A DNA stretch of 64,000 bases, from positions 1,088,001-1,152,000 of the forward strand of contig OZ252149.1 in the NCBI GenBank assembly GCA_965248755.1, given 5' to 3'. The DNA is from Candidatus Latescibacterota bacterium. GTDB taxonomy: Bacteria > Latescibacterota > CBDEFO01. Positions within the stretch are counted from its first letter, which is position 1. Every line of letters starts with the position of its first letter. Of the stretch, positions 1 to 64,000 are shown in pieces. The notes beneath the pieces were generated by a model. It was not told the DNA's origin, did not search any database, and saw nothing but the letters and a program-made list of their open reading frames with translations. A program made the translations under genes and the position numbers.

Positions 1-94
1 AGGGAATCTCTAAGATGAGATGGAAAGTCTTCTATATTGTTATGATCCTGTGAGTTCCTTTGAATGTATCTGCCTTGCACAGGATCTTTTCAAC

Positions 95-277
95 ACCAAG
101 ATCGCCTTTGTGTCATTCCATGCTGGAAAAAGGGTAATTTACGTGATGAGCGCTGAAGGGGCACGCCAGGGACGGTTGCCGACAATATGGAGGATTACAT
201 GTACTGGCACCTTTCTTGGTCCCGGACGGGATTAACATAGCCTTTGTGTCAAGACGCTATGGCAATGCTGGTATCAG
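95..277 (+). pseudogene. TolB-like PD40 (WD40-like beta-propeller) repeat fragment, frameshifted
   Basis: TKIAFVSFHAGKRVIYVMSAEGARQGRL, then in another frame PDGINIAFVSRRYGN. Both match the PD40 pattern SPDGxxIAFVS..G..IYVM. Confidence 0.55.
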
Positions 278-326
278 ATGACATAAAGAAGGGCCCGATG
301 GAGTAGAGACCCTAAGGAGATCCCCC

Positions 327-1358
327 ATGAAAATTGCTATTCTTCACGGTCCGAGAGACCTTCGCCTTGAGGAGCAGTCCCTCAACACTGACAATCTGAA
401 GCCAGACGAAATCTGGACCAAGACTCAGATTTCCGCTTTTAAAATCGGGACCGACCGCGGCAACTACGAAGGAGCCGAAAGGGTCCCGGGCGCACCCGAC
501 TACCCCAGATGGGTCGGCGACAGCAATCTGGGCATTGTGAAGGGTGTGGGCAAAGAGGTCACCCGTTTTCAGGTGGGAGATCGAGTGGTGACCAGGCAGC
601 CTCATCAATCCGAATACATAACCGACCAGGCAGACAGCATGGTCAAAGTCCAGGATGGCGTGGATTCAGAGGATGCTGTCTTTGCCCACCTCTACGCTCT
701 CAGCTCCCTCTGTTATCGTAAAGCCCATTTCCAACCGGGGGAAAATGTAGCGGTCGTCGGTCTGGGCGTGCTCGGACTGGGTGCGGTTGCTCTCGGCCCG
801 CTCTTCGGAGCCCGTGTGGTGAGTCTTGGCAATAGCCCCATCCGCTTGGAAATGGCAGATCGGATGGGTGCTCATGCCGCCTACATGTCCGACGATCCTG
901 ACCTCGAAGCAAAGCTGGACACCTTTACTGACGGCGTGGGCCTCGACCTGGTTATCCTCACTGCGAATCCCTGGCCTGCTTACCGTACAGCCCTGCAGAT
1001 CGTTCGGCCAAACGGTCGCGTTTCCATCGTCAGCCTCCTCGGTCGCGGAGAGACCCCGCTGGATTTTAATCCGCTGTCTATGGATCTTTTCTATATCAAA
1101 GGTATTTCACTGATCGCTGTCTCGGGACCAGCGGGTTATTTATACCCGAACGACACCCAATACGCTACTATGGTGGAAGACCGCTTCGCAGCGGATCGGG
1201 ACTGTGCCTATATCCTCTCCCTGATGGAAGAGGGTCGCCTGGAGCCCAAACGCCTGATCACTCACCGCTTCCACTATACCGAGATGGTCGAGGTCTACGA
1301 GATGGCCTACCGCAGAGAGAAGTCCATGTTGGGCGTCATTTTCAACTGGCGGGATTAG
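327..1358 (+). CDS. MDR superfamily (zinc-binding-type) dehydrogenase
   Basis: GroES-like N-terminus (GKEVTRFQVGDRV), Rossmann motif VVGLGVLG, C-terminal LITHRF; RBS AAGGAG. Canonical Zn ligands (C-x-[ST]D, GHE) are not seen. Confidence 0.85.
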   Translation: MKIAILHGPRDLRLEEQSLNTDNLKPDEIWTKTQISAFKIGTDRGNYEGAERVPGAPDYPRWVGDSNLGIVKGVGKEVTRFQVGDRVVTRQPHQSEYITDQADSMVKVQDGVDSEDAVFAHLYALSSLCYRKAHFQPGENVAVVGLGVLGLGAVALGPLFGARVVSLGNSPIRLEMADRMGAHAAYMSDDPDLEAKLDTFTDGVGLDLVILTANPWPAYRTALQIVRPNGRVSIVSLLGRGETPLDFNPLSMDLFYIKGISLIAVSGPAGYLYPNDTQYATMVEDRFAADRDCAYILSLMEEGRLEPKRLITHRFHYTEMVEVYEMAYRREKSMLGVIFNWRD

Positions 1359-1380
1359 GGCTTTGCGGGATTAGGGCTTT
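1349..1380 (+). repeat. 16-bp tandem duplication GCGGGATTAGGGCTTT x2 over the stop codon
   Basis: Direct reading of the sequence. Confidence 0.9.
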
Positions 1381-1519
1381 TAGGAGTCTCAAAAGGTGCG
1401 CTTGGATAGTCGGATAGCTTTGGGTTAGCCGGAAGTGCGGAAACCCCTATTGACAGTGACTCAAAAACGAGTGTAGAAGTGACCTAGTAGAGCGATGATT
1501 CAAGGAAGATAGACAGATG

Positions 1520-2710
1520 TCAAATGTCTCCTCTCATCATTGCTCTACCTGACCTAACTGCCCTTTCCCCAAATTGCTTACGTAGTGAGTCGACTGCTTT
1601 TTGTAATCGCTGCTTCTTTTCAAGTTCCTCATTCCACAACTTCAGTTGGCGGGCATCTCCACTCAAGTTTCTTACACCTACGCCTAACAACCTCACTGGC
1701 TGTCCCGGAATCCAATACCGTTCAAAGACACGAACCACTTCAGCATAGATCACCTCATCCAGATCGGTAGGATCTCTCATTGTGGCTTGCCTCTTCAGGG
1801 TCGTAAAATCGGGCCAGCGCAACTTCAATCTAACTGTACGGCAGGTTAAGCCTTTTCTCCTTAGTTCCCTACCAACTACCTCAGACCAAGCGTACAGAGC
1901 CCCTTTCAAGACATCCTCATCGGAAACATCCCGAGAAAACGTTTTCGCCTTGCTTATGGATTTCACCTGCAAGGTGCTTTCTATCGGACTTTCATCTATT
2001 CCCCTTGAGTGGAAGGCTAACCATCGTCCACGCACTCCGAAACGCCAGGCAAGGTATTCATCGGGCAAGCGGGCAAGATCACCGATGGTTTGGATGCCGA
2101 GTTCTTTAAAGGCTGCGGCTGTTTTTCGTCCTACACCCCAAAGGTCTGCAACCGGCAGCGGTGCAAGGAAAGCTGCTTCCTGACCAGGGGGCACCACCAT
2201 AATGGAACGAGGCGGACCGTCTTTCTGGACAGCATCTTTACCTATGTTATTAGCAACCTTAGCGACTACCTTATTACTTGCAACACCTATTGAACAAGGA
2301 AGACCCTGCTCATCCCATATGGAGACCTGTAACTGATGTGCCACCGCTTCTCCGGATACTGAGCAACGTGTCACATCCAGGAATGCTTCATCAATGGAGT
2401 ATTGCTCAACAACAGGAGTCCATCTATACATCAGTTCCATTACCTTTCCAGAGACAATTTCATATGACAGCTCCCGCCAAGGGACAATCGTTAACTTAGG
2501 ACAAAGTGTAACAGCCTTGGCCATAACCATTCCCGATCGGATTCCAAACTTTCGAGCCGGATACGAACAGGAGGCAACTACACCTCCTCGAGTCCTCGGT
2601 TGACCACCGACCGCGAAGGGCTTACCCCTGAGGGATGGATCTAATCGTTCTTCTACAGAACAGAAGAAGGCATCCATGTCAAGGTGTAATATTGTTCGAT
2701 TTGTAGGCAT
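1520..2710 (-). CDS. dinB: DNA polymerase IV (Y-family)
   Basis: HLDMDAFF and YSIDEAFLD catalytic motifs, SCSYPARKFG, WGVGRKT helix-hairpin-helix, C-terminal little-finger domain (VRLLGVGV). Confidence 0.95.
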   Translation of the reverse strand: MPTNRTILHLDMDAFFCSVEERLDPSLRGKPFAVGGQPRTRGGVVASCSYPARKFGIRSGMVMAKAVTLCPKLTIVPWRELSYEIVSGKVMELMYRWTPVVEQYSIDEAFLDVTRCSVSGEAVAHQLQVSIWDEQGLPCSIGVASNKVVAKVANNIGKDAVQKDGPPRSIMVVPPGQEAAFLAPLPVADLWGVGRKTAAAFKELGIQTIGDLARLPDEYLAWRFGVRGRWLAFHSRGIDESPIESTLQVKSISKAKTFSRDVSDEDVLKGALYAWSEVVGRELRRKGLTCRTVRLKLRWPDFTTLKRQATMRDPTDLDEVIYAEVVRVFERYWIPGQPVRLLGVGVRNLSGDARQLKLWNEELEKKQRLQKAVDSLRKQFGERAVRSGRAMMRGDI

Positions 2711-3225
2711 GACGTTAGGATTTTCAGAACAACCCCTAATTTAAAGACTATGTAAATAGAACATAAAGGGCTTTAGACTTTTCTGCAGTTATTTCAATAG
2801 TATTCCCGTCTGACACAAATAGTGGAACTATACATAAAGATACTATTCATACATATACTTGTCAAGGATTCTTTTAGTTCTCGACTGAGAATGTTCAATG
2901 AATTCTTTACATGATGAACATATAGAACCTAATACGGACTGTAGCTCCCTTCGATTTAGACAACAACTAAACAACCTGGGGTAGTATGTAAGTCTGTGCG
3001 TAAGCTTGAATGAATACTTGCTTGGGGAGACTTGGTGGACTTTGAGGAGGAAGAACAAATTTTAGCTTGACTTCTCAGAGGGAAATCTCTATCTTTTTCC
3101 CCATACGAAAAGCTAGATGAAATCCGGCAACATACCTTTTCCACTGCCCACACAGTTCCAAAATCGTTTAGAAAACCCTCGAAAAACGCATAAATTTATA
3201 CGAAATAGTAGAAACGACTCTTGTC

Positions 3226-3244
3226 CGCGATTGAACCTATCGGG
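3226..3244 (-). repeat. 19-nt palindromic micro-element, copy 1
   Basis: TC-[CGCGATTGAACCTATCGGG]-GA; reverse complement CCCGATAGGTTCAATCGCG. Confidence 0.8.
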
Positions 3245-3711
3245 GATTGCTGAGTTTACGTTGCCTAACATACTTAAAATAGATTTCTTACACATGGAAA
3301 TTCTCACGGCTCAACGGTTTGAAAGGGTTGTCTCAAAACTGTGCCCAAAATTAAGAGCTTTCGGTGGAGGTCCTGACGTCGGTGGCATAGAGGCCAAGGA
3401 TTCAATCCCGCACATCTAACTCCTTTCCTGAAGCCTATTGAGATGCTGCCCTCAAACATCTCTCCTGCCACAGGGTGGATCCCATTCAAGCACAGAAGTC
3501 CAACTATAGTCTGGCTAAGTAGCCAAGCCAGATGACGCCGCAACCCTGCCCGAGCGGTGGCTCCGCCGCGTAAGAAAGGCAGAGGACACATCAGCCATCA
3601 ACGAGATGTTGGCCGCGGATGCCCTATGATCCAGGAGGTCAGCTCATTCCGCTCCGTAAAGCGTGCTCTTATGTCGTCAAATTAAAACCCATTCCAGTGG
3701 AGGCACCCCTG

Positions 3712-4491
3712 ATGAGTTCCATAAATAATGTCGAGCGGTTCCGTAAGAGACTCGACGAAAACAAGATCTGCGTCGGCACGTCGGTGCAACTGTGTGATCC
3801 ATTAGTAAGCGAGCTGGCTGCGGAGGCCGGCAACGACTTTCTCTGGATCGAGATGGAACACTCCCACATGGGCCTTGCGGACGCGATGGGACACATCATG
3901 GCCTGTCGAGGTACGCAAACGGCGCCGCTTGTGCGGGTCTCCCATCCCGATCGTAATCTGATCAAGCCGTTCCTGGACCTGGCGCCGGCGGGAATCATCG
4001 TTTCCATGCTCGAGTCAGCCGACCAGACGTCGGAGATGGTTAAGGCATGCAAGTATCCACCGCAGGGCAACCGGGGATTTGGGCCGATCCGCAACATGTA
4101 CGGCAAGAACTCCATGGCAGAACACCTGGAGACGGCCGACGAACAGATCATGGTCTTCGCACACATCGAGACGATTCAAGCCGTGCGAGATCTGGATGCG
4201 ATCACGCGTATACCGGGGCTCGACGGGCTCAGCCTTGGCCGCAACGACCTCTCCGGGACGCTGAACAAGCTCGGCCAGCACACCGACCCTGAAGTTCTCG
4301 AAGCAATTGACACCGTCATCACGAAAGGAGTTGAGGCTGGACTGCATGTCGGCTGCTCGATCGGGACCGATCTAGATCAAGTCAGGGAGTGGCGCGCAAA
4401 GGGCATGAAGTGGTTCGCGCTGGGCGAAGAAGTCGGCCACATCTTTGACGGTGCCAAAACCATTGCAGACGAGGTACATGCAATGCAGTAG
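3712..4491 (+). CDS. HpcH/HpaI class II aldolase (2-keto-3-deoxy-sugar-acid aldolase type)
   Basis: WIEMEHS, PLVRV, KYPPQGNRGFGP, HIET and GRNDLS motifs. Start moved to ATG 3712 behind GGAGG. Confidence 0.9.
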   Translation: MSSINNVERFRKRLDENKICVGTSVQLCDPLVSELAAEAGNDFLWIEMEHSHMGLADAMGHIMACRGTQTAPLVRVSHPDRNLIKPFLDLAPAGIIVSMLESADQTSEMVKACKYPPQGNRGFGPIRNMYGKNSMAEHLETADEQIMVFAHIETIQAVRDLDAITRIPGLDGLSLGRNDLSGTLNKLGQHTDPEVLEAIDTVITKGVEAGLHVGCSIGTDLDQVREWRAKGMKWFALGEEVGHIFDGAKTIADEVHAMQ

Positions 4492-4576
4492 GTGATCGTC
4501 TTCCCACATGGTCGACGCAAACCAGAGCGAACGCTTAACGATCGGCTGGGTGCCTTGACCAGACGGGAATTTGGCA

Positions 4577-5200
4577 AGGACACAAAAGGCTGAAAAATGC
4601 ACTTGTCTTGACGTCACTGCTGCTCTGCGCCGCAATATATCAGGTCCGAGAGAGCCTCTTGGGTTACTAGCGGCTTCCCCGATAGGTTCAATCGGGAAGG
4701 ACTTCTCGAAGGGTGCTTTTGACGCGGCGGGTGCGAACTTCTATGTGTCTTGCGGTGAGCGCGCTCAGATGATACGCACGTGGGACGTCAATAACGACGA
4801 GAATATCGATCTGTATTTCGGTAACTCGCACGATCTGATAGAATACGAGCCATCACGGGTCTATCTTCAGCCAGATGGTAAGCCAAGTCCTGACGCAAGA
4901 TTAATGTTGCCCACGCGGCATTCATCTTCACAGTGCGTAAGCGACTTGGATGGTGAGGGTTATACAGACGTTATCATACTCAATTATATGTGGGTGCCCG
5001 ATCCTGTGGTTAGGGTTTCATCTACTGGGGTGGACCTGAAGGTCTGAGCCCTAAGTATCGGACTTCTATTCCGACGTTCTCTGCCCTGTAGGCGTCAGCG
5101 CTCGGGATGATGGTGGCTGCTTTCAACCACGACGGCTGGCCCGATCTTTCATTTTGCAATTTTTAAGCATGATCCTGGCGGTAACCATCGGACACTTTAC
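4577..5200 (+). pseudogene. Degenerate, internally deleted copy of the FG-GAP gene at 14293-17088
   Basis: Nucleotide homology to ~14278-14780, then a jump to ~16550-16650. Frameshifts, stops and a 19-nt insertion at 4678. Confidence 0.9.
4678..4696 (+). repeat. 19-nt palindromic micro-element, copy 2
   Basis: TTC-[CCCGATAGGTTCAATCGGG]-AAGGAC. The intact paralog reads TTCGAGGAC at ~14380. Confidence 0.9.
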
Positions 5201-5349
5201 ATTGCCGCGAACAATCGTATGGTGCTGATCGCCACCGTTGACAAGCCCCACCAGTAGGTGACGGCTCACCTGGAGGGACGGCGATTGGCGCTACGACGAG
5301 GTGCTCGCCACCGGGGTATGCGCGGGATCCCAGAATACAGGAGACTGAC

Positions 5350-6981
5350 ATGGAATCACAGATGGAGGCGCCGGGTACAAGGACAATTGCTCCAACCGTC
5401 CGACCAGTTACGGCCCGGAATATTGTAAACATTGTGCTGGAAGGCTGGAACGTCTGGTCTTCACGTTTTGTTTCCGCGCCCACGTGGACGTGGGGCGCCA
5501 TTCCGGACGCTGCGGGCTATGTTGTGAAGCTGGCGATCGGGAAACAGAAGGCGAAGGATTACAAGGTTGATCAGCCGCAGTTTGATATGTCAGATATCTG
5601 GGATCAACTGCCGATCGGCCCGATCGACGCGATGATCCTGGGCGTCGGAGCTGACGGCGCGGAAGTGTGCAATTCTCAGACGAAGAGTTTCTATAAGGTG
5701 CAGGGCTACGATGGTCGCAGGGCCGAGCCGTTGGATTGGGTTGCGGCCGTGCGGTGTAACATGGAGTATTTGCTGGCACCGCCGCGGGATCGTGTAGAGG
5801 ATTTCGAAAAAGGTTTACCGCGAGGCATCTGGTCGTGTATGGAGGACAGTGTGACGGGGCAGCGCTGGTCAAGCGTGGCGTGTCCCTGCCTGAACGGCGC
5901 TGGACACATCAGGTCGTTTCTGACTTTCTGTGCATATTTCCCCGATGATGAGATGGCAAGCGAAGCCAGACGTCAGGCGAAAGTGTTTGGTGATTGGTTC
6001 TTGGACAGTCGACATCCGAAAGAGTCGTACTGCAGCCTCTTTCCATACTCGGTGATTAAAGGCGGAGTACTGAAAGAAGGGGGCTACGGCAATACGATCT
6101 TCCGCGCAGCGCGTCTTGGCATCGTGATGATCGCTCTGTTTGAGACATTCGGCGACGAGGCATACCTGGAATATGCCCGGCACCTGGCCAACTTGCTCGC
6201 GAAGATTCAGCGGGACGACGGGTCATGGCCATTCCGCGTCGATCCGACAGATGGTTCGATTGTTCATGAGTACACTTCGAATATGGCGACGCAGGCTCGC
6301 TTCTTTGGCCTGCTTGAAGCGATCGAGCCGCACAGTGCGTACGAAAAGGCGCGTCGTAAAGCGATTCAGTGGATCATGAACAATCCGGTAAAGACGCGGC
6401 GCTGGGAGGGCATGTTCGAGGACATGGCGGAAGCACCACCGTACTCCAACCTGGAAAACTGGGCTGTCAACGAGACGATCAATTACCTGGTACACTATCG
6501 CGAGAACGATCCGGCTTACCTGGAGACGGCCGAGGAGCTGAACCGATGGGTCGAGGACCAGTTTGTCATCTGGCAAGAGGGAGATTCGTACGCGGTCGGC
6601 GACGGCCATATTGGCAATTCGGCGCTGCGTCCCAACTTGATCACGCCGACGCCTATGGTGCTCGAGCAATATGTATGCCCGTTCCCGATGGAGGCGCATA
6701 ATGGCAACTGGCTGCTGGCGCTGCTTGCGTTGCATCGGGCGACGCAGAAGGAAGAGTATTTCAATAAGGCCGTCGCTGCGGCCAATGCGATCGTTCGGGG
6801 CCAGCAGGAAAGCGGGGCGTTTTCCACTTGGGGATTCGATCTTCGCTTCGATCGGCCCCTGTCCAAGCTGAACTGGCCGGGTTACAATGCCTGCGCGAAC
6901 ACCGCCTTGATGTATTGTGATCAGTACTGCAAGGCGCGTGCAAAGGGCGAGTCGTTTGACATCGGGCTGCGAGGTGTTTGA
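5350..6981 (+). CDS. Hypothetical protein, probable (alpha/alpha) toroid glycosidase/lyase-like fold
   Basis: 543-aa ORF with RBS AGGAG and helical repeats with QRDDGSWPF and QQESGAF turns. No family recognised with certainty. Confidence 0.6.
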   Translation: MESQMEAPGTRTIAPTVRPVTARNIVNIVLEGWNVWSSRFVSAPTWTWGAIPDAAGYVVKLAIGKQKAKDYKVDQPQFDMSDIWDQLPIGPIDAMILGVGADGAEVCNSQTKSFYKVQGYDGRRAEPLDWVAAVRCNMEYLLAPPRDRVEDFEKGLPRGIWSCMEDSVTGQRWSSVACPCLNGAGHIRSFLTFCAYFPDDEMASEARRQAKVFGDWFLDSRHPKESYCSLFPYSVIKGGVLKEGGYGNTIFRAARLGIVMIALFETFGDEAYLEYARHLANLLAKIQRDDGSWPFRVDPTDGSIVHEYTSNMATQARFFGLLEAIEPHSAYEKARRKAIQWIMNNPVKTRRWEGMFEDMAEAPPYSNLENWAVNETINYLVHYRENDPAYLETAEELNRWVEDQFVIWQEGDSYAVGDGHIGNSALRPNLITPTPMVLEQYVCPFPMEAHNGNWLLALLALHRATQKEEYFNKAVAAANAIVRGQQESGAFSTWGFDLRFDRPLSKLNWPGYNACANTALMYCDQYCKARAKGESFDIGLRGV

Positions 6982-7250
6982 CTTGCCCCAGTGCGGGTTA
7001 GAGTAGTGATTGGTCCCCGTTATCTCGGGACAGAGAAGTAGATGCCACACACAGATGCATATCTATGGCGGGTGGACGGGGGCTGAAAGCTGGGCATAAG
7101 CGACGGTGGAAATGATTGAGGCATTGGATTACGGTTAATAGGGAAGGTTTGGGTTTCCGCTTGTGATCAGCTACCAAACCTCTCTGCAAGGTGAGGTGAT
7201 CTCATGATAACGGAGCTAATGGTATTGAGTTACGTGGTGGGTTTTACAGC

Positions 7251-8315
7251 GTGGAGACTATAGGTGTGGCTAGTGCTGGTGAACCGATCCAGCCGGTGTT
7301 TGAACTCTACATGGAAGAAGTCGATGTCTGGAAGAGCCAGTGGAACTTTCACCGCAGTGTGGATGGAGAGCTAGTTCTGATAGGCTCCGGGTCCGCCATA
7401 ACCAGCAGCGATGAGGGTCGAACCTGGCACGATTGGCCGGATATCAGCATGTGGCCGCAGGGTGGTATTGAAGCGATTGCTCGGCGCGGCGACGAACTGT
7501 TCATTCAGGGCGGCGACACGCGCATCTGGCGCTCGCAGGACGAAGGCAAGACGTGGTCCGGTGGGCAACACCTGCTCATGTGGCCCAAGCACTTTCAACT
7601 CGAAAACGGTAAGAAGTTGCTATGGACGCCGACCGGTGATAGGATTCTGGTGACTAAAGAGAACCTGTTGCTGGTCGGCGTTGATTTCCTGTTGGGGGGT
7701 GAAGGGCCGGGACCGGAACTTGTCGGCGCGCTTGTCAGCGAAGACAGCGGACAGACGTGGCGGCTGTATGAGTTGTTTGGTCCGCCGCCGGGTTTTCGTG
7801 ATCAGCCTGAAGGTTTTGGTGAGCCGAAGCTGGTGGAGCTGGCCGATGGCCGTATCTGGATGGTCTTTCGCACCTGTCTGGGTCATTTGTGGCAGGCGTT
7901 TTCCGAGGATGGCGGGCGAACGTGGGGTAAGCCGTCTTCGACCGGCCTGGTCTCACCGTTGGCGCCGCTTAATGCCCAGCGTGTGCCCGGAAGCGACGCG
8001 GTCGTGGTCGTGTGGAGTCACGCCAAACCAACCGACTCGACGGTCTGGCGTTCCGAGTATAACTACTGGTTCCCGCGCGCCCCGATGGTCTTTGCCGTCA
8101 GCCACGACCACTGCAAGAGCTGGAGCCGGCCGGTCATCGTCACTGAGACTGAGGGCTTTATGCGGAACATTTACTTTTCCGACAAAGCAATGTTCATCAA
8201 CTACGAGGAAGGCACCAGTGCAGAGCACTGGGTGAAAGGATTTCGCTACCTACCGAAGCTTGTGATTTACGACTTGAAATATGTGTTGGCGCTGCAACCC
8301 CAAGAAAAAGGATAA
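7251..8315 (+). CDS. BNR/Asp-box beta-propeller protein (sialidase-like)
   Basis: Asp-boxes SSDEGRTW, SQDEGKTW, SEDSGQTW, SEDGGRTW, SHDHCKSW; also EPKLVELADGRIWMVFR. Confidence 0.85.
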   Translation: METIGVASAGEPIQPVFELYMEEVDVWKSQWNFHRSVDGELVLIGSGSAITSSDEGRTWHDWPDISMWPQGGIEAIARRGDELFIQGGDTRIWRSQDEGKTWSGGQHLLMWPKHFQLENGKKLLWTPTGDRILVTKENLLLVGVDFLLGGEGPGPELVGALVSEDSGQTWRLYELFGPPPGFRDQPEGFGEPKLVELADGRIWMVFRTCLGHLWQAFSEDGGRTWGKPSSTGLVSPLAPLNAQRVPGSDAVVVVWSHAKPTDSTVWRSEYNYWFPRAPMVFAVSHDHCKSWSRPVIVTETEGFMRNIYFSDKAMFINYEEGTSAEHWVKGFRYLPKLVIYDLKYVLALQPQEKG

Positions 8316-8318
8316 TCA

Positions 8319-9690
8319 TTGGTCTCTGGGAGAATTGAACAGATAAGAAGCATAATCTCTGGTGCAATTGTGCTACTGAGTTTTTCCGAATTCTGCCATG
8401 CCGACGATCCTATGGAATTGCCCAGAGCCTCTTCGGCTGACGTGGCGGGATGGCAGCCACATGTGGTCCGACAACTAAACGGCAGGGCCGGGCAAATCCG
8501 GCTCCCTGCACAGTTCCAGATCGTCACCCAGAGTTGGAACAGGGTAGTAGCTGTGCCCTACGTTATCTATATGCCGGAGAAGGATCGGCTGCTCATGCTG
8601 GTCAATTGCGATTATCCGCATATCCCCTATATCATGACCAGCGACGATCATGGAGCCACTTGGACTGATCCTCGTCCGGTGAGTGTCGACAAGGATGGGA
8701 AGCCCTTGCATATTGGTCTGGGAACGAGCCTAACTTATCTCGGCAGTGGGAATACACTCTTGTATGCGGGCACCCGCCGCTGGTTCAGCAGGGACTACGG
8801 TAAGACCTGGGGCGACACCGTTCCGATCACCCCGGCTTCTGACGGAAGGGGTTGGCACATCTGGGACCCACCGTTGGTCGAACGAGACCAGAAGACCGGC
8901 AAAGTCATCCGGCTTGCCGAGACGGGCTACTCCTGGTTGCTGACCTCCCGAGGTCGAGCACGCCTATCAACGGGGCTATATCCGCTTCAGTGCCGACGAA
9001 GGGAAAACCTGGAGCAAGAGTATCAGGGTGTCGCAATGGAAAGGCGTCAGTGAGGTCGCTCTCGTTCGCGCCGGCAACGGCGACCTCATCGGCGCTTGCA
9101 GGACCGATATTCCACGGCGGATAGAGTCGGGTCTGGACCACTTCGAAGACCTCGGGATCTCCGTCTCCAAAGACGATGGCAACACGTGGTCAACTGTTGA
9201 GAAGCTCTACGATTACGGTCGCCATCACCCGTCCCTGATTCTGATGCCCAATATGGACATCGTGATGACATATGTCGTCCGCTTGGGGTACGTCGAAAGC
9301 TTGGATGGCTTTCCCCAGTTCGGGGTGGTAGCGGTGGTCAGCCACGACCACGGACGGACGTGGGATCTGGACCACCGCTACATTCTCCATGCGTGGGTGG
9401 GCAACCGTAAGGGGCCAGATGAGGACGGCATCGGGCGCGCTTATTGGCCGAGCCCGCAGGCTACCTCTTCGGTGCTGCTTCCGGACGGGTCAATCCTGAC
9501 CGTCTTTGGGACAGGCTACCGCAGTAAGCCGGGTCTGAGTGAGGATGGCACCGGTACAAGCAAGTTCGCTCCAAGAGACGTCGGGGTTGTCCACTGGCGT
9601 ACCAGCTCTGAATCCCTAAACGCCGATCGGACAATTCGTGACGCGGCATTCGACTCTGATCACCGCAACATCTTTGATCCGTCGCCCTGA
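8319..9690 (+). pseudogene. Sialidase-like BNR protein split by a +1 frameshift near 8940
   Basis: ORFs 8319-9053 and 9028-9690 together match paralog 17136-18452. TGG TTG CTG A CCT CCC here versus TGG TTC AAA CCT CCC in the paralog. Could also be an assembly error. Confidence 0.85.
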
Positions 9691-9769
9691 GGTCAATACG
9701 ACCTGTCCATGGCAAAAGCGGACCGGTCATTGCTGTAATGGTCCTGGATAGCCCTACGAAAAAACAGAA

Positions 9770-11179
9770 ATGGGAGACGTGATGACTGACAAACTGGCAT
9801 TGGAAGGCGGAACACCGACGGTTCCGGTGGAACTGATGGCCCACGATTGGGAGCGATACCGCAAGGCCAATGACGAAGAGATCGAAGCTGTGGCGTCGGT
9901 TCTGCGAATCGGGCATTTAAGCATAGCCTTGCCCGTCGGCATGCCGCAGGCTGACGCGCTCGAGAAGGAGTTCGCCCAGTGGACGGGGGCCGAATACTGC
10001 GTGGCGGTCGATTCGGGCACCGCGGCTCTGCACTGCGCCGTGGCGGGCGTCGGCGTCGAGGCAGGCGATGAGGTCATTATACCGGCTCACACCTTTATCG
10101 CCTCGGCCATGGCCGTGCTGCATCAAAACGCCATCCCCGTCTTCGTGGATACCGATCCACAGACCTTTCTGATCGACGTCAATAAGATCGAGCAGAAGAT
10201 CACGTCCAGGACAAAGGCCATCATGGTGGTGCAACTGTTCGGGCTGCCGGCCAACATGGACCGCATCCGCCAGATCGCCCAACGACACAACCTGAAAGTC
10301 ATCGAAGACGGTTGCCAGGCCTACGGCAGCCTCTATCACGGAAAGAAGGTCGGCACGCTGGGTGACGCAGGTGGGTTCTCCATGTGCACCACCAAACAGT
10401 TGATGGTCGGTGAAGGTGGGTTGGTGACCACCAACAGTAAGGATGTCTATGAACGCGCCGCCACGCTTCGCCTTTTCGGCGAGCAGGGCAGCGATATGAA
10501 GGCCAAAGATCGAAAGTACATGTCCGAAACGATCGGCTGGAACTACAAGATGGCCGAGACTCTTTCGGCACTGGCGCGAGTCAGGTTGAGGCATCTGGAC
10601 GAATACATCAGCGGTTGCCAGCGCAATTCTGAATACCTGACGCAGCAGCTTCAGCCGATAGATGGTGTGGAGCCGCCTTTCGTGCCGGAGGGCAGGACTC
10701 ACACCTATTACATCTACTCGGTTCATGTCAATCCCGGACAACTCAATCTGGACATCGAAGCGGGCCATCTGCGCGATGCCGTGTTGAACACCCTGGCGGC
10801 GGAAAACGTGGATGTGGCACTCTGGCAGAACGCCCCTGTGCCCGCCCAGCCGCTGTTCCAGAGCCGTAATGCTCGCGGCAAGGGCAGCCCGTGGATCTGG
10901 CTGGGTTCCGAGGTTACGTATGACCTGCACGACTATCCCAACACGTTTGAGTCATTGGACGATTCGTTCATGGTTCGCCGAATGTGCCCGCCCAATGACA
11001 CCGAATTGATGGATCGCTACGCCGACGCCTTTAGAAAGGTCTTTAGACGGATCGATCGCGTCGTCGAGCAATACGATCAGACACATCGATACAAACCACT
11101 TGAACAGCGGATCGCCTCCCTCAGGGGGGCCGTGATCAGTCCCGATAAAGCCGCCGAGAATACCACCAGGACAGGATGA
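9770..11179 (+). CDS. DegT/DnrJ/EryC1/StrS family PLP-dependent aminotransferase
   Basis: SGTAALH, GDEVIIPAHTFIAS, IEDGCQAYG and FSMCTTKQLMVGEGG (PLP lysine). Confidence 0.93.
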   Translation: MGDVMTDKLALEGGTPTVPVELMAHDWERYRKANDEEIEAVASVLRIGHLSIALPVGMPQADALEKEFAQWTGAEYCVAVDSGTAALHCAVAGVGVEAGDEVIIPAHTFIASAMAVLHQNAIPVFVDTDPQTFLIDVNKIEQKITSRTKAIMVVQLFGLPANMDRIRQIAQRHNLKVIEDGCQAYGSLYHGKKVGTLGDAGGFSMCTTKQLMVGEGGLVTTNSKDVYERAATLRLFGEQGSDMKAKDRKYMSETIGWNYKMAETLSALARVRLRHLDEYISGCQRNSEYLTQQLQPIDGVEPPFVPEGRTHTYYIYSVHVNPGQLNLDIEAGHLRDAVLNTLAAENVDVALWQNAPVPAQPLFQSRNARGKGSPWIWLGSEVTYDLHDYPNTFESLDDSFMVRRMCPPNDTELMDRYADAFRKVFRRIDRVVEQYDQTHRYKPLEQRIASLRGAVISPDKAAENTTRTG

Positions 11180-12252
11180 ACCCGATAACCGAAACTGCCA
11201 ACGACCCGCAGCGCGTACAGTGGGGCGTCCTCGGATGCGCCACCGTGGCTCGCAAGGTCATGGTGCCGGGTATCCAGAGATCAAACAACGGCGAAGTCCT
11301 GGCCGTCGCCAGCCGAAGGGTGAAGAAGGCAGATGACTTTGCCCAGTCGTTTGACATTGAACGCGCCTACGGGAGCTATGAGCAGCTGCTGGATGACGAT
11401 GACGTGCAGGCTGTCTACATTCCCCTTGCCAATTCTCTGCATTGCGAATGGACGATTCACGCTGCCAGCCGGGGCAAGCATGTACTTTGCGAGAAACCGC
11501 TCGCGTGCAATGCCTCCGAGGCGCGCGACATGGTAGAGGCCTGCCACAAGCACGGCGTGCTGCTCATGGAGGCCTTTGCCCACCGGTTTCATCCACACAA
11601 CGTGCAAGTCAGGCAACTGATCGACGACGGCAGGATCGGCAAGGTGCTGAGGATGTCGTCGGTGCACTCATCAGCCCGACCGGCTGCCGATAACATCCGG
11701 CTCAGCAAGGAGCTCAGCGGCGGCGTGCTAATGGACAAAGGTTGTTACTGTGTCAACACAGCGCGTTTCATATTCGGCTCAGAGCCCGTTCGCGTTTACG
11801 CCAGCATGGAATTCGGGGAATTAGGTAGAGACAGCGGCGTGGATGAGCGGGTGGTCGGCACGCTGGAATTTCCCTGCGGCGGTGTTCTGCAGTTCGACTC
11901 AGGCTTTAAGTTAGCCGAGAACAACATCTACCAGCAGGGCTACGAGGTCTTCGGAGCGCGCGGCCACATCTACATGCCCACAGGCATTGGGCAGGTTGAG
12001 ACCTATCGCACAGGTAAGCTGGTGGAAACCTACTTCTTTGTTAGCGATGACGCGGTAACAGGCGCGACAAATGAGAAGATCCATTGTCCGCCTGCGCACC
12101 AGTTTCAGTTCCAAGCGGAATATTTCGCCGACCGCGTGCTGAAAGGTGAACCGATTGAACAGCCGGCTGAAAACGGTCTGGCCAACATGAAGGCCATCGA
12201 TGCGCTCTACGATATCGCCAGACAGGGCCGGCCTGTCGAAGTTGCATGTTAA
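11176..12252 (+). CDS. Gfo/Idh/MocA family oxidoreductase
   Basis: WGVLGCATVA, AVYIPLAN, GKHVLCEKP and GGVLMDKGCY; ATGA overlap with the aminotransferase. Confidence 0.93.
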   Translation: MNPITETANDPQRVQWGVLGCATVARKVMVPGIQRSNNGEVLAVASRRVKKADDFAQSFDIERAYGSYEQLLDDDDVQAVYIPLANSLHCEWTIHAASRGKHVLCEKPLACNASEARDMVEACHKHGVLLMEAFAHRFHPHNVQVRQLIDDGRIGKVLRMSSVHSSARPAADNIRLSKELSGGVLMDKGCYCVNTARFIFGSEPVRVYASMEFGELGRDSGVDERVVGTLEFPCGGVLQFDSGFKLAENNIYQQGYEVFGARGHIYMPTGIGQVETYRTGKLVETYFFVSDDAVTGATNEKIHCPPAHQFQFQAEYFADRVLKGEPIEQPAENGLANMKAIDALYDIARQGRPVEVAC

Positions 12253-12281
12253 TCCAATAAAATCAGAAGATGGTACAGACC

Positions 12282-12653
12282 ATGAAGAAGCTTCGCGTTG
12301 CATCAGTACAGATGGAGCACACGCCGGGCGACAAGGAGGCCAACTTCGCCAAGATTCGTGACTTTGTCCAGCACGCTTCGCAGCAGGGTGTGGAGTTTAT
12401 CTCCTTCCCGGAATGCTGCATCACAGGCTACTGGCACCTGCGCCATCTTTCGCGGCAGCGTCTGGTCGAGCTGGCCGAGCCAGTCTTTGACGGCCCGGCA
12501 TCTCAGCAACTGCGCTCACTGGCAATGGATCACAAGATGACCGTCGCCGCCCTGCCCAATGGCGAATGTCAACGTCATCGCAAGCTGCACTGTATTGTCA
12601 GCGAACATATGTCCTCGGGTTCGGAATTTACCGTCTTTGATTCGTCGCCCTGA
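12282..12653 (+). pseudogene. Truncated nitrilase/carbon-nitrogen hydrolase
   Basis: RVASVQ, FPECCITGY (catalytic Glu) and HRKLH (Lys) are present. The ORF ends before the catalytic Cys and is joined to a copy of the sialidase 3' tail. Confidence 0.85.
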
Positions 12654-12915
12654 GATCAATACGACTTGTCCATGCCAAAAGTGGACTAGTAATTGGTGCA
12701 GCAGTCTTGGATATCCATTGACCTGTGCAAGAATCTGTGGAAAAAGCAACTTACAACTAATCAACCCCTTTATTAGCTGGGCTGCCGGATTAACTTAGGC
12801 TCCGTGAGCACATCATTAGGATCAAATTCCCTATCAGTTCTTGACAATGTCTTGTCGAAGTGCTACTGGTAATGCCTACTAGCCAACGGGTCGCCCGTTT
12901 CAGGATCGCAATCAC

Positions 12916-14163
12916 ATGCCCGCAAGCACGATAACACATACACGCGAATACGAATTGTTCTGCCAGGGGAGGCTAGCCAATCCCTATCCACTCTATCACG
13001 AGCTACTGAGCGATGCCCCCGTTCACTGGTGTGAACCCTGGGGTTGCTGGGTGGTCACCCGTTACGACGATGTCCGGCAGGCACACGCCAACCTGCACCT
13101 CTCTTCGGACAAGCCGCGGGCCAAGATGAGCGTCCTCCCACAGCTGCTGCGGAGCAAGGTAGACGCCCTGGGGCAGCATCTGTCCAAATGGGTATCGCAC
13201 AGTGATCCGCCGGACCACACGCGTCTGCTGGGGCTGGTCAACCAAGCGTTCACCCCACGCTCCATCCAGGCGATGCGGAGTCGTATCTCCATGATCGCCA
13301 ACGAGCTCATCGATACTGTGGAGCCGCGCGGCCGGATGGATCTGATCGCCGACTTCGCCTATCCCATGCCTGTGACGGTGGTCTGCGAGCTCTTGGGCAT
13401 CCCGGCAGAGGACCGCGCACAGTTCGGGGTGTGGATCGAGGACATCGTGGCCTTCCTCGACGGTCCGGCGTCGCAGCTTGCTGACGTGGCCGAGCAGTCA
13501 CTTTCAGGTCTGACCGACCTTACAGAATACTTCGATCAGATCATCAGCCGCAAGCGCGCTGAACCGGGCGACGATCTGATTAGCACGTTACTTGGCATTG
13601 AGGAGGCCGGCGACAGGCTCACGGATGAGGAACTGCTGGCCATGTGCGTTCAGATGCTCGTTGCAGGGAACGACACAACAACCGGTTTGATCGGCAACGG
13701 CATCTTCGCGCTGCTCCAGAATGGGGAGGAGATGGAGCGACTGAGCGCACATCCCGAGATGATCAAATCGGCCGTTGAAGAGTTTCTGCGCTACGAAAGT
13801 CCCGGCCCGCGAAATACCAGGATCGCGACGGAGGACATGGAGATCGGGGGGCTTCGGATCAGGGAGGGACAGACGGTCGCCCTGATGGTGGGGGCTGCGA
13901 ACCGCGATCCGAAGCAGTTCCCAGATCCGGACAGGCTGGACATAGGCCGAAGACCGAACAAGCATCTGGCGTTCGGCTGGGGCGTACATTTCTGCCTCGG
14001 TGCGCCCCTGGCCCGATTGGAAGGCCAGATTGCGGTTTCCTCGATCCTTCGCAGGTTGCCCAGGCTTCGTCTGGCAGATGAACAGATAGCCGACCATCCG
14101 CCCTGGCGGCACTCGTCCGGCCTGCGGCTGCTCGACTCGCTGCCGGTGGAATTTGGAGTTTGA
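12916..14163 (+). CDS. Cytochrome P450
   Basis: DPPDHTRL, I-helix AGNDTT, ExxR (EEFLR), ANRDP and heme motif FGWGVHFCLG. Confidence 0.97.
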   Translation: MPASTITHTREYELFCQGRLANPYPLYHELLSDAPVHWCEPWGCWVVTRYDDVRQAHANLHLSSDKPRAKMSVLPQLLRSKVDALGQHLSKWVSHSDPPDHTRLLGLVNQAFTPRSIQAMRSRISMIANELIDTVEPRGRMDLIADFAYPMPVTVVCELLGIPAEDRAQFGVWIEDIVAFLDGPASQLADVAEQSLSGLTDLTEYFDQIISRKRAEPGDDLISTLLGIEEAGDRLTDEELLAMCVQMLVAGNDTTTGLIGNGIFALLQNGEEMERLSAHPEMIKSAVEEFLRYESPGPRNTRIATEDMEIGGLRIREGQTVALMVGAANRDPKQFPDPDRLDIGRRPNKHLAFGWGVHFCLGAPLARLEGQIAVSSILRRLPRLRLADEQIADHPPWRHSSGLRLLDSLPVEFGV

Positions 14164-14292
14164 CGGAGATCCGGCGTGGCATCTCACGCCAATGCTGCGA
14201 AGTTGTTATTGCTGTTGCGCGGACACAGGATGACTTCACACGTAATAGCTGTTCACCCCGACGGCACTATAGGTAACAAGGACACCAAAGCA

Positions 14293-17088
14293 CTGAAAAA
14301 TGTACTTATCTTGACGTCACTGCTGCTCTGGACCGTAATATCTCAGGGGGACGAGAGAGCCTCGTGGGTCACTAGCGGGTTCGAGGACTTTTCAAAGGGC
14401 ACTTTTGACGCGGCGGGAGCGAACCTCTATGTGTCTCGCGGTGGGCGCGTTCAGATGATACGCACGTGGGACGTTAATCACGACGGGAATATCGATCTGT
14501 ATTTCGGTAACTCTCACGATTTGATAGAATACGAGCCGGCACGCGTCTATTTTCAGCGAGATGGCAAGCCGGATCCCGACGCAAGCTTAATGTTGCCCAC
14601 ACTCCATTCATCTTCACAGTGCGTAAGCGACTTGAATGATGATGGGTATACAGATGTGATCATACTCAATTATATGTGGGTCCCAGATCCTGTGGTTAGA
14701 AGTTTCATCTATTGGGGCGGGCCTGAAGGTCTGACCCCGAAGTATCGGACTTCCATTCCGACGTTCTCTGCCCGACAGGCCTTCGCTGCGGACTTGAACG
14801 GTGACGGATTAAAGGAAATTATCGTGTTTAACCAAGAACGGGAGCGGTTCGATCTCAAAGGGGGCTGCATTTCCATTTATTGGCAGACGGGGGCCGGTGT
14901 TTTCCCTCTCGACCGTCGTGATGACATCGTGGTGCCGTCACTTGGGGAGGCAGACATGGCCGATATAAATGGTGATGGTTTTGCCAATATAGTTTTTCAC
15001 GGCATACCTGCCGAGGATAGCCTTGGCCCTGTAGCCGTGCCTGTTCTTGAGGCCATCGGCAGCTCCAAGGAGGTGGAGAATGTCTTCCTTCTGGCCGGAA
15101 GGGAGGGTGGATTAGAGCCGATGCAAGTCCTTGCGATCAGCGGTGACCGATCTGGTAGACCTCGTTTGCTGAAGCTCAACGGAGCTTATCATCTGGGAAT
15201 GTTGACCGAAGAGACAATAGATCTGTATCCCTTTTCCGGACTGCAGGTGGCAGAACCCAGACAGATCGAACTGTCCGGCGAAAAGCGCCAAGTGGTTGTG
15301 GCTGATCTCAACGCCGACGGCCTCGATGACCTGATCTGTGTTCGATCCGGGAATATCCACTTCCTGTGGGGATCGGATACCGGCTACGACCCCAAGCGGG
15401 AATTCACCTTACCAATCCAGGCAACAAACATTACCATCGGAGATGTTACTAACGACGTATTACCGGATCTGGCTGTAGCGGTATATGAACACGGTAAAAG
15501 CTACACTGCCCAATCCCGGGTGTACATAAACAGCAAAAAAGGCCTGGACGAAGATCGCTTCATTGCTCTGGAAACTTCCGGTGCTACGGAAGTCCACGTT
15601 GCGGATTTGAATCACGATGGGAAGAAAGATATCATCTTCGCCTGCTCTCTAGGAGGACACTCCTCGCTCGATCCGCCTGTTCGGGTTTATCTAGGCAGTT
15701 ATGACGGCATCTATAAGCCAGGTCGCCATTACGATCTGCCCGCCGTCAGTGCCTACGGAGGGTTCATGGCTGACTATAACGACGACGGTTTTGTCGATTT
15801 GTTAGTCTCGAACCAACGTGAGGGCACCCGCGCCCTTGGCGAGCAAACCAGCTCAATCTACTGGGGCGGCCAGGATGGCCTGTCCGTAGATCGTGTCTCG
15901 AGGTTCCCGACCGAATATGCGCTTATCTCGATGACCGCTGACATTAATCGCGACGGCTATCTGGATATCGTCATGGGTGCAGTCCAGGGGGGCACGACAT
16001 ACGCATATTGGGGCGGCGAGACTGGGTTTTCGGCAGAGCGGCGACAGGCCGTCAAGCTGGGTGATGTGTGGGGAATACATCTGGCTGACGTGGACAGAGA
16101 CGGCTGGCTTGATTTGGTCTATACCGCCATCGAACACAACGCTACCTATATCCTTCTGGGTGATAAGAAGGGTTTTGATGTGGACCGTAAAATCACACTT
16201 CCCATGCCCTCCGGCGGAGCAGGAGTGGAGACGGCTGACCTGGATGGCAACGGCTGGCTTGACCTGGTTCTCACCGGCTGGTCCAATCCTCGAAAGGGCT
16301 TTGCCGGGACCAACGTACCGAGCTATATTTGGTGGGGTTCCGAGCGAGGTTTCTCCGCGGCCCGACGGACCGAATTTATGTTGCAGGGCGCTGATCACGG
16401 CGTCGCCATCGCCGATCTGAACAGAGACGGACATCTGGACATTGTTTGCAGTAACTACGATCAGGGTATCGAGCGCATCTTTGATGCTTACATATTCTGG
16501 GGAAATCCAGAATCCATATACTCTATGGACAAGAGGACACGACTACGCCAGGCCGCATCGCTTGGGATGATGGTTGCTGATTTCAACCACGACGGTTGGC
16601 CCGATATTTCATTCTGCAATCACAATCCAGGCGGTGACCATAATACCCTTTCGCGTGTTCACTGGAACCGGCAGGGTAAATTCACCGATGACGATGTGAC
16701 CTTGCTGCCCACCCTTGGTCCGCACGGATCGATCGCCTCGGACCTCGGCAACGCCTATACCCGAAAGCTCGAAGAAACGTATACCTCGACCGTGTTCCAG
16801 CGCCCGGCGAACGCTAGCTTTGATAAACTTTCATGGAAGGCCCAGAATAAATTCGGTACGTCCGTCGTTTTCGAGGTCCGAACCGCGGCTACACGTAAAG
16901 GCCTAAATAGCACAGCTTGGCTCGGGCCTGACGGAGAAAGTTCCTACTTCACCGAGCCCAGTACAAGCCTAAAAATGCTTCCAGCCAAGCATCCATGGAT
17001 ACAATACCGTGCTGTCCTGAGGACCCCGGACGGTGCGGCCACCCCCATTCTCACAGAGGTACAGATTGCCCTATGCCCTGTGGATTAG
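14293..17088 (+). CDS. Secreted FG-GAP/VCBS repeat protein
   Basis: Many D-[LIVF]-N-x-D-G-x-x-D repeats. A signal peptide (L)KNVLILTSLLLWTVISQG begins at CTG 14293; upstream alternatives are GTG 14176 and ATG 14230. Confidence 0.85.
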   Translation: MKNVLILTSLLLWTVISQGDERASWVTSGFEDFSKGTFDAAGANLYVSRGGRVQMIRTWDVNHDGNIDLYFGNSHDLIEYEPARVYFQRDGKPDPDASLMLPTLHSSSQCVSDLNDDGYTDVIILNYMWVPDPVVRSFIYWGGPEGLTPKYRTSIPTFSARQAFAADLNGDGLKEIIVFNQERERFDLKGGCISIYWQTGAGVFPLDRRDDIVVPSLGEADMADINGDGFANIVFHGIPAEDSLGPVAVPVLEAIGSSKEVENVFLLAGREGGLEPMQVLAISGDRSGRPRLLKLNGAYHLGMLTEETIDLYPFSGLQVAEPRQIELSGEKRQVVVADLNADGLDDLICVRSGNIHFLWGSDTGYDPKREFTLPIQATNITIGDVTNDVLPDLAVAVYEHGKSYTAQSRVYINSKKGLDEDRFIALETSGATEVHVADLNHDGKKDIIFACSLGGHSSLDPPVRVYLGSYDGIYKPGRHYDLPAVSAYGGFMADYNDDGFVDLLVSNQREGTRALGEQTSSIYWGGQDGLSVDRVSRFPTEYALISMTADINRDGYLDIVMGAVQGGTTYAYWGGETGFSAERRQAVKLGDVWGIHLADVDRDGWLDLVYTAIEHNATYILLGDKKGFDVDRKITLPMPSGGAGVETADLDGNGWLDLVLTGWSNPRKGFAGTNVPSYIWWGSERGFSAARRTEFMLQGADHGVAIADLNRDGHLDIVCSNYDQGIERIFDAYIFWGNPESIYSMDKRTRLRQAASLGMMVADFNHDGWPDISFCNHNPGGDHNTLSRVHWNRQGKFTDDDVTLLPTLGPHGSIASDLGNAYTRKLEETYTSTVFQRPANASFDKLSWKAQNKFGTSVVFEVRTAATRKGLNSTAWLGPDGESSYFTEPSTSLKMLPAKHPWIQYRAVLRTPDGAATPILTEVQIALCPVD

Positions 17089-17135
17089 GAGTTATACCAG
17101 TCCCAGAACCAGACGTAGAACAAGGAACCTTCCTG

Positions 17136-18452
17136 ATGACAATCATAATCTCTGCTGCAATTGCCCTATTAATTCTTTCCGCATTCTGCCTTACCGACGA
17201 TTCTGTGGCGTTGCCCAGAGCCACGTCAGCTATCGTTATGGGATGGCAGCCACATACGGTCCGACAACTCAACGGCTCGGCCCAGCAAATCCGGCTGTCT
17301 TCAAAGTTCCAGATCATCTCTGCAAAGAGTCGCCATCGGGTAGCGACCATCCCCTACCTTGTCTATATGCCGGAGAAGGATCGGCTGCTCATGCTGGCCA
17401 ATTATGATTATCCGCATCGCCCCTTTACTATGACCAGCGACGATCATGGAGACAGTTGGACTGCTCCGCGTCCGCTGACCCTCGACAAGGATGGCAAGCC
17501 TGCCGGTGGCCTGGGGCTGGGCCTAGCTTATCTTGGCAATGGGAATGCACTCTTGTACTCGGGCCGCGACCGCTGGTTCAGCAGGGACTACGGTAAGACC
17601 TGGGGCGATACGGCTCGGATAGCCCCGCCTTCTGACAGAAGCTATTGGGCCCCCTGGCTCCCACCGTTGGTCGAGCGAGACCACAAGACCAGCAAAGTCA
17701 GCCGGATTGCGGAGACGGGCTACGCCTGGTTCAAACCTCCCGAGGTCAAGCACGACTATCAGCAGGGCTACATCCGCTTCAGTACTGACGAAGGGAAAAC
17801 CTGGAGCAAGGACATAAAGGTGCCGCAATGGAAAGAAGTCAGTGAGGTCGCTCTGTTTCGCGCCGGCAACGGTAACCTGCTCGCTGCTTGCAGGACCGAC
17901 CTTCCACCCGGGGTCACAGGAAATGACCACTACGAAGGGCTCGGGATCTCCATCTCTAAAGACGATGGCCGCACTTGGTCAACTGTCGAGAAACTCTATA
18001 ATTGGGGTCGCCATCACCCGTCCCTGCTCCTGATGCCCAATGGGGACATCGTCATGATTTATGTCGTCCGCGAGGGATACGTCAAGGACAAGAACGGGTT
18101 CAAGCAGTTCGGAATCGAAGCTATCGTCAGCCACGACCACGGCCTGACGTGGGATCTCGACCACAAGTACATCCTCCACGCCTGGGTAGGTAACCGTACG
18201 GGGGAGAAGGACTACTGGCCGGCCCCCTATTGTGCCTCGTCGAGTCTGCTTCCGGATGGATCAATCATTACCGTCTTTGGTACCGGCTACCGGAGTGAGC
18301 CCGGTCCGCCGGAGGCTCCGAACCGGTTCGCCCCAAGAGACCTCGGGCTGGTGCAGTGGAGGCTGAACCCTGAACCTGTAAACTCCGATCGGGAAATTCG
18401 TGACGCCCCATTCGACTCTGATCTCCGAAACATCTTTGATCCCTCGTCTTGA
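17136..18452 (+). CDS. Secreted BNR/Asp-box sialidase-like protein
   Basis: Signal peptide MTIIISAAIALLILSAFC; Asp-boxes SDDHGDSW, SRDYGKTW, STDEGKTW, SKDDGRTW, SHDHGLTW. Confidence 0.88.
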   Translation: MTIIISAAIALLILSAFCLTDDSVALPRATSAIVMGWQPHTVRQLNGSAQQIRLSSKFQIISAKSRHRVATIPYLVYMPEKDRLLMLANYDYPHRPFTMTSDDHGDSWTAPRPLTLDKDGKPAGGLGLGLAYLGNGNALLYSGRDRWFSRDYGKTWGDTARIAPPSDRSYWAPWLPPLVERDHKTSKVSRIAETGYAWFKPPEVKHDYQQGYIRFSTDEGKTWSKDIKVPQWKEVSEVALFRAGNGNLLAACRTDLPPGVTGNDHYEGLGISISKDDGRTWSTVEKLYNWGRHHPSLLLMPNGDIVMIYVVREGYVKDKNGFKQFGIEAIVSHDHGLTWDLDHKYILHAWVGNRTGEKDYWPAPYCASSSLLPDGSIITVFGTGYRSEPGPPEAPNRFAPRDLGLVQWRLNPEPVNSDREIRDAPFDSDLRNIFDPSS

Positions 18453-18583
18453 GGTCAATACGCCCCGAGTGCTACCTATGCGACTACTTGGAGCCGGGAG
18501 CGTTCTCCTGCCTGTTTAATGAGAGTAATTATCGGTAGTCTGTTTGTTCTTTGACTGAACTTTGAAAACTGAAAGGACTCGAC

Positions 18584-20392
18584 ATTAAACTCAATTGTCT
18601 TCGTGTAATAGCTGTTATGTTTTGCATTGCGTCCATTGTAGATGATGCCGGTGCGGTGGACCCTGCGGCAGCGGAAGAAACCGATATCCTCAAGATCACC
18701 GTGGGTGAACCGACTCTGCTCGACCCCCGGAGCCAACAGAATACCGCCAGTCTCGCCGCCTCGCGAACAGGAGCACTGATCGTCTTTTATCCTTTTGGGC
18801 CCAGGGAGTATCGCAAGTGTCGCATTTCAAAAGACGCCGGCCTGACCTGGGGCAAGCCGACGGATCCTCCGCCTCATGAGGGTGGTGCTCAAGAAATCGG
18901 GCTGCGCGATGGCGGCGTGCTCAAGATTGGCAGTGACGCTACTCCTACCCCAGGAAAACCAGACTGGTTTGATGCGAAAACCTTTAAAATGGTCGACGAT
19001 TTCAGGATCAATAGTGACACGGGGAAAGTCGATCATGAAACATTTACAGCCAAGATACATATGCCGAATTCTATAGCCTCTCTTGACTCACCATATCCAG
19101 GTATGTCCAAAGGCCCAATCATCCAAGTACCCAACGGGGATCTGTTAATGCCGATGCATGGCGGCTTAACGGGTGATCGCGAAGATGTACACCGGGCATA
19201 CCTTGTCCGATCTACCGACCACGGCAGAACCTGGTCGTATCACGCGAGCATCGATCATACCCCCAAGGATCCCAACCCGGAACTTCCCGGTCAGTACACC
19301 GGCTCCTGCGAGCCGAGTGTCGGGCTTTTGCCCAACGGTCAGATGTTGGCCATGCTCCGCGAGCAGGGTGCCCATTACCCGGGCGAATACAAACCCATGT
19401 ACGTGTGCTGGTCTAATGATTTGGGCAAGACCTGGACCAAGCCGGCGCCCACCAAGCCGCACCTTATGAATATCTCGCCGACCCTGCAGGTGCTGGACAA
19501 TGGCATAGTGGCCTGTCAATATGGTCGGCCGGGCTTTCATGTAGCCTTCAGTTTAGACAACGGACATACCTGGCAAGACCGCGTTAGTCTCTCACCATTC
19601 CCTGTCCGGCCAAGCCTTATCAATCCAAAGACAACGTCCGGGCCGACCGGTACAGGCCAGTATGACATGGAAAAAGCTGGTCCCAACAAATTGGTGGTAG
19701 TAGGCAGTGACGCCGAGGGCACAAAGGTTTGGCCAATCACGGTGGAACGTGTGAAGGTATCGCCGGCTCGCGTAGACTTGACTGGCTGGGTGTTGGCCCA
19801 GCAGGGCGGCCCCGATCCCGATCCGATGGCGGGTGTGAAGGTGGAACTGAGCCCGAATCGCTACACCCTCGACTCCTGGCTGGAGGATCCCGAAGTACTG
19901 GACGCCTGGAAGGCTGCCCCCAGGACAATCGGCTTACCCCAATTGAGCTATCTGTCGATCCGTAAAGAAAACGGCTATCCGACGGTGAAGACGGACGCCA
20001 AGGGAGACTTCCGCTTCGAGTCCGTCAAACTTGGTGAATATGTCCTGACGGTTGAAGCTGACGGTTACACCCCCCAGCATCGACACATCAAGGTCGGACC
20101 CCAAGCTAAACCACAGGAGTTTCGCTTGAATGCTGGCCGAAAGATTTGCAACCAGGTTGTAGATGAGAAGGGTAAGCCGGCTGCTGGTGCATGTGTGGTG
20201 CTGAACAATTGGCACATGCACACAGATGCCCAAGGTTTCTTTCACTGGTCGTTGGAGAACCCGCTTCCGGAACAGGTATCGGTCAAGGTTTACAAGCGAT
20301 ATGGTGGTGGCCCAGTTCGTATACCTCTGAAGCAGCATTACACGGTTTCGCTCTCGCAGATCGAGAGTCAGCCGATGATCCTGAGCCGCTAG
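18584..20392 (+). CDS. BNR propeller plus C-terminal carboxypeptidase-regulatory-like beta-sandwich domains, paralog 1
   Basis: Four Asp-boxes; TDAKGDFRFESVKLGEYVLTVEADGY. The start position homologous to the paralogs is ATT 18584; the first ATG is 18617. Confidence 0.85.
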   Translation: MKLNCLRVIAVMFCIASIVDDAGAVDPAAAEETDILKITVGEPTLLDPRSQQNTASLAASRTGALIVFYPFGPREYRKCRISKDAGLTWGKPTDPPPHEGGAQEIGLRDGGVLKIGSDATPTPGKPDWFDAKTFKMVDDFRINSDTGKVDHETFTAKIHMPNSIASLDSPYPGMSKGPIIQVPNGDLLMPMHGGLTGDREDVHRAYLVRSTDHGRTWSYHASIDHTPKDPNPELPGQYTGSCEPSVGLLPNGQMLAMLREQGAHYPGEYKPMYVCWSNDLGKTWTKPAPTKPHLMNISPTLQVLDNGIVACQYGRPGFHVAFSLDNGHTWQDRVSLSPFPVRPSLINPKTTSGPTGTGQYDMEKAGPNKLVVVGSDAEGTKVWPITVERVKVSPARVDLTGWVLAQQGGPDPDPMAGVKVELSPNRYTLDSWLEDPEVLDAWKAAPRTIGLPQLSYLSIRKENGYPTVKTDAKGDFRFESVKLGEYVLTVEADGYTPQHRHIKVGPQAKPQEFRLNAGRKICNQVVDEKGKPAAGACVVLNNWHMHTDAQGFFHWSLENPLPEQVSVKVYKRYGGGPVRIPLKQHYTVSLSQIESQPMILSR

Positions 20393-20508
20393 AGCTAGGG
20401 TAAGCGGTTTTCTTGCTTGGGCGTATCCCATTGCTCTATAGGCTATGCTTCAGAGATTTTATCGGATGCACTAGGCCCTCCGCTTGATTTTTGAAGAAAA
20501 AACAGTGC

Positions 20509-20536
20509 TTGCAAAACAGCACGGCACGTGTATATT
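20509..20536 (+). promoter_or_regulatory. Putative sigma70 promoter upstream of paralog 2
   Basis: TTGCAA-16 bp-TATATT. Confidence 0.4.
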
Positions 20537-20717
20537 ACCAAACAGATTGAGGATTTGGCGTTTTGCCACCGAGTGCGCTGCCCGGTCAGGCGAAACGCTG
20601 CAGGTCCCAAAGGGCCTGAACGGTTAAGGATATACAAAGTGACTTGGGAAATCCCAGTTAGTACTTGAGTAGTCTGTTTGTTCTTTGACTGAACTTTGAA
20701 AACTGAAAGGACTCGAC

Positions 20718-22511
20718 ATTAAACGCAATTGTCTTCGTGTAATAGCTGTTATGTTTTGCATCGCGTCCATTGTAGATGATGCCGGTGCGGTGGACCCTGC
20801 GGCAGCGAAAGAAACCGATATCCTCAAGATCACCGTGGGTACGCCGACCAAGCTCACTCCTCAGATCTTTCAGAATACCTCAGCCATAACCGGGTCACGA
20901 ACAGGAGTCGTGGCTGTCTTTTATCCAAAGCCGCCACGCGGGGTCAAGAAATATCGCGTTTCAACAGACGCCGGCCTGACCTGGGAGCCGGAGATAAACG
21001 CTCCGGCTAATTGGAGTGGTGCTCAAGCAATCGGACTGCGCCAAGGCGGCGTGATAAAGCTTACGACTTACGTCTTTCCTATCAAAGGGGAACCCGGCTG
21101 GTATGATGCGGAAACTTTTCTAGGCACCGACAATTTTACGAAATGGAAACAATTTATAGCCAAGATATATATGCCGGATCATATAACCTCTACTGACGTA
21201 AAATATCCGGGTCCGTCCAAAGGCCCGATCGTCCAAATACCCAACGGGGAGTTGCTAATGCCGATGCATGGCGGCTTAACGGGTGATGACCGCACCGTAG
21301 ACCGGACATACCTGGTCCATTCGAGAGACCAGGGCAGGACTTGGCGGTATTACGCGAGCATCCATTACGCCTCCAAGGATCCCAACCCGGAATTACCTGG
21401 TCGGTGGGCCGGCTCTTGCGAGCCGAGTGTCGGGCTTTTGCCCAATGGCCAGATGCTGGCCATGTTGCGCACGCAGGGCACCCAGTACCCGGGCGCATAC
21501 AAGCCCCTGTACGTCTGTTGGTCGAATGATCTGGGCAAGACCTGGACCAAGCCGACGCCGACTAAGCCGCATCTGATGTGTATCCAACCGACCCTGCAGG
21601 TGCTGGACAACGGCGTAGTGGCTTGTGTATATGGTCGGCCGGGCTGTCACGTAGCCTTCAGTTTAGACAACGGACGTACCTGGCAAGACCGCGTTACCTT
21701 CTCGGACCTACCAACCCCCCCCATTACGGGCCAGTTTGATATGGCAAAAGCTGGTCCCAACAAGCTGGTGGTAGTAGGCAACGACGCCGAGGGCACGAAG
21801 GTCTGGCCAATCACCGTGGAACGGGTGAAGGTATCGTCGGATCGCGTAGCCTTGACTGGCCAGCTGGTGGACCCACACAGTGGCAATCCGATTGCGGCTG
21901 CGAATGTGGAACTGGGCCCAAATCGCTACGCCCTCGATTCCTGGCTGGAGGACCCCACACGACTGGACCACTGGGATGCTGGGCCCAGGACAATCGGCTC
22001 ACCGGTACTGGGATATAGATCGATCCGTAAAGAAAACGGCCATCCGACAGCGCAGACGGATGAGCAGGGAAACTTCCGCTTCGAGTCCGTCAAACTTGGC
22101 GAATATGTCCTGACGGTTGAAGCTGACGGCTACGCCCCCCAGCATCGGCACATCAAGGTCGGACCGAAAGCCAAACCACAGGAGTTCCGCTTGAAGCCGG
22201 GCCTAAAGGTTTACAATCAGGTTGTGGATGAGAAGGCTAAGTCTGTTGCTGGTGCATGTGTGGTGCTGAATAATGAGCACATGCACACTGATACCCAAGG
22301 TTTCTTTCACTGGTCGGTGGAGGCAGGGAATTTTGATAAGCTGACGCGGTCTCGCCAGGTACGTCCGTTGTTTAATTCGCTACCGAAAGAGGTGTCGGTT
22401 AAGGTTTACAAGCGGTTTGGTGATGGTGGCCCATTTCGTGTGTCACTGAAGCAGCATTATAAGGTTCCATTCTCGCAGATCGAGAGTCAGCCGCTTATCC
22501 TACGCCAGTAG
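20718..22511 (+). CDS. BNR propeller plus carboxypeptidase-regulatory-like domains, paralog 2
   Basis: Same architecture as paralog 1. Homologous start is ATT 20718; the first ATG is 20751. Confidence 0.85.
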   Translation: MKRNCLRVIAVMFCIASIVDDAGAVDPAAAKETDILKITVGTPTKLTPQIFQNTSAITGSRTGVVAVFYPKPPRGVKKYRVSTDAGLTWEPEINAPANWSGAQAIGLRQGGVIKLTTYVFPIKGEPGWYDAETFLGTDNFTKWKQFIAKIYMPDHITSTDVKYPGPSKGPIVQIPNGELLMPMHGGLTGDDRTVDRTYLVHSRDQGRTWRYYASIHYASKDPNPELPGRWAGSCEPSVGLLPNGQMLAMLRTQGTQYPGAYKPLYVCWSNDLGKTWTKPTPTKPHLMCIQPTLQVLDNGVVACVYGRPGCHVAFSLDNGRTWQDRVTFSDLPTPPITGQFDMAKAGPNKLVVVGNDAEGTKVWPITVERVKVSSDRVALTGQLVDPHSGNPIAAANVELGPNRYALDSWLEDPTRLDHWDAGPRTIGSPVLGYRSIRKENGHPTAQTDEQGNFRFESVKLGEYVLTVEADGYAPQHRHIKVGPKAKPQEFRLKPGLKVYNQVVDEKAKSVAGACVVLNNEHMHTDTQGFFHWSVEAGNFDKLTRSRQVRPLFNSLPKEVSVKVYKRFGDGGPFRVSLKQHYKVPFSQIESQPLILRQ

Positions 22512-22607
22512 ATGGCCGGTTGCCATGCCGCGAGACGTCGTTACAGGTTTCCATTCGGACCAACGGGCCACTGTTTGGCTGAGCTTTAGAAACTGAGAGG
22601 ACTCGGC

Positions 22608-24377
22608 ATGAAACGCAATTTTCCTTGTCTGATAGCTGTTATGTTTTGCATCGCAGCCATTGTTCCCGATGCCGGTGCGATGGACCTTGCAGTAGCCGAA
22701 GAAACCGAGATCCTCAAGATCACCGTGGGTACGCCGACCAAGCTCACCCCTCAGCGCTATCAGAATACCTCAGCGGTAACCGGGTCACGAACAGGAGTCG
22801 TGGCTGTCTTTTATCCAAAGCCGCCCCGCGGGATCAAGAAATATCGCGTTTCAACAGACGCCGGCCTGACCTGGGGGCCGGAGATAAACGCTCCGGCTAA
22901 TTTCCACGGTGCTATGAGCATCGGACTGCGCCAAGGCGGCGTGATAAAGCTTACCACTGAGACTCCTCCTGTCGAAGGGAAACCCGGCTGGTATGATGCG
23001 GAAACTTTTCTAGGCACCGACAATTTCACGAATTGGAAACAATTCATAGCCAAGATATATATGCCGGATCATATGAACTCTACTGACATAAAAGCGCCGT
23101 CAACGGCCAAAGGCCCGATCATCCAGCTTCCCAACGGGGATCTGCTGATGCCGACGCAGGGCGGCTTGACGGGTGATGACCCCAAACGAAACCGTGCATA
23201 CCTGCTCCATTCGAAAGACCAGGGCAGGAATTGGCGGTATTACTCTAGCATTGATTACACTCCCAAGGATCCCCACCCGGAACTGGCGGGTGCGTGGATC
23301 GGCTCCTGCGAGCCGACTGTCGCCCTTTTGCCCAATGGCCAGATGCTGGCCATGTTGCGCACGCAGGGCACGGAGTACCCGGGCGCATACAAGCCCCTGT
23401 ATGCCTCTTGGTCGAATGATTTGGGCAAGAACTGGACCAAGCCGACGCCCACTAAGCCGCATCTGATGTGTATCTCACCGACCCTGCAGGTGCTGGACAA
23501 CGGCGTAGTGGCCTGTCAATATGGTCGGCCGGGCTCTCACGTAGCCTTCAGCTTAGACAACGGACGTACCTGGCAAGACCGGGTTAGCTTTTCAGATCTG
23601 CCGGAACCGATCATTACCGGCCAATTTGATATGGCAAAAGCTGGTCCCAACAAGCTGGTGGTAGTAGGTGCCGATGCCGAGGGCACGAAGGTTTGGCCAA
23701 TCACCGTCGAACGCGTGAAGGTGTCGTCGGATAGCGTACCCTTGACTGGCCAGCTAGTGGACCCACACAGTGGCTATCCGATTGCTGATGCGAATGTGGA
23801 ACTGGGCCCAAATCGCTACGCCCTCGACTCTTGGCGGGAGGACCCCAGACGGCTGGATCACTGGAATGCTGCAGCCAGGGCAATCGGCTCACCGGTACTG
23901 GGATATAGATCGATCCGCAAAGAAAACGTCCATCCGAAGGTGCAGACAGATGCCCAGGGAAACTTTCGCTTCGAGTCCGTCAAACTTGGTGAATATGTTC
24001 TGACGGTTGAAGCCGACGGCTACGCCCCCCAGCATCGGCACATCAAGGTCGGGCCGGAAGCCAAACCACAGGAGTTTCGCTTGAATGCTGGCCGAAAGAT
24101 TTGCAACCAGGTTGTGGATGAGAAGGGTAGGCCGGTTGGGGGTACATGTGTGGTGCTGAATAATGAGCACATGCACGCTGATGCCCAAGGTTTCTTTCAC
24201 TGGTCTCTGGAGGCTCCGCTACCGAAACAGGTGTCGGTCAAGGTTTACAAGCGGTTTGGTCGCGGTAACGAAACCCATGAAGGTGGCCTAACTCGCGTAG
24301 TTCGTGTGTCTCTGGATCAGCATTATGCGGTTCCATTCTCGCAGATCGAGAGTCAGCCGCTCATCCTACGCCAGTAG
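22608..24377 (+). CDS. BNR propeller plus carboxypeptidase-regulatory-like domains, paralog 3
   Basis: Signal peptide MKRNFPCLIAVMFCIAAIVPDAGA; Asp-boxes; RBS GAGGA. Confidence 0.9.
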   Translation: MKRNFPCLIAVMFCIAAIVPDAGAMDLAVAEETEILKITVGTPTKLTPQRYQNTSAVTGSRTGVVAVFYPKPPRGIKKYRVSTDAGLTWGPEINAPANFHGAMSIGLRQGGVIKLTTETPPVEGKPGWYDAETFLGTDNFTNWKQFIAKIYMPDHMNSTDIKAPSTAKGPIIQLPNGDLLMPTQGGLTGDDPKRNRAYLLHSKDQGRNWRYYSSIDYTPKDPHPELAGAWIGSCEPTVALLPNGQMLAMLRTQGTEYPGAYKPLYASWSNDLGKNWTKPTPTKPHLMCISPTLQVLDNGVVACQYGRPGSHVAFSLDNGRTWQDRVSFSDLPEPIITGQFDMAKAGPNKLVVVGADAEGTKVWPITVERVKVSSDSVPLTGQLVDPHSGYPIADANVELGPNRYALDSWREDPRRLDHWNAAARAIGSPVLGYRSIRKENVHPKVQTDAQGNFRFESVKLGEYVLTVEADGYAPQHRHIKVGPEAKPQEFRLNAGRKICNQVVDEKGRPVGGTCVVLNNEHMHADAQGFFHWSLEAPLPKQVSVKVYKRFGRGNETHEGGLTRVVRVSLDQHYAVPFSQIESQPLILRQ

Positions 24378-24473
24378 ATGGCCCTGTTGCCATGCTGCGA
24401 GACGTCATTCAGGTTTCCATTCGGACGAACGGGACACTGTTTGGCTGAGCTTTGAAAACTGAAAGGACTCGGC

Positions 24474-26222
24474 ATGAAACGCATTTTTCCTTGTTTGATA
24501 GCTGTTATGTTTTGCATTGCAGCCATTGTTCCTGATGCCGGTGCGATGGACCCTGCAGCAGCGGAAGAAACCGAGATCCTCAAGATTACCGTCGGTACGC
24601 CGACCAAGCTCACTTCTCAGAGCTATCAGAATACCTCTTCAGTGCTCGTGTCGCGAACGGGAGTGGTGGCCGCCTTTTATCCAACGCCGCCCAGGGGCCG
24701 GCCGATGTATCGTTTTTCAAAAGACGGCGGCAAGACTTGGGGCAAAGAGTTGGATGCCGCCGGATCACATTGGGGAGGGGCAGTGCACGTCGGGCTGCGC
24801 GATGGTGGTGTGCTCAAGCTTCGGAGTGACACGCCGCAAACCAAAGGAAAAACCGGGTGGTATGATGTGAAAACGTTTAAGTTCACCGACGATTTTACGA
24901 GTTGGGAAACCATTATGGGCAAGATGTATATGCCGAATCATATGCCATCTCTTGACGTAAAAACTCCGAGTGCCGCCAAGGGCCCCATCATCCAGCTTCC
25001 CAGCGGCGACCTGCTGATGCCGATGTACGGCGGTTTTAAGGGCGATGAGAAAGATGTACACCAGGCGTACCTTGTTGATTCGACCGACGAGGGTAAGACG
25101 TGGCGGTATTACGCAACCATCGACTATAGCCCAAAGGATCCCAACCCGGAGCTGCCGGGTCAATACGTCGGCGCCTGCGAACCAAGTGTCGTTCTATTGC
25201 CGAATGGACAGATGCTGGCCATCATGCGGAAGCAGCTTGCCCATTTCCCCGGTGAATACAAGCCCCTGTACGTGTGCTGGTCGGATAACCTGGGCAAGAC
25301 CTGGACCAAACCGACGCCGACCAAGCCGCATCTGATGAATATCTCGCCGACACTGCAGGTCCTCGACAACGGCGTGGTGGCAGTTGAATATGGTCGTCCG
25401 GGATTTCACGTCGCGTTCAGCCTCGACAACGGCCATACCTGGCAAGACCGGGTTAGCTTTTCAGACCTGCCGGAACCGATTATTACCGGCCAATTTGATA
25501 TGGCAAAAGCTGGTCCCAACAAGCTGGTGGTAGTAGGTGCCGATGCCGAGGGCACGAAGGTCTGGCCGATCACCGTCGAACGTGTGAAGGTTTCACCGGC
25601 ACGTGTGGCGCTCGAGGGCCGCATCCTGGATCCGGAGGGTAATCCGATTGCAGGCGCGACTGTTCAGCGCGGCCCCAACCGCTACGCGCTTGACTCGTGG
25701 CTGGAGGACCCCAAAGTACTGGATTCCTGGAAACGTCGTCCCAGAACAGTTGGCACACCGGTAATGGGATACCGACCGATCAAAAAGGAAAATGAATATC
25801 CGGCCGTAAAGACAGACAAGGAGGGACGTTACCGCTTTAAGTCCGTCAAGCTGGGTGAATATGTCCTGACGGTTGAAGCCAACGGTTACGCCCCCCGGCA
25901 TCGGCATATCAAGGTCAGACCAAAGGCCAAGGCACAGGACTTCAGCATGAAAGCCGGCCGGAAGATTTCCAATCGCGTTGTGGATACCAAAGGAAAACCG
26001 ATTGCCGGGGCCTGTGTCGTGCTTAACAACTGGCACAGCCACACTGACCCCACTGGTTTCTTCCACTGGTCACTGGAGGATCCGCTGCCGAAAACGGTGA
26101 CGTACAGGGTAGACAAGCGGTACAGTGCCGAAATCCGCGGTTCGACAGCCATGAAGTACGGGACGTTGAAAGGTACGGTGCCGCTGTCGACGGTCGAGCT
26201 ACAGCCGATGATCCTGCGCTAA
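24474..26222 (+). CDS. BNR propeller plus carboxypeptidase-regulatory-like domains, paralog 4
   Basis: Signal peptide MKRIFPCLIAVMFC; Asp-boxes; RBS AAGGA. Confidence 0.9.
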   Translation: MKRIFPCLIAVMFCIAAIVPDAGAMDPAAAEETEILKITVGTPTKLTSQSYQNTSSVLVSRTGVVAAFYPTPPRGRPMYRFSKDGGKTWGKELDAAGSHWGGAVHVGLRDGGVLKLRSDTPQTKGKTGWYDVKTFKFTDDFTSWETIMGKMYMPNHMPSLDVKTPSAAKGPIIQLPSGDLLMPMYGGFKGDEKDVHQAYLVDSTDEGKTWRYYATIDYSPKDPNPELPGQYVGACEPSVVLLPNGQMLAIMRKQLAHFPGEYKPLYVCWSDNLGKTWTKPTPTKPHLMNISPTLQVLDNGVVAVEYGRPGFHVAFSLDNGHTWQDRVSFSDLPEPIITGQFDMAKAGPNKLVVVGADAEGTKVWPITVERVKVSPARVALEGRILDPEGNPIAGATVQRGPNRYALDSWLEDPKVLDSWKRRPRTVGTPVMGYRPIKKENEYPAVKTDKEGRYRFKSVKLGEYVLTVEANGYAPRHRHIKVRPKAKAQDFSMKAGRKISNRVVDTKGKPIAGACVVLNNWHSHTDPTGFFHWSLEDPLPKTVTYRVDKRYSAEIRGSTAMKYGTLKGTVPLSTVELQPMILR

Positions 26223-26489
26223 GACGTAGGATGACATGAGGCCAGACGTCATTCAGGTTTCCATTTTACCTGCAGTTGCATTGTGCATAGGCAATACTAG
26301 TGTTACATAGTTCGACTGTTTCACTTCGCATGAGGCCCAAAACTGTAACCTCTTATTTGAGAGTGACTTGCGAATCAGTGCGTAATTGCCCGCCGAGTAC
26401 CATAAGTGACTTGGTTTAAATGCGTTAGAAACAAAATGCAACAGTCGAAGTAGGTAACCGTAAGGAGTCACATCACTGGAAGGCAAGCA

Positions 26490-26707
26490 GCCAGGGCACC
26501 TCTTCGACGCTGCTTCCGGACGGGTCAATCATCACCGTCATCGGATACCGTAGTCATGCCGGTCCGAAAGTGGAGAACCACTTCACCCCGAGAGACATCG
26601 GGCTGGTGCTCTGGCGGCTGAACCCTGAACCCGTAAACAACGATCGGACAATTCGCGATGCGCTATTCGACTCTGATCTTCGCAACATTTTTGATCCGTC
26701 GCAGTAA
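26490..26707 (+). pseudogene. 3' fragment of a sialidase-like gene (family of 8319-9690 and 17136-18452)
   Basis: Encodes QGTSSTLLPDGSIITV...PRDIGLVLWRLNPEPVNNDRTIRDALFDSDLRNIFDPSQ* with no 5' portion. Confidence 0.85.
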
Positions 26708-26773
26708 GGTCAATGGGACCTGTCTATGGCGAACAACACGCAGAGTGCTAGCTATGCGATTTTTCAATAACCA

Positions 26774-28312
26774 ATGAATCAACTCTCTGTTTGGGACTAC
26801 TTCGTTATTGTGGGGTATTTGATCGGTGTACTTGTGCTTGCCATCGTGTGTTCCGGTCGGCAAAAGTCACTGAAGGAGTACTTCCTCGCCAGCGGCTCTC
26901 TACCCTGGTGGGCGGTTGCACTGTCGTTATACGCTACCACAACGAGCCCGATTAGTTTTCTGGGAATATGCGGCTGGATATACCAGAAGGACAGCCGATG
27001 GTTTTTCGGCTCTACCTTGCTGGTCATGGTCAGCCTGCCCCTTGCAGCATATTTCTGGGTTCCTATCTGGGAACGACTGCGGATGTTGTCTATCTATGAG
27101 TATCTGGAGCGACGTTTCCACCCGGGGCTGCGCACCTTTGGCGCCACGATATTCCCGATTCAGATGATCTTCTGGGTTGGCAATGGTCTGGTGGCTGCCT
27201 CGATGGCATTCAATGCAGTGACTGGCGTGCCGGTCGTGTATTGCCTCTTTGGAATCGTTGTATTGGGTACAGCTTACACCATGCTTGGTGGCTCACGCGC
27301 GGTCATCTGGACTGATGTTGCTCAGGCGACTATTTTCGTCTTTGCCTACATCGTGATAGGGTTGTTGTTACTTAAATACTTTAACTGGCAACCAACGGAA
27401 ATCTACAACATCGCTTCCTCTGTGATATCCGAAGAATCAGGCTATCCAAAGACAAAACTCTTTTCCGCTGAATTCAGCCTGCACGTGGAAGCGACGATAT
27501 GGGCCATCTTGCTGTCAAAGATAGTGGAAGTGTTCATGTTCGGTTCCAATCAAGTCCGCATTCAGCGACTAATGGCGACAGGCACAAAGCGAAATATGTT
27601 CAAGGCGCTCGTAGGACTCGCAGGTGTCGAGGTGATCTTTATGCTCCTGGCTGTGTCCGTTGCCTGGGGATTTATCGCGTATTACCAGGTGAATCCGGAG
27701 GCCAAGGCGGTGATCACACAGGCCGACGAGGTGATGGCCCGCTATGTCGTCGGTCATCTGCCGATTCTGGTGCGGGGTGTGATTATGGCGGGCTTGTTGG
27801 CGGCGATGATGTCCACATTTGACTCGGCGGTGAACTCGATGAGCAGCATAACGATCAGCGACTTTTACAAGCGGTATTTAGTGCGCAGTGCCTCTGAAAA
27901 GCATTATGTATCCTGTTCTCGCTACGTCACGCTCGGTTGGGGCCTCCTGGTGCTGCTCTTTGCTCTGTGGCAAAGTGGTCACAGCGATACAACAGTACTT
28001 GAACGAATGGGCAAGCTCAACCTCCTAGTTCTACCCGCGATGGGTGTTTTCTTTATCCTCGGCGTCTTCACAAAGCGCTGCAACACAGCTGGGGTGCTGA
28101 TCGGCGCATTTGCAGCAGTCTTGCTGGCATTGAGTTTCAGCGGATTTCCAGGACTTATGAAACCGTGGATAGACCCCGATGCGCTTTCTATCAACTGGGT
28201 CTGGCTCGATGGACTCTGCACGGTCACAGGTTGCCTGACAGGCTATCTAGCGAGCCTGCTCTTTCGCGCACCTCCTGAAGACAAATTGAAGGAACTCACG
28301 GTTTACGCGTAA
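26774..28312 (+). CDS. Sodium:solute symporter (SSS/SLC5)
   Basis: EYFLAS..LPWW, SIYEYLERRF, GGSRAVIWTDVAQ and AAMMSTFDS motifs; many TM segments. Confidence 0.93.
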   Translation: MNQLSVWDYFVIVGYLIGVLVLAIVCSGRQKSLKEYFLASGSLPWWAVALSLYATTTSPISFLGICGWIYQKDSRWFFGSTLLVMVSLPLAAYFWVPIWERLRMLSIYEYLERRFHPGLRTFGATIFPIQMIFWVGNGLVAASMAFNAVTGVPVVYCLFGIVVLGTAYTMLGGSRAVIWTDVAQATIFVFAYIVIGLLLLKYFNWQPTEIYNIASSVISEESGYPKTKLFSAEFSLHVEATIWAILLSKIVEVFMFGSNQVRIQRLMATGTKRNMFKALVGLAGVEVIFMLLAVSVAWGFIAYYQVNPEAKAVITQADEVMARYVVGHLPILVRGVIMAGLLAAMMSTFDSAVNSMSSITISDFYKRYLVRSASEKHYVSCSRYVTLGWGLLVLLFALWQSGHSDTTVLERMGKLNLLVLPAMGVFFILGVFTKRCNTAGVLIGAFAAVLLALSFSGFPGLMKPWIDPDALSINWVWLDGLCTVTGCLTGYLASLLFRAPPEDKLKELTVYA

Positions 28313-28341
28313 TCGTTTGATGACCAACTCCTCTAAATCCT

Positions 28342-28402
28342 ATGCAAGCTAAGTCTGACGAAAGGACTACCAATGCAAGCTAAGTCTGATGAAAGGACCA
28401 CC
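28342..28402 (+). repeat. 31-bp tandem duplication of the gene start
   Basis: ATGCAAGCTAAGTCTGACGAAAGGACTACCA followed by ATGCAAGCTAAGTCTGATGAAAGGACCACC. Confidence 0.9.
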
Positions 28403-30301
28403 GAAACTGGTAGGCGCCCGCTTGTCTATCTGAACGACAGCGCACCCGAGTTTGACCTGCCCAAGTACCAGGGAGAGCGATACGAAGCTACCGTTCCGGA
28501 CACCTACGATATTCACGAGCGGGCCCTTGCGGTGCAAAACGTGATGACGCGGGCCGTGGATCGGGACTGGGACTATCAGATGTATTTCCGGGTCGAATTT
28601 GCCTGTAATCCGGCGGTCATGTGGCACGGGCTTGACGACATGTGCCAGCAGAAATATTTGCAGGCCTTGCCGCTGATCCGGCTCATCACCGGCGACGATA
28701 GCAATATGGAGATCGACAGGTCCTGGCTGGAGGCGGCCTTCAAGCAGATTGGCGCCGACGGTCTCAACTACTTTCCTCGGTACCCGTTCGATATTTGGAG
28801 ATTCTCTGCGTTGCTGGAGGATCCGAAAACTGAGCATTTCACCACAGGCTCCGTCAGCTTCCTTCCTCCGTTCGTCCTGCAGCATCTGCTGCGGCCGAAC
28901 GATCTGTGGCTGGAGTATATGCGCCGACAAATTGACGGGCTAAAACTGCTGGCTGTTGATGAAGGAGACTATGCCTACATCCCGTACCGTTTATTCCCTT
29001 ACGGCGGTAACTGGGACGAGCAAAGCCCTGTCCCACCCGGAGGATCCGCAGCATCAGAAGGTATAGGATTCTGCCTGCAAGGTGTTGGGCAGTGCTACCG
29101 TGTGAGCGGATATGAACCCGCTGGTGAACTGGCGCGAAAGATTTGCTATTACCTGAAAGATCACGCGTACCTTTTCGATGCAGAGGGCAAGTTTCTGCCC
29201 AACGATCCGCCCAAGATGAATGAAGGGCAATCTTTTGCGGATATGGGCGGCGGCGGCGAAAGCCATTTTCACGCTCATACGCTCTGTCTGTTGAATATGC
29301 TGGAATACGCCCTGCCTGCCAATGACCAGACACTCCTGGAATTCATTAAGAAGAGTTTTGATTGGGCAAGGGGACAGGGTGAACGAACCCTGATAAAACC
29401 TTCAACACAGCTCTCATCAGCCCAATATGTGTCGGAATGGCATCTGGGATATTTCCCGGAAAACCTTTTCGCAACCTGCCACGAACAAGCCGAGAGCTGT
29501 GAAGTCGCCGACATGATTGGTATCGGGCTGAAGCTGTCAGCATCCGCCTTGGGCGATTACTGGGACGACGTGGACCGGTGGATCCGCAACCAATTTGCCG
29601 AGAATCAACTGATGGACACCCGGTGGGTGCACGAGCTATCGGAGTCTTGTTCGTCCAGTGATCGGCCCATCGACGAGATAACCAGCAATGAGGACGTGAT
29701 TGAGCGCAACCGAGGTTCCTTTTCCGGGTGGGCGATGCCGAACGCCTGGATGGGAGAGGGGCCCTCCAGTCGCACGGGGATTATGCACTGTTGCACAGCA
29801 AACGGCGCCCGCGCCATCTGCTACATCTGGGAGCACATCCTACACTATGAGAGCGGCAACTTGCGGGTGAATCTGCTGATGAACCGAGCCTCCCGCTGGG
29901 CTGATGTTGACAGTCATATTCCGTACCAGGGCCAAGTGGATATTCGAGTCAAAGAGACCCTGGATCTACAAATCCGGATTCCCAGGTGGACAGATCTGAA
30001 ACAGGTGCGCTGTATGGTCAATGGCACCGAGCGCGCTGTAAGCTCCTTGGGACGCTACCTCCAGACAGGTCAGGTCCGCCCGGGTGATATGGTAACGGTT
30101 AGCTTCCCCATAGCTGAGACAAGCAAACACCTGGAGATCGAAAAGCAACTCTACCACGGCGTGATCCGCGGGGCGGATGTCGTCAACATGGATCCCCCGG
30201 GGGTAAGGGGGCCTTTCTATCAGCGGGACCACTACAGCACTGGCCAGACCCGCTGGCGCAAGGTTCAGCGATTCGCTGCATCCGAGGAAGTGAATTGGTA
30301 G
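28373..30301 (+). CDS. GH127/GH146-like glycoside hydrolase
   Basis: AESCEVAD and MHCCTANG resemble the E-T-C and C-C Zn-binding motifs of GH127; C-terminal beta domains (PYQGQV..LQIRIPRW). Confidence 0.7.
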   Translation: MQAKSDERTTETGRRPLVYLNDSAPEFDLPKYQGERYEATVPDTYDIHERALAVQNVMTRAVDRDWDYQMYFRVEFACNPAVMWHGLDDMCQQKYLQALPLIRLITGDDSNMEIDRSWLEAAFKQIGADGLNYFPRYPFDIWRFSALLEDPKTEHFTTGSVSFLPPFVLQHLLRPNDLWLEYMRRQIDGLKLLAVDEGDYAYIPYRLFPYGGNWDEQSPVPPGGSAASEGIGFCLQGVGQCYRVSGYEPAGELARKICYYLKDHAYLFDAEGKFLPNDPPKMNEGQSFADMGGGGESHFHAHTLCLLNMLEYALPANDQTLLEFIKKSFDWARGQGERTLIKPSTQLSSAQYVSEWHLGYFPENLFATCHEQAESCEVADMIGIGLKLSASALGDYWDDVDRWIRNQFAENQLMDTRWVHELSESCSSSDRPIDEITSNEDVIERNRGSFSGWAMPNAWMGEGPSSRTGIMHCCTANGARAICYIWEHILHYESGNLRVNLLMNRASRWADVDSHIPYQGQVDIRVKETLDLQIRIPRWTDLKQVRCMVNGTERAVSSLGRYLQTGQVRPGDMVTVSFPIAETSKHLEIEKQLYHGVIRGADVVNMDPPGVRGPFYQRDHYSTGQTRWRKVQRFAASEEVNW

Positions 30302-30867
30302 CCGGAAGATTTACTACCTCCCAGATGCAATGCAACATCTTGCAGTACAAAGTGCTATGAAAAGCTAAATGGCCGTCCGAAATTGGATGGATGGGTTTAA
30401 GTCCGATTGCCCCATCACCCGATTGCTGAGGGCGGAGTAGCTAAGCTTATTGGCGGATGGATCGATTGTGACGGCCTTCGGAACCGGCTACCGCAACCAG
30501 GGTTCGAGCAGCCGTGGATGGGACATTGCGCTGGTCTGCTGGCGCACCTGTTCGAAGAGGTTTAATTCTGACCGACATATCGCCGCCGGTAGTACGATTC
30601 GAACCCGCACAACGTCATAGTTCAGGATGTCGGCGACTGCACCATCGGAGATACCGCCGATCGTAAGAACCTGCGTGCATGTCACCCTCAGGTTAAGAGA
30701 ACCAAACGGATAATGAATTTTTCGCTGCAGAAGCCCGCTAGATTATGGCGTTTCTTTCACCGAGAGCTTCTTAAGGAATGCTCCGCTGTATTTTAACCTG
30801 GTCATTTGCATTAGAGCACCTCAACGGAGGTTTCTTTAGAACTAGCATATTTCTGAAAGGACTCAAA

Positions 30868-32604
30868 ATGAAGATACCCAGTAACCGCTCACAACAGACA
30901 GCCAAGGACTCAAAGCTCTTTCCGCACCTGGCCGCTTGGCTCAACGCTGATAAGCAAGACTACGTCGGGCCGAATTTCCTGTCCGTCTTCCCCGAATGCA
31001 TTCACCCGGTTAGGGAAAAGCTGGCGGGTGATCCGCACCGACCCGGGTACCACTTCCTGCCACCGACTGGCTACGGGTGGGACGTGGAGGGACCGATTCA
31101 GTTCGACGGACGATACCACTTGTTCTATCTTATCACACCCCACGGTGCGAAGCCCTCGGGTCTGAGCCAATGCTGGGGGCACGCCGTCAGCGAGGACCTG
31201 GTTCACTGGCGCGACCTTCCCATAGCACTGGCGCCGCAGGATGAGAACGGCCCTCATGGCTATGACAACGCCGGGATCTATACCGGCTCGACGGTGATCA
31301 ATAACGGCGTGCCCACCATCATATACACTTCGCCCAGAATCGGCGGCAAGAGTATAGCCACAAGTGACGACGCCATGGTCACCTGGAAGCGCCACCCTGA
31401 TAACCCCGTGATCCCGGCAAGGGGCGCCGATGGAGAGCGTCTTAACCTGGATGTGTTCGCCTGGTGGGACGAGGACGATCAGACCTGGTACGCGCTGATC
31501 GGTGGGCTGGCCGGCGATGCGCAGAACGACGCCGGGCAGAACGTCGGCACTACCTATCTCTTCCAATCCGACGATCTGGTGAACTGGAGATACCTCAACC
31601 CTCTGCTGAAAGGCAAATCACCCGCCGTCTCCGGCGAACAGTGGGACATGTCGCACATGTTTAAGTTAGGCGATAAACACGTGTTGCTGATCACCGCCTA
31701 CCAGCCGGAGAAGGCAAGAATAAACCCGGCTTTCGATATGACGAGGGAGTTGGGATGGGTCGGCCGCTTTTCGGATCATCGTTTCATCCCCGAATCCGAA
31801 GCGTTTGTTCTGGACCCCGGGGGCTACTATGGCTGTGCGATGAGCTTCGAGGATGACAAGAATAGGCACATCATCTTCGGGTTGGTCTGGGAGGGTAACA
31901 GCCCGTGGTGCCGCGCCAGAGACGAAGCGGCAGACCTGGGACAGGAGAATGAGCAGCCCTCCAAGGAGGATCCGGAGAACAAAACGCCCATCGAGTGGTG
32001 GAGTAACATCTACTCTCTGCCCCGCGTGCTCACGCTGCGACCTGACGGCACATTAGGCCAGGAGCCGGTGGAGGAACTCAAGAGTCTGCGGCGGCAGCAC
32101 TGGCACTACGAGCGGATGCCGATTACCGAATCCGGATCGAATTTTGTGCCGAAAGTCCAGGGAGATATGCTGGAGATCATCGCGGTGATTGACCCCGGTG
32201 ACGCCGATGCCGTCGGCATCAAGGTTCTCTGTTCGCCCGACCGCAAGGAGCAGACGCTCTTCATCTACGACCGCAAGAAGAGAGAGTTCATCGCCGATCA
32301 GACCCACGCAAGCCTCGACCCCGAAACGCTGGTCATGAGAAAGGGCGGCAGTTACCCAAACCTGCCGGTGTACAGCGGCGACCTGGATCTGCCCGATGAT
32401 GAGGTGCTTGAGTTGCACGTCTTTGTAGATCGCTCGGTGATCGAGGTCTTTCCCAACAGCAGATTCTGCATGACGCAGCGCGTCTATCCTACGCGTGCCG
32501 ACAGCAAGGGCATCGACGTGTTCGCCCGCGGCGGCGATGCGACGCTCGTCTCGCTGGATGCCTGGGAGCTCGAGCCGATCTGGCCGGTCACCCCGGGACG
32601 GTGA
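30868..32604 (+). CDS. GH32-fold glycoside hydrolase with non-canonical motifs
   Basis: RPGYHF, YHLFY, WGHAVSEDLVHW, YTGS, SLPRVL and VDRSVIEVF. Start at ATG 30868 behind AAAGGA. Confidence 0.9.
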   Translation: MKIPSNRSQQTAKDSKLFPHLAAWLNADKQDYVGPNFLSVFPECIHPVREKLAGDPHRPGYHFLPPTGYGWDVEGPIQFDGRYHLFYLITPHGAKPSGLSQCWGHAVSEDLVHWRDLPIALAPQDENGPHGYDNAGIYTGSTVINNGVPTIIYTSPRIGGKSIATSDDAMVTWKRHPDNPVIPARGADGERLNLDVFAWWDEDDQTWYALIGGLAGDAQNDAGQNVGTTYLFQSDDLVNWRYLNPLLKGKSPAVSGEQWDMSHMFKLGDKHVLLITAYQPEKARINPAFDMTRELGWVGRFSDHRFIPESEAFVLDPGGYYGCAMSFEDDKNRHIIFGLVWEGNSPWCRARDEAADLGQENEQPSKEDPENKTPIEWWSNIYSLPRVLTLRPDGTLGQEPVEELKSLRRQHWHYERMPITESGSNFVPKVQGDMLEIIAVIDPGDADAVGIKVLCSPDRKEQTLFIYDRKKREFIADQTHASLDPETLVMRKGGSYPNLPVYSGDLDLPDDEVLELHVFVDRSVIEVFPNSRFCMTQRVYPTRADSKGIDVFARGGDATLVSLDAWELEPIWPVTPGR

Positions 32605-32886
32605 GCGACAGCGGTTTGGCGATCATTGGGCAGGACACTTATTCGGCCGAATTTGGCAAGCTCCTACCCATTTCAAATAGGTAGGAGCTCGGTACGAGGA
32701 GATGGAATTCGGGGATACAAAAAGGCAGAGGCTGTTATAGTTACAGATAACACAAGGTAATGCTACAATATTAGGCACCTTTATATGTTGCGAAGAGTCA
32801 ATTATTGCTGCATGTTAAGGTTTGCAAATATGCAGCTACTGCAGATGTACAAATTTTGGAGATTATCGGACGGTCGATTTCTTTGT

Positions 32887-32990
32887 CAACTTGGACATGC
32901 GTCCATCACAACGACGCTGGATCGGTATGTTCATCTGATGCCGGAGGTTCACCGGGAGGCAGCGGAACGACTGGATGATCAGTTGTCTGG
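32887..32990 (+). pseudogene. Tyrosine integrase C-terminal remnant
   Basis: QLGHASITTTLDRYVHLMPEVHREAAERLD (box II and catalytic Tyr). Confidence 0.85.
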
Positions 32991-33073
32991 CGGATTTGGG
33001 AGATTTATAGTAGAAAAAGAGCAGAAATACGAAGCAAGGATTTACAATGATTTTTGTAACTCCTTGCTTTTAT

Positions 33074-33120
33074 TGGTGGGGCTGAGGGGGATCAAATCCG
33101 TGACCTGTTGTCTTCCAGAC
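33074..33120 (-). mobile_element. att core: degenerate copy of the tRNA-Ala 3' half
   Basis: 41/47 identical to 41979-42025. Homology stops just past the anticodon loop. Confidence 0.85.
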
Positions 33121-33411
33121 TGCTTTAGGTTTTCCTTCCTCTTTCGTGTTGTTTCCTAACTCTTTATTTTATTTAGGCTAACAACCCTTCGCCTTTTACG
33201 GTATTTCTTTCTTTTTCGCAGTGTTTTGGCTTGTTCCAGTAGAAATTAAGTAGAAGTTTGGTAGAAAAGTAAAGGACAAAATTTCCCAGGGCTATTGAGT
33301 GTTCCCAGAAGTGTTGGTTGGGTAGGAGCGAAGCAACGTATCATGTCCAATCAGGGCTCTCTCACCCCCGGACTGAGAACTGTAAACTCTGTGGCAACTT
33401 ACAATCATCTA

Positions 33412-33440
33412 TTGACATTCACTATCTTATTTTGTATCTT
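33412..33440 (+). promoter_or_regulatory. Putative sigma70 promoter, copy 1
   Basis: TTGACA-17 bp-TATCTT upstream of the dipeptidase gene. Confidence 0.6.
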
Positions 33441-33568
33441 CCCTCCTGATTGATCGACACCTTAGGCAGCTACCTAATCCATCAGATCCCCTGTAGAATT
33501 ACTTATCAGGACAATAACGCAGTGTTGTATGGACTGTGACAGAAGTGGAATATTTTAGGGAGTAGAAG

Positions 33569-34576
33569 ATGGAACTTGAGACGAGAAGAATCTACGATGA
33601 AGCGATCGTAATAGACGGTCTGAACGTGAGCAATTGGAACAGCGTCGCCGTTTTCGACGCCCTGCGCGCCGGTAACGTTACCGCCATAAATGCAACTGTG
33701 GCGACCTGGGATAACTTTCAGCAGACCATGGACCACATGGCCGCCTGGCAGCGCCGCTTTCGCGAACGCTCCGACATCCTGAAGGTAGGAAGCACCTATG
33801 ATATCCGCGCTGCCAAGGAAAGCGGTAAGACAGGAATCATACTCGGCTTTCAAAATGCTTCCCCCATCGAGAACGATCTGGACCGACTTGGACTATTTCA
33901 CGCTTTAGGCGTACGGGTTATCCAGCTCACGTACCACGAACGGAACCTGCTCGGCAACGGATGTTGGGAGCGACGCGACGAGGGGCTTAGCAATTTCGGC
34001 ATTGACGCCGTTCGGGAGATGAACGCACTGGGTATCGTCATCGATCTGTCCCACGTGGGAGACCGGACCACCCTTGAAGCCATCGAGACATCCGAGCAGC
34101 CCGTTGCCATCACTCATGCGAACGCGCGCAGCTTTTGCGATCACCCGCGAAATCGAACAGAAGAATCGCTGAAGCTGATGGCCGAAAAGGGTGGAGTGGT
34201 GGGCGCCTGTTCTTTTGCAAATTTCCTTCCCACTGGATTCGATTCCACCATAGACGATTTCGTTGACGCCATTGACGACATGGTGCAGCGTGTCGGAATC
34301 GACCACGTCGGAATTGGCACTGACAACACGCAGGACCAGCCCCTCCCCTTCTGGCACTACCTTGTCTCGCAGCAGGGCACGAAATACCCCGCCACTTTCG
34401 CCGACACATCTCTGCGCTACGACGAATTGGTTTTCCAGCCGAAGGGCATGGAGACGCCCGCCGAATTTCCGAATCTCGTGGGCGCTTTGATAAATCGAGG
34501 CTACGAGTCGGAAGACATCACCAAGATCATCGGTGGTAACTGGCTACGGCTGTTTGAACAGGTGTGGAAGGTGTGA
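33569..34576 (+). CDS. Membrane (renal-type, M19) dipeptidase family protein
   Basis: IVIDGL, LGFQN, GVRVIQLTY, IDLSHV, THAN, HPRN and DHVGIGTD. Confidence 0.92.
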   Translation: MELETRRIYDEAIVIDGLNVSNWNSVAVFDALRAGNVTAINATVATWDNFQQTMDHMAAWQRRFRERSDILKVGSTYDIRAAKESGKTGIILGFQNASPIENDLDRLGLFHALGVRVIQLTYHERNLLGNGCWERRDEGLSNFGIDAVREMNALGIVIDLSHVGDRTTLEAIETSEQPVAITHANARSFCDHPRNRTEESLKLMAEKGGVVGACSFANFLPTGFDSTIDDFVDAIDDMVQRVGIDHVGIGTDNTQDQPLPFWHYLVSQQGTKYPATFADTSLRYDELVFQPKGMETPAEFPNLVGALINRGYESEDITKIIGGNWLRLFEQVWKV

Positions 34577-34816
34577 CCGGAACAGGATCGGAAGAGGCAA
34601 GCCTGTGGAGTTCATCGTATCGGGACGGGATCCAGAAAGGATTGGTGTTCCTGGTTTTGGCAACGGTGAAGAACTGGCGGCCTATGTGATCGGTAAGGTA
34701 GGCGGTTCCGTGGGCCTGTCCTCTTGGGGCGCCCGCCAATAGAATGTAGGATAGCAGACTTGCCCTTCCATATTTTAAGTAAACTATTTTTAGTCTTTTC
34801 ACTAACAGGAGGCGTC

Positions 34817-35617
34817 ATGCTTAGAATCGTGTTCTTACCTGTATGTATCGCAGTTTTCCTGGTGTTTGGTGTAAGCGCGGCTCAAGCTGCTGAGCCGCGC
34901 GCAATAATTGAAAAAATGATCAAGGCTATTGGTGGCCAAGACCGGCTTCATGAACTGCAGGACGTTGAGTATACTTACACTTATCACGTGCTCAGCGAGA
35001 ATAAGAAGGATGTTTCGCTCGAAAAATATATTTTCAATGGCGAGCTCTCGTGGGCGAAATACACGACCCGTCAGAAGTACGCCTTCCCGCAGATGAGTGG
35101 TGAGATTGTTCAAGGTTTTGACGGCGAAAAGAGCTGGATGCTCCGTGACGGGTCTGCGGTTCATAACAGCGATCCTCAGATTTACAAATTGGTCGACTTT
35201 TCCAGGAAGACAAATTACTATTGGTTCACGATGATGTTCAAACTGCTGGACCCTGGTATTATTTATGAAAATCAGGGTAGCAAAGAGGTCGATGGAAAAG
35301 ATTATGATGTCGTGAAGGTTTCCTACGAAGAAGGTGTTGGGGACGCTCAGGATACTTACATTCTTTACGTTAACAAAGAGACCCACCTCGTTGATCATTT
35401 CCTCTTTACTGTGATGGATTTCGGCCTTGCTGAGCCATTTTGGACGAATGTTTCTTACGAGGTGATTGAAGGCGTGAAATTTCCTACAAAGAGAAGAATT
35501 GTGGCTTCTAATTGGGAAGGAAAGCCTAAGGATGACAATTGGGTTGAGGCGACGTGCACGAACATCAAATTCAAGAATGGTTTCGATCGGTCGTTGTTTT
35601 CCGAACCGATGAACTAG
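34817..35617 (+). CDS. Secreted hypothetical protein (DUF6503-like / LolA-like fold)
   Basis: RBS AGGAGG and signal peptide ending AQA; KAIGG, NYYWFTMMFKLLDPG and GDAQDTYILY patterns. Confidence 0.6.
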   Translation: MLRIVFLPVCIAVFLVFGVSAAQAAEPRAIIEKMIKAIGGQDRLHELQDVEYTYTYHVLSENKKDVSLEKYIFNGELSWAKYTTRQKYAFPQMSGEIVQGFDGEKSWMLRDGSAVHNSDPQIYKLVDFSRKTNYYWFTMMFKLLDPGIIYENQGSKEVDGKDYDVVKVSYEEGVGDAQDTYILYVNKETHLVDHFLFTVMDFGLAEPFWTNVSYEVIEGVKFPTKRRIVASNWEGKPKDDNWVEATCTNIKFKNGFDRSLFSEPMN

Positions 35618-35740
35618 CGTCGCGATTCCTAAACGTATAGGTATCATAAAGCAGGTTTATCGATGGTTCGGTCGAGGATGTCAGGGGTTGTTTGAGTGTC
35701 CCTCGTAGTCTGCCCCCACCCTTCCCTGGGCTGGCACAGC

Positions 35741-35818
35741 GCACAACACCGACTGCCAGCCTTCGCTTCGCTCCGGAGAAACCTGCTGCACAGGTTCGGG
35801 CACTCTCGAACGTTATGC
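35741..35818 (+). mobile_element. Putative integron attC-like site
   Basis: Begins (C)GCACAAC and ends GTTATGC(G), complementary except for one base; internal imperfect palindromes; a sharp drop in GC follows. Confidence 0.5.
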
Positions 35819-35878
35819 GAAATTGCAAACGAGCTATTAATTCTCAAAAGTATGCTATCACCTATCAGGTTATACAAA

Positions 35879-37198
35879 ATGGTAAAAATAACTCTTGACT
35901 CAGAATACAAAAAATCACTGCTATATCTAACAAAATGGGTGGTTATTGCAATTCTCGCCGGAGTTATTGGAACATTCATCGTACGATCATTCACCTATCT
36001 ACTGAAAACTATAAGCAGTTACTTGCTAATCACACAACTACCTCTTCCCCTATGGAGCATTTTAGGTGCTGTTATAGTAGGAGCCTCAATCTATCGTATT
36101 GAACCCGGAGCATCAGGAGAGGGCATTCCTTCATATTTGAGGGGTATTAGTTATAACAAAGGTAAGCTTCCCTTCTCCGAAACTTTCTTTAAATTTTGGG
36201 CTGCCCTTGCAACAATATCAACGTTTGGAAATGGAGGTATTGTTGGCCCCTTAGGAAGGGTTTCGTCTGGTCTTATGTCATCAATTGGGGGAAAAATTGG
36301 ATTTTCTGATTATGATGTTAGAACTGCATCCATTTGTGGACTTGCTGCAACCGTGGGTGCAATATTTCACAGTTCTATAGGAGGAGGCATTTTTGCTGTA
36401 GAAATAATACAAAAATCTGAAATGAGATATAGTGATCTGTTTCCTTCAATTTTGGCTAGTTCGATAGCAGTTTATATATGTAAAGTTTTTGGATGGGAGA
36501 CCTTTTATCCAATCAAAGCAGTAAATGAATTCATGGACGTGAAAATACTTGGTTGGCTCTTAGTGTTGGCTATTTTAGCCGGCTTACTTGGTAAGGCATA
36601 CACAAATTTTTATGCAAGAATATCCAAGCTCATGAAAAGAGAAAAGGTTAGCAATATTTTATTGAAGGTAATCCTTGGTTCGTTTGTAGCCTCCTCATTT
36701 GCATGGGTTGTAAACCCTGATCTTCTTGGAACAAGCGAAAATATTATTGTCTCTATATTTAACAATGATAATATAATCTTATATGGAAATCTCAGCAACT
36801 CAATTCCAATTGCTCTTATTCTTATAATCATGCTGATAGTAAAAGCTATTGCAAATTGTATAACGGTCGGATCAGGGATGAGTGCAGGCTTCACTGGTCC
36901 AGCAGCTATCATTGGGATGCTTCTTGGAGCTTCCATGGCTAATTTATTAGGTATTGATAATTTTTCAGCAAGTTATTCTGCTTTTATTGCTGGGGGATTT
37001 TGCGGTGTGCTTGCAAGTAGTATGAATATTCCTATAGCAGCAAGTGTAATGACAATCGAAACTTTTGGTTTGCAATACAGTTTTCCAGCAGGACTTGCTG
37101 CAGTTGTTGGTTTTCAGGTGAATAGACATAATACCATTTATGATTATGCTTTTATCACTAAAGATGATGAAGCAAGCGACGATTATGATAAACGGTAG
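35879..37198 (+). CDS. ClC (voltage-gated chloride channel) family protein, AT-rich
   Basis: GEGIP, GGIVGP, AIFHSSIGGGIFAVE and GSGMSAGFTGP motifs; many TM helices. Confidence 0.85.
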   Translation: MVKITLDSEYKKSLLYLTKWVVIAILAGVIGTFIVRSFTYLLKTISSYLLITQLPLPLWSILGAVIVGASIYRIEPGASGEGIPSYLRGISYNKGKLPFSETFFKFWAALATISTFGNGGIVGPLGRVSSGLMSSIGGKIGFSDYDVRTASICGLAATVGAIFHSSIGGGIFAVEIIQKSEMRYSDLFPSILASSIAVYICKVFGWETFYPIKAVNEFMDVKILGWLLVLAILAGLLGKAYTNFYARISKLMKREKVSNILLKVILGSFVASSFAWVVNPDLLGTSENIIVSIFNNDNIILYGNLSNSIPIALILIIMLIVKAIANCITVGSGMSAGFTGPAAIIGMLLGASMANLLGIDNFSASYSAFIAGGFCGVLASSMNIPIAASVMTIETFGLQYSFPAGLAAVVGFQVNRHNTIYDYAFITKDDEASDDYDKR

Positions 37199-37334
37199 AA
37201 TAATTTTGAAGATATTATTCCTTTATGTCCAAGTAATTAGACATGAGAAAGACACATTCATACCGCTCCCCGGTCAGGCAAAGCATCACGGCCCACAAAG
37301 GGCCTGAACGGTTACTAAGATTGGAGGAATCGAT

Positions 37335-39107
37335 ATGGAATGGAATTGTCTTTGTGTAATAAGTATTATGTTTTGCCTTGCGGTTATTGCGCCTAATGCT
37401 GGTTGTGGGGCAAAGTCTGCGGCAGCGGAAGAAATTGAGATCCTCAAAATCACCGTCGGTAAGCCAACCTTCCTGCACCCTATGAGGTATCAGAATGCCG
37501 CGAGTCTGTCCGTCTCTCGGACTGGGGTTGTCGCGGCCTTCTATCCAAAGGGGCCGAAGTATTACCGAACGTCCACAGACGGCGGAGTCACCTGGGGGCC
37601 GCAGATGGATTCTCCGGCCCAACTGGGTGGCGGCAGCGCCAGCGTGGCCTTGCGCGACGGCGGAGTGCTCAAGATCCTCACCACTGATGAGAAAACTATA
37701 GGTGAAGCGGAGTTCCACAAATCCCCGATGACGGGAGAATACGAGGACGGCTGGTTCACGCTTCACTCGACGTTTGCCTGGTTCAACGACGATTTTACCA
37801 AATATGAAGTCGCGCCGGTCCAGGTCTACATGCCCGACGCTGTGACCACCAAACAGACCCACCTGGCCATGTCAACTTGGCCAATCTTCGCCGATGACAA
37901 GATTATCCAACTGGCCAATGGCGATCTGTTAGCTTCGATGCAAGGTATCTTCAAAGGCGACACCACAGCTCGCACGATACTTTGCCTGTCCAGTGATCGG
38001 GGCCACACGTGGCGTTACTACGCGACTGTTGCGGTTGACCCGGAGGACCCGAACCCGGAGCTCCCGGGATGGTACCTCGGCTACGCTGAGTCGACCACAG
38101 AGCTTCTTCCCAACGGACAGATGATCTGTGTCATGCGAACCCAATATGCACACATAAACGCAGAATACCGACCGCTGCATGTGAGCTGGTCGGATGATCT
38201 GGGCAAGACATGGACCAAACCGGTGGCAACCGAGCCGCACCTGATGAACATCTGCCCTGAATTAGCCGTTTTGGACAACGGCGTGGTGGCCTGCGAGTAT
38301 GGACGGCCGGGCTTTCACATCGCCTTTAGTCTGGACAACGGCCATACGTGGCAAGACCGGATCAGCTTCTCACATCTTCATGAGCCGATCATTACCGGCC
38401 AGTTCGACATGATCAAAGCTGGTCCGAACAAACTGGTGGCGATTGGCAACGACGCTGAGGGCTTGAAGGTGTGGCCGGTCTCCGTGGAGCGTGTGAAGGT
38501 ATCGCCGGCTTACGTGAGTCTGGAGGGCAGCGTGTTGGACCATCAAGGCAATCCCATTGCCAATGCAGCGGTCGAGCGCAGCCCCAACCGCTACGCGTCC
38601 GACGACTGGCTTGAAGATACGGAACTGGACGCCTGGGGTAGTCCAAACTTAATCGGCAATGCCAAGCTCGCGTTCCGATCGATTCAACCATCCAACGAGT
38701 ATCCAATCGTGCAGACAGACGCCCAGGGACGCTTCCGTATTGACGATGTCAAACTGGGTGAATACGTGCTCACCGTGGAGGCGGACAGATATGCGCCGCA
38801 GCATCGTCACATCAAGGTCGAGCCGGAAGCCAGGCCGCAGGACTTCAGGCTCAAGCCGGGGCGGCTCCTGCGCGGAAGGGTCGTGGATGAGCGTGGCAAA
38901 ATGATCGGCGGTGTCTGCGTTGTGCTGAATCGCTGGCACTGCCACACCGACCCATTTGGGTATTTTCACTGGTCAGTCGAAGCTCCAGAGCCAGAGCGGG
39001 TGACGCTGCGAGTCTACAAGCGTTACAGCGATCAATACGAGACACTCAAGGAAACAGTGCCGTTCTCAGAGCTGGAGCGCCAGCCGATCATCCTCCGGCC
39101 CAAGTAG
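37335..39107 (+). CDS. BNR propeller plus carboxypeptidase-regulatory-like domains, paralog 5 (most divergent)
   Basis: Same architecture as paralogs 1-4; RBS GGAGG. Confidence 0.9.
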   Translation: MEWNCLCVISIMFCLAVIAPNAGCGAKSAAAEEIEILKITVGKPTFLHPMRYQNAASLSVSRTGVVAAFYPKGPKYYRTSTDGGVTWGPQMDSPAQLGGGSASVALRDGGVLKILTTDEKTIGEAEFHKSPMTGEYEDGWFTLHSTFAWFNDDFTKYEVAPVQVYMPDAVTTKQTHLAMSTWPIFADDKIIQLANGDLLASMQGIFKGDTTARTILCLSSDRGHTWRYYATVAVDPEDPNPELPGWYLGYAESTTELLPNGQMICVMRTQYAHINAEYRPLHVSWSDDLGKTWTKPVATEPHLMNICPELAVLDNGVVACEYGRPGFHIAFSLDNGHTWQDRISFSHLHEPIITGQFDMIKAGPNKLVAIGNDAEGLKVWPVSVERVKVSPAYVSLEGSVLDHQGNPIANAAVERSPNRYASDDWLEDTELDAWGSPNLIGNAKLAFRSIQPSNEYPIVQTDAQGRFRIDDVKLGEYVLTVEADRYAPQHRHIKVEPEARPQDFRLKPGRLLRGRVVDERGKMIGGVCVVLNRWHCHTDPFGYFHWSVEAPEPERVTLRVYKRYSDQYETLKETVPFSELERQPIILRPK

Positions 39108-39123
39108 GGTCAAAATACTACGC

Positions 39124-39300
39124 ATTACCGTTGGAGTAAGGATTTTTTAGAAGCAGGTAAGAAACGCTTGCGTGGAGATACAGTAAGAGCAGCCAATGCA
39201 TCAGGCGTCAAACATATTCGCCAGGAGAACGCTCATTTAAAGCAATTGGTAGCTGATCTGTCATTGAAGAATGATGTATTAAAAAAAAGCTTGAATGGTT
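39124..39300 (+). mobile_element. IS3-family OrfA transposase fragment
   Basis: HYRWSKDFLEAGKKRLRGDTVRAAN...LKQLVADLSLKNDVLKKS (HTH end and leucine zipper, ending at an A-run). Confidence 0.8.
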
Positions 39301-39398
39301 TGGAATCAGACAGGGCAGACAGAGGTCTCGGTTCTTTATTTGCCTGCCAGCAATTAAATATAGTACAACTCAGTAAATAAAAATTTAGGGCGTCAAAA

Positions 39399-40982
39399 AT
39401 GAACATAGATTTATTAATGGTGGTCTTATACTTTGTTGTAATATTCATAATTGGAATATATAAAAGCGCTGTCCAAAAAAAGGATGCGATCAACTATTTC
39501 CTCAGCGGTAGAAAACTGCGTTGGCCCTCCATAGCAATGTCTACGATTGCCACGAATATTCAAGCGGGACATTTTGTCGGTATGGGAGGCGCTGCATATG
39601 CTTACGGATTAGCTCAGGCAAATTTTGAAATTGGCGCCATTTTCGGCATACTTTTAGCCGCATTCTTTTTTGTCCCGCTCTATTTAAAGTTAAAAGTATT
39701 TACACTGACACAATTTTTTGAAGACCGCTTTGGTCCTTTTCTGGCTACTTGCTATTCGGTTTTTTCCATCATCCTTTTTGGTGTTATCTATCTTGGTGGT
39801 GCGCTCTATTGGGGCAGTTTCGCCATTAATGGGATTTTTGGTGATCAATTGAGCATACTCCATCCGGATCCTATAATCAGGCTCTACATCCTTGTGGTCC
39901 TTATGGGTTTATTTTCTGCTGTCTATGTTTATTTTGGTGGGCTTGCGGCTGTAGTGCGAACCGATGTGATCCAGATGGTTACGTTGTTGGGGGGCTCCAC
40001 CATCATCCTGGTGTTGGCGATAAAAGCACTTGGTGGTGTGTCTGAACTCTATAACCCTGATCTTTATGATGGCATTAAGACAGGTAAGGATCATCTGATG
40101 CATTTGTTTTTATCTTCAGATCATGAGAAAATTCCATGGACAGCGGTATTTTTCGGGATGTTATTAATGCACATTCAATATTGGGGAGCAAACCAGGTTA
40201 TCCTGCAGAGATCTCTGGCAGCACGTTCGGTAAGGGATGCTCAATTGGGATTAGTTGTAGGTGGCTTTTTGAAATACTTTGTGGCAGCGCTCATTATTAT
40301 TCCACCCATTGCCCTGGTTGGTTTTCATGAACGGTTGGAGGACCCCGATCAGGCCTACATTGTGTTAGTGAACACCCTATTGGCTCCGGGAGTTCGCGGC
40401 TTCGTTCTAATGGGACTTTTTGCTTCTCTTATGAGCACGGTCGATTCCATAATTAATTCGGTGAGTACGCTCTATTCTTTTGATATTTACAAGAGACGAA
40501 TTAATAAAGATGCGACGGACAAACAATTGATCCGGATCGGGAAGAATACCATTGGGGTATCAACCCTTGTTGGAATTCTGTTTGCATTTTCACTCATTTA
40601 CATAAAGTATCACGGGCTTGATTTTCCGCTTTCCCATCTGACGAATGAGATTTCATATCACATCAAAGCCGGTTTTACCATATTAATTCTGGCAGCAGTA
40701 TTTTGTACTGGAGCACCCAAGAATCTTGTGGCAACTGTTTTCGTGGCAAGTGCCGTTGTTTCACTTGCGTTTAAATATCTCATCTTTCCTGATATGAACT
40801 ACCTGAACCGAACCGGATGGGTGATTGTCTTGTGTTATGGTATTATTGCCGGAATATCGTATTTCTTACCAGGACAAAAGATCAAATGGGGAGAACTGAT
40901 TATTGTTGATACCCGGACTGTCGGTTACTTTGGCATGATTCTTGCCGTAATTTTGATTGGACTAAACATTATTTTCAGGTAA
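39399..40982 (+). CDS. Sodium:solute symporter (SSS/SLC5), second copy, AT-richer
   Basis: NYFLSGRKLRW, STIATNI, GGLAAVVRTDVIQ, YWGANQVILQR and ASLMSTVDS. Confidence 0.93.
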   Translation: MNIDLLMVVLYFVVIFIIGIYKSAVQKKDAINYFLSGRKLRWPSIAMSTIATNIQAGHFVGMGGAAYAYGLAQANFEIGAIFGILLAAFFFVPLYLKLKVFTLTQFFEDRFGPFLATCYSVFSIILFGVIYLGGALYWGSFAINGIFGDQLSILHPDPIIRLYILVVLMGLFSAVYVYFGGLAAVVRTDVIQMVTLLGGSTIILVLAIKALGGVSELYNPDLYDGIKTGKDHLMHLFLSSDHEKIPWTAVFFGMLLMHIQYWGANQVILQRSLAARSVRDAQLGLVVGGFLKYFVAALIIIPPIALVGFHERLEDPDQAYIVLVNTLLAPGVRGFVLMGLFASLMSTVDSIINSVSTLYSFDIYKRRINKDATDKQLIRIGKNTIGVSTLVGILFAFSLIYIKYHGLDFPLSHLTNEISYHIKAGFTILILAAVFCTGAPKNLVATVFVASAVVSLAFKYLIFPDMNYLNRTGWVIVLCYGIIAGISYFLPGQKIKWGELIIVDTRTVGYFGMILAVILIGLNIIFR

Positions 40983-41155
40983 TCGGTCGATACACAATTT
41001 CTTTCATAATTTAACTTGGGACGTAGCGAAGTACCCACCCCGGAGCCTTAACAGGTGTAGGTAGAGCAGGAGCGAAGAAACGTATTGAAAGCAAGCAGGT
41101 ATCACTGATCCCAAGACTTAGAACTGAATGACCCTGCGAGAACGTCCAATTCCTA

Positions 41156-41184
41156 TTGACATCCACTGTCTTATTTTGTATCTT
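41156..41184 (+). promoter_or_regulatory. Putative sigma70 promoter, copy 2 (homolog of 33412-33440)
   Basis: TTGACA-17 bp-TATCTT inside a block homologous to 33321-33460. Confidence 0.55.
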
Positions 41185-41295
41185 CCCACCAAATTGATCT
41201 ACCTCTTTGTATCTTGTCTCCTGATTGATCGACACTAACATACCCCCCCTTGACAGAGCGACATATATTTTGCAAATTGGGGTTTGAGGCTTGTC

Positions 41296-41314
41296 CCCGA
41301 GTGATGCTGTCGGG
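41296..41314 (-). repeat. 19-nt palindromic micro-element, diverged copy
   Basis: TC-[CCCGAGTGATGCTGTCGGG]-GA; 15/19 to CCCGATTGAATCTATCGGG. Confidence 0.6.
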
Positions 41315-41328
41315 GAAAGGATGTCAAA

Positions 41329-41592
41329 GTGTCAAGCCCCAAGGTGGAAGATGGTAAGCGCTGGACGGCGAACCGTAGGGCGGAGGTGGTGTTGGCTCTT
41401 TTGAGAGGAGCGGATGTATCTGAAGTGTGTCGGAAGAATGGAATTAGCCAGTCAGAGGTGTATGCTTGGCGTGATAGTATCTTAGAGGGTGGGCAGGAGC
41501 GTTTAAAGTCTCGGCGTGGTCGCAAGGATCCGAGGGAGCGGGAGGTTGGTCCCCGATAGAATCAATCGGGGATTGGAGCGAAAGGTAGGAGC
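41329..41592 (+). mobile_element. IS3-like OrfA HTH transposase fragment, disrupted by a 19-nt insertion
   Basis: KRWTANRRAEVVLALLRG..VSEVCRKNGISQSEVYAWRD. Removing 41552-41570 continues the frame as REREVGRLERKVG. Confidence 0.8.
41552..41570 (+). repeat. 19-nt palindromic micro-element, copy 3
   Basis: TC-[CCCGATAGAATCAATCGGG]-GA. Confidence 0.9.
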
Positions 41593-42025
41593 TCAGTACG
41601 AGGAGATGGGATTCGGGGATACAAAAAGGCAGCGGCTGTTATAGTTACAGATAACACAAGGTAAAGCTACAATATTAGGCACCTTTATATGTTGCGAACA
41701 GTCAATTATTGTTGCATATTAAGGTTTGCGAATATGCAGCTAATGCAGGTGTACCAAATTTTGGAGATTATCGGACGGTCGCTATCGTTGTCAACTTGGA
41801 CATGCGTCCATCACAACAACGCTGGATCGCTATGGTCATCTGATGCCGGAGGTTCACAGGCAGGCAGCGGAACAACTGTATGATCAGTTGTCTGGCGGGT
41901 TTGGTAGACTTATATTAGAAAATGAGCAGAAAAACGAAGAAAGGAGTTACAGTGATTTTTGTAACTCCTAGTTTTTATTGGTGGAGCTGAGGGGGATCGA
42001 ACCCCTGACCTATTGTCTGCCAGAC
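41583..42025 (+). repeat. ~440-bp direct repeat, copy 2 (integrase remnant running into tRNA-Ala)
   Basis: Homologous to 32679-33120; includes QLGHASITTTLDRYGHLMPEVHRQAAEQL at ~41792-41897. Confidence 0.92.
41942..41969. terminator. Hairpin downstream of tRNA-Ala (likely terminator)
   Basis: AGGAGTTACA / TGTAACTCCT 10-bp perfect stem. Confidence 0.6.
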
Positions 42026-42054
42026 AATCGCTCTCCCATCTGAGCTACAGCCCC
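41979..42054 (-). tRNA. tRNA-Ala(GGC)
   Basis: GGGGCTGTAGCTCAGATGGGAGAGCG-ATTGT-CTGGCAG-ACAAT-AGGTCAGGGGTTCGATCCCCCTCAGCTCCACCA; 76 nt, G3:U70, CCA end. Confidence 0.97.
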
Positions 42055-42065
42055 ACTTGCTCTAT

Positions 42066-42094
42066 ATGATAATAAAAATGGCTCTAAATGTCAA
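42066..42094 (-). promoter_or_regulatory. Sigma70 promoter of tRNA-Ala
   Basis: TTGACA-17 bp-TATCAT on the minus strand, 11 nt before the tRNA. Confidence 0.75.
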
Positions 42095-42242
42095 GAACAA
42101 AATGTCCAGAGGTAGAATGTGCAGGAATTTAGGTTCACGTTTCCCAGTTCCAGGCAAACCACGTTAGTCGAGTGAAAGAAAGGGATTTGGGAACAATGCT
42201 GTTAAGACGTTTGCCCGGTACAGGCGAAGAACCGCAGATAGA

Positions 42243-43649
42243 TCAATCGTACATACAGTAGTAATACGAAGTACCAGTGCTTATGCCGGTTCTGAGTCTC
42301 GGTAGAATGACCTTCAGATGCAGCTTGTATTTCTCTGCTTTTTCCGTACGGAGGGCCTGTTCATAATAAGCCAGGGCATTTAATCTGCTCGATTCAGTAT
42401 ACTGCTCGTATTTGGTCCACTTCGTCCACGGAACGGCCTCACCGTTCTTATCCAAGCCCAGGCTAAAAAGAGTCTCTTCTGCCTTGCCCAGAAAGAACAG
42501 CACATCATGAGTGAATTCGGATTCAGGATAGTATTCCAGAAAGGCGCGTCCCTCCGACAAGACCTTCGGCCATTGTTCATTTCCCTTACGGCATCTGGGC
42601 GGTGTATCGAAACCCACCCCCATCATTTGAACGAACGCAAAGTGCCCCCAATATGAATCCCCATAGTTACTAGCCAGATTTGCGAGGAGATTCTGGTCGT
42701 ATGTATATGACCTTCCAAGTGCAGAATAATAATATTCCAGACCATAGCGTTTCAGCCATAGCTTGTGTGGATCTACCTTTTCCCTCAGCCCAAATCTAAA
42801 GATATACGTGACCACATAGTTCTGGAAGAGAAGAAAGAGTGGCCTATCTTGTTCACTTATAACCTTTTGGTCTATCGTCTCGTATATTGCTATAAGATCG
42901 GGAACATTCATCCACTTCTCCTTGGGCAGATAATTTCGTTGACTGGATCGAGAGATCTCCTTGATTCTCTCCCACTGCGCTCTAGTAATAAGCTGAGCGA
43001 TATTTCTTGCCTCAAGCTCCTCGACAAGCTTTTCCGGCATCTTAAGGGGCTCCCACCAGATCAACTCCCACTGTCCTGGAGACCACCGTATGTGATCGTA
43101 CTCGTCGAACCTCCTATGCCGCAAGACGGTTTTTACATACCTTTTCTTCTTGTACTTGTCGTACGCATAGTATACTAATCCGCTCAGCTCCCCCTTCTCT
43201 ATGCTCAAGACATTTTTCCAATGCCCCAGCCCAAAATGACGATAGCTGTCGTTTGCACCAGCTTCGATACTGAAATTACTATTTTTCAGCGATTGGAGGA
43301 TACTTTCTTGTACACTCTTGCCTTCTTCTTCAGACTGAACAGATATTCGCAGATACCCCATCAGCACTATTTCTGTAACCGCATGAAGAGAAGGCTCAGC
43401 ATAAGTGAATAGTCTCAGCCGGCTGTTCTGTTCCTCTTGCGTGAATGATCTCAACACGTAGCCTTGAGCCTCCTTGAGATTCATTTCTCCATAGTGTTCT
43501 GTCCTCCAAGTAGAATCCTGCCGCAAAGCAGAAGAGCTGTCTGCCCATGGAGCGTCCAGCAGCTGTTTCAGCATCGCCTCAGGACCTGTATCGCCATAAA
43601 CCGGCCGATATACCAACAGAAGAAATAGTACGACACGGATTTTCATCAC
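42243..43649 (-). CDS. Secreted hypothetical protein with TPR-like helical C-terminus
   Basis: 468-aa ORF, RBS GGAG, N-terminal signal-like segment, FLEYYPESEFTHDVLFFLG pattern. Confidence 0.65.
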   Translation of the reverse strand: MMKIRVVLFLLLVYRPVYGDTGPEAMLKQLLDAPWADSSSALRQDSTWRTEHYGEMNLKEAQGYVLRSFTQEEQNSRLRLFTYAEPSLHAVTEIVLMGYLRISVQSEEEGKSVQESILQSLKNSNFSIEAGANDSYRHFGLGHWKNVLSIEKGELSGLVYYAYDKYKKKRYVKTVLRHRRFDEYDHIRWSPGQWELIWWEPLKMPEKLVEELEARNIAQLITRAQWERIKEISRSSQRNYLPKEKWMNVPDLIAIYETIDQKVISEQDRPLFLLFQNYVVTYIFRFGLREKVDPHKLWLKRYGLEYYYSALGRSYTYDQNLLANLASNYGDSYWGHFAFVQMMGVGFDTPPRCRKGNEQWPKVLSEGRAFLEYYPESEFTHDVLFFLGKAEETLFSLGLDKNGEAVPWTKWTKYEQYTESSRLNALAYYEQALRTEKAEKYKLHLKVILPRLRTGISTGTSYYYCMYD

Positions 43650-43788
43650 ATTTACTCTCCACTTGCTACGGTTTTTCGACTTCTACGAAAAAGACAGTGA
43701 AAGCAAAATCTTCAAAATCTGGATCAGCGTCCTTACGCCTGTATTGATGATAAGAAAAAGAAGACAGGAGACAGAAGGCGAATTCCTT

Positions 43789-44685
43789 TCATTCCCTCTT
43801 GACTATATGTGTTCTCGCCATCTTCTCAAGGACCTTGCACACCGCCGAAAAGTCCTTCGTTCCCAGGTCCATCGCGCTGGCCGCCGTATATAACTCATAG
43901 GCTATGGACCCTAAAGGCATCGGTATATCCATTTCCTTGCCCATCGCCATAGCCAGTCCCACGTCCTTTTTCATCAGGTCCAGCATGAACCCCGGCTGGA
44001 AGTGGTCTTCCAATAAGAAATCGGCAACTCTCGCCTGAAAGAGCACCGAGTTTCCAGAACTGACGCTTATCACCTGCCTCATCACCTCAGGATCGGCTCC
44101 CGCCTTGGCGCCGAGAACTAATCCCTCCCCGATAGCTGCCATCGTTATCCCGCCTATCAGCTGGTTCACTATCTTCACTATCTGTCCTGTGCCGACTCCC
44201 CCGACGTGAAATATATTCTCCCCCATCGCCTCAAAGAGAGGTCGGCACCTCTCCACGTCCTCCTTGTCTCCTCCGGCAATGATTGTCAAAGTTCCAGCCT
44301 CTGCCCCCACATCTCCTCCGCTTACAGGAGCGTCCACAACCTTTACGCCCTTGTTGGATGCAGTCTTCGATATTTTCCTTATAGTCATCGGAGAAATGGT
44401 GCTCATATCGGCGATTATGCCTCCCGCCTTCATCCCCAAGAGCAGTCCGTTATCGCCCAATATCACCTCATCTACCTGGGGGTCAGCCGTGACTATGGTG
44501 ATAACTATATCTGAGTTACGGCCTACCTCCGCGGGAGACTCTGCGGATTCGGCGCCTAAATCTGCCATCTGCCTTAAGGGCTCGGGTCTCCTTGCGTAGA
44601 CACAGAGATCGAATCCCGCGTTTTTCAGGTTCTTCGCCATAGGGAGTCCCATCGTGCCCAGACCTATGAATCCCACCCTTTCCAT
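43789..44685 (-). CDS. Beta-hydroxyacid dehydrogenase (2-hydroxy-3-oxopropionate reductase / 3-hydroxyisobutyrate dehydrogenase family)
   Basis: GFIGLGTMG, DMSTISP, DAPVSGG, KIVNQ and KDVGLA. Confidence 0.93.
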   Translation of the reverse strand: MERVGFIGLGTMGLPMAKNLKNAGFDLCVYARRPEPLRQMADLGAESAESPAEVGRNSDIVITIVTADPQVDEVILGDNGLLLGMKAGGIIADMSTISPMTIRKISKTASNKGVKVVDAPVSGGDVGAEAGTLTIIAGGDKEDVERCRPLFEAMGENIFHVGGVGTGQIVKIVNQLIGGITMAAIGEGLVLGAKAGADPEVMRQVISVSSGNSVLFQARVADFLLEDHFQPGFMLDLMKKDVGLAMAMGKEMDIPMPLGSIAYELYTAASAMDLGTKDFSAVCKVLEKMARTHIVKRE

Positions 44686-44760
44686 TTTCTATCCTCCTCC
44701 GAAAAAGATAAGCGGCCCCGACCTTTAAAAAAGAAGGAGCCGCTTTAAACGCAAATACCT

Positions 44761-45531
44761 CTACGAGACAACCTTGAACACTATACTCTCAGTTACTGCG
44801 GGAAAGAACCTGTTTACGGTTAAGAGAAATCTGCTCTGAAGACTTGCGAAGACCTCCCGTTTTCCTTTGATCACACCCTTTACTAACGCCTCTGCAACCC
44901 TTTGGGGAGGTATGGCCTTTGGACTCCATCTCTTCCTATCCTGCCCGTTTGCCATATCAGTATCTGTTAAGGGCGGCAGGACCGCCATCACATTTATCCC
45001 CAGCGGCTTCAGCTCTCCCCTCAGAGACTGAGTGAACCCTAAAACCGCAAACTTGGTGGCGCAGTAACTGCTCGACATCGGCGTGCCTATCTTACCTATC
45101 ACCGAAGAGACGTTTACAATCGCTCCGCTTTTTCTTTCTATCATTGAAGGGAGCACGCGCTTTGTCGTATATACAATTCCAAAATAGTTTGTCTCCATCT
45201 CCTTGAGGAAGACGGATATGTCCTTATCTATAAAATAGCTGCGATCCAGTATCCCGGCGTTATTTACGAGGACATCTATGTGCCCGAACCCCTCTAAAGC
45301 CCTATCCACACACTTATTGACCGACTCCTGTGAGGTCACGTCCATCACATGCGCCCATGCCCTCCCTCCATCTTTTTGGATCTGGGACTTCAATTCTTCA
45401 ATCAGTTCCTGATTCCTTGCCGTAAGCAGAACTTTAGAACCCCGCTTGGAAAAACACAGCGCTGTCTCCCTGCCTATCCCCCTTGAAGCCCCCGTTATAA
45501 ATGCGACCTTGTCTTTGAGGTCATAGGACAT
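44761..45531 (-). CDS. Short-chain dehydrogenase/reductase
   Basis: TGASRGIG, NNAG, NVSS and YCATK. Confidence 0.95.
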   Translation of the reverse strand: MSYDLKDKVAFITGASRGIGRETALCFSKRGSKVLLTARNQELIEELKSQIQKDGGRAWAHVMDVTSQESVNKCVDRALEGFGHIDVLVNNAGILDRSYFIDKDISVFLKEMETNYFGIVYTTKRVLPSMIERKSGAIVNVSSVIGKIGTPMSSSYCATKFAVLGFTQSLRGELKPLGINVMAVLPPLTDTDMANGQDRKRWSPKAIPPQRVAEALVKGVIKGKREVFASLQSRFLLTVNRFFPAVTESIVFKVVS

Positions 45532-45670
45532 CTATGTTGCCTTTTGCGGAGTGGTGGTTTATTGAAATTCAACTATGTATCGGGTTAAAATAGTCTGGGC
45601 GAGATTGTGGGATCAAGATAGCAGATAGCGTGGTGATGGGAGGGTGTAACCCCGTCTACTCTCTACTTGT

Positions 45671-46864
45671 CTATTTGACCTCAATCGGCGGCTCCTCTAT
45701 CCTTTCAAAGAACTCCCCGGCTTTATCTCTGGCTTTTTCAATCGGCTTCCTTGTATCCAGAGCCATCTTGGTTCTTTCTCTCACACTGGGTCTGATAGTT
45801 GCTTTCATAAGGATGATCAACTCTCTTTGCATTACCTCTTTTCTATTCACTCCGAAAAGATACTTAATTCCGAAGAACCACCAGGGCAGATCCTTTAGAA
45901 TCGGGAATCCCTTTCTTAATATCCTGTAATCGTTCGAGTAGAGTCCGGCAATAGCGGTCTCCTCACCGTCCATCAGAAGGACTTTGGTTGCCGCCGTGGT
46001 TATGTTTATCGTTTTGAGTACCGGGTCTATAAGTGTGCTGCGCTCGGCGGATATGTCCAAATTGATGAAGTCTATGTCCTCTATGGTGATTATCTGTGGC
46101 GTGACGGTTAACATAGTCCCCACGTGGAAGAATTGGGTTATCGTATTGCCTGAAAAGTCCGTCGTCTGCACAGCAAAGTCCTGACCCACCTGTATCCTCC
46201 CCTGCTCTCCCGACACGACAGTTATCTCAGGACTGGAGATAACCTCACCCTTGTTTTGAAGTTCAAAAGACCTTAAAAGGAAATCAACCCTGAAAGTATT
46301 TGAGGGTTCTGCAGTCCCCTCCACTTTGAATATATCCTCGCTCACTCCACTTCCGGCTATGCTTTGGGTCCTGACGCTTACCTTTCCCCCTGTCAGGGTA
46401 CTCCAATTCACGCCGAGTTCCCTCAAGGCTCTCCTATCCGCCTCGAAGAAAATGGCAGATATGTTCACCTCTCTGCTGTCCAGGTCGAACGGAGGGGGTT
46501 CAACTTCCTCCTCAACAACTGGTGGACCGATCCCTGTTATCTCAATATACTTTTCGCGCCTTACGAATCTCAGATTGTTGTTGTTGACGATCAGTTGAAG
46601 GGTCCGCGCCCAGGGGAGACTCTTTATCTCTATCCCTATGGGAGCAGTGCGAGCTTCAGGATCGATGATCGGTACGCCCCCCACCTTCTCTATTATCTTA
46701 AGGGCCTCGTTGAAAGGAACATCGGGGCTCAAAGATATGGGCTCCTGTCCGGCGTAGATTCCTCCAGGGCCTGGAAAGACCCCCCCAGGGGTTACCATCT
46801 GGGACAGGGCCCCAGAAGATGTGAGCAACAAGAACAACACGCCCAAAAGAACTTGTAGGAGCAT
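45671..46864 (-). CDS. pilQ: Type IV pilus / type II secretin (short, no AMIN domains)
   Basis: Secretin domain: LRELGVNW, ISSPEITV, GTMLTVTPQI, GETAIAGL, PILKDLP..YLF and RELIILM. Confidence 0.85.
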   Translation of the reverse strand: MLLQVLLGVLFLLLTSSGALSQMVTPGGVFPGPGGIYAGQEPISLSPDVPFNEALKIIEKVGGVPIIDPEARTAPIGIEIKSLPWARTLQLIVNNNNLRFVRREKYIEITGIGPPVVEEEVEPPPFDLDSREVNISAIFFEADRRALRELGVNWSTLTGGKVSVRTQSIAGSGVSEDIFKVEGTAEPSNTFRVDFLLRSFELQNKGEVISSPEITVVSGEQGRIQVGQDFAVQTTDFSGNTITQFFHVGTMLTVTPQIITIEDIDFINLDISAERSTLIDPVLKTINITTAATKVLLMDGEETAIAGLYSNDYRILRKGFPILKDLPWWFFGIKYLFGVNRKEVMQRELIILMKATIRPSVRERTKMALDTRKPIEKARDKAGEFFERIEEPPIEVK

Positions 46865-47812
46865 TTACTGGTCCCCTTCTATCTCTATTGCAGTCTCCAG
46901 TTGGATGATGATTTCGCTTCTTATCCCCGATGCATTCTGAACAAACTTTATCTCTCCTTTTTTCTGATCGATCCACGCTACATGGCCCAGATATATCTCA
47001 TCTCCTTCTGCCAGATTCCATTCTGCGCCGCTCTTGTCGATCAGATATGCGAAAGTTCGTCCTAACATCCGATATATAGCCAAAAGCCGTGCGCCGTCTG
47101 GATCGAAGAGCTCATCCACATTGGGTGGAACGGTCTCGTATACGAGGGGTCCGAACGGATTTATGGACGGCGGCTCAGCTCCTAAACCGCTGTCACCTGT
47201 CTTTGCTGTGTCCGTACTTTCAGGGCTGAAATAGGCTTCGAGGATCATATTGAAAGTGATCTTGCTTTGAGGCGCTCCGTCCACCTGGTAGCGCTTCTCG
47301 GACAAAGATGGATCCTTTAACTTGTACAGGGTCGACTTGTTTTCCAGGTACCATATAAAGTTATAAAGGTTTTCAAAGTCACCTTCGCCCGAAATCCTGT
47401 ACACGTTGTATCTTGCGGGAGGTTCTTCCTCGTTTTTGTTCTCTTCCTTTCCCTTGCCTTCCTCTCCAAACTTTTGGGTTGACTCGAATGTAAAGTCAAA
47501 ATCTATTGAAGTGTTCGGATAGTTGAGTATCTCATCCAGATAAGCCAACGTCTGGGTATCGTTATTCGATTGGGGGATCACCTTTTTGCGTGCTTCCCAT
47601 TTTGTCTTTAGCATTTCCAACCTTTTGCGCAACTCATTGAAGATAGCAGATTCAGCCTCTGCAATATACAGCTTCTCCTGCTGTTCTTTAACCATCTTTT
47701 CCAAACGCTTCAACTCATCGCCCTGGCGAACAAAGACCCAATATCCACCGCTAGCGCCTACGATCAAAAGTAGGATTCCTATAATCAGACTGTTGCGTAC
47801 TGCGTAGGACAA
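46865..47812 (-). CDS. PilO-like protein with a C-terminal PilP-like domain
   Basis: N-terminal TM, coiled coil, GDFENLYNFIWYLE (PilO core), then NPF...AYLIDKSG..LAEGDEIYLGHV (PilP-like). Confidence 0.7.
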   Translation of the reverse strand: MSYAVRNSLIIGILLLIVGASGGYWVFVRQGDELKRLEKMVKEQQEKLYIAEAESAIFNELRKRLEMLKTKWEARKKVIPQSNNDTQTLAYLDEILNYPNTSIDFDFTFESTQKFGEEGKGKEENKNEEEPPARYNVYRISGEGDFENLYNFIWYLENKSTLYKLKDPSLSEKRYQVDGAPQSKITFNMILEAYFSPESTDTAKTGDSGLGAEPPSINPFGPLVYETVPPNVDELFDPDGARLLAIYRMLGRTFAYLIDKSGAEWNLAEGDEIYLGHVAWIDQKKGEIKFVQNASGIRSEIIIQLETAIEIEGDQ

Positions 47813-47869
47813 CTTCTATTACCTCCACTGCAGATGCCGAAAAGACTGACTACATCACTTCTCCCCGCG

Positions 47870-50455
47870 TCATATATTTCCGGTCCTTGTGTCCGGTTTT
47901 TGGGCATAAGGATAAATATCCACTACTATCCTCTGCGGCTCTGGTAACTTTAGCGTCTTTATCTTAAAGTTGGGTCTGGTGATGGATATAATCGCCCTTA
48001 TAGTCATCCCTTCTGTGGATATTTCAAGTGACTCTATTACGGGATCTCTAAGAATGGATATAACCGCCCTTATGACTGTCCCTTGTGCGGATATTTCAAG
48101 GGACTCTATTACGGAATTTCTAAGACCTAAAAGGAACTCTTTATCCATGATTGTGGCATTTTCTATCTTGAGGGTTACCGTTTTTTCTCCTTCTGAAAAG
48201 TTGAAGTCAGACGTCTTGTTCAGCTGGAATACAACCCTTGAGAATCTATCGTGAGCCCATGCCCTTACAGCCACTACCTGAGTTATCTCTCCCTTTTGAG
48301 CAGACAGGAGGTCTCGGTCTGCCCTTGTGATCTGTTGTCGCCCTGCAGGAGTCTTCGGAATTAACAGATCTTCGATTCTGATGACATCTGTATCCCCTGC
48401 TGGCCTTTGGGAGAGCAATTGCTCAATGTCTAAGGGAAGTCTTTCTGCATATTGCAGAGGCTCTCGGGGAACGACATCTGAGATAGGTTCAGGCGATGCA
48501 GGCTGTGCTTTGGCCACCTGAGTCTCTTGATCGGGTTTACCTCGAACAGGCACTTCTTGCTCTTGGACCTTTTCCTTCGGTAGCTCAACGTCCGACGCAA
48601 GTTCAGATACCGCTGTTGTCTCCCTTATATGTGCAGTCTGCTTCTGTGCCTCCGCAAGTTGCTCCGATTTCTCTTGAAGACTCCTTTTTCCCTCCATTGC
48701 AGCTATCTTTGTTAATGATTCCTTTTGGGGCTCTTCATCTTTTTCATCTGTGGGGGCAACTTCCAACTCCTCCTCCGGTTCGGAAGGGATTATTTGATCA
48801 TATAGAGCGTCGAACTGGAAGCTAAATATTTCCTTTCCCCGAAGCTCCGAGCGAGTAATCTGATTGATCCTGGATACCCCGAAAGAGCTGGCTATTTCGT
48901 GTATTTTGTTGCGTTGTAGAGCCCTTCCTGAAAGTGATATGCCCTCATCTGTGCTTTTCATCTGATCGAACCATATGGAATTCGTCCGGTCGGTCTCCTC
49001 CACCATCTTTTTGAGGATGCGGCTCCACCTGTTATAGTCCGAGCTTACAGTATCGATTCTACTTATCTTGGCTTCCAACTCTCCGATTCTGTTCTCTATA
49101 ATGCTGATAGTATCTGCCAGGGGAGTTGCGTCTTCTATCTGTTTGATTTGCAGTTCGACTTTACGATTGTCCAAGACGATAGCGTCGATATTTTTCTCAT
49201 ACTGGAACCCCAAATAGAGGGCTGTCCCGGCCAAAAGGGCGATCAGCGAGAGTCCGTGCCAGGCTATATGAAAAGGATTCTGACGCCTTTTACGTTCCCC
49301 CGGGAGCAGATTCGTAGGATAGAAGCGTTCGTTTTGAGGATCCAGGACCTTCCAGGCCAAAGCTATGGGTATTGCAAAGACGGAGACCAGATCTACTTGA
49401 TCGCGTTCGATCTGACTCGTGTCCAGCATATCTGGCACCAGATACTCGATACGGGATTCTGGAAACTGCCCTGAGAAGAACTCTTGGGCGTTAACGGATT
49501 TGCTTTCCCCAGCCAGAATGATCCTGTCTATGTCGGGTATGTCTGAAACGTCCTGAGCAAACAGGATTCTGCTGAATATAGTTGTCAACACCTGAGGCGA
49601 GTCGAAGCCTTCGTTTATAACCTGGGCAAAGCCGAGGTACTCGCTGCCCCGTAAGAATACAACCCTGGAAAAATCCGTCCCTATGTAGATTATGGCGGTT
49701 ACCTCGTCCTCTGGGGTTTCAGACAGCCTGACCAGGTTCATTAGGGCTACTTCATTGATGTCTATAACGCTGACTCTTACGTTCGTGTTGAAAAAGAATT
49801 TGAGCTGATCTATGCTGGACAAAAGCTCCATCGGATCTGAGTGTAGAGCTGATACTACTGTACCATCCACCTGGAAGTAACCCAGATTATCGTCGTTGAT
49901 CCCACCATCTTGGCCCTTGATGTTTTCTATTTCAGATTCGATCCACTTTTTGAGTTTTTTGCCTTTGAGTCCTTCGGTGTTCGCCAGGTCGAAGAAGTCA
50001 ACTGAAGGCTCGAGGAGATTGACTCCGAGCAAGCTTTGCCTGATCGGGAATTCACCTAGCGCAGAAAATAGGATGCTGGCATTGTTTTCCTCTTCGTCCT
50101 CTGCTTCCACGTCTTCTCCACCCCCTTCGGCTGCCAGCTCCACTTCCGGCTCAGGTTCGGTTTCCATCATAGCGTCCAGACCCAGAATATCTTCTTCCGT
50201 CTCGGGCGCTGTCTCCTCTTGCGCGACCTCTCTCTGATCGGCTTGCTCCTCGGCTATCCCCGGCAGCTCTCCTTCTAATGCCTCAATTTCACCTGTCTCT
50301 ATTCTCTCCTCCATCCTCTTCTTCAATCGTGCCCTCTTGATGGCCTTGAGAACTATGCTTCCCCCCTCCCTGGCAAGATAGGCGATCTTTACATCCAGAC
50401 CATCTACCATCACACCTATTGCGTGCTTGGATATACCGATTGAAGAAATAGCCAT
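47870..50455 (-). CDS. PilM-PilN fusion with C-terminal AMIN-like domain
   Basis: Actin-like PilM motifs (IGVMVDG, AIIYIGTDFS, IILAGE, PIALA), then TNLLP plus TM and PilN core (SIWFDQM..ISLSGRA), then an AMIN-like end (FSRVVFQL..PQRIVVDIY). Confidence 0.75.
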   Translation of the reverse strand: MAISSIGISKHAIGVMVDGLDVKIAYLAREGGSIVLKAIKRARLKKRMEERIETGEIEALEGELPGIAEEQADQREVAQEETAPETEEDILGLDAMMETEPEPEVELAAEGGGEDVEAEDEEENNASILFSALGEFPIRQSLLGVNLLEPSVDFFDLANTEGLKGKKLKKWIESEIENIKGQDGGINDDNLGYFQVDGTVVSALHSDPMELLSSIDQLKFFFNTNVRVSVIDINEVALMNLVRLSETPEDEVTAIIYIGTDFSRVVFLRGSEYLGFAQVINEGFDSPQVLTTIFSRILFAQDVSDIPDIDRIILAGESKSVNAQEFFSGQFPESRIEYLVPDMLDTSQIERDQVDLVSVFAIPIALAWKVLDPQNERFYPTNLLPGERKRRQNPFHIAWHGLSLIALLAGTALYLGFQYEKNIDAIVLDNRKVELQIKQIEDATPLADTISIIENRIGELEAKISRIDTVSSDYNRWSRILKKMVEETDRTNSIWFDQMKSTDEGISLSGRALQRNKIHEIASSFGVSRINQITRSELRGKEIFSFQFDALYDQIIPSEPEEELEVAPTDEKDEEPQKESLTKIAAMEGKRSLQEKSEQLAEAQKQTAHIRETTAVSELASDVELPKEKVQEQEVPVRGKPDQETQVAKAQPASPEPISDVVPREPLQYAERLPLDIEQLLSQRPAGDTDVIRIEDLLIPKTPAGRQQITRADRDLLSAQKGEITQVVAVRAWAHDRFSRVVFQLNKTSDFNFSEGEKTVTLKIENATIMDKEFLLGLRNSVIESLEISAQGTVIRAVISILRDPVIESLEISTEGMTIRAIISITRPNFKIKTLKLPEPQRIVVDIYPYAQKPDTRTGNI

Positions 50456-50499
50456 TTAAACCACCGAAATCCCTGGGGACGTAGACAGTGTTATGGTTA

Positions 50500-53400
50500 C
50501 TAATCGACCGTCCCCGAGATATTTACTAAATTGTTTCCGTTTAGAGAGATCACCCTTATGGTCATCACCGCGTCCTCAGCAGCTTTGGGAGGGTCTTCGC
50601 CAGGTGCTGAATCGAAGACCGTAAGGGAGAAATTTGTGATGCCAGGTCCGCTATCCCTCGAATCAGGGATAGTAATGTTTACATCGCCCGAAACGCCTCC
50701 GGCCGATGTGGTAACTGTAATAGTGCTGCCTCCCATTAGGGGATTGCCATTTATATCCTGCACGGTGTAGGAGAAGTTCTGACTTCCCCCGTCAGATATT
50801 GTAAAGGGAATAGAGCCCGCACTGGTCACCGCGATGTCATCTGTAAGGCCGGAAAAGAGCACAGTTGTGCGATCTTTTATAACCTCCCCGATCTTGTTGA
50901 CTGTTTGACCTGTCACGATTGCCTCAAAATCGGTCGTGATGTCCGGCAGAAGTTTCGCTGTAAAGAGTGTAACCGAACCTTGACCGTTCTGGTCGGTTAC
51001 GGTGGATCCCTGGATTCCTCCTGCAAGTGTCTGGAACTGTACGGACGTGCCCTGGGGGACCGGGTTGGAGAACTCGTCGAAGACAAATACCGTAATGGTG
51101 CTCTCAAGCCCGAAAACTACCAGACCCGCTAAGTTGACCGGAGTGGCTGAGAGGCTAAAGTGGGCCTGATCGGGCGGACCTCCGTGAATAGCTAAGGGAA
51201 CGGGACCCGATTCTACAGTATCTGATCCGACAATCACCCTCGCGATTACCCTGACAGTCCCTGCAACTATGCCGCTATTAAGGGTCGTGCGTGCAAGACC
51301 GCCGACAGTAGCAGTTTCGGTCGGCGTTAGGAATTCACCTCCCGGGGTTAGGACACCGTCCACAATTGCAGATGTCTTCCCCTCTATACTGAAGACGACC
51401 GTCTCTCCGTCGCCGACTCTGTTACCCTGATCGTCCTGAACCTCGAAGACGACCTCGGAGACCTCGTTGTCGCCTGATCCTCTTATGCCTATCGAAGTCG
51501 CGCTTACCGATGACAGGACTATGCTTGCCGGAAGACCCTTAATGAAGCTAACCTCCGCAGTCTGGGAGATTGTAGCTCCGAACTCTGCGTTTATGATCGC
51601 CCGCCCCACATTTGTGCTTGAAGTCAGTATGACTATTGCCTGACCGTCGCTGTTTGTGATCTCAGACGTCGAAGAGAGTGTCCCTAAGGTCGTTGAAAAG
51701 TCTATCTGTCTGTTGGCAAGCCTTGCCCCGCTCGTGGTTCCCGTCAGGATCGCAGTGACAGCTGACTGAGCGCTTTCATCCGCTATAATTGTATCTGAAT
51801 TGGTCTCTACGGTCAGTGTTACGCCCAAAAGATTTACTGGAATCGTGTTGGAAAGACCACCTGCTGCCGCCCGGATTTTAACAGTCAAAATGTCCCCAGT
51901 ACTCGCTCCGCTTGTGAAGACCACACTAGCCTGCCCGCTTGCTCCGGTCGTGCCAGTCTGCTCTATAGACCCGATATTTTCCTCTCCAGCACCCTGTACC
52001 CCATCCCCATCCTTGTCGTTGAAGCTGAAGAAGTTAACTGCCATCCCTTCTATCGGGTCCCCGTTGCTGTCTAAAACTATCGCCGTCACCTGGGTTGTGG
52101 ACACGCCGTCTGATAGCACATTGGCCTCGGAGACGGAAATGAGTATAGTATCAGGGATGGCTAACACTATGCCCACTACGCTAATAGTAGCCTTCGCCTC
52201 GATCAACTTACCTTCTTTATCTATTGTTCTTGCCGTGACGACGACCGTTCCGTCTAAGGGTAGCGGCTCCCGAGAAGTGGCAAGTTGAGCTTGGGCCAGC
52301 CCGTCTTCATCTGTCTGGGCAGACCCTGAGATTCCACCGGCGCTCGTTTCAAATGAGACCAATGTTCCCTGAGGAACTGGATTTGAAAATCTGTCGAATA
52401 CGAACGCCGTTACAGTCGCTGCTCTTGCTCTGAACGGCTCCCAGACTATCGAATCGGGCTGGACGGCCAAGCTGAAGTGACCGGAATCGGGAGATCCTCC
52501 GCTTATTGCCACGGATGCCCCTGAAGTCACGTTTGTGTCCGCCTGCGCCCGGGCTATGACATTGACGGTTGTGGCTGTGGTGTCGCTCCTTAGTATAGTT
52601 GTCGCCCGACCATCTATCGTCGCAGCCACAGCAGGAGATAGAGACCCCATACCCGACGGCACAAGCGAAAACTCTACGCCAGTTCCGTCTGCTACTCTGT
52701 TGCCCTGAGCGTCGCGCACCTCAAAGACGATTGTGGAATTCTCGTTTTGACCGGCCCCTTTTACGCTAATAGATGCGGGATTCACATCCACCATTACTAT
52801 GCCTGCAGGAGACCCTGGACCCATTACCACTCCAGTTGTCCCTTGTGTCGTAGGCCCGAAGCTCGCCGTGACAGTAGCTGTCCCTATTGTGGTTGGACTC
52901 GTCAACACAGCCACAACTCGGCCGTTCGCATCGGTTGTGGCCTGCTGTGGGGAAATGCCCCCCAGATCGCTGGAGAAATCGATTGTTCTATTCGCAAGTG
53001 GATCTCCGCTTATGCTCTCAGTCAGTACCGCGCTTACGGTAGTAGTATCCGATCCGTTTGCTATTAGAGTACTCCGAGACGCCGAAAGCGTCAATGTCAC
53101 GCCTACAATGTCGATCTCCAGAATAGCAGATATGCTCGAGCCGAACGACGCAGTAACCCTTGCTATCCCGGCGTCTGTCCCACTTCTAAGAGTCGTTATA
53201 ACTTTACCACTCCCATCCGTCAGACCTGATAGAGGCGATAAAGTGCCCGAACTGGTTGAAAAATTGATGTTTCTACCCGATATGGTCTCTCCTGTCGCAG
53301 CGTTTGAGAGGAGAGCGGTAATCGTCGTCTGAGCCGTTCCGTCCGCAATCAGACTGCTATCGGACGCAGAAAGCGCTATGATCATCCCTACAAAATCTAT

Positions 53401-56400
53401 CTCTACAGCCCCGGACACATCTATTCCGAAATTAGCTGTTATCGTAGTTGTTCCTGGCTCTGTACCGCTTGTCAGGACGACCGAAGCCTGGCCGCTTCCA
53501 TTCGTTACCGCCGATTCAGAGGACAAGGCGCCCAGATTGCTGGAAAAATTGATAGCCCTTCCAAAGATGGGTTCTCCTGTGGCGGAGTTGGTCAATAGGG
53601 CGGTGATGAGGGTTTGGTCTATGCCGTCAGCCACTAAACTGTCCTTTGATGACTCCACCTCGAGCCCTATACCCAGAAGAGTTACTTTAGTCGTAGCGCT
53701 CAAGCCCGCCACAGTGGCCCTTAAAGTCGCATCTCTCGACGTTCTACTCGCCTGGCTTGTGAAGACGGCTTTGGCCTGTCCTGAAAAATCCGTCGTATCC
53801 CTGGACGTTAGGGAGCCTATCATATCCTCGCCGGCGTTCAGCTTTCCGTCACCGTTTCTGTCGTTGAAGCTTATAAAGTTTACGACCTGTCCGACGATTG
53901 GAGCGTTCTCCTCGTCAGCATAGATTGCGATCACCTCCGCGGTCGAAGATCCATCGGCAAGGACTGTATCTGGGGCGGCGTCCAGAGAAAGTGAAACACC
54001 CTTGAACCGGACGGTCATCTCACCGATGACGGTGTCAATTGACGCTGTGACTGTGGATGTAACCGTAATTGGACTGACAGAACTTTTGAGTATGACTGAA
54101 ACCTTGCCATTTTCGTCGGTGAGGGTAATAGATGGGGACAGGAGTCCTGAACTTGCCGACAACTCAACGCGCTGATTGCGAACAGCATTCTGAAAGTTGT
54201 CCAGGACTGCGACCGTAATAGTTGTAGTGTCAGCTCCATCGGCTAAGATCTCCTCAGCGAGGCTTTCGAGGTTGATCTGCGATATCTCCGTAGGGGCTAA
54301 AGGCCCGCGTCGTATTGTGGTCTCCTCGTTCCCATTAAAAGACGTGACATCTATAGTTATCGAAGGCTCCGTCGTCTCATCGTCATCGTCTTTAAAGACG
54401 AAAGAGAAGAAGGTAGAAGAGCGACTTCTCGTATCAGGGAGAGTAATATCGACCTCTCCAGTGACTTCGCCTCCTTCAACCGAGACTTGAATAGTACTTC
54501 CGCCCACCAGTGGATTTCCGACCAAATCGCCCACAAAGTATACAAATCCTTGGATTCCGCCCTCGCCTACAGTAATGGCGGACGGCTGAGCCACAATCGG
54601 CGCGGTATCTCCGCTGAACAGGACTCCGACGCTGTCTTTTATGGCGTTTCCGTTCTTATCTAAGGTCTGGGCTACAACTATCGCCTGGAATTTGGTAGTG
54701 CTGTCAGGCAGAGGCTTAGCGGTGGTGAGTTCAACAGTGGCTGCGCCGTCCGAATTCGTGACTGCTGAGCCCTGGATTCCGCCTGCAGATGTCTGGAATT
54801 GTACTGCTGTCCCCTCCGGAACGGGGTTGGAGAACTCGTCAAAGACAAAGGCCGTTATCTGATCCTTAATTCCGGAGAACTTGAGCCCAGCTATGTTGAC
54901 GACGTTGGCGACGACCGTAAAGTGAACACCATCGGGCGGACCGCCGTGTACGGTTACAGGCACAGGGCCTGAGTTTATGATCTCTCCATCGGCGCCTGTA
55001 GTGGTCGCTATTATCTGAACCGCTCCCGCCTTCGTGCCACTCCTGAGCGTGGTTGTAACGAGACCGTTGAACGTCCGAGCCGATGTAGGAGAGAGCGATT
55101 CCCCGCCCGTTGTGGCCCCGGAGATCTTAAATGTCACCTGCGTAGTGTCAGAGGCGTTTCTGCCCAGTGAATCCACCACTCGGAAGGTTAAATCAGTAGT
55201 TTCTCTGCCACCTGATCCCCTGACGCCTATGGTCCTTGAGGTTATACTCTCAAGCTGGATGCTTGCGGGTTCGCCTCCTGTCAGGGGGAGTATCTTGACC
55301 CCGACTGTATCGCTTATACCAGCGCCGTAGATGACTATGACATTGGTGACTCCAAAGCGATTCCCGCTCTTTAGGATACTTGTGGCGACGCCAGTTTCAT
55401 CTGTCGTCGCAAATCCGGCCATCGTCCCGAGCTGCGTTCCGAACTCTATTGTAGCCCCCTGGATGGGAATTTTGGTCTTCGCCTCCTTGAGCACAGCCGT
55501 TACGGTAGCCTCCGCACCGTTTACAGATACAGATTCTGGGTTGGCCGAAGCCTCCAAAGAGATACCCCTGTATTCCACAGTTATCGGATCTGCTACCCTT
55601 TCACCTACGCGGGCGCGCACGGTATCTATAAGTCCCTCCTCTGACGTTACCGCCGGACTTTGGAGCTTAACCTTCGCGGCGCCCCATTTCAGGTTTATCG
55701 TGTCGAACTCTAAGAACTGAGCCCCTGTCTTGGCGGACGGTTCTATTGATCCGAAGTTAGCCGAAAAGTCAACTACTATGTCCCCTACGGGGTTTCCCTC
55801 AGTGTCCCTGACCAAGGCCGTAATCTCCAGGGTCTCGATCCCGTTTCCAAGGACACTGTTTATGTCTGCAGAGAGCACGACGTCTGCCACAGTGCCCGTA
55901 AAGCCAGGTATAATAAAGGGCTGATTCTTCTCGATAGATCCGGTCTGAGTCCTTATCGTTGCATCCCGTCCTGCCATCGTCCGGGGATACGTAAAAGTAG
56001 TCTGTGCCTTTCCGTTGACTGTTATAGCTGGACTCTGGATTACGCCGAGGGGCTCATCTATCCCGAAGTGCACCAGCGTCCCGTCCGCCACAGGGTTCCC
56101 GTTGATGTCCGCCACAACCGCCGACACAGGCAGGTCGAAAGTTCCATCACCGTTATTTCTGGGTGGGGGTATGAATCCGACTTCAAGCGTAAAAGGGGCG
56201 CCAGCTATCGTAAGCTTCACCACGTTCGACCTTATCTCCTCAGCGCCGGGCACCATAGCCACGATCTGAACGTCGTTTAAAGATTTGCTCGGTTTGAACC
56301 CACTGGTGAAGGTAGTCGTAGCTACTCCACTTGAGTTAGTGGCGGCGGTTCCCGGATTTATATTTTCCCCTCCGGAAGGTCCGGAAATTGTCGTGAAGCT

Positions 56401-57681
56401 TATCGTGGCATCGGGTATGGGATTGCCCGCAGAATCGGAAGCGACAGCTATCAAGGTCGATGTCCCACCGTCGACTCTGACTATAGAGGGGCTAACCGAA
56501 AGTTCTATCGAAGCGGGCAGTGCTGCCTTTATCTCCACTTCGATCGTCTTGGATATAGTGTCAGTGCCCCTTTTGGCTATGGCGGTCACCAACGCCCTAC
56601 CTGCTCCAGCGGAGGTTAAAATAGACTCTGCTCTACCGTCAGAATCCGTAAAAGCCACAAAAGGCTCTATCTTCCCTAACGTAGTTGAAAAATCTATCTC
56701 CGCGCCCTCTACAGGCTGATTCTCATCCAAAAGACTCGCTGAGATTAGGGAAGAACCTACATTAGCGATGAACGTATCCGGATCGGCTTCGATTTCAAAC
56801 GTTAAAGCCGTAAAGGTGATCGAGACTTCCCCAGAGACTCCCGCGGCTTTGGCTGTAACTATTGCTTTACCTGCTGCGGAACTCGAAAGCGTGGCTTTTA
56901 CTCTCCCTCTGACATCAGTGGTATCCACCTCTATAAAGAGATTCCCCAATGTGGTCGTTAGCTCCACCGGCTCTCCCACAATAGGAGTTTCCGCAGCGTC
57001 CGTTAAGGTCACACTTATAAGGGACCCTTCTGGGTCATCCACAATCAGATTTACGGGGGTCGCTGAAATTGCCAGATCGATCCCTGTAAAGATCACCTGT
57101 GTGTTCCTTTCTATGTTGCTGTGTCGGGCTGTGATTATGGCTATCCCCTCCGTCCTCTGGCTGATCAGCTTGACGGTGGCTCTTCCATTGGCATCCGTGA
57201 TCGCAGAACGCGGTATCACTCCGAGCGTGGAAGAGAACTGTATTTCCGAAGAGACGACGGGGTTGCTATCTGCGTCCTTCAAAAGAGCCGTGATCGTTGA
57301 CGTGCTCGCTCCGTTGGATAAAATATCGGTTGGGTTTGCCGTCAAGATGAGAAATATCTTCTTAAAGACTACAGCTATAGTGTCCCTTGAATTGACCACC
57401 TGGGCCTCGACCCTAACCATGTCGGGAGTTGTGCTGCTTGTAAGCTTGGTCATAGCTGTTCCACCGACTGTAAAGCTAGGACTCAAAACCGAGCCGCTCC
57501 CTCCAGGGAGGATGTTGAAGATCACTTCTGTCCCGTCTGAGAGCGATGTGCCATTATCATCTGCCACGCTTGCCACTATAGTGGTCGAAGAAAGGCCGTT
57601 TGCCACTATAGCTGTCGTATCAGCCGATAGGGTCACCTTAATACCCTTGTAGGCCACCTCTGTTGTGTCGAGGGAGTTTAT
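50500..57681 (-). pseudogene. 3' part of a giant Big_1 (invasin/intimin Ig-like) repeat lipoprotein, cut off by IS1380
   Basis: More than 20 repeats of the type A[DN]GxxxxxITAxLxDxxGNP..TDxxGxAxxxLxS. In frame with 59308-60584 once the IS is removed. Confidence 0.9.
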
Positions 57682-59307
57682 CCCCCATTCGCCATATTAG
57701 ACCCGAAAAATGGTTGTCAAAGTCGCCAGAACATGTTATATTACAATAAATAAGACTCATAAATGGCGGATAAATATTGATCATCCAGAGGGTGAAAGAA
57801 TCAAAGTAGGTTTTGATGGAGGAATAAAGCTTGAATTTCATGGTGCAAAGGTGACATCAAACGGTGGACTTCTTGCGTATCGTGACCTTGATTACGCACT
57901 GGGATTATTTGATTCGGTATCAGCGGTTTTTACCGATAAACGCACAGGCCGTAATATCCAACATGATATATCTACTCTCCTGCGTCAATCGATATACAGC
58001 CGTCTTGCAGGATATGAAGATGTAAATGACGCCGAGCGATTATCCGTTGATCCCGTCATGCGAGCGATTACCGGAAAGAAGGACAAAGGCAGGCAAGCTG
58101 CCAGCTCCAACACGATAGGACGTTTTGAAACTGATATACTGACTCAGCATGACAATCTCAGAAACTTGTCAGATATCAATGGCAAGTGGGTTCAAAAAGC
58201 GATGAGTAAAACACAGCATCAACGAATCATTCTGGACATGGACAGTTCGGAGAGTCCGGTACATGGCCAGCAGGAAGGATCAGCTTACAACGGTCATTTC
58301 GGATGTACCTGTTTTCATCCAGTGTTCTGCTTCAATCAGTTCGGGGATTGTGAAGGAGTCCTACTTCGCTCTGGTAATGTTCACAGTGCTGATCGTTGGA
58401 AGGAAGTTCTGGAACCGATCGTCAAGAGATACGAGAGCAAGAAGAATAGGAAATACTTTCGAGGCGATGCTGCATTCGCAAAGCCTGAGATTTATGATTA
58501 TCTGGAGGGAAACGGCTATTTGTATGCCATTCGGCTTCCCGCAAATGAGATACTCTATGAAAAGATACGATACCTGCTGACTCGGCCAGTTGGACGACCG
58601 CCGAGGAAACCGATTGTATCGTTATATGAATTTCAATATAAAGCGGCCAGTTGGGATCAATCGAGGCGAGTGGTCGCCAAGGTTGAATGGCACCAAGGGG
58701 AGTTATTCCCAAGAGTGGGATTTATCGTGACCAACATGAGCGCCAAGCCAGAAGGCGTGGTACACTTCTACAATGGCCGTGGCAGAGCTGAGCAGTGGAT
58801 TAAGGAGGGCAAGTATGCTCTGAACTGGACCCGACTCTCATGCAAGCGTTTCGTCTCCAATCAGGTGAGGCTCTGGCTGTTTGTTCTGGCTTACAACTTG
58901 GGCAACTTCCTGCGACGTTTTGTTCTTCCGAAGAAAATCAAACACTGGTCACTACGCAGCCTCCTCGTGAAATTTATCAAAATCGGAGCGAAGATTGTCA
59001 GACACAGCGGATATATTACGTTTCAAATGGCTGAGGTTGGGATAGACAAGAGGTTATTTGCCGAAATATTATCCCGGATTGAACGATTGCGATGTTATTC
59101 TGTTTAAACTGCCACATTTTTTTGTGAGTCGATGGAGAGGTGTCTCTAATTGGAGGATTTAAACACAAAGAAAGTGATAATTCAGAGGAAAATACTATTT
59201 TAATTGAAAAAAGTACTTGTTGAAAAATGTAAAAGTGGTAATATTAATTCAGAAACAAGAATGTATCGAAATATAATCCCTCATGAATGTGATATGGGGA
59301 ATGTCGG
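57682..59307 (+). mobile_element. IS1380-family insertion sequence, 1626 bp, 5-bp TSD TTTAT
   Basis: IRL CCCCCATTCGCCATAT and IRR (reverse complement) CCGACATTCCCCATAT, 13/16 identical. TTTAT at 57677-57681 and 59308-59312. Confidence 0.93.
57710..59107 (+). CDS. IS1380-family DDE transposase (true start probably further downstream)
   Basis: TSNGGLL, GYEDVNDAERL, LDMDSS, YNGHF, RGDAAF and FYNGRGRAEQWIKEGK. Confidence 0.95.
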   Translation: MVVKVARTCYITINKTHKWRINIDHPEGERIKVGFDGGIKLEFHGAKVTSNGGLLAYRDLDYALGLFDSVSAVFTDKRTGRNIQHDISTLLRQSIYSRLAGYEDVNDAERLSVDPVMRAITGKKDKGRQAASSNTIGRFETDILTQHDNLRNLSDINGKWVQKAMSKTQHQRIILDMDSSESPVHGQQEGSAYNGHFGCTCFHPVFCFNQFGDCEGVLLRSGNVHSADRWKEVLEPIVKRYESKKNRKYFRGDAAFAKPEIYDYLEGNGYLYAIRLPANEILYEKIRYLLTRPVGRPPRKPIVSLYEFQYKAASWDQSRRVVAKVEWHQGELFPRVGFIVTNMSAKPEGVVHFYNGRGRAEQWIKEGKYALNWTRLSCKRFVSNQVRLWLFVLAYNLGNFLRRFVLPKKIKHWSLRSLLVKFIKIGAKIVRHSGYITFQMAEVGIDKRLFAEILSRIERLRCYSV

Positions 59308-60584
59308 TTTATACTCCTTGCTTCTATCAGAACACGTCCTGGTATCGTGCTGCTTGTAAGCGTGGTCGTGGCCTTCCCGTTTGCCGTCAATCTCGGGCTC
59401 CCTATAGACCCCGTTCCCTCTATGATCTTAAATTCCACCTCTGTGTCGTCGGAAAGAGAGGTCCCATTTTTGTCCGTGATGTCTGCCGTGATCGTGGATG
59501 TACTGATACCGTCTGCGACTATAGACCTCGGATTAGCCGAAAGTGTTACTATCACGTCTAAATAGACAACTTCTATCGTGTCGGCTGACTCTAACACCCT
59601 TGCCTCTACCAGAACGGGTCCCGGAGTCGTTGTGCTTGTAAGGACGGTTTCGGCCTCTCCTCCAAACGTGAGTCTCGGGCTCAATACAGAACCGTTGCCG
59701 CTGACGATCTCAAAGTTCACTTCAGTGCTGTCGGGGAGCGCACTGCCTGTCCTGTCGGTGACTGTGGCCGTGATGATAGAGGTTCCCACGCCGCTTGCGG
59801 CTACAAACCTCGGACTTGCAGTCAAGTTTACTACGATTTCGGTGTATATGACCTGCACACTATCCCTCACATCTCCCACTCTAACTTCTACGGAGACTTT
59901 GTCGGGCACAGTACTGCTTCTAAGGATAGTCGAAGCCCTTCCCTCCACGGTAAGTTTAGGGCTTAGGATAGATCCTGAGCCTCCGGGAAGGATAGCAAAG
60001 ATTACAGTAGTGCTGTCCGGGAAGGGATTGTTATTCTGATCTAAAAGAGTGGCAGTAATAGTGGAAGTGCTGACGCCGTTTGCTACGATAGAAGTAGGAC
60101 TAGCGGATAAACTTAAGTTGACCTCAAGGTCACTAACTCGGGCCTCGGCCGCACCCAAGGCGGTGGCAGTGAATGTTGTCGGCGATCCGGAAAGGCCCGG
60201 GGACGTAGCGAAAACAGTGTTTACTCCGGAGATAGGACCGAGCGTGAGCCTTGTGGAAGCTAACCCGTCCGAGCCAGTGACGACAGTATCGGCAGTGACG
60301 GTTCCCCCGCCGGCTGTTACCGTAAAGATTATCGTCACGCCTGCTACAGACGTGTTATTCGGGTCTATAGCTGTGACTACAAGGGGATTGGGGAGGGTAT
60401 GTCCTGCATTGCCAGACTGATTGTTGCCTGAGACTATACGGATATCGAAGTTGACATTGGAACTTAAGCTCGGTTTGCTCGGAGACACTGGATTGTCTTC
60501 ATCGCCGCAGGAAAGAGCAAGAATAAGAAACGTTAAGGACAATAATCCAATTGTAAGACCGAACGCCCTTTTGTTGTCGAACAC
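59308..60584 (-). pseudogene. 5' part of the giant Big_1 repeat lipoprotein
   Basis: GTG start behind AAAGGGAG, lipobox LALS-C and about four Ig-like repeats; reads into the IS end after EARSIN. Confidence 0.9.
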
Positions 60585-60715
60585 AACGTCTCCCTTTGTG
60601 GTGATTACACGCCCGATACGCATTCTGTAATATTATGCTTTCCCCTATTGAAGTAGATAGTAGAACAGACGTTCTGTCTGGTTAGACTGGGTATCCCTTT
60701 CCTGTATGCTGTCTT

Positions 60716-61576
60716 CTATTTTACTTCCCCCTTATAGACGCTTTTCAAGACCATTTGGACCTTGTCTATGAGTTCTATCCATTCAAAAGGCTCTATTAGA
60801 TACTCATCTGCCCCGTACATCATCGCTTTGACTTTATCAGGCGTATCCGAAAGGGGCGTTAACATTATTATCGGTATATGAGATGTCCTTGAATCTTCCT
60901 TAATCCTCTGACACAACTTATGGCTGTCTGTGTCTGGAAGATTTATATCTAAAATGACCAGATCGGGAATTTCCGCTGTGACTCTGTTGAATCCTTCTTC
61001 CCCGTTTCGGGCTTCGATCACTTGGTAGGAAGCCTTGAGGATATCTGACGCCATCTCTCTTTGAGAGGTATGGTCGTCAATTACCAAGACCTTGTCAAAT
61101 ATCCTTTCCTCTCCAAATTCCAAAAGGGTGTCCAGCTCAACTATCCTGTTGTCCAATTTCATTATCAGGTTAATCTGAATATTAAAGACATTTAAGAAGA
61201 ATCGTTTGAAGAGACGCTCTTTATCTTTGAAGAATTTCATAAGATCGACTCTTTCGAACCTTAAAAGGACACACGGGGCCTCTGTCTTCACGGCCTCTTC
61301 GTTATCAGCCTCTGCCTTCACGGTCGCTGTTCTGGCGTACTGTTCTATTATGACCTGAGATCCCAGAGTATCGCCTTCGGTGACTTCAGCCAGCTTTATC
61401 CCTCCAAACCAGACTGAGACCCTTCCTTTTTCAATAATATACATATTCGACCCTTCTTGCCCCTCCTCGATCACCACCTCTCCAGGCGGAAAGTCCTTTC
61501 GCACTCCCACCTTGAGGAACTCCTCTCTATCCTCGTCCGAGAAACCTTTAAATAGTACCTCGATATCTTTGACCAT
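60716..61576 (-). CDS. Cyclic-nucleotide-binding domain plus response-regulator receiver protein
   Basis: VIEEGQEGSNMYIIEKGRV..RTATVKA (cNMP) and KVLVIDD..PDLVILDINLP..IPIIMLT (REC). Confidence 0.9.
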   Translation of the reverse strand: MVKDIEVLFKGFSDEDREEFLKVGVRKDFPPGEVVIEEGQEGSNMYIIEKGRVSVWFGGIKLAEVTEGDTLGSQVIIEQYARTATVKAEADNEEAVKTEAPCVLLRFERVDLMKFFKDKERLFKRFFLNVFNIQINLIMKLDNRIVELDTLLEFGEERIFDKVLVIDDHTSQREMASDILKASYQVIEARNGEEGFNRVTAEIPDLVILDINLPDTDSHKLCQRIKEDSRTSHIPIIMLTPLSDTPDKVKAMMYGADEYLIEPFEWIELIDKVQMVLKSVYKGEVK

Positions 61577-61580
61577 ATTA

Positions 61581-62108
61581 TTACTCCTCTGCCAATGAGG
61601 GCAAAGAGACGAAAAAGTTCAGCGGCTCGGTCACAGCGTCCAGGAACGAAGCCGTAACCTCAACTCTTCCCCGTGTCCTCGGCGACACCGCAATAAACGT
61701 GACATTGGATGTGAACTCCCTCTTGTTGTTCTCCAGGATATCGACCGTAATCTGTTTGGGAGCTAAAGATCCGCCGAATGTAGTGTTCAAGACTATTTCC
61801 CCAGTCGTTCCGACGGGTATATTGCTCCCGTCTGTTCGCCTGAGTGTCGTTACTATGGGTGCTTCATCACCTACTTCCAAAAATCGGTTCGGCGTGAAAA
61901 GCGTCAGCGTGAAATCTAGATCAGAAGTGACAGCTGAGACTGTCTTTCCCTCCGTACCACATCCTGAGAGGAAAATCAAAATCAAAATCGAAGAGAGAAG
62001 ATAGTAGACGATAGACAGATCCCCGATTGAATCTATCGGGGACAGGGCACCGCCTCGCATCCCTGTGAGCTGTCTGCTTGCCTCTGCGTGTTTACTAATC
62101 TGAATCAA
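61581..62108 (-). CDS. Hypothetical lipoprotein with one Ig-like domain; start uncertain
   Basis: Hydrophobic stretch with lipobox LSG-C; beta-rich mature part. Confidence 0.6.
   Translation of the reverse strand: MIQISKHAEASRQLTGMRGGALSPIDSIGDLSIVYYLLSSILILIFLSGCGTEGKTVSAVTSDLDFTLTLFTPNRFLEVGDEAPIVTTLRRTDGSNIPVGTTGEIVLNTTFGGSLAPKQITVDILENNKREFTSNVTFIAVSPRTRGRVEVTASFLDAVTEPLNFFVSLPSLAEE
62022..62040 (-). repeat. 19-nt palindromic micro-element, copy 4
   Basis: TC-[CCCGATTGAATCTATCGGG]-GA. Confidence 0.9.
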
Positions 62109-63313
62109 CCTAATAGCTCCTCCATCTTCTTTTTGTTGTTGGCAAAGTTCATCGTCTCTTCTTTGGATATCTTCCGGTTTTGATAGAGCCGTTTGAGTTC
62201 CTGCTCCATAGTCTGCATCCCCAGCGAGCTCCCCTCGTACATCATCTGGTAAATCTCGCCCGTGTTGTTATTTTTTATCGCCGATTTGACGGACGAGGTC
62301 ATAAGCATAATCTCCCTGGCAGCAACGCGCTTCCCATCTAAAGTCGGTATAAGCTGTTGTGATATCACGCATTTCAGGGTCTCAGCCAGGCGCTCTCTGA
62401 CCCTGTTTTGCTCCTCTGAGGGACATTCGCCAATAATTCTGTCTATGCTCTCCACAGCCGACGCCGTATGCAACGTGGAGAAGACCTTATGACCGCTGTC
62501 AGTGATCTCCAGTGCCGTTATGATGGTCTCCGGATCTCTCATCTCTCCGATCACTATGATATCGGGGTCCTGACGAAGCGCCTCTATCGCCCCGAATTTG
62601 AAAGACTTGACGTCCCTTCCCACCTCCCTGTGGCGGACTATGCAACTTTTCGACTCGTGGATATTTTCTACAGGCGAGGCTATGATCACGATGTGGCCAT
62701 TTGACATCTCATTGTTGGCATCTATTATGCTGTCCAAGGTTGTACTCTTACCACTGCCTGTGATCCCCGTTACGAGCGTGAGCCCTTGTTTATCGTACTT
62801 TAAGATTATGGATCTGGCTACGTTGGGATGCAGTTCCATGCCTTTGAAGGGCCGTATCTCTCCGGCGATGAGCCTCATATTAAGAGCCAGATGATCTAAG
62901 TCGAAGTACATATCCGCCCTATAGCGATTTTCCTGCCCGTTGTGTGAAACGCCGTAGGAGAAGTCAAGATTCCGATTTTCCAAAAGGTAGTCCCGCTGGC
63001 TCTCCATTATGAGGCTGTGCAGCATGAGGTCCATCTCATCGTGGCTGAAGGGATCTATCTCTTCATCCGGCTCCTTCTCACCCTGAACCCTGTACCACAC
63101 CCTGTTCCTGCACCCAGAGCTTCCCATGTCTACGTCCGAAGAATCCTTCTCCGGCATCTTCACGAGAAAGCTATCTATAGTCTCCTTCAGCACGAGCTGA
63201 ACTTTAATGGGCAGCGATGTGATGATGCTTCCCACTTGTTGCTGTCGTTCTATCCCGGTCAGGCTCTGCTGGATCTTCGGTGTCAGCTTGCTAAGTATCT
63301 CTTTGACGATCAT
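62105..63313 (-). CDS. pilT: PilT/PilU-family type IV pilus retraction ATPase
   Basis: GITGSGKSTT, HREVGRD, ALRQDPDIIVIGEMRD, GHKVFSTLH and SQQLIP. Confidence 0.88.
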   Translation of the reverse strand: MIVKEILSKLTPKIQQSLTGIERQQQVGSIITSLPIKVQLVLKETIDSFLVKMPEKDSSDVDMGSSGCRNRVWYRVQGEKEPDEEIDPFSHDEMDLMLHSLIMESQRDYLLENRNLDFSYGVSHNGQENRYRADMYFDLDHLALNMRLIAGEIRPFKGMELHPNVARSIILKYDKQGLTLVTGITGSGKSTTLDSIIDANNEMSNGHIVIIASPVENIHESKSCIVRHREVGRDVKSFKFGAIEALRQDPDIIVIGEMRDPETIITALEITDSGHKVFSTLHTASAVESIDRIIGECPSEEQNRVRERLAETLKCVISQQLIPTLDGKRVAAREIMLMTSSVKSAIKNNNTGEIYQMMYEGSSLGMQTMEQELKRLYQNRKISKEETMNFANNKKKMEELLG

Positions 63314-63406
63314 CTATACTCTACACCTCCTTCATACAGGTTCAGTCAAAAAGCCCGTCTATCTATCTCTTTGACCATAGCAGCAGATATTGCGTACGCT
63401 CTATTA

Positions 63407-63967
63407 TTAAAGATTTTTAGGGGCTATTTTAAGGTAATAATAGGCCGTCGCGTAATCTCCGTCGTATTCGTATAGGCTCTGAACGGTCATTTCCACCTCA
63501 ATTTTCTTTATTTCGGCCTTATCTGTCGTAGTATTTCCATCTGAGTCGTAATAAGTAAGATTAAAACTCGTCACTCCCAGATCTATGTCATTTTCCGACT
63601 CACTTCCTGCAAGGCGGTAGAGAATATAAGTATCCGTATTCCGGTCACTTATAGTTGTATCGGTCGGGTTCGAAGCCATATAGTAGCGGAGTGAGTCCAC
63701 ATCGCCGTCATCGTCTATGTCGGTCCAGAATGTAATGCGGTCGGTGCCTGCCGTTATGATAGCAGTATCAGGATCATCCACTCCATATCCTATCTGTCTG
63801 AGATCATAGTCCAGAAGCTCTCCTATCGAAGCCGCGTTTTGTTGAGTTATAAGCTCCAGATTCCCCGAGAAAGACCTGTCCATAAGATCGGCGTTCAGGT
63901 TCAGGACTATAATCAATAAGATCCCGCCCACAAAGAACGAACCTAATATATCCAGAGCCGCATTCAT
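63407..63967 (-). CDS. Pilin-like (minor pilin/PilW-like) protein
   Basis: N-terminal hydrophobic helix, DLRQIGY motif, beta-rich head; located in the pilus locus. Confidence 0.6.
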   Translation of the reverse strand: MNAALDILGSFFVGGILLIIVLNLNADLMDRSFSGNLELITQQNAASIGELLDYDLRQIGYGVDDPDTAIITAGTDRITFWTDIDDDGDVDSLRYYMASNPTDTTISDRNTDTYILYRLAGSESENDIDLGVTSFNLTYYDSDGNTTTDKAEIKKIEVEMTVQSLYEYDGDYATAYYYLKIAPKNL

Positions 63968-64000
63968 TGCCCCTCACCTTACTATCGAGCGCTCCCTTAA

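Follow-up and report, generated by a model that had tools for sequence, protein, structure and literature searches.

Introduction

Among the closest described counterparts of the repeat analysed here are SDR1-8, the small dispersed repeats found in Nostoc and its relatives, which Elhai et al. are said to have described in Genome Research in 2008. SDRs are reportedly stem-loops of 21-27 nt with compensatory changes, found nested in their own copies, in heptamer arrays and in other small elements, and their mobiliser is said to be unidentified. In the available portions of two papers, SDR5 inserts precisely in a short palindromic site, HIP1 (PMC4390886, PMC5861425). GTAG REPs and REPINs, which go with RAYT (TnpA-REP), carry a 4-nt tag 5' of an imperfect hairpin of 20-30 nt, and the passages available regard REP singlets of Pseudomonas as doublet remnants (PMC3733652, PMC8266576, PMC3116915). 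CGTC REPs, or NTS-SRM repeats, are associated with Ssn nucleases of the GIY-YIG type (PMC3733652, PMC11893778); excerpts from the literature report CGTC REPs without a dedicated transposase and describe REP dissemination as poorly understood. Rickettsia palindromic elements (RPEs) are described in excerpt as being ~150 bp long and lying in frame in protein-coding genes (PMC10969869).

The window analysed was a stretch of 64,000 nt of contig OZ252149.1 of a Candidatus Latescibacterota bacterium, the genome of which is referred to as G000; a second genome of the same genus is referred to as G001. An initial annotation of the window had proposed a 19-nt palindromic element inserting between TC and GA, with five copies. 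The five 19-nt cores were confirmed with their flanks, and an Rfam search of the window revealed no family except one tRNA.

Results

Repeat Unit and Family Size

The hairpin family comprised 565 copies at 494 independent sites in G000, with 1 in the control. The motif CCCGA-N9-TCGGG occurred 350 times, compared with 1-33 times for other spacer lengths from 0 to 24 and twice in an order-3 Markov genome, in agreement with the abundance that had been predicted. Complementarity outside the 19-nt core was 0.84 and 0.76 at positions 1 and 2 and was lost only at position 3 (0.28), so that the unit is 23 nt long rather than the 19 nt originally proposed, and its termini, TC/GA or CC/GG, belong to the hairpin. 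The cores were flanked by TC..GA in 156 of the 350 cases and by CC..GG in 90. The terminal base pair was T-A in 209 cases, C-G in 154 and A-T in 2, with an odds ratio of 30, indicating that it is inherited with the hairpin, and it was linked to the loop variant (254 sites; chi2 p 3e-11). An A.A mismatch was conserved at 463/494 sites, and a compensatory A-T was present at stem pair 6-18 at 25/494.

The hairpin moves as a singlet, with only 23/516 neighbours within 100 bp, and was seen in both orientations. Copies were also inserted in the loop of the hairpin itself; among the 565 copies, 39 were fully nested, 179 partly nested and 89 in heptamer contexts, and a CCCAA stem variant recurred within the loop of host copies. 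Copies were scarce in genes (70/517), although genes make up 71% of the genome, and insertion in a gene added 6-11 residues. The frequency of TCGA in the genome was ordinary (observed/expected 0.93).

As a dispersed stem-loop of 23-27 nt that is nested and occurs in heptamer arrays, the hairpin corresponds to the definition of an SDR. Its sequence and phyla differ from those of the SDRs, and its target is a loose preference and not a fixed octamer. Two junction products were resolved for the hairpin, one with 3-4 bases replaced and one tagged (+27).

Insertion Products

Filled and empty alleles were compared at 85 independent sites, the empty alleles being orthologs in G001, of which 2.68 of 4.58 Mb were compared, or paralogs; since the empty alleles came from a species ~88-94% identical or from paralogs, junction bases may have drifted. 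Net gains of 18, 19, 20 and 21 nt were found at 7, 19, 13 and 8 sites, gains of 22, 24, 25 and 26 nt at 1, 1, 3 and 4 sites, and a gain of 27 nt in 17 rows representing 16 events, with 12 other gains between 13 and 35 nt. Gains thus peaked at 19-21 and at 27, and a gain of exactly 23 was never seen. Gains outside 18-20, 26 and 27 occurred at 28/85 sites, many of them nested or in genes under a 3-nt constraint. For the three product classes in insertion sequences (ISs), 1-9 filled copies stood against 58-90 empty ones, which identifies them as insertions and not excisions.

In the +19/+20 product, the hairpin takes the place of 3-4 bases at a loose TCGA-like site. The replaced 4-mer was within one mismatch of TCGA at 16/19 sites of the +19 class (background 5.4%), yet was exactly TCGA at only 2/19 of these empty sites, so that the preference put forward in the initial annotation holds in a loose form, and its strictness is not supported. 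The TC..GA-type +19 targets were all within one mismatch of TCGA (9/9), whereas none of ten CC..GG-type +19 events lay at a CCGG-like site, and known TCTA loop targets became CC..GG or GC..GG after insertion. The outer target bases are overwritten by the hairpin's own TC/GA or CC/GG.

For the +27 product, the hairpin arrives with a donor tag (CCTG or CTTG, sometimes TTGA), and the two are placed before a tag-like site. An exact CCTG/CTTG was present in 11/16 events; the target was duplicated in only 1 of these 11, and in 10/11 the tag was inserted where the target was without it. Another 3/16 events were TTGA duplications, and 3/4 of the +26 events were 3-nt duplications. Together, the +20 and +27 classes outnumbered the +19 class. 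The target preferences of the two kinds of product, NCGN and YYNG, overlapped only loosely, and overall the target is loosely YYKN/TCGA-like. Direct repeats of 4 nt flanked the hairpin at 21/494 sites (shuffled mean 2.9, maximum 12), 16 of them being the tag sequences TTGA, CTTG and CCTG; the earlier statement that targets are not duplicated is mostly true, with these exceptions. Bases beside the hairpin often shifted to donor-like ones, A to G before the tag and T to C after the hairpin.

Copies in the Window

Both products were represented in the window. At 3220..3246 (+), a CTTG tag (3220-3223) preceded the hairpin (3224-3246), and the ortholog in G001 was without exactly these 27 nt. An untagged hairpin at 4676..4698 (+) stood in place of TCGA (+19) in a broken gene with FG-GAP repeats, identified by an FG-GAP match; the intact paralog (ORF 14176-17088) had the empty TCGA site at 14381..14384 (+), as reported earlier. 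This copy ended in AA in G000, as had also been noted, its terminal GA having changed; the filled copy of G001 had kept GA.

Two further copies interrupted a multi-copy IS with an OrfA remnant at 41321..41620 (+), the translation of which matched intact OrfA elsewhere in G000. A CTTG tag and a diverged hairpin lay upstream of OrfA at 41290..41316 (+), a +27 product that was present in several IS copies (7 filled among the rows listed) and was compared with 82 empty ones; the base before the tag was G, where the empty copies had A. The empty sites for this copy and for the one at 3220..3246 contained no TCGA, which contradicts the view of both as 19-nt insertions into TCGA. Within OrfA, an untagged hairpin at 41550..41572 (+) had replaced CCGG or TCGG (+19). 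Deletion of 19 nt restored the reading frame here, as had been claimed, although the 83 empty IS copies had CCGG (78), TCGG (3) or CCGT (2) and never TCGA. The last copy, at 62020..62046 (-), consisted of the hairpin (62020-62042) and, on the minus strand, a preceding CCTG (62043-62046) that possibly heads a heptamer array instead of serving as a donor tag; this copy had no ortholog in the compared part of G001.

The Tag

CYTG stood at the foot of the hairpin at 62/494 sites, when ~9 were expected and shifted offsets gave 6-19, although ~9 of the 62 were CCCTG sequences heading a heptamer array. In tagged copies, the 3' flank read Y (82%), Y (82%), N and G (52%), and was exactly CYTG in 4/8 independent metagenome contexts. 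The loop is asymmetric, and the tag was found on both of its sides (22:40); replichore bias was absent (loop 262:232, tag 33:29). Both observations fit a strand-symmetric event. CYTG lay 3' of the hairpin at 13 sites, 8 of them also tagged 5'. The tag (CCTG, CTTG or TTGA) was missing from ~80% of sites, and the flanks of 45% of untagged copies had element-like arms.

Like GTAG REPs, as these are described in the sources excerpted above, the family has a 5' tag of 4 nt and hundreds of copies, mostly extragenic with some in frame in genes. It differs in the tag itself, which is mostly absent; the inserted tags were CCTG, CTTG or TTGA, and GTAG feet (n = 29) were mostly CAGTAG of heptamer arrays. 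Unlike REPINs, the hairpin is gained singly and not as an inverted doublet. Other CCTG/CTTG-tagged hairpins were also seen (L213, L215, L217, L222 and L225; three in G000). Outside the family, CYTG-tagged hairpins were not generally in excess in G000, where only GTAG was enriched, and no further hairpin family that was polymorphic between the two genomes was recurrent.

Distribution

Within the phylum the hairpin was restricted to one genus, other genera being without it, so that the claim of lineage specificity stands at this level; beyond it the claim is not supported, since the identical letters occur in other phyla, in Deltaproteobacteria MAGs and in metagenomes. The exact 21-mer of the hairpin was absent from viral contigs, but with relaxed patterns 14 and 6 loci emerged, with ~5 plausible members on phage contigs, beside which no enzyme was apparent apart from the phage's own genes. 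The hairpin is nearly identical to the SRM stem-loop of Deltaproteobacteria, in which GTCA-tagged repeats (L118, L267-L269) share the CCCGA-N9-TCGGG core and similar loops, and in both the 8-bp stem is often framed by A..T. It differs from SRMs in having neither the CGTC/GTCA tag (GTCA directly preceded the hairpin at 2/988 feet) nor the CCA tail; it does not form head-to-head dimers or lie beside ssn genes, and copies are inserted into SRMs.

Search for a Mobilising Enzyme

No Y1, Y2, IS110, Cas1, RT or Ssn gene was common to G000 and G001. Neither genome had a Y1_Tnp (PF01797), and hence RAYT, or a Cas1 gene. Y1 genes were present in 4 other carrier genomes, but no hairpin copy lay within ~1.5 kb of the 12 Y1 loci there. 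Y2_Tnp was absent from G000, G001 and 13 genomes of the order of G041, the latter being incomplete MAGs; the same search was positive in 4/41 relatives. Only G001 and G042 had an IS110 gene, which G000, G041 and G045 lacked, and RT genes were confined to G000 (two loci) and G042. The sole GIY-YIG protein of G000 was UvrC-sized (608 aa), an Ssn gene (L271) was present in G001 only and was flanked by its own SRMs, and 6 small GIY-YIG genes of Deltaproteobacteria, among those listed, had other hairpins or none at their flanks. One broken four-helix-bundle gene was found in G000 and none in G001. None of the candidate mobiliser genes found was flanked by the hairpin. No gene was flanked by copies in the manner of a transposon; the 41 ORFs lying between copies and the genes enclosed by 58 pairs of tagged copies looked ordinary, judged by N-terminal sequence only. 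A link to GANTC methylation was considered and rejected, the frequency of GANTC sites being neutral. A literature search, thin for subscription papers, returned no paper with the hairpin sequence or its junction rule.

Discussion

The initial description of an abundant, mobile, non-autonomous hairpin mobilised in trans was supported. In the reading that we tentatively favour, at a little less than even confidence, this unit inserts singly, cut with a four-base stagger by an enzyme acting in trans, and the overhang is either kept or trimmed. The enzyme would cut both donor and target; repair that kept the overhang would yield a tag or a duplicated target (+27/+26), repair that trimmed it would lose target bases (+19/+20), and one enzyme could lie behind both products. 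Against this model, no enzyme was found, whether as a flanked gene or as a candidate family in both G000 and G001, and the reverse product that a symmetric exchange should also give, with a target-like 4-mer before the hairpin and the tag after it, was rare. The loose overlap of the two target preferences and the 28/85 sites with other gains count against it too. Perhaps, like the GTAG REPs and other repeats of G000, the hairpin has persisted beyond the loss of a partner gene of intermittent occurrence. A DDE transposase acting on a MITE would differ in duplicating the target at every insertion, whereas most events here lose target bases.

It is unlikely, if conceivable, that no dedicated enzyme is involved and that host repair copies the hairpin, through template switching primed by microhomology or through short-patch gene conversion, with the foot or tag as pairing seed and a nickase such as Ssn as a possible initiator. 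The failure to find an enzyme speaks for this, as do the TC..GA-type targets, which resemble the hairpin's own joined ends, the donor-like shifts beside the hairpin, the element-like arms of untagged copies, the CCCAA variant in host-copy loops and the resemblance to the CGTC/SRM stem-loop of Deltaproteobacteria, which Ssn nicks according to the available part of the source (PMC11893778). The CC..GG-type events and the tags gained at targets without them speak against it; the sharp ends and the gap from +22 to +24 are hard to explain by slippage, the hairpin is missing from other genera of the phylum that have the same repair genes, and Ssn occurs in G001 only. Movement of the tagged hairpin by a single-strand HUH transposase (RAYT/IS200-IS605 Y1 or IS91-type Y2), with the tag as guide or terminal tetranucleotide and +19/+20 as a by-product, seems rather unlikely too. 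HUH elements combine a tetranucleotide, an imperfect hairpin and a tetranucleotide-like target without duplication in the text available (PMC8266576), and in excerpt IS91 targets 5'-CTTG and terIS is cut at CTCG beside a palindrome (PMC13181058). The same excerpted source gives IS91 a hairpin beside the terminal tetranucleotide and no target duplication; unduplicated insertion beside a CTTG/GTTC-type tetranucleotide holds in outline for the +27 class but not for the +19/+20 classes. The conserved A.A mismatch, the Y1 genes of other carriers and the orphan GTAG REPs of G000, which show past RAYT action there, are also compatible with an HUH enzyme. Yet the search for Y1 and Y2 genes was negative in G000 and G001, no IS91-type transposase was found in the 15 carrier-lineage genomes searched, and the Y1 loci elsewhere are not flanked by the hairpin; the element has one hairpin only, its tag is not fixed relative to the loop, lagging-strand bias is absent, and the majority product loses target bases.

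Exchange at a 4-nt core common to tag and target, by an IS110-type or tyrosine recombinase, would account for a perfect tag on one side and a degenerate tag-like target on the other, but is improbable: IS110 is absent from G000, G041 and G045, and the net loss of 3-4 bases would not be produced. DNA stiffness, moreover, makes a 27-bp double-stranded circle implausible. Site-specific integration of a 19-nt element at TC^GA, as first proposed, finds an exact fit in the copy at 4676..4698 and agrees with the TC..GA flanks of 156/350 cores and the TCGA-like sites of the +19 class. The rarity of exact TCGA among empty sites, the 90/350 cores in CC..GG, the joint excess of the +20 and +27 classes, the ordinary frequency of TCGA and the IS sites at 41296 and 41552 make it very improbable. 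That the hairpin is a fixed transcription-factor operator or terminator under selection is hardly credible. Its palindromic form and its depletion in genes would suit such a role, but sister species differ in its presence, with empty orthologous sites as the initial annotation had expected (though few with an exact TCGA), and copies are inserted in ISs and in their own loop. Moreover, copies fall into the tandem (298/289), divergent (54/75) and convergent (68/55) intergenic classes about as often as expected, and their distance to gene starts is not fixed.

A broader reading is possible but doubtful: the hairpin would represent a novel class of tag-bearing single-hairpin DNA, placed by 4-nt staggered cuts of an unrecognised nuclease or recombinase that also moves other CCTG/CTTG-tagged hairpins, spread between phyla by temperate phages and writing short peptides into proteins. 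If so, it would be among the smallest mobile DNAs. From dozens of before/after pairs comes a rule for the junctions, namely a gain of 23 plus or minus 3-4, a tag from the donor and a loose target, against which every candidate enzyme can be measured. How repeats shorter than 30 nt, such as SDRs, CGTC REPs and REP singlets, spread can thereby be tested in vitro, and an unknown enzyme inserting an oligonucleotide of 23-27 nt without homology arms would be of interest as a tool. Like the RPEs, described in excerpt as in-frame insertions read as peptides (PMC10969869), but far shorter than their ~150 bp, the hairpin writes short peptides into genes. It disables ISs and lengthens dozens of proteins by 6-11 residues, and wherever uncultured lineages are annotated it will show up as spurious peptides.

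Copy Number and Structure of the Hairpin

The genome under study (G000), which contains the window, is a single contig of 4.54 Mb and 98% complete. CCCGA-N9-TCGGG occurred 350 times in it, against 1–33 for other spacers and 2 in a Markov control, and the five 19-nt cores in the window were present where the initial annotation had placed them. At ≤3 mismatches to the 21-mer there were 565 copies (1 in the reversed-genome control), which collapsed to 494 sites with unrelated flanks. Complementarity continued beyond the 19-nt core at 0.84 and 0.76 and then dropped to 0.28 (486 distinct sites), defining a 23-nt hairpin with a stem of 8 bp; its stability as DNA was about -8 kcal/mol (z ∼-3). The outer pair was T-A at 209 sites and C-G at 154, mixed pairs being rare (66) and A-T found twice, and was linked to the loop variant (p = 3e-11 for 254 sites, which shared repeat contexts may inflate); a compensatory A-T was seen at stem pair 6-18 in 25 sites. 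TC and GA, initially taken as target bases, therefore belong to the element and move with it.

Filled and Empty Sites

G001, a second genome of the genus (∼88–94% identical), was compared with G000 over 2.30 Mb, and later over 2.68/4.58 Mb plus 24 short loci. In the 2.30-Mb comparison, both flanks were mapped for 221 of 517 G000 copies, of which 138 were shared, 58 empty, and 25 unclear. For G001 copies the figure was 216 of 259 (142, 54, and 20 in the same order); the empty counts take in IS-borne repeats. The larger comparison gave an empty ortholog or paralog for 171 of 1005 copies, or 85 independent filled/empty sites once shared contexts were collapsed. Net gains were 13 nt (1 site), 15 (2), 16 (1), 18 (7), 19 (19), 20 (13), 21 (8), 22 (1), 23 (0), 24 (1), 25 (3), 26 (4), 27 (17), and 29–35 (8), a profile of unchanged shape when flanks were ≥90% identical. 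Multi-copy ISs set the polarity, every class having 1–9 filled versus 58–90 empty copies. In contigs of two public runs, the copy near L275:388 was missing and that near L275:11547 had 19 extra letters. The element is very probably mobile and non-autonomous.

In the window, the copy at 4678 was a classic +19 at TCGA, as originally read. Filled/empty comparison placed the copy at 41552 in the +19 class (site CCGG or TCGG) and those at 3226 and 41296 in the +27 class, with a CTTG tag. The copy at 62022 carried CCTG, perhaps a heptamer-array head, and had no ortholog in the compared part of G001. The ORF reading through it (61581-62108, minus strand, start uncertain) had no match in Pfam or NCBIfam; its LSGC after a hydrophobic stretch is presumably a lipobox-like motif. 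A tRNA gene (41982-42054, minus strand) adjoins the IS remnant carrying two copies, and an intact IS1380-family transposase (57710-59107; ∼55 related ORFs in G000) has, by sequence, a 5-bp direct repeat on either side.

Junctions and Placement

In the +19 class the 23-mer substitutes for four target bases: TCTA (5), TCGA (2), ACGA (2), and GCTT, GCGA, TGTA, TAGA, CCGA, TCGT, GTAG, TCCA, TCGC, and TCGG once each. Sixteen of these 19 differed from TCGA at no more than one base (background 5.4%), and in about eight the target was the loop of another copy; CCGG-like targets accounted for 0/10 of the CC/GC..GG events. In the +20 class three target bases were gone, often with a new C 3′ of the hairpin. 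Of 16 +27 events, 11 brought in an exact CCTG or CTTG tag and one a near tag, three duplicated TTGA and one was unclear; 3/4 of the +26 events had a 3-base duplication. CYTG stood at the hairpin foot at 62 of 494 sites (∼9 expected), ∼9 of the 62 being heptamer heads, and could lie to either side of the asymmetric loop (22:40). TTGA was present at 30 of 735 feet that were not nested (3.8 expected). Tagged copies had a 3′ flank resembling the tag itself, as in 8 of 12 tagged metagenome loci (CYTG; 4/8 independent contexts), and exact 4-nt direct repeats numbered 21 versus a shuffled mean of 2.9, mostly tag sequences.

Only 70 of 517 copies lay deep within ORFs ≥150 aa, which make up 71% of the genome. 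ORF-internal copies were translated through as short peptides, and wherever such a G000 site had an empty counterpart (nine sites), the gain was a multiple of three (18–33). Intergenic copies were proportional to the space available, at no fixed distance from gene starts, which rules out an operator. Among the 565 copies, 218 lay in the element's own arms, 89 in heptamer arrays, and 103 in REP-like repeats, as assigned by rough regular expressions. Two inverted CGTC-like REPs formed a composite of ∼150 bp that was repeated dozens of times in G000 and G001, some copies bearing the hairpin at both inner feet. CTAG was strongly avoided in G000 (observed/expected 0.25), and CATG, GGCC, and CGCG mildly (0.70–0.75).

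Distribution across Lineages

YCCCGA-N9-TCGGGR matched 312 times in G000, 352 in G001, and 0–13 times in 119 other genomes of the phylum. Identical letters were found in four Deltaproteobacteria/Thermodesulfobacteriota MAGs (37, 12, 6, and 9 copies) and one Anaerolineales MAG (3 copies), and tagged family members at ∼5 phage loci. Outside the phylum the element lay in frame within two genes, which we take from sequence likeness to be RelA-like and LuxR-like. The orthologous RelA span measured 591–597 nt in six matches of full length and 582 nt in one more; four others, including the filled one, had 612–621 nt. This patchiness across phyla implies that the element would have spread horizontally. 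In Deltaproteobacteria the same core was also present in the form of ordinary CGTC/SRM repeats, a likely source of the hairpin. At L213, L215, L217, L219, and L220 the element stood in tandem immediately 5′ of a different CCTG/CTTG-tagged hairpin, within a REP-like repeat; at L222 and L225 other CCTG/CTTG-led hairpins were nested in SRMs flanking Deltaproteobacteria ssn genes. A second tagged hairpin had 3 copies in G000, and a phage contig (L295:2501-2531) carried, in the gap separating two head-like genes, a family-like hairpin with a tag on each strand.

Mechanism and Candidate Mobilizers

No site gained exactly 23 nt; gains lay 3 or 4 nt below or above the hairpin length, as expected of a 4-nt staggered cut whose single-stranded overhangs are either trimmed or kept. 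We tentatively favor such a cut, in which trimming would give the shorter products and retention the longer ones, a kept donor overhang giving the tag and a kept target overhang the duplication. Copying by host repair at microhomologies would suit targets resembling the hairpin foot and the flank conversions, but tags are put in at unlike sites, and we consider it rather unlikely. HUH single-strand transposition, consistent with the tagged anatomy, is improbable: target bases are lost, tag orientation varies relative to the loop, and strand bias is missing (no replichore bias was found in G000), whereas IS608 and ISDra2 prefer the lagging strand (PMC6006769).

The gene census is also unfavorable to HUH transposition. 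No Y1, Y2, IS110, RT, Cas1, or Ssn gene was common to G000 and G001. The hairpin-flanked HUH/Y1 or IS110 gene suggested initially was not found in searches of carrier genomes, and the element bracketed none of the 12 Y1, 15 four-helix-bundle, and small GIY-YIG loci examined. The missing enzyme is weak evidence, because G000 keeps GTAG REPs without RAYT and CGTC repeats without Ssn. The GTAG-tagged REPs comprised 76 hairpins (24.5 expected), with Y1/RAYT found in neither genome, and the CGTC repeats and heptamer arrays of G000 likewise had no intact partner genes. G001 carried a small Ssn-type GIY-YIG gene between inverted SRM hairpins (L271; G001:C4:479893-480114), not found in G000; two G000 reverse-transcriptase genes (C1:3731484-3732284 and 3677787-3679310), one abutting an IS, were not found in G001.

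Relation to Known Repeats

The element resembles a tagged REP in appearance and behaves like a cyanobacterial SDR. The association of SDR5 with HIP1 is described in PMC4390886 and PMC5861425. It departs in defining features from GTAG REP/REPINs (PMC3733652, PMC8266576, and PMC3116915), CGTC/SRM repeats (PMC3733652 and PMC11893778), IS91 derivatives (PMC13181058), and MITEs. No published description of its sequence was found in the article texts searched, and repeat lists in supplements may bear on its novelty. New here are the donor tags, the plus/minus-4 rule, the target preference, the likeness to SRMs, and the enzyme census.
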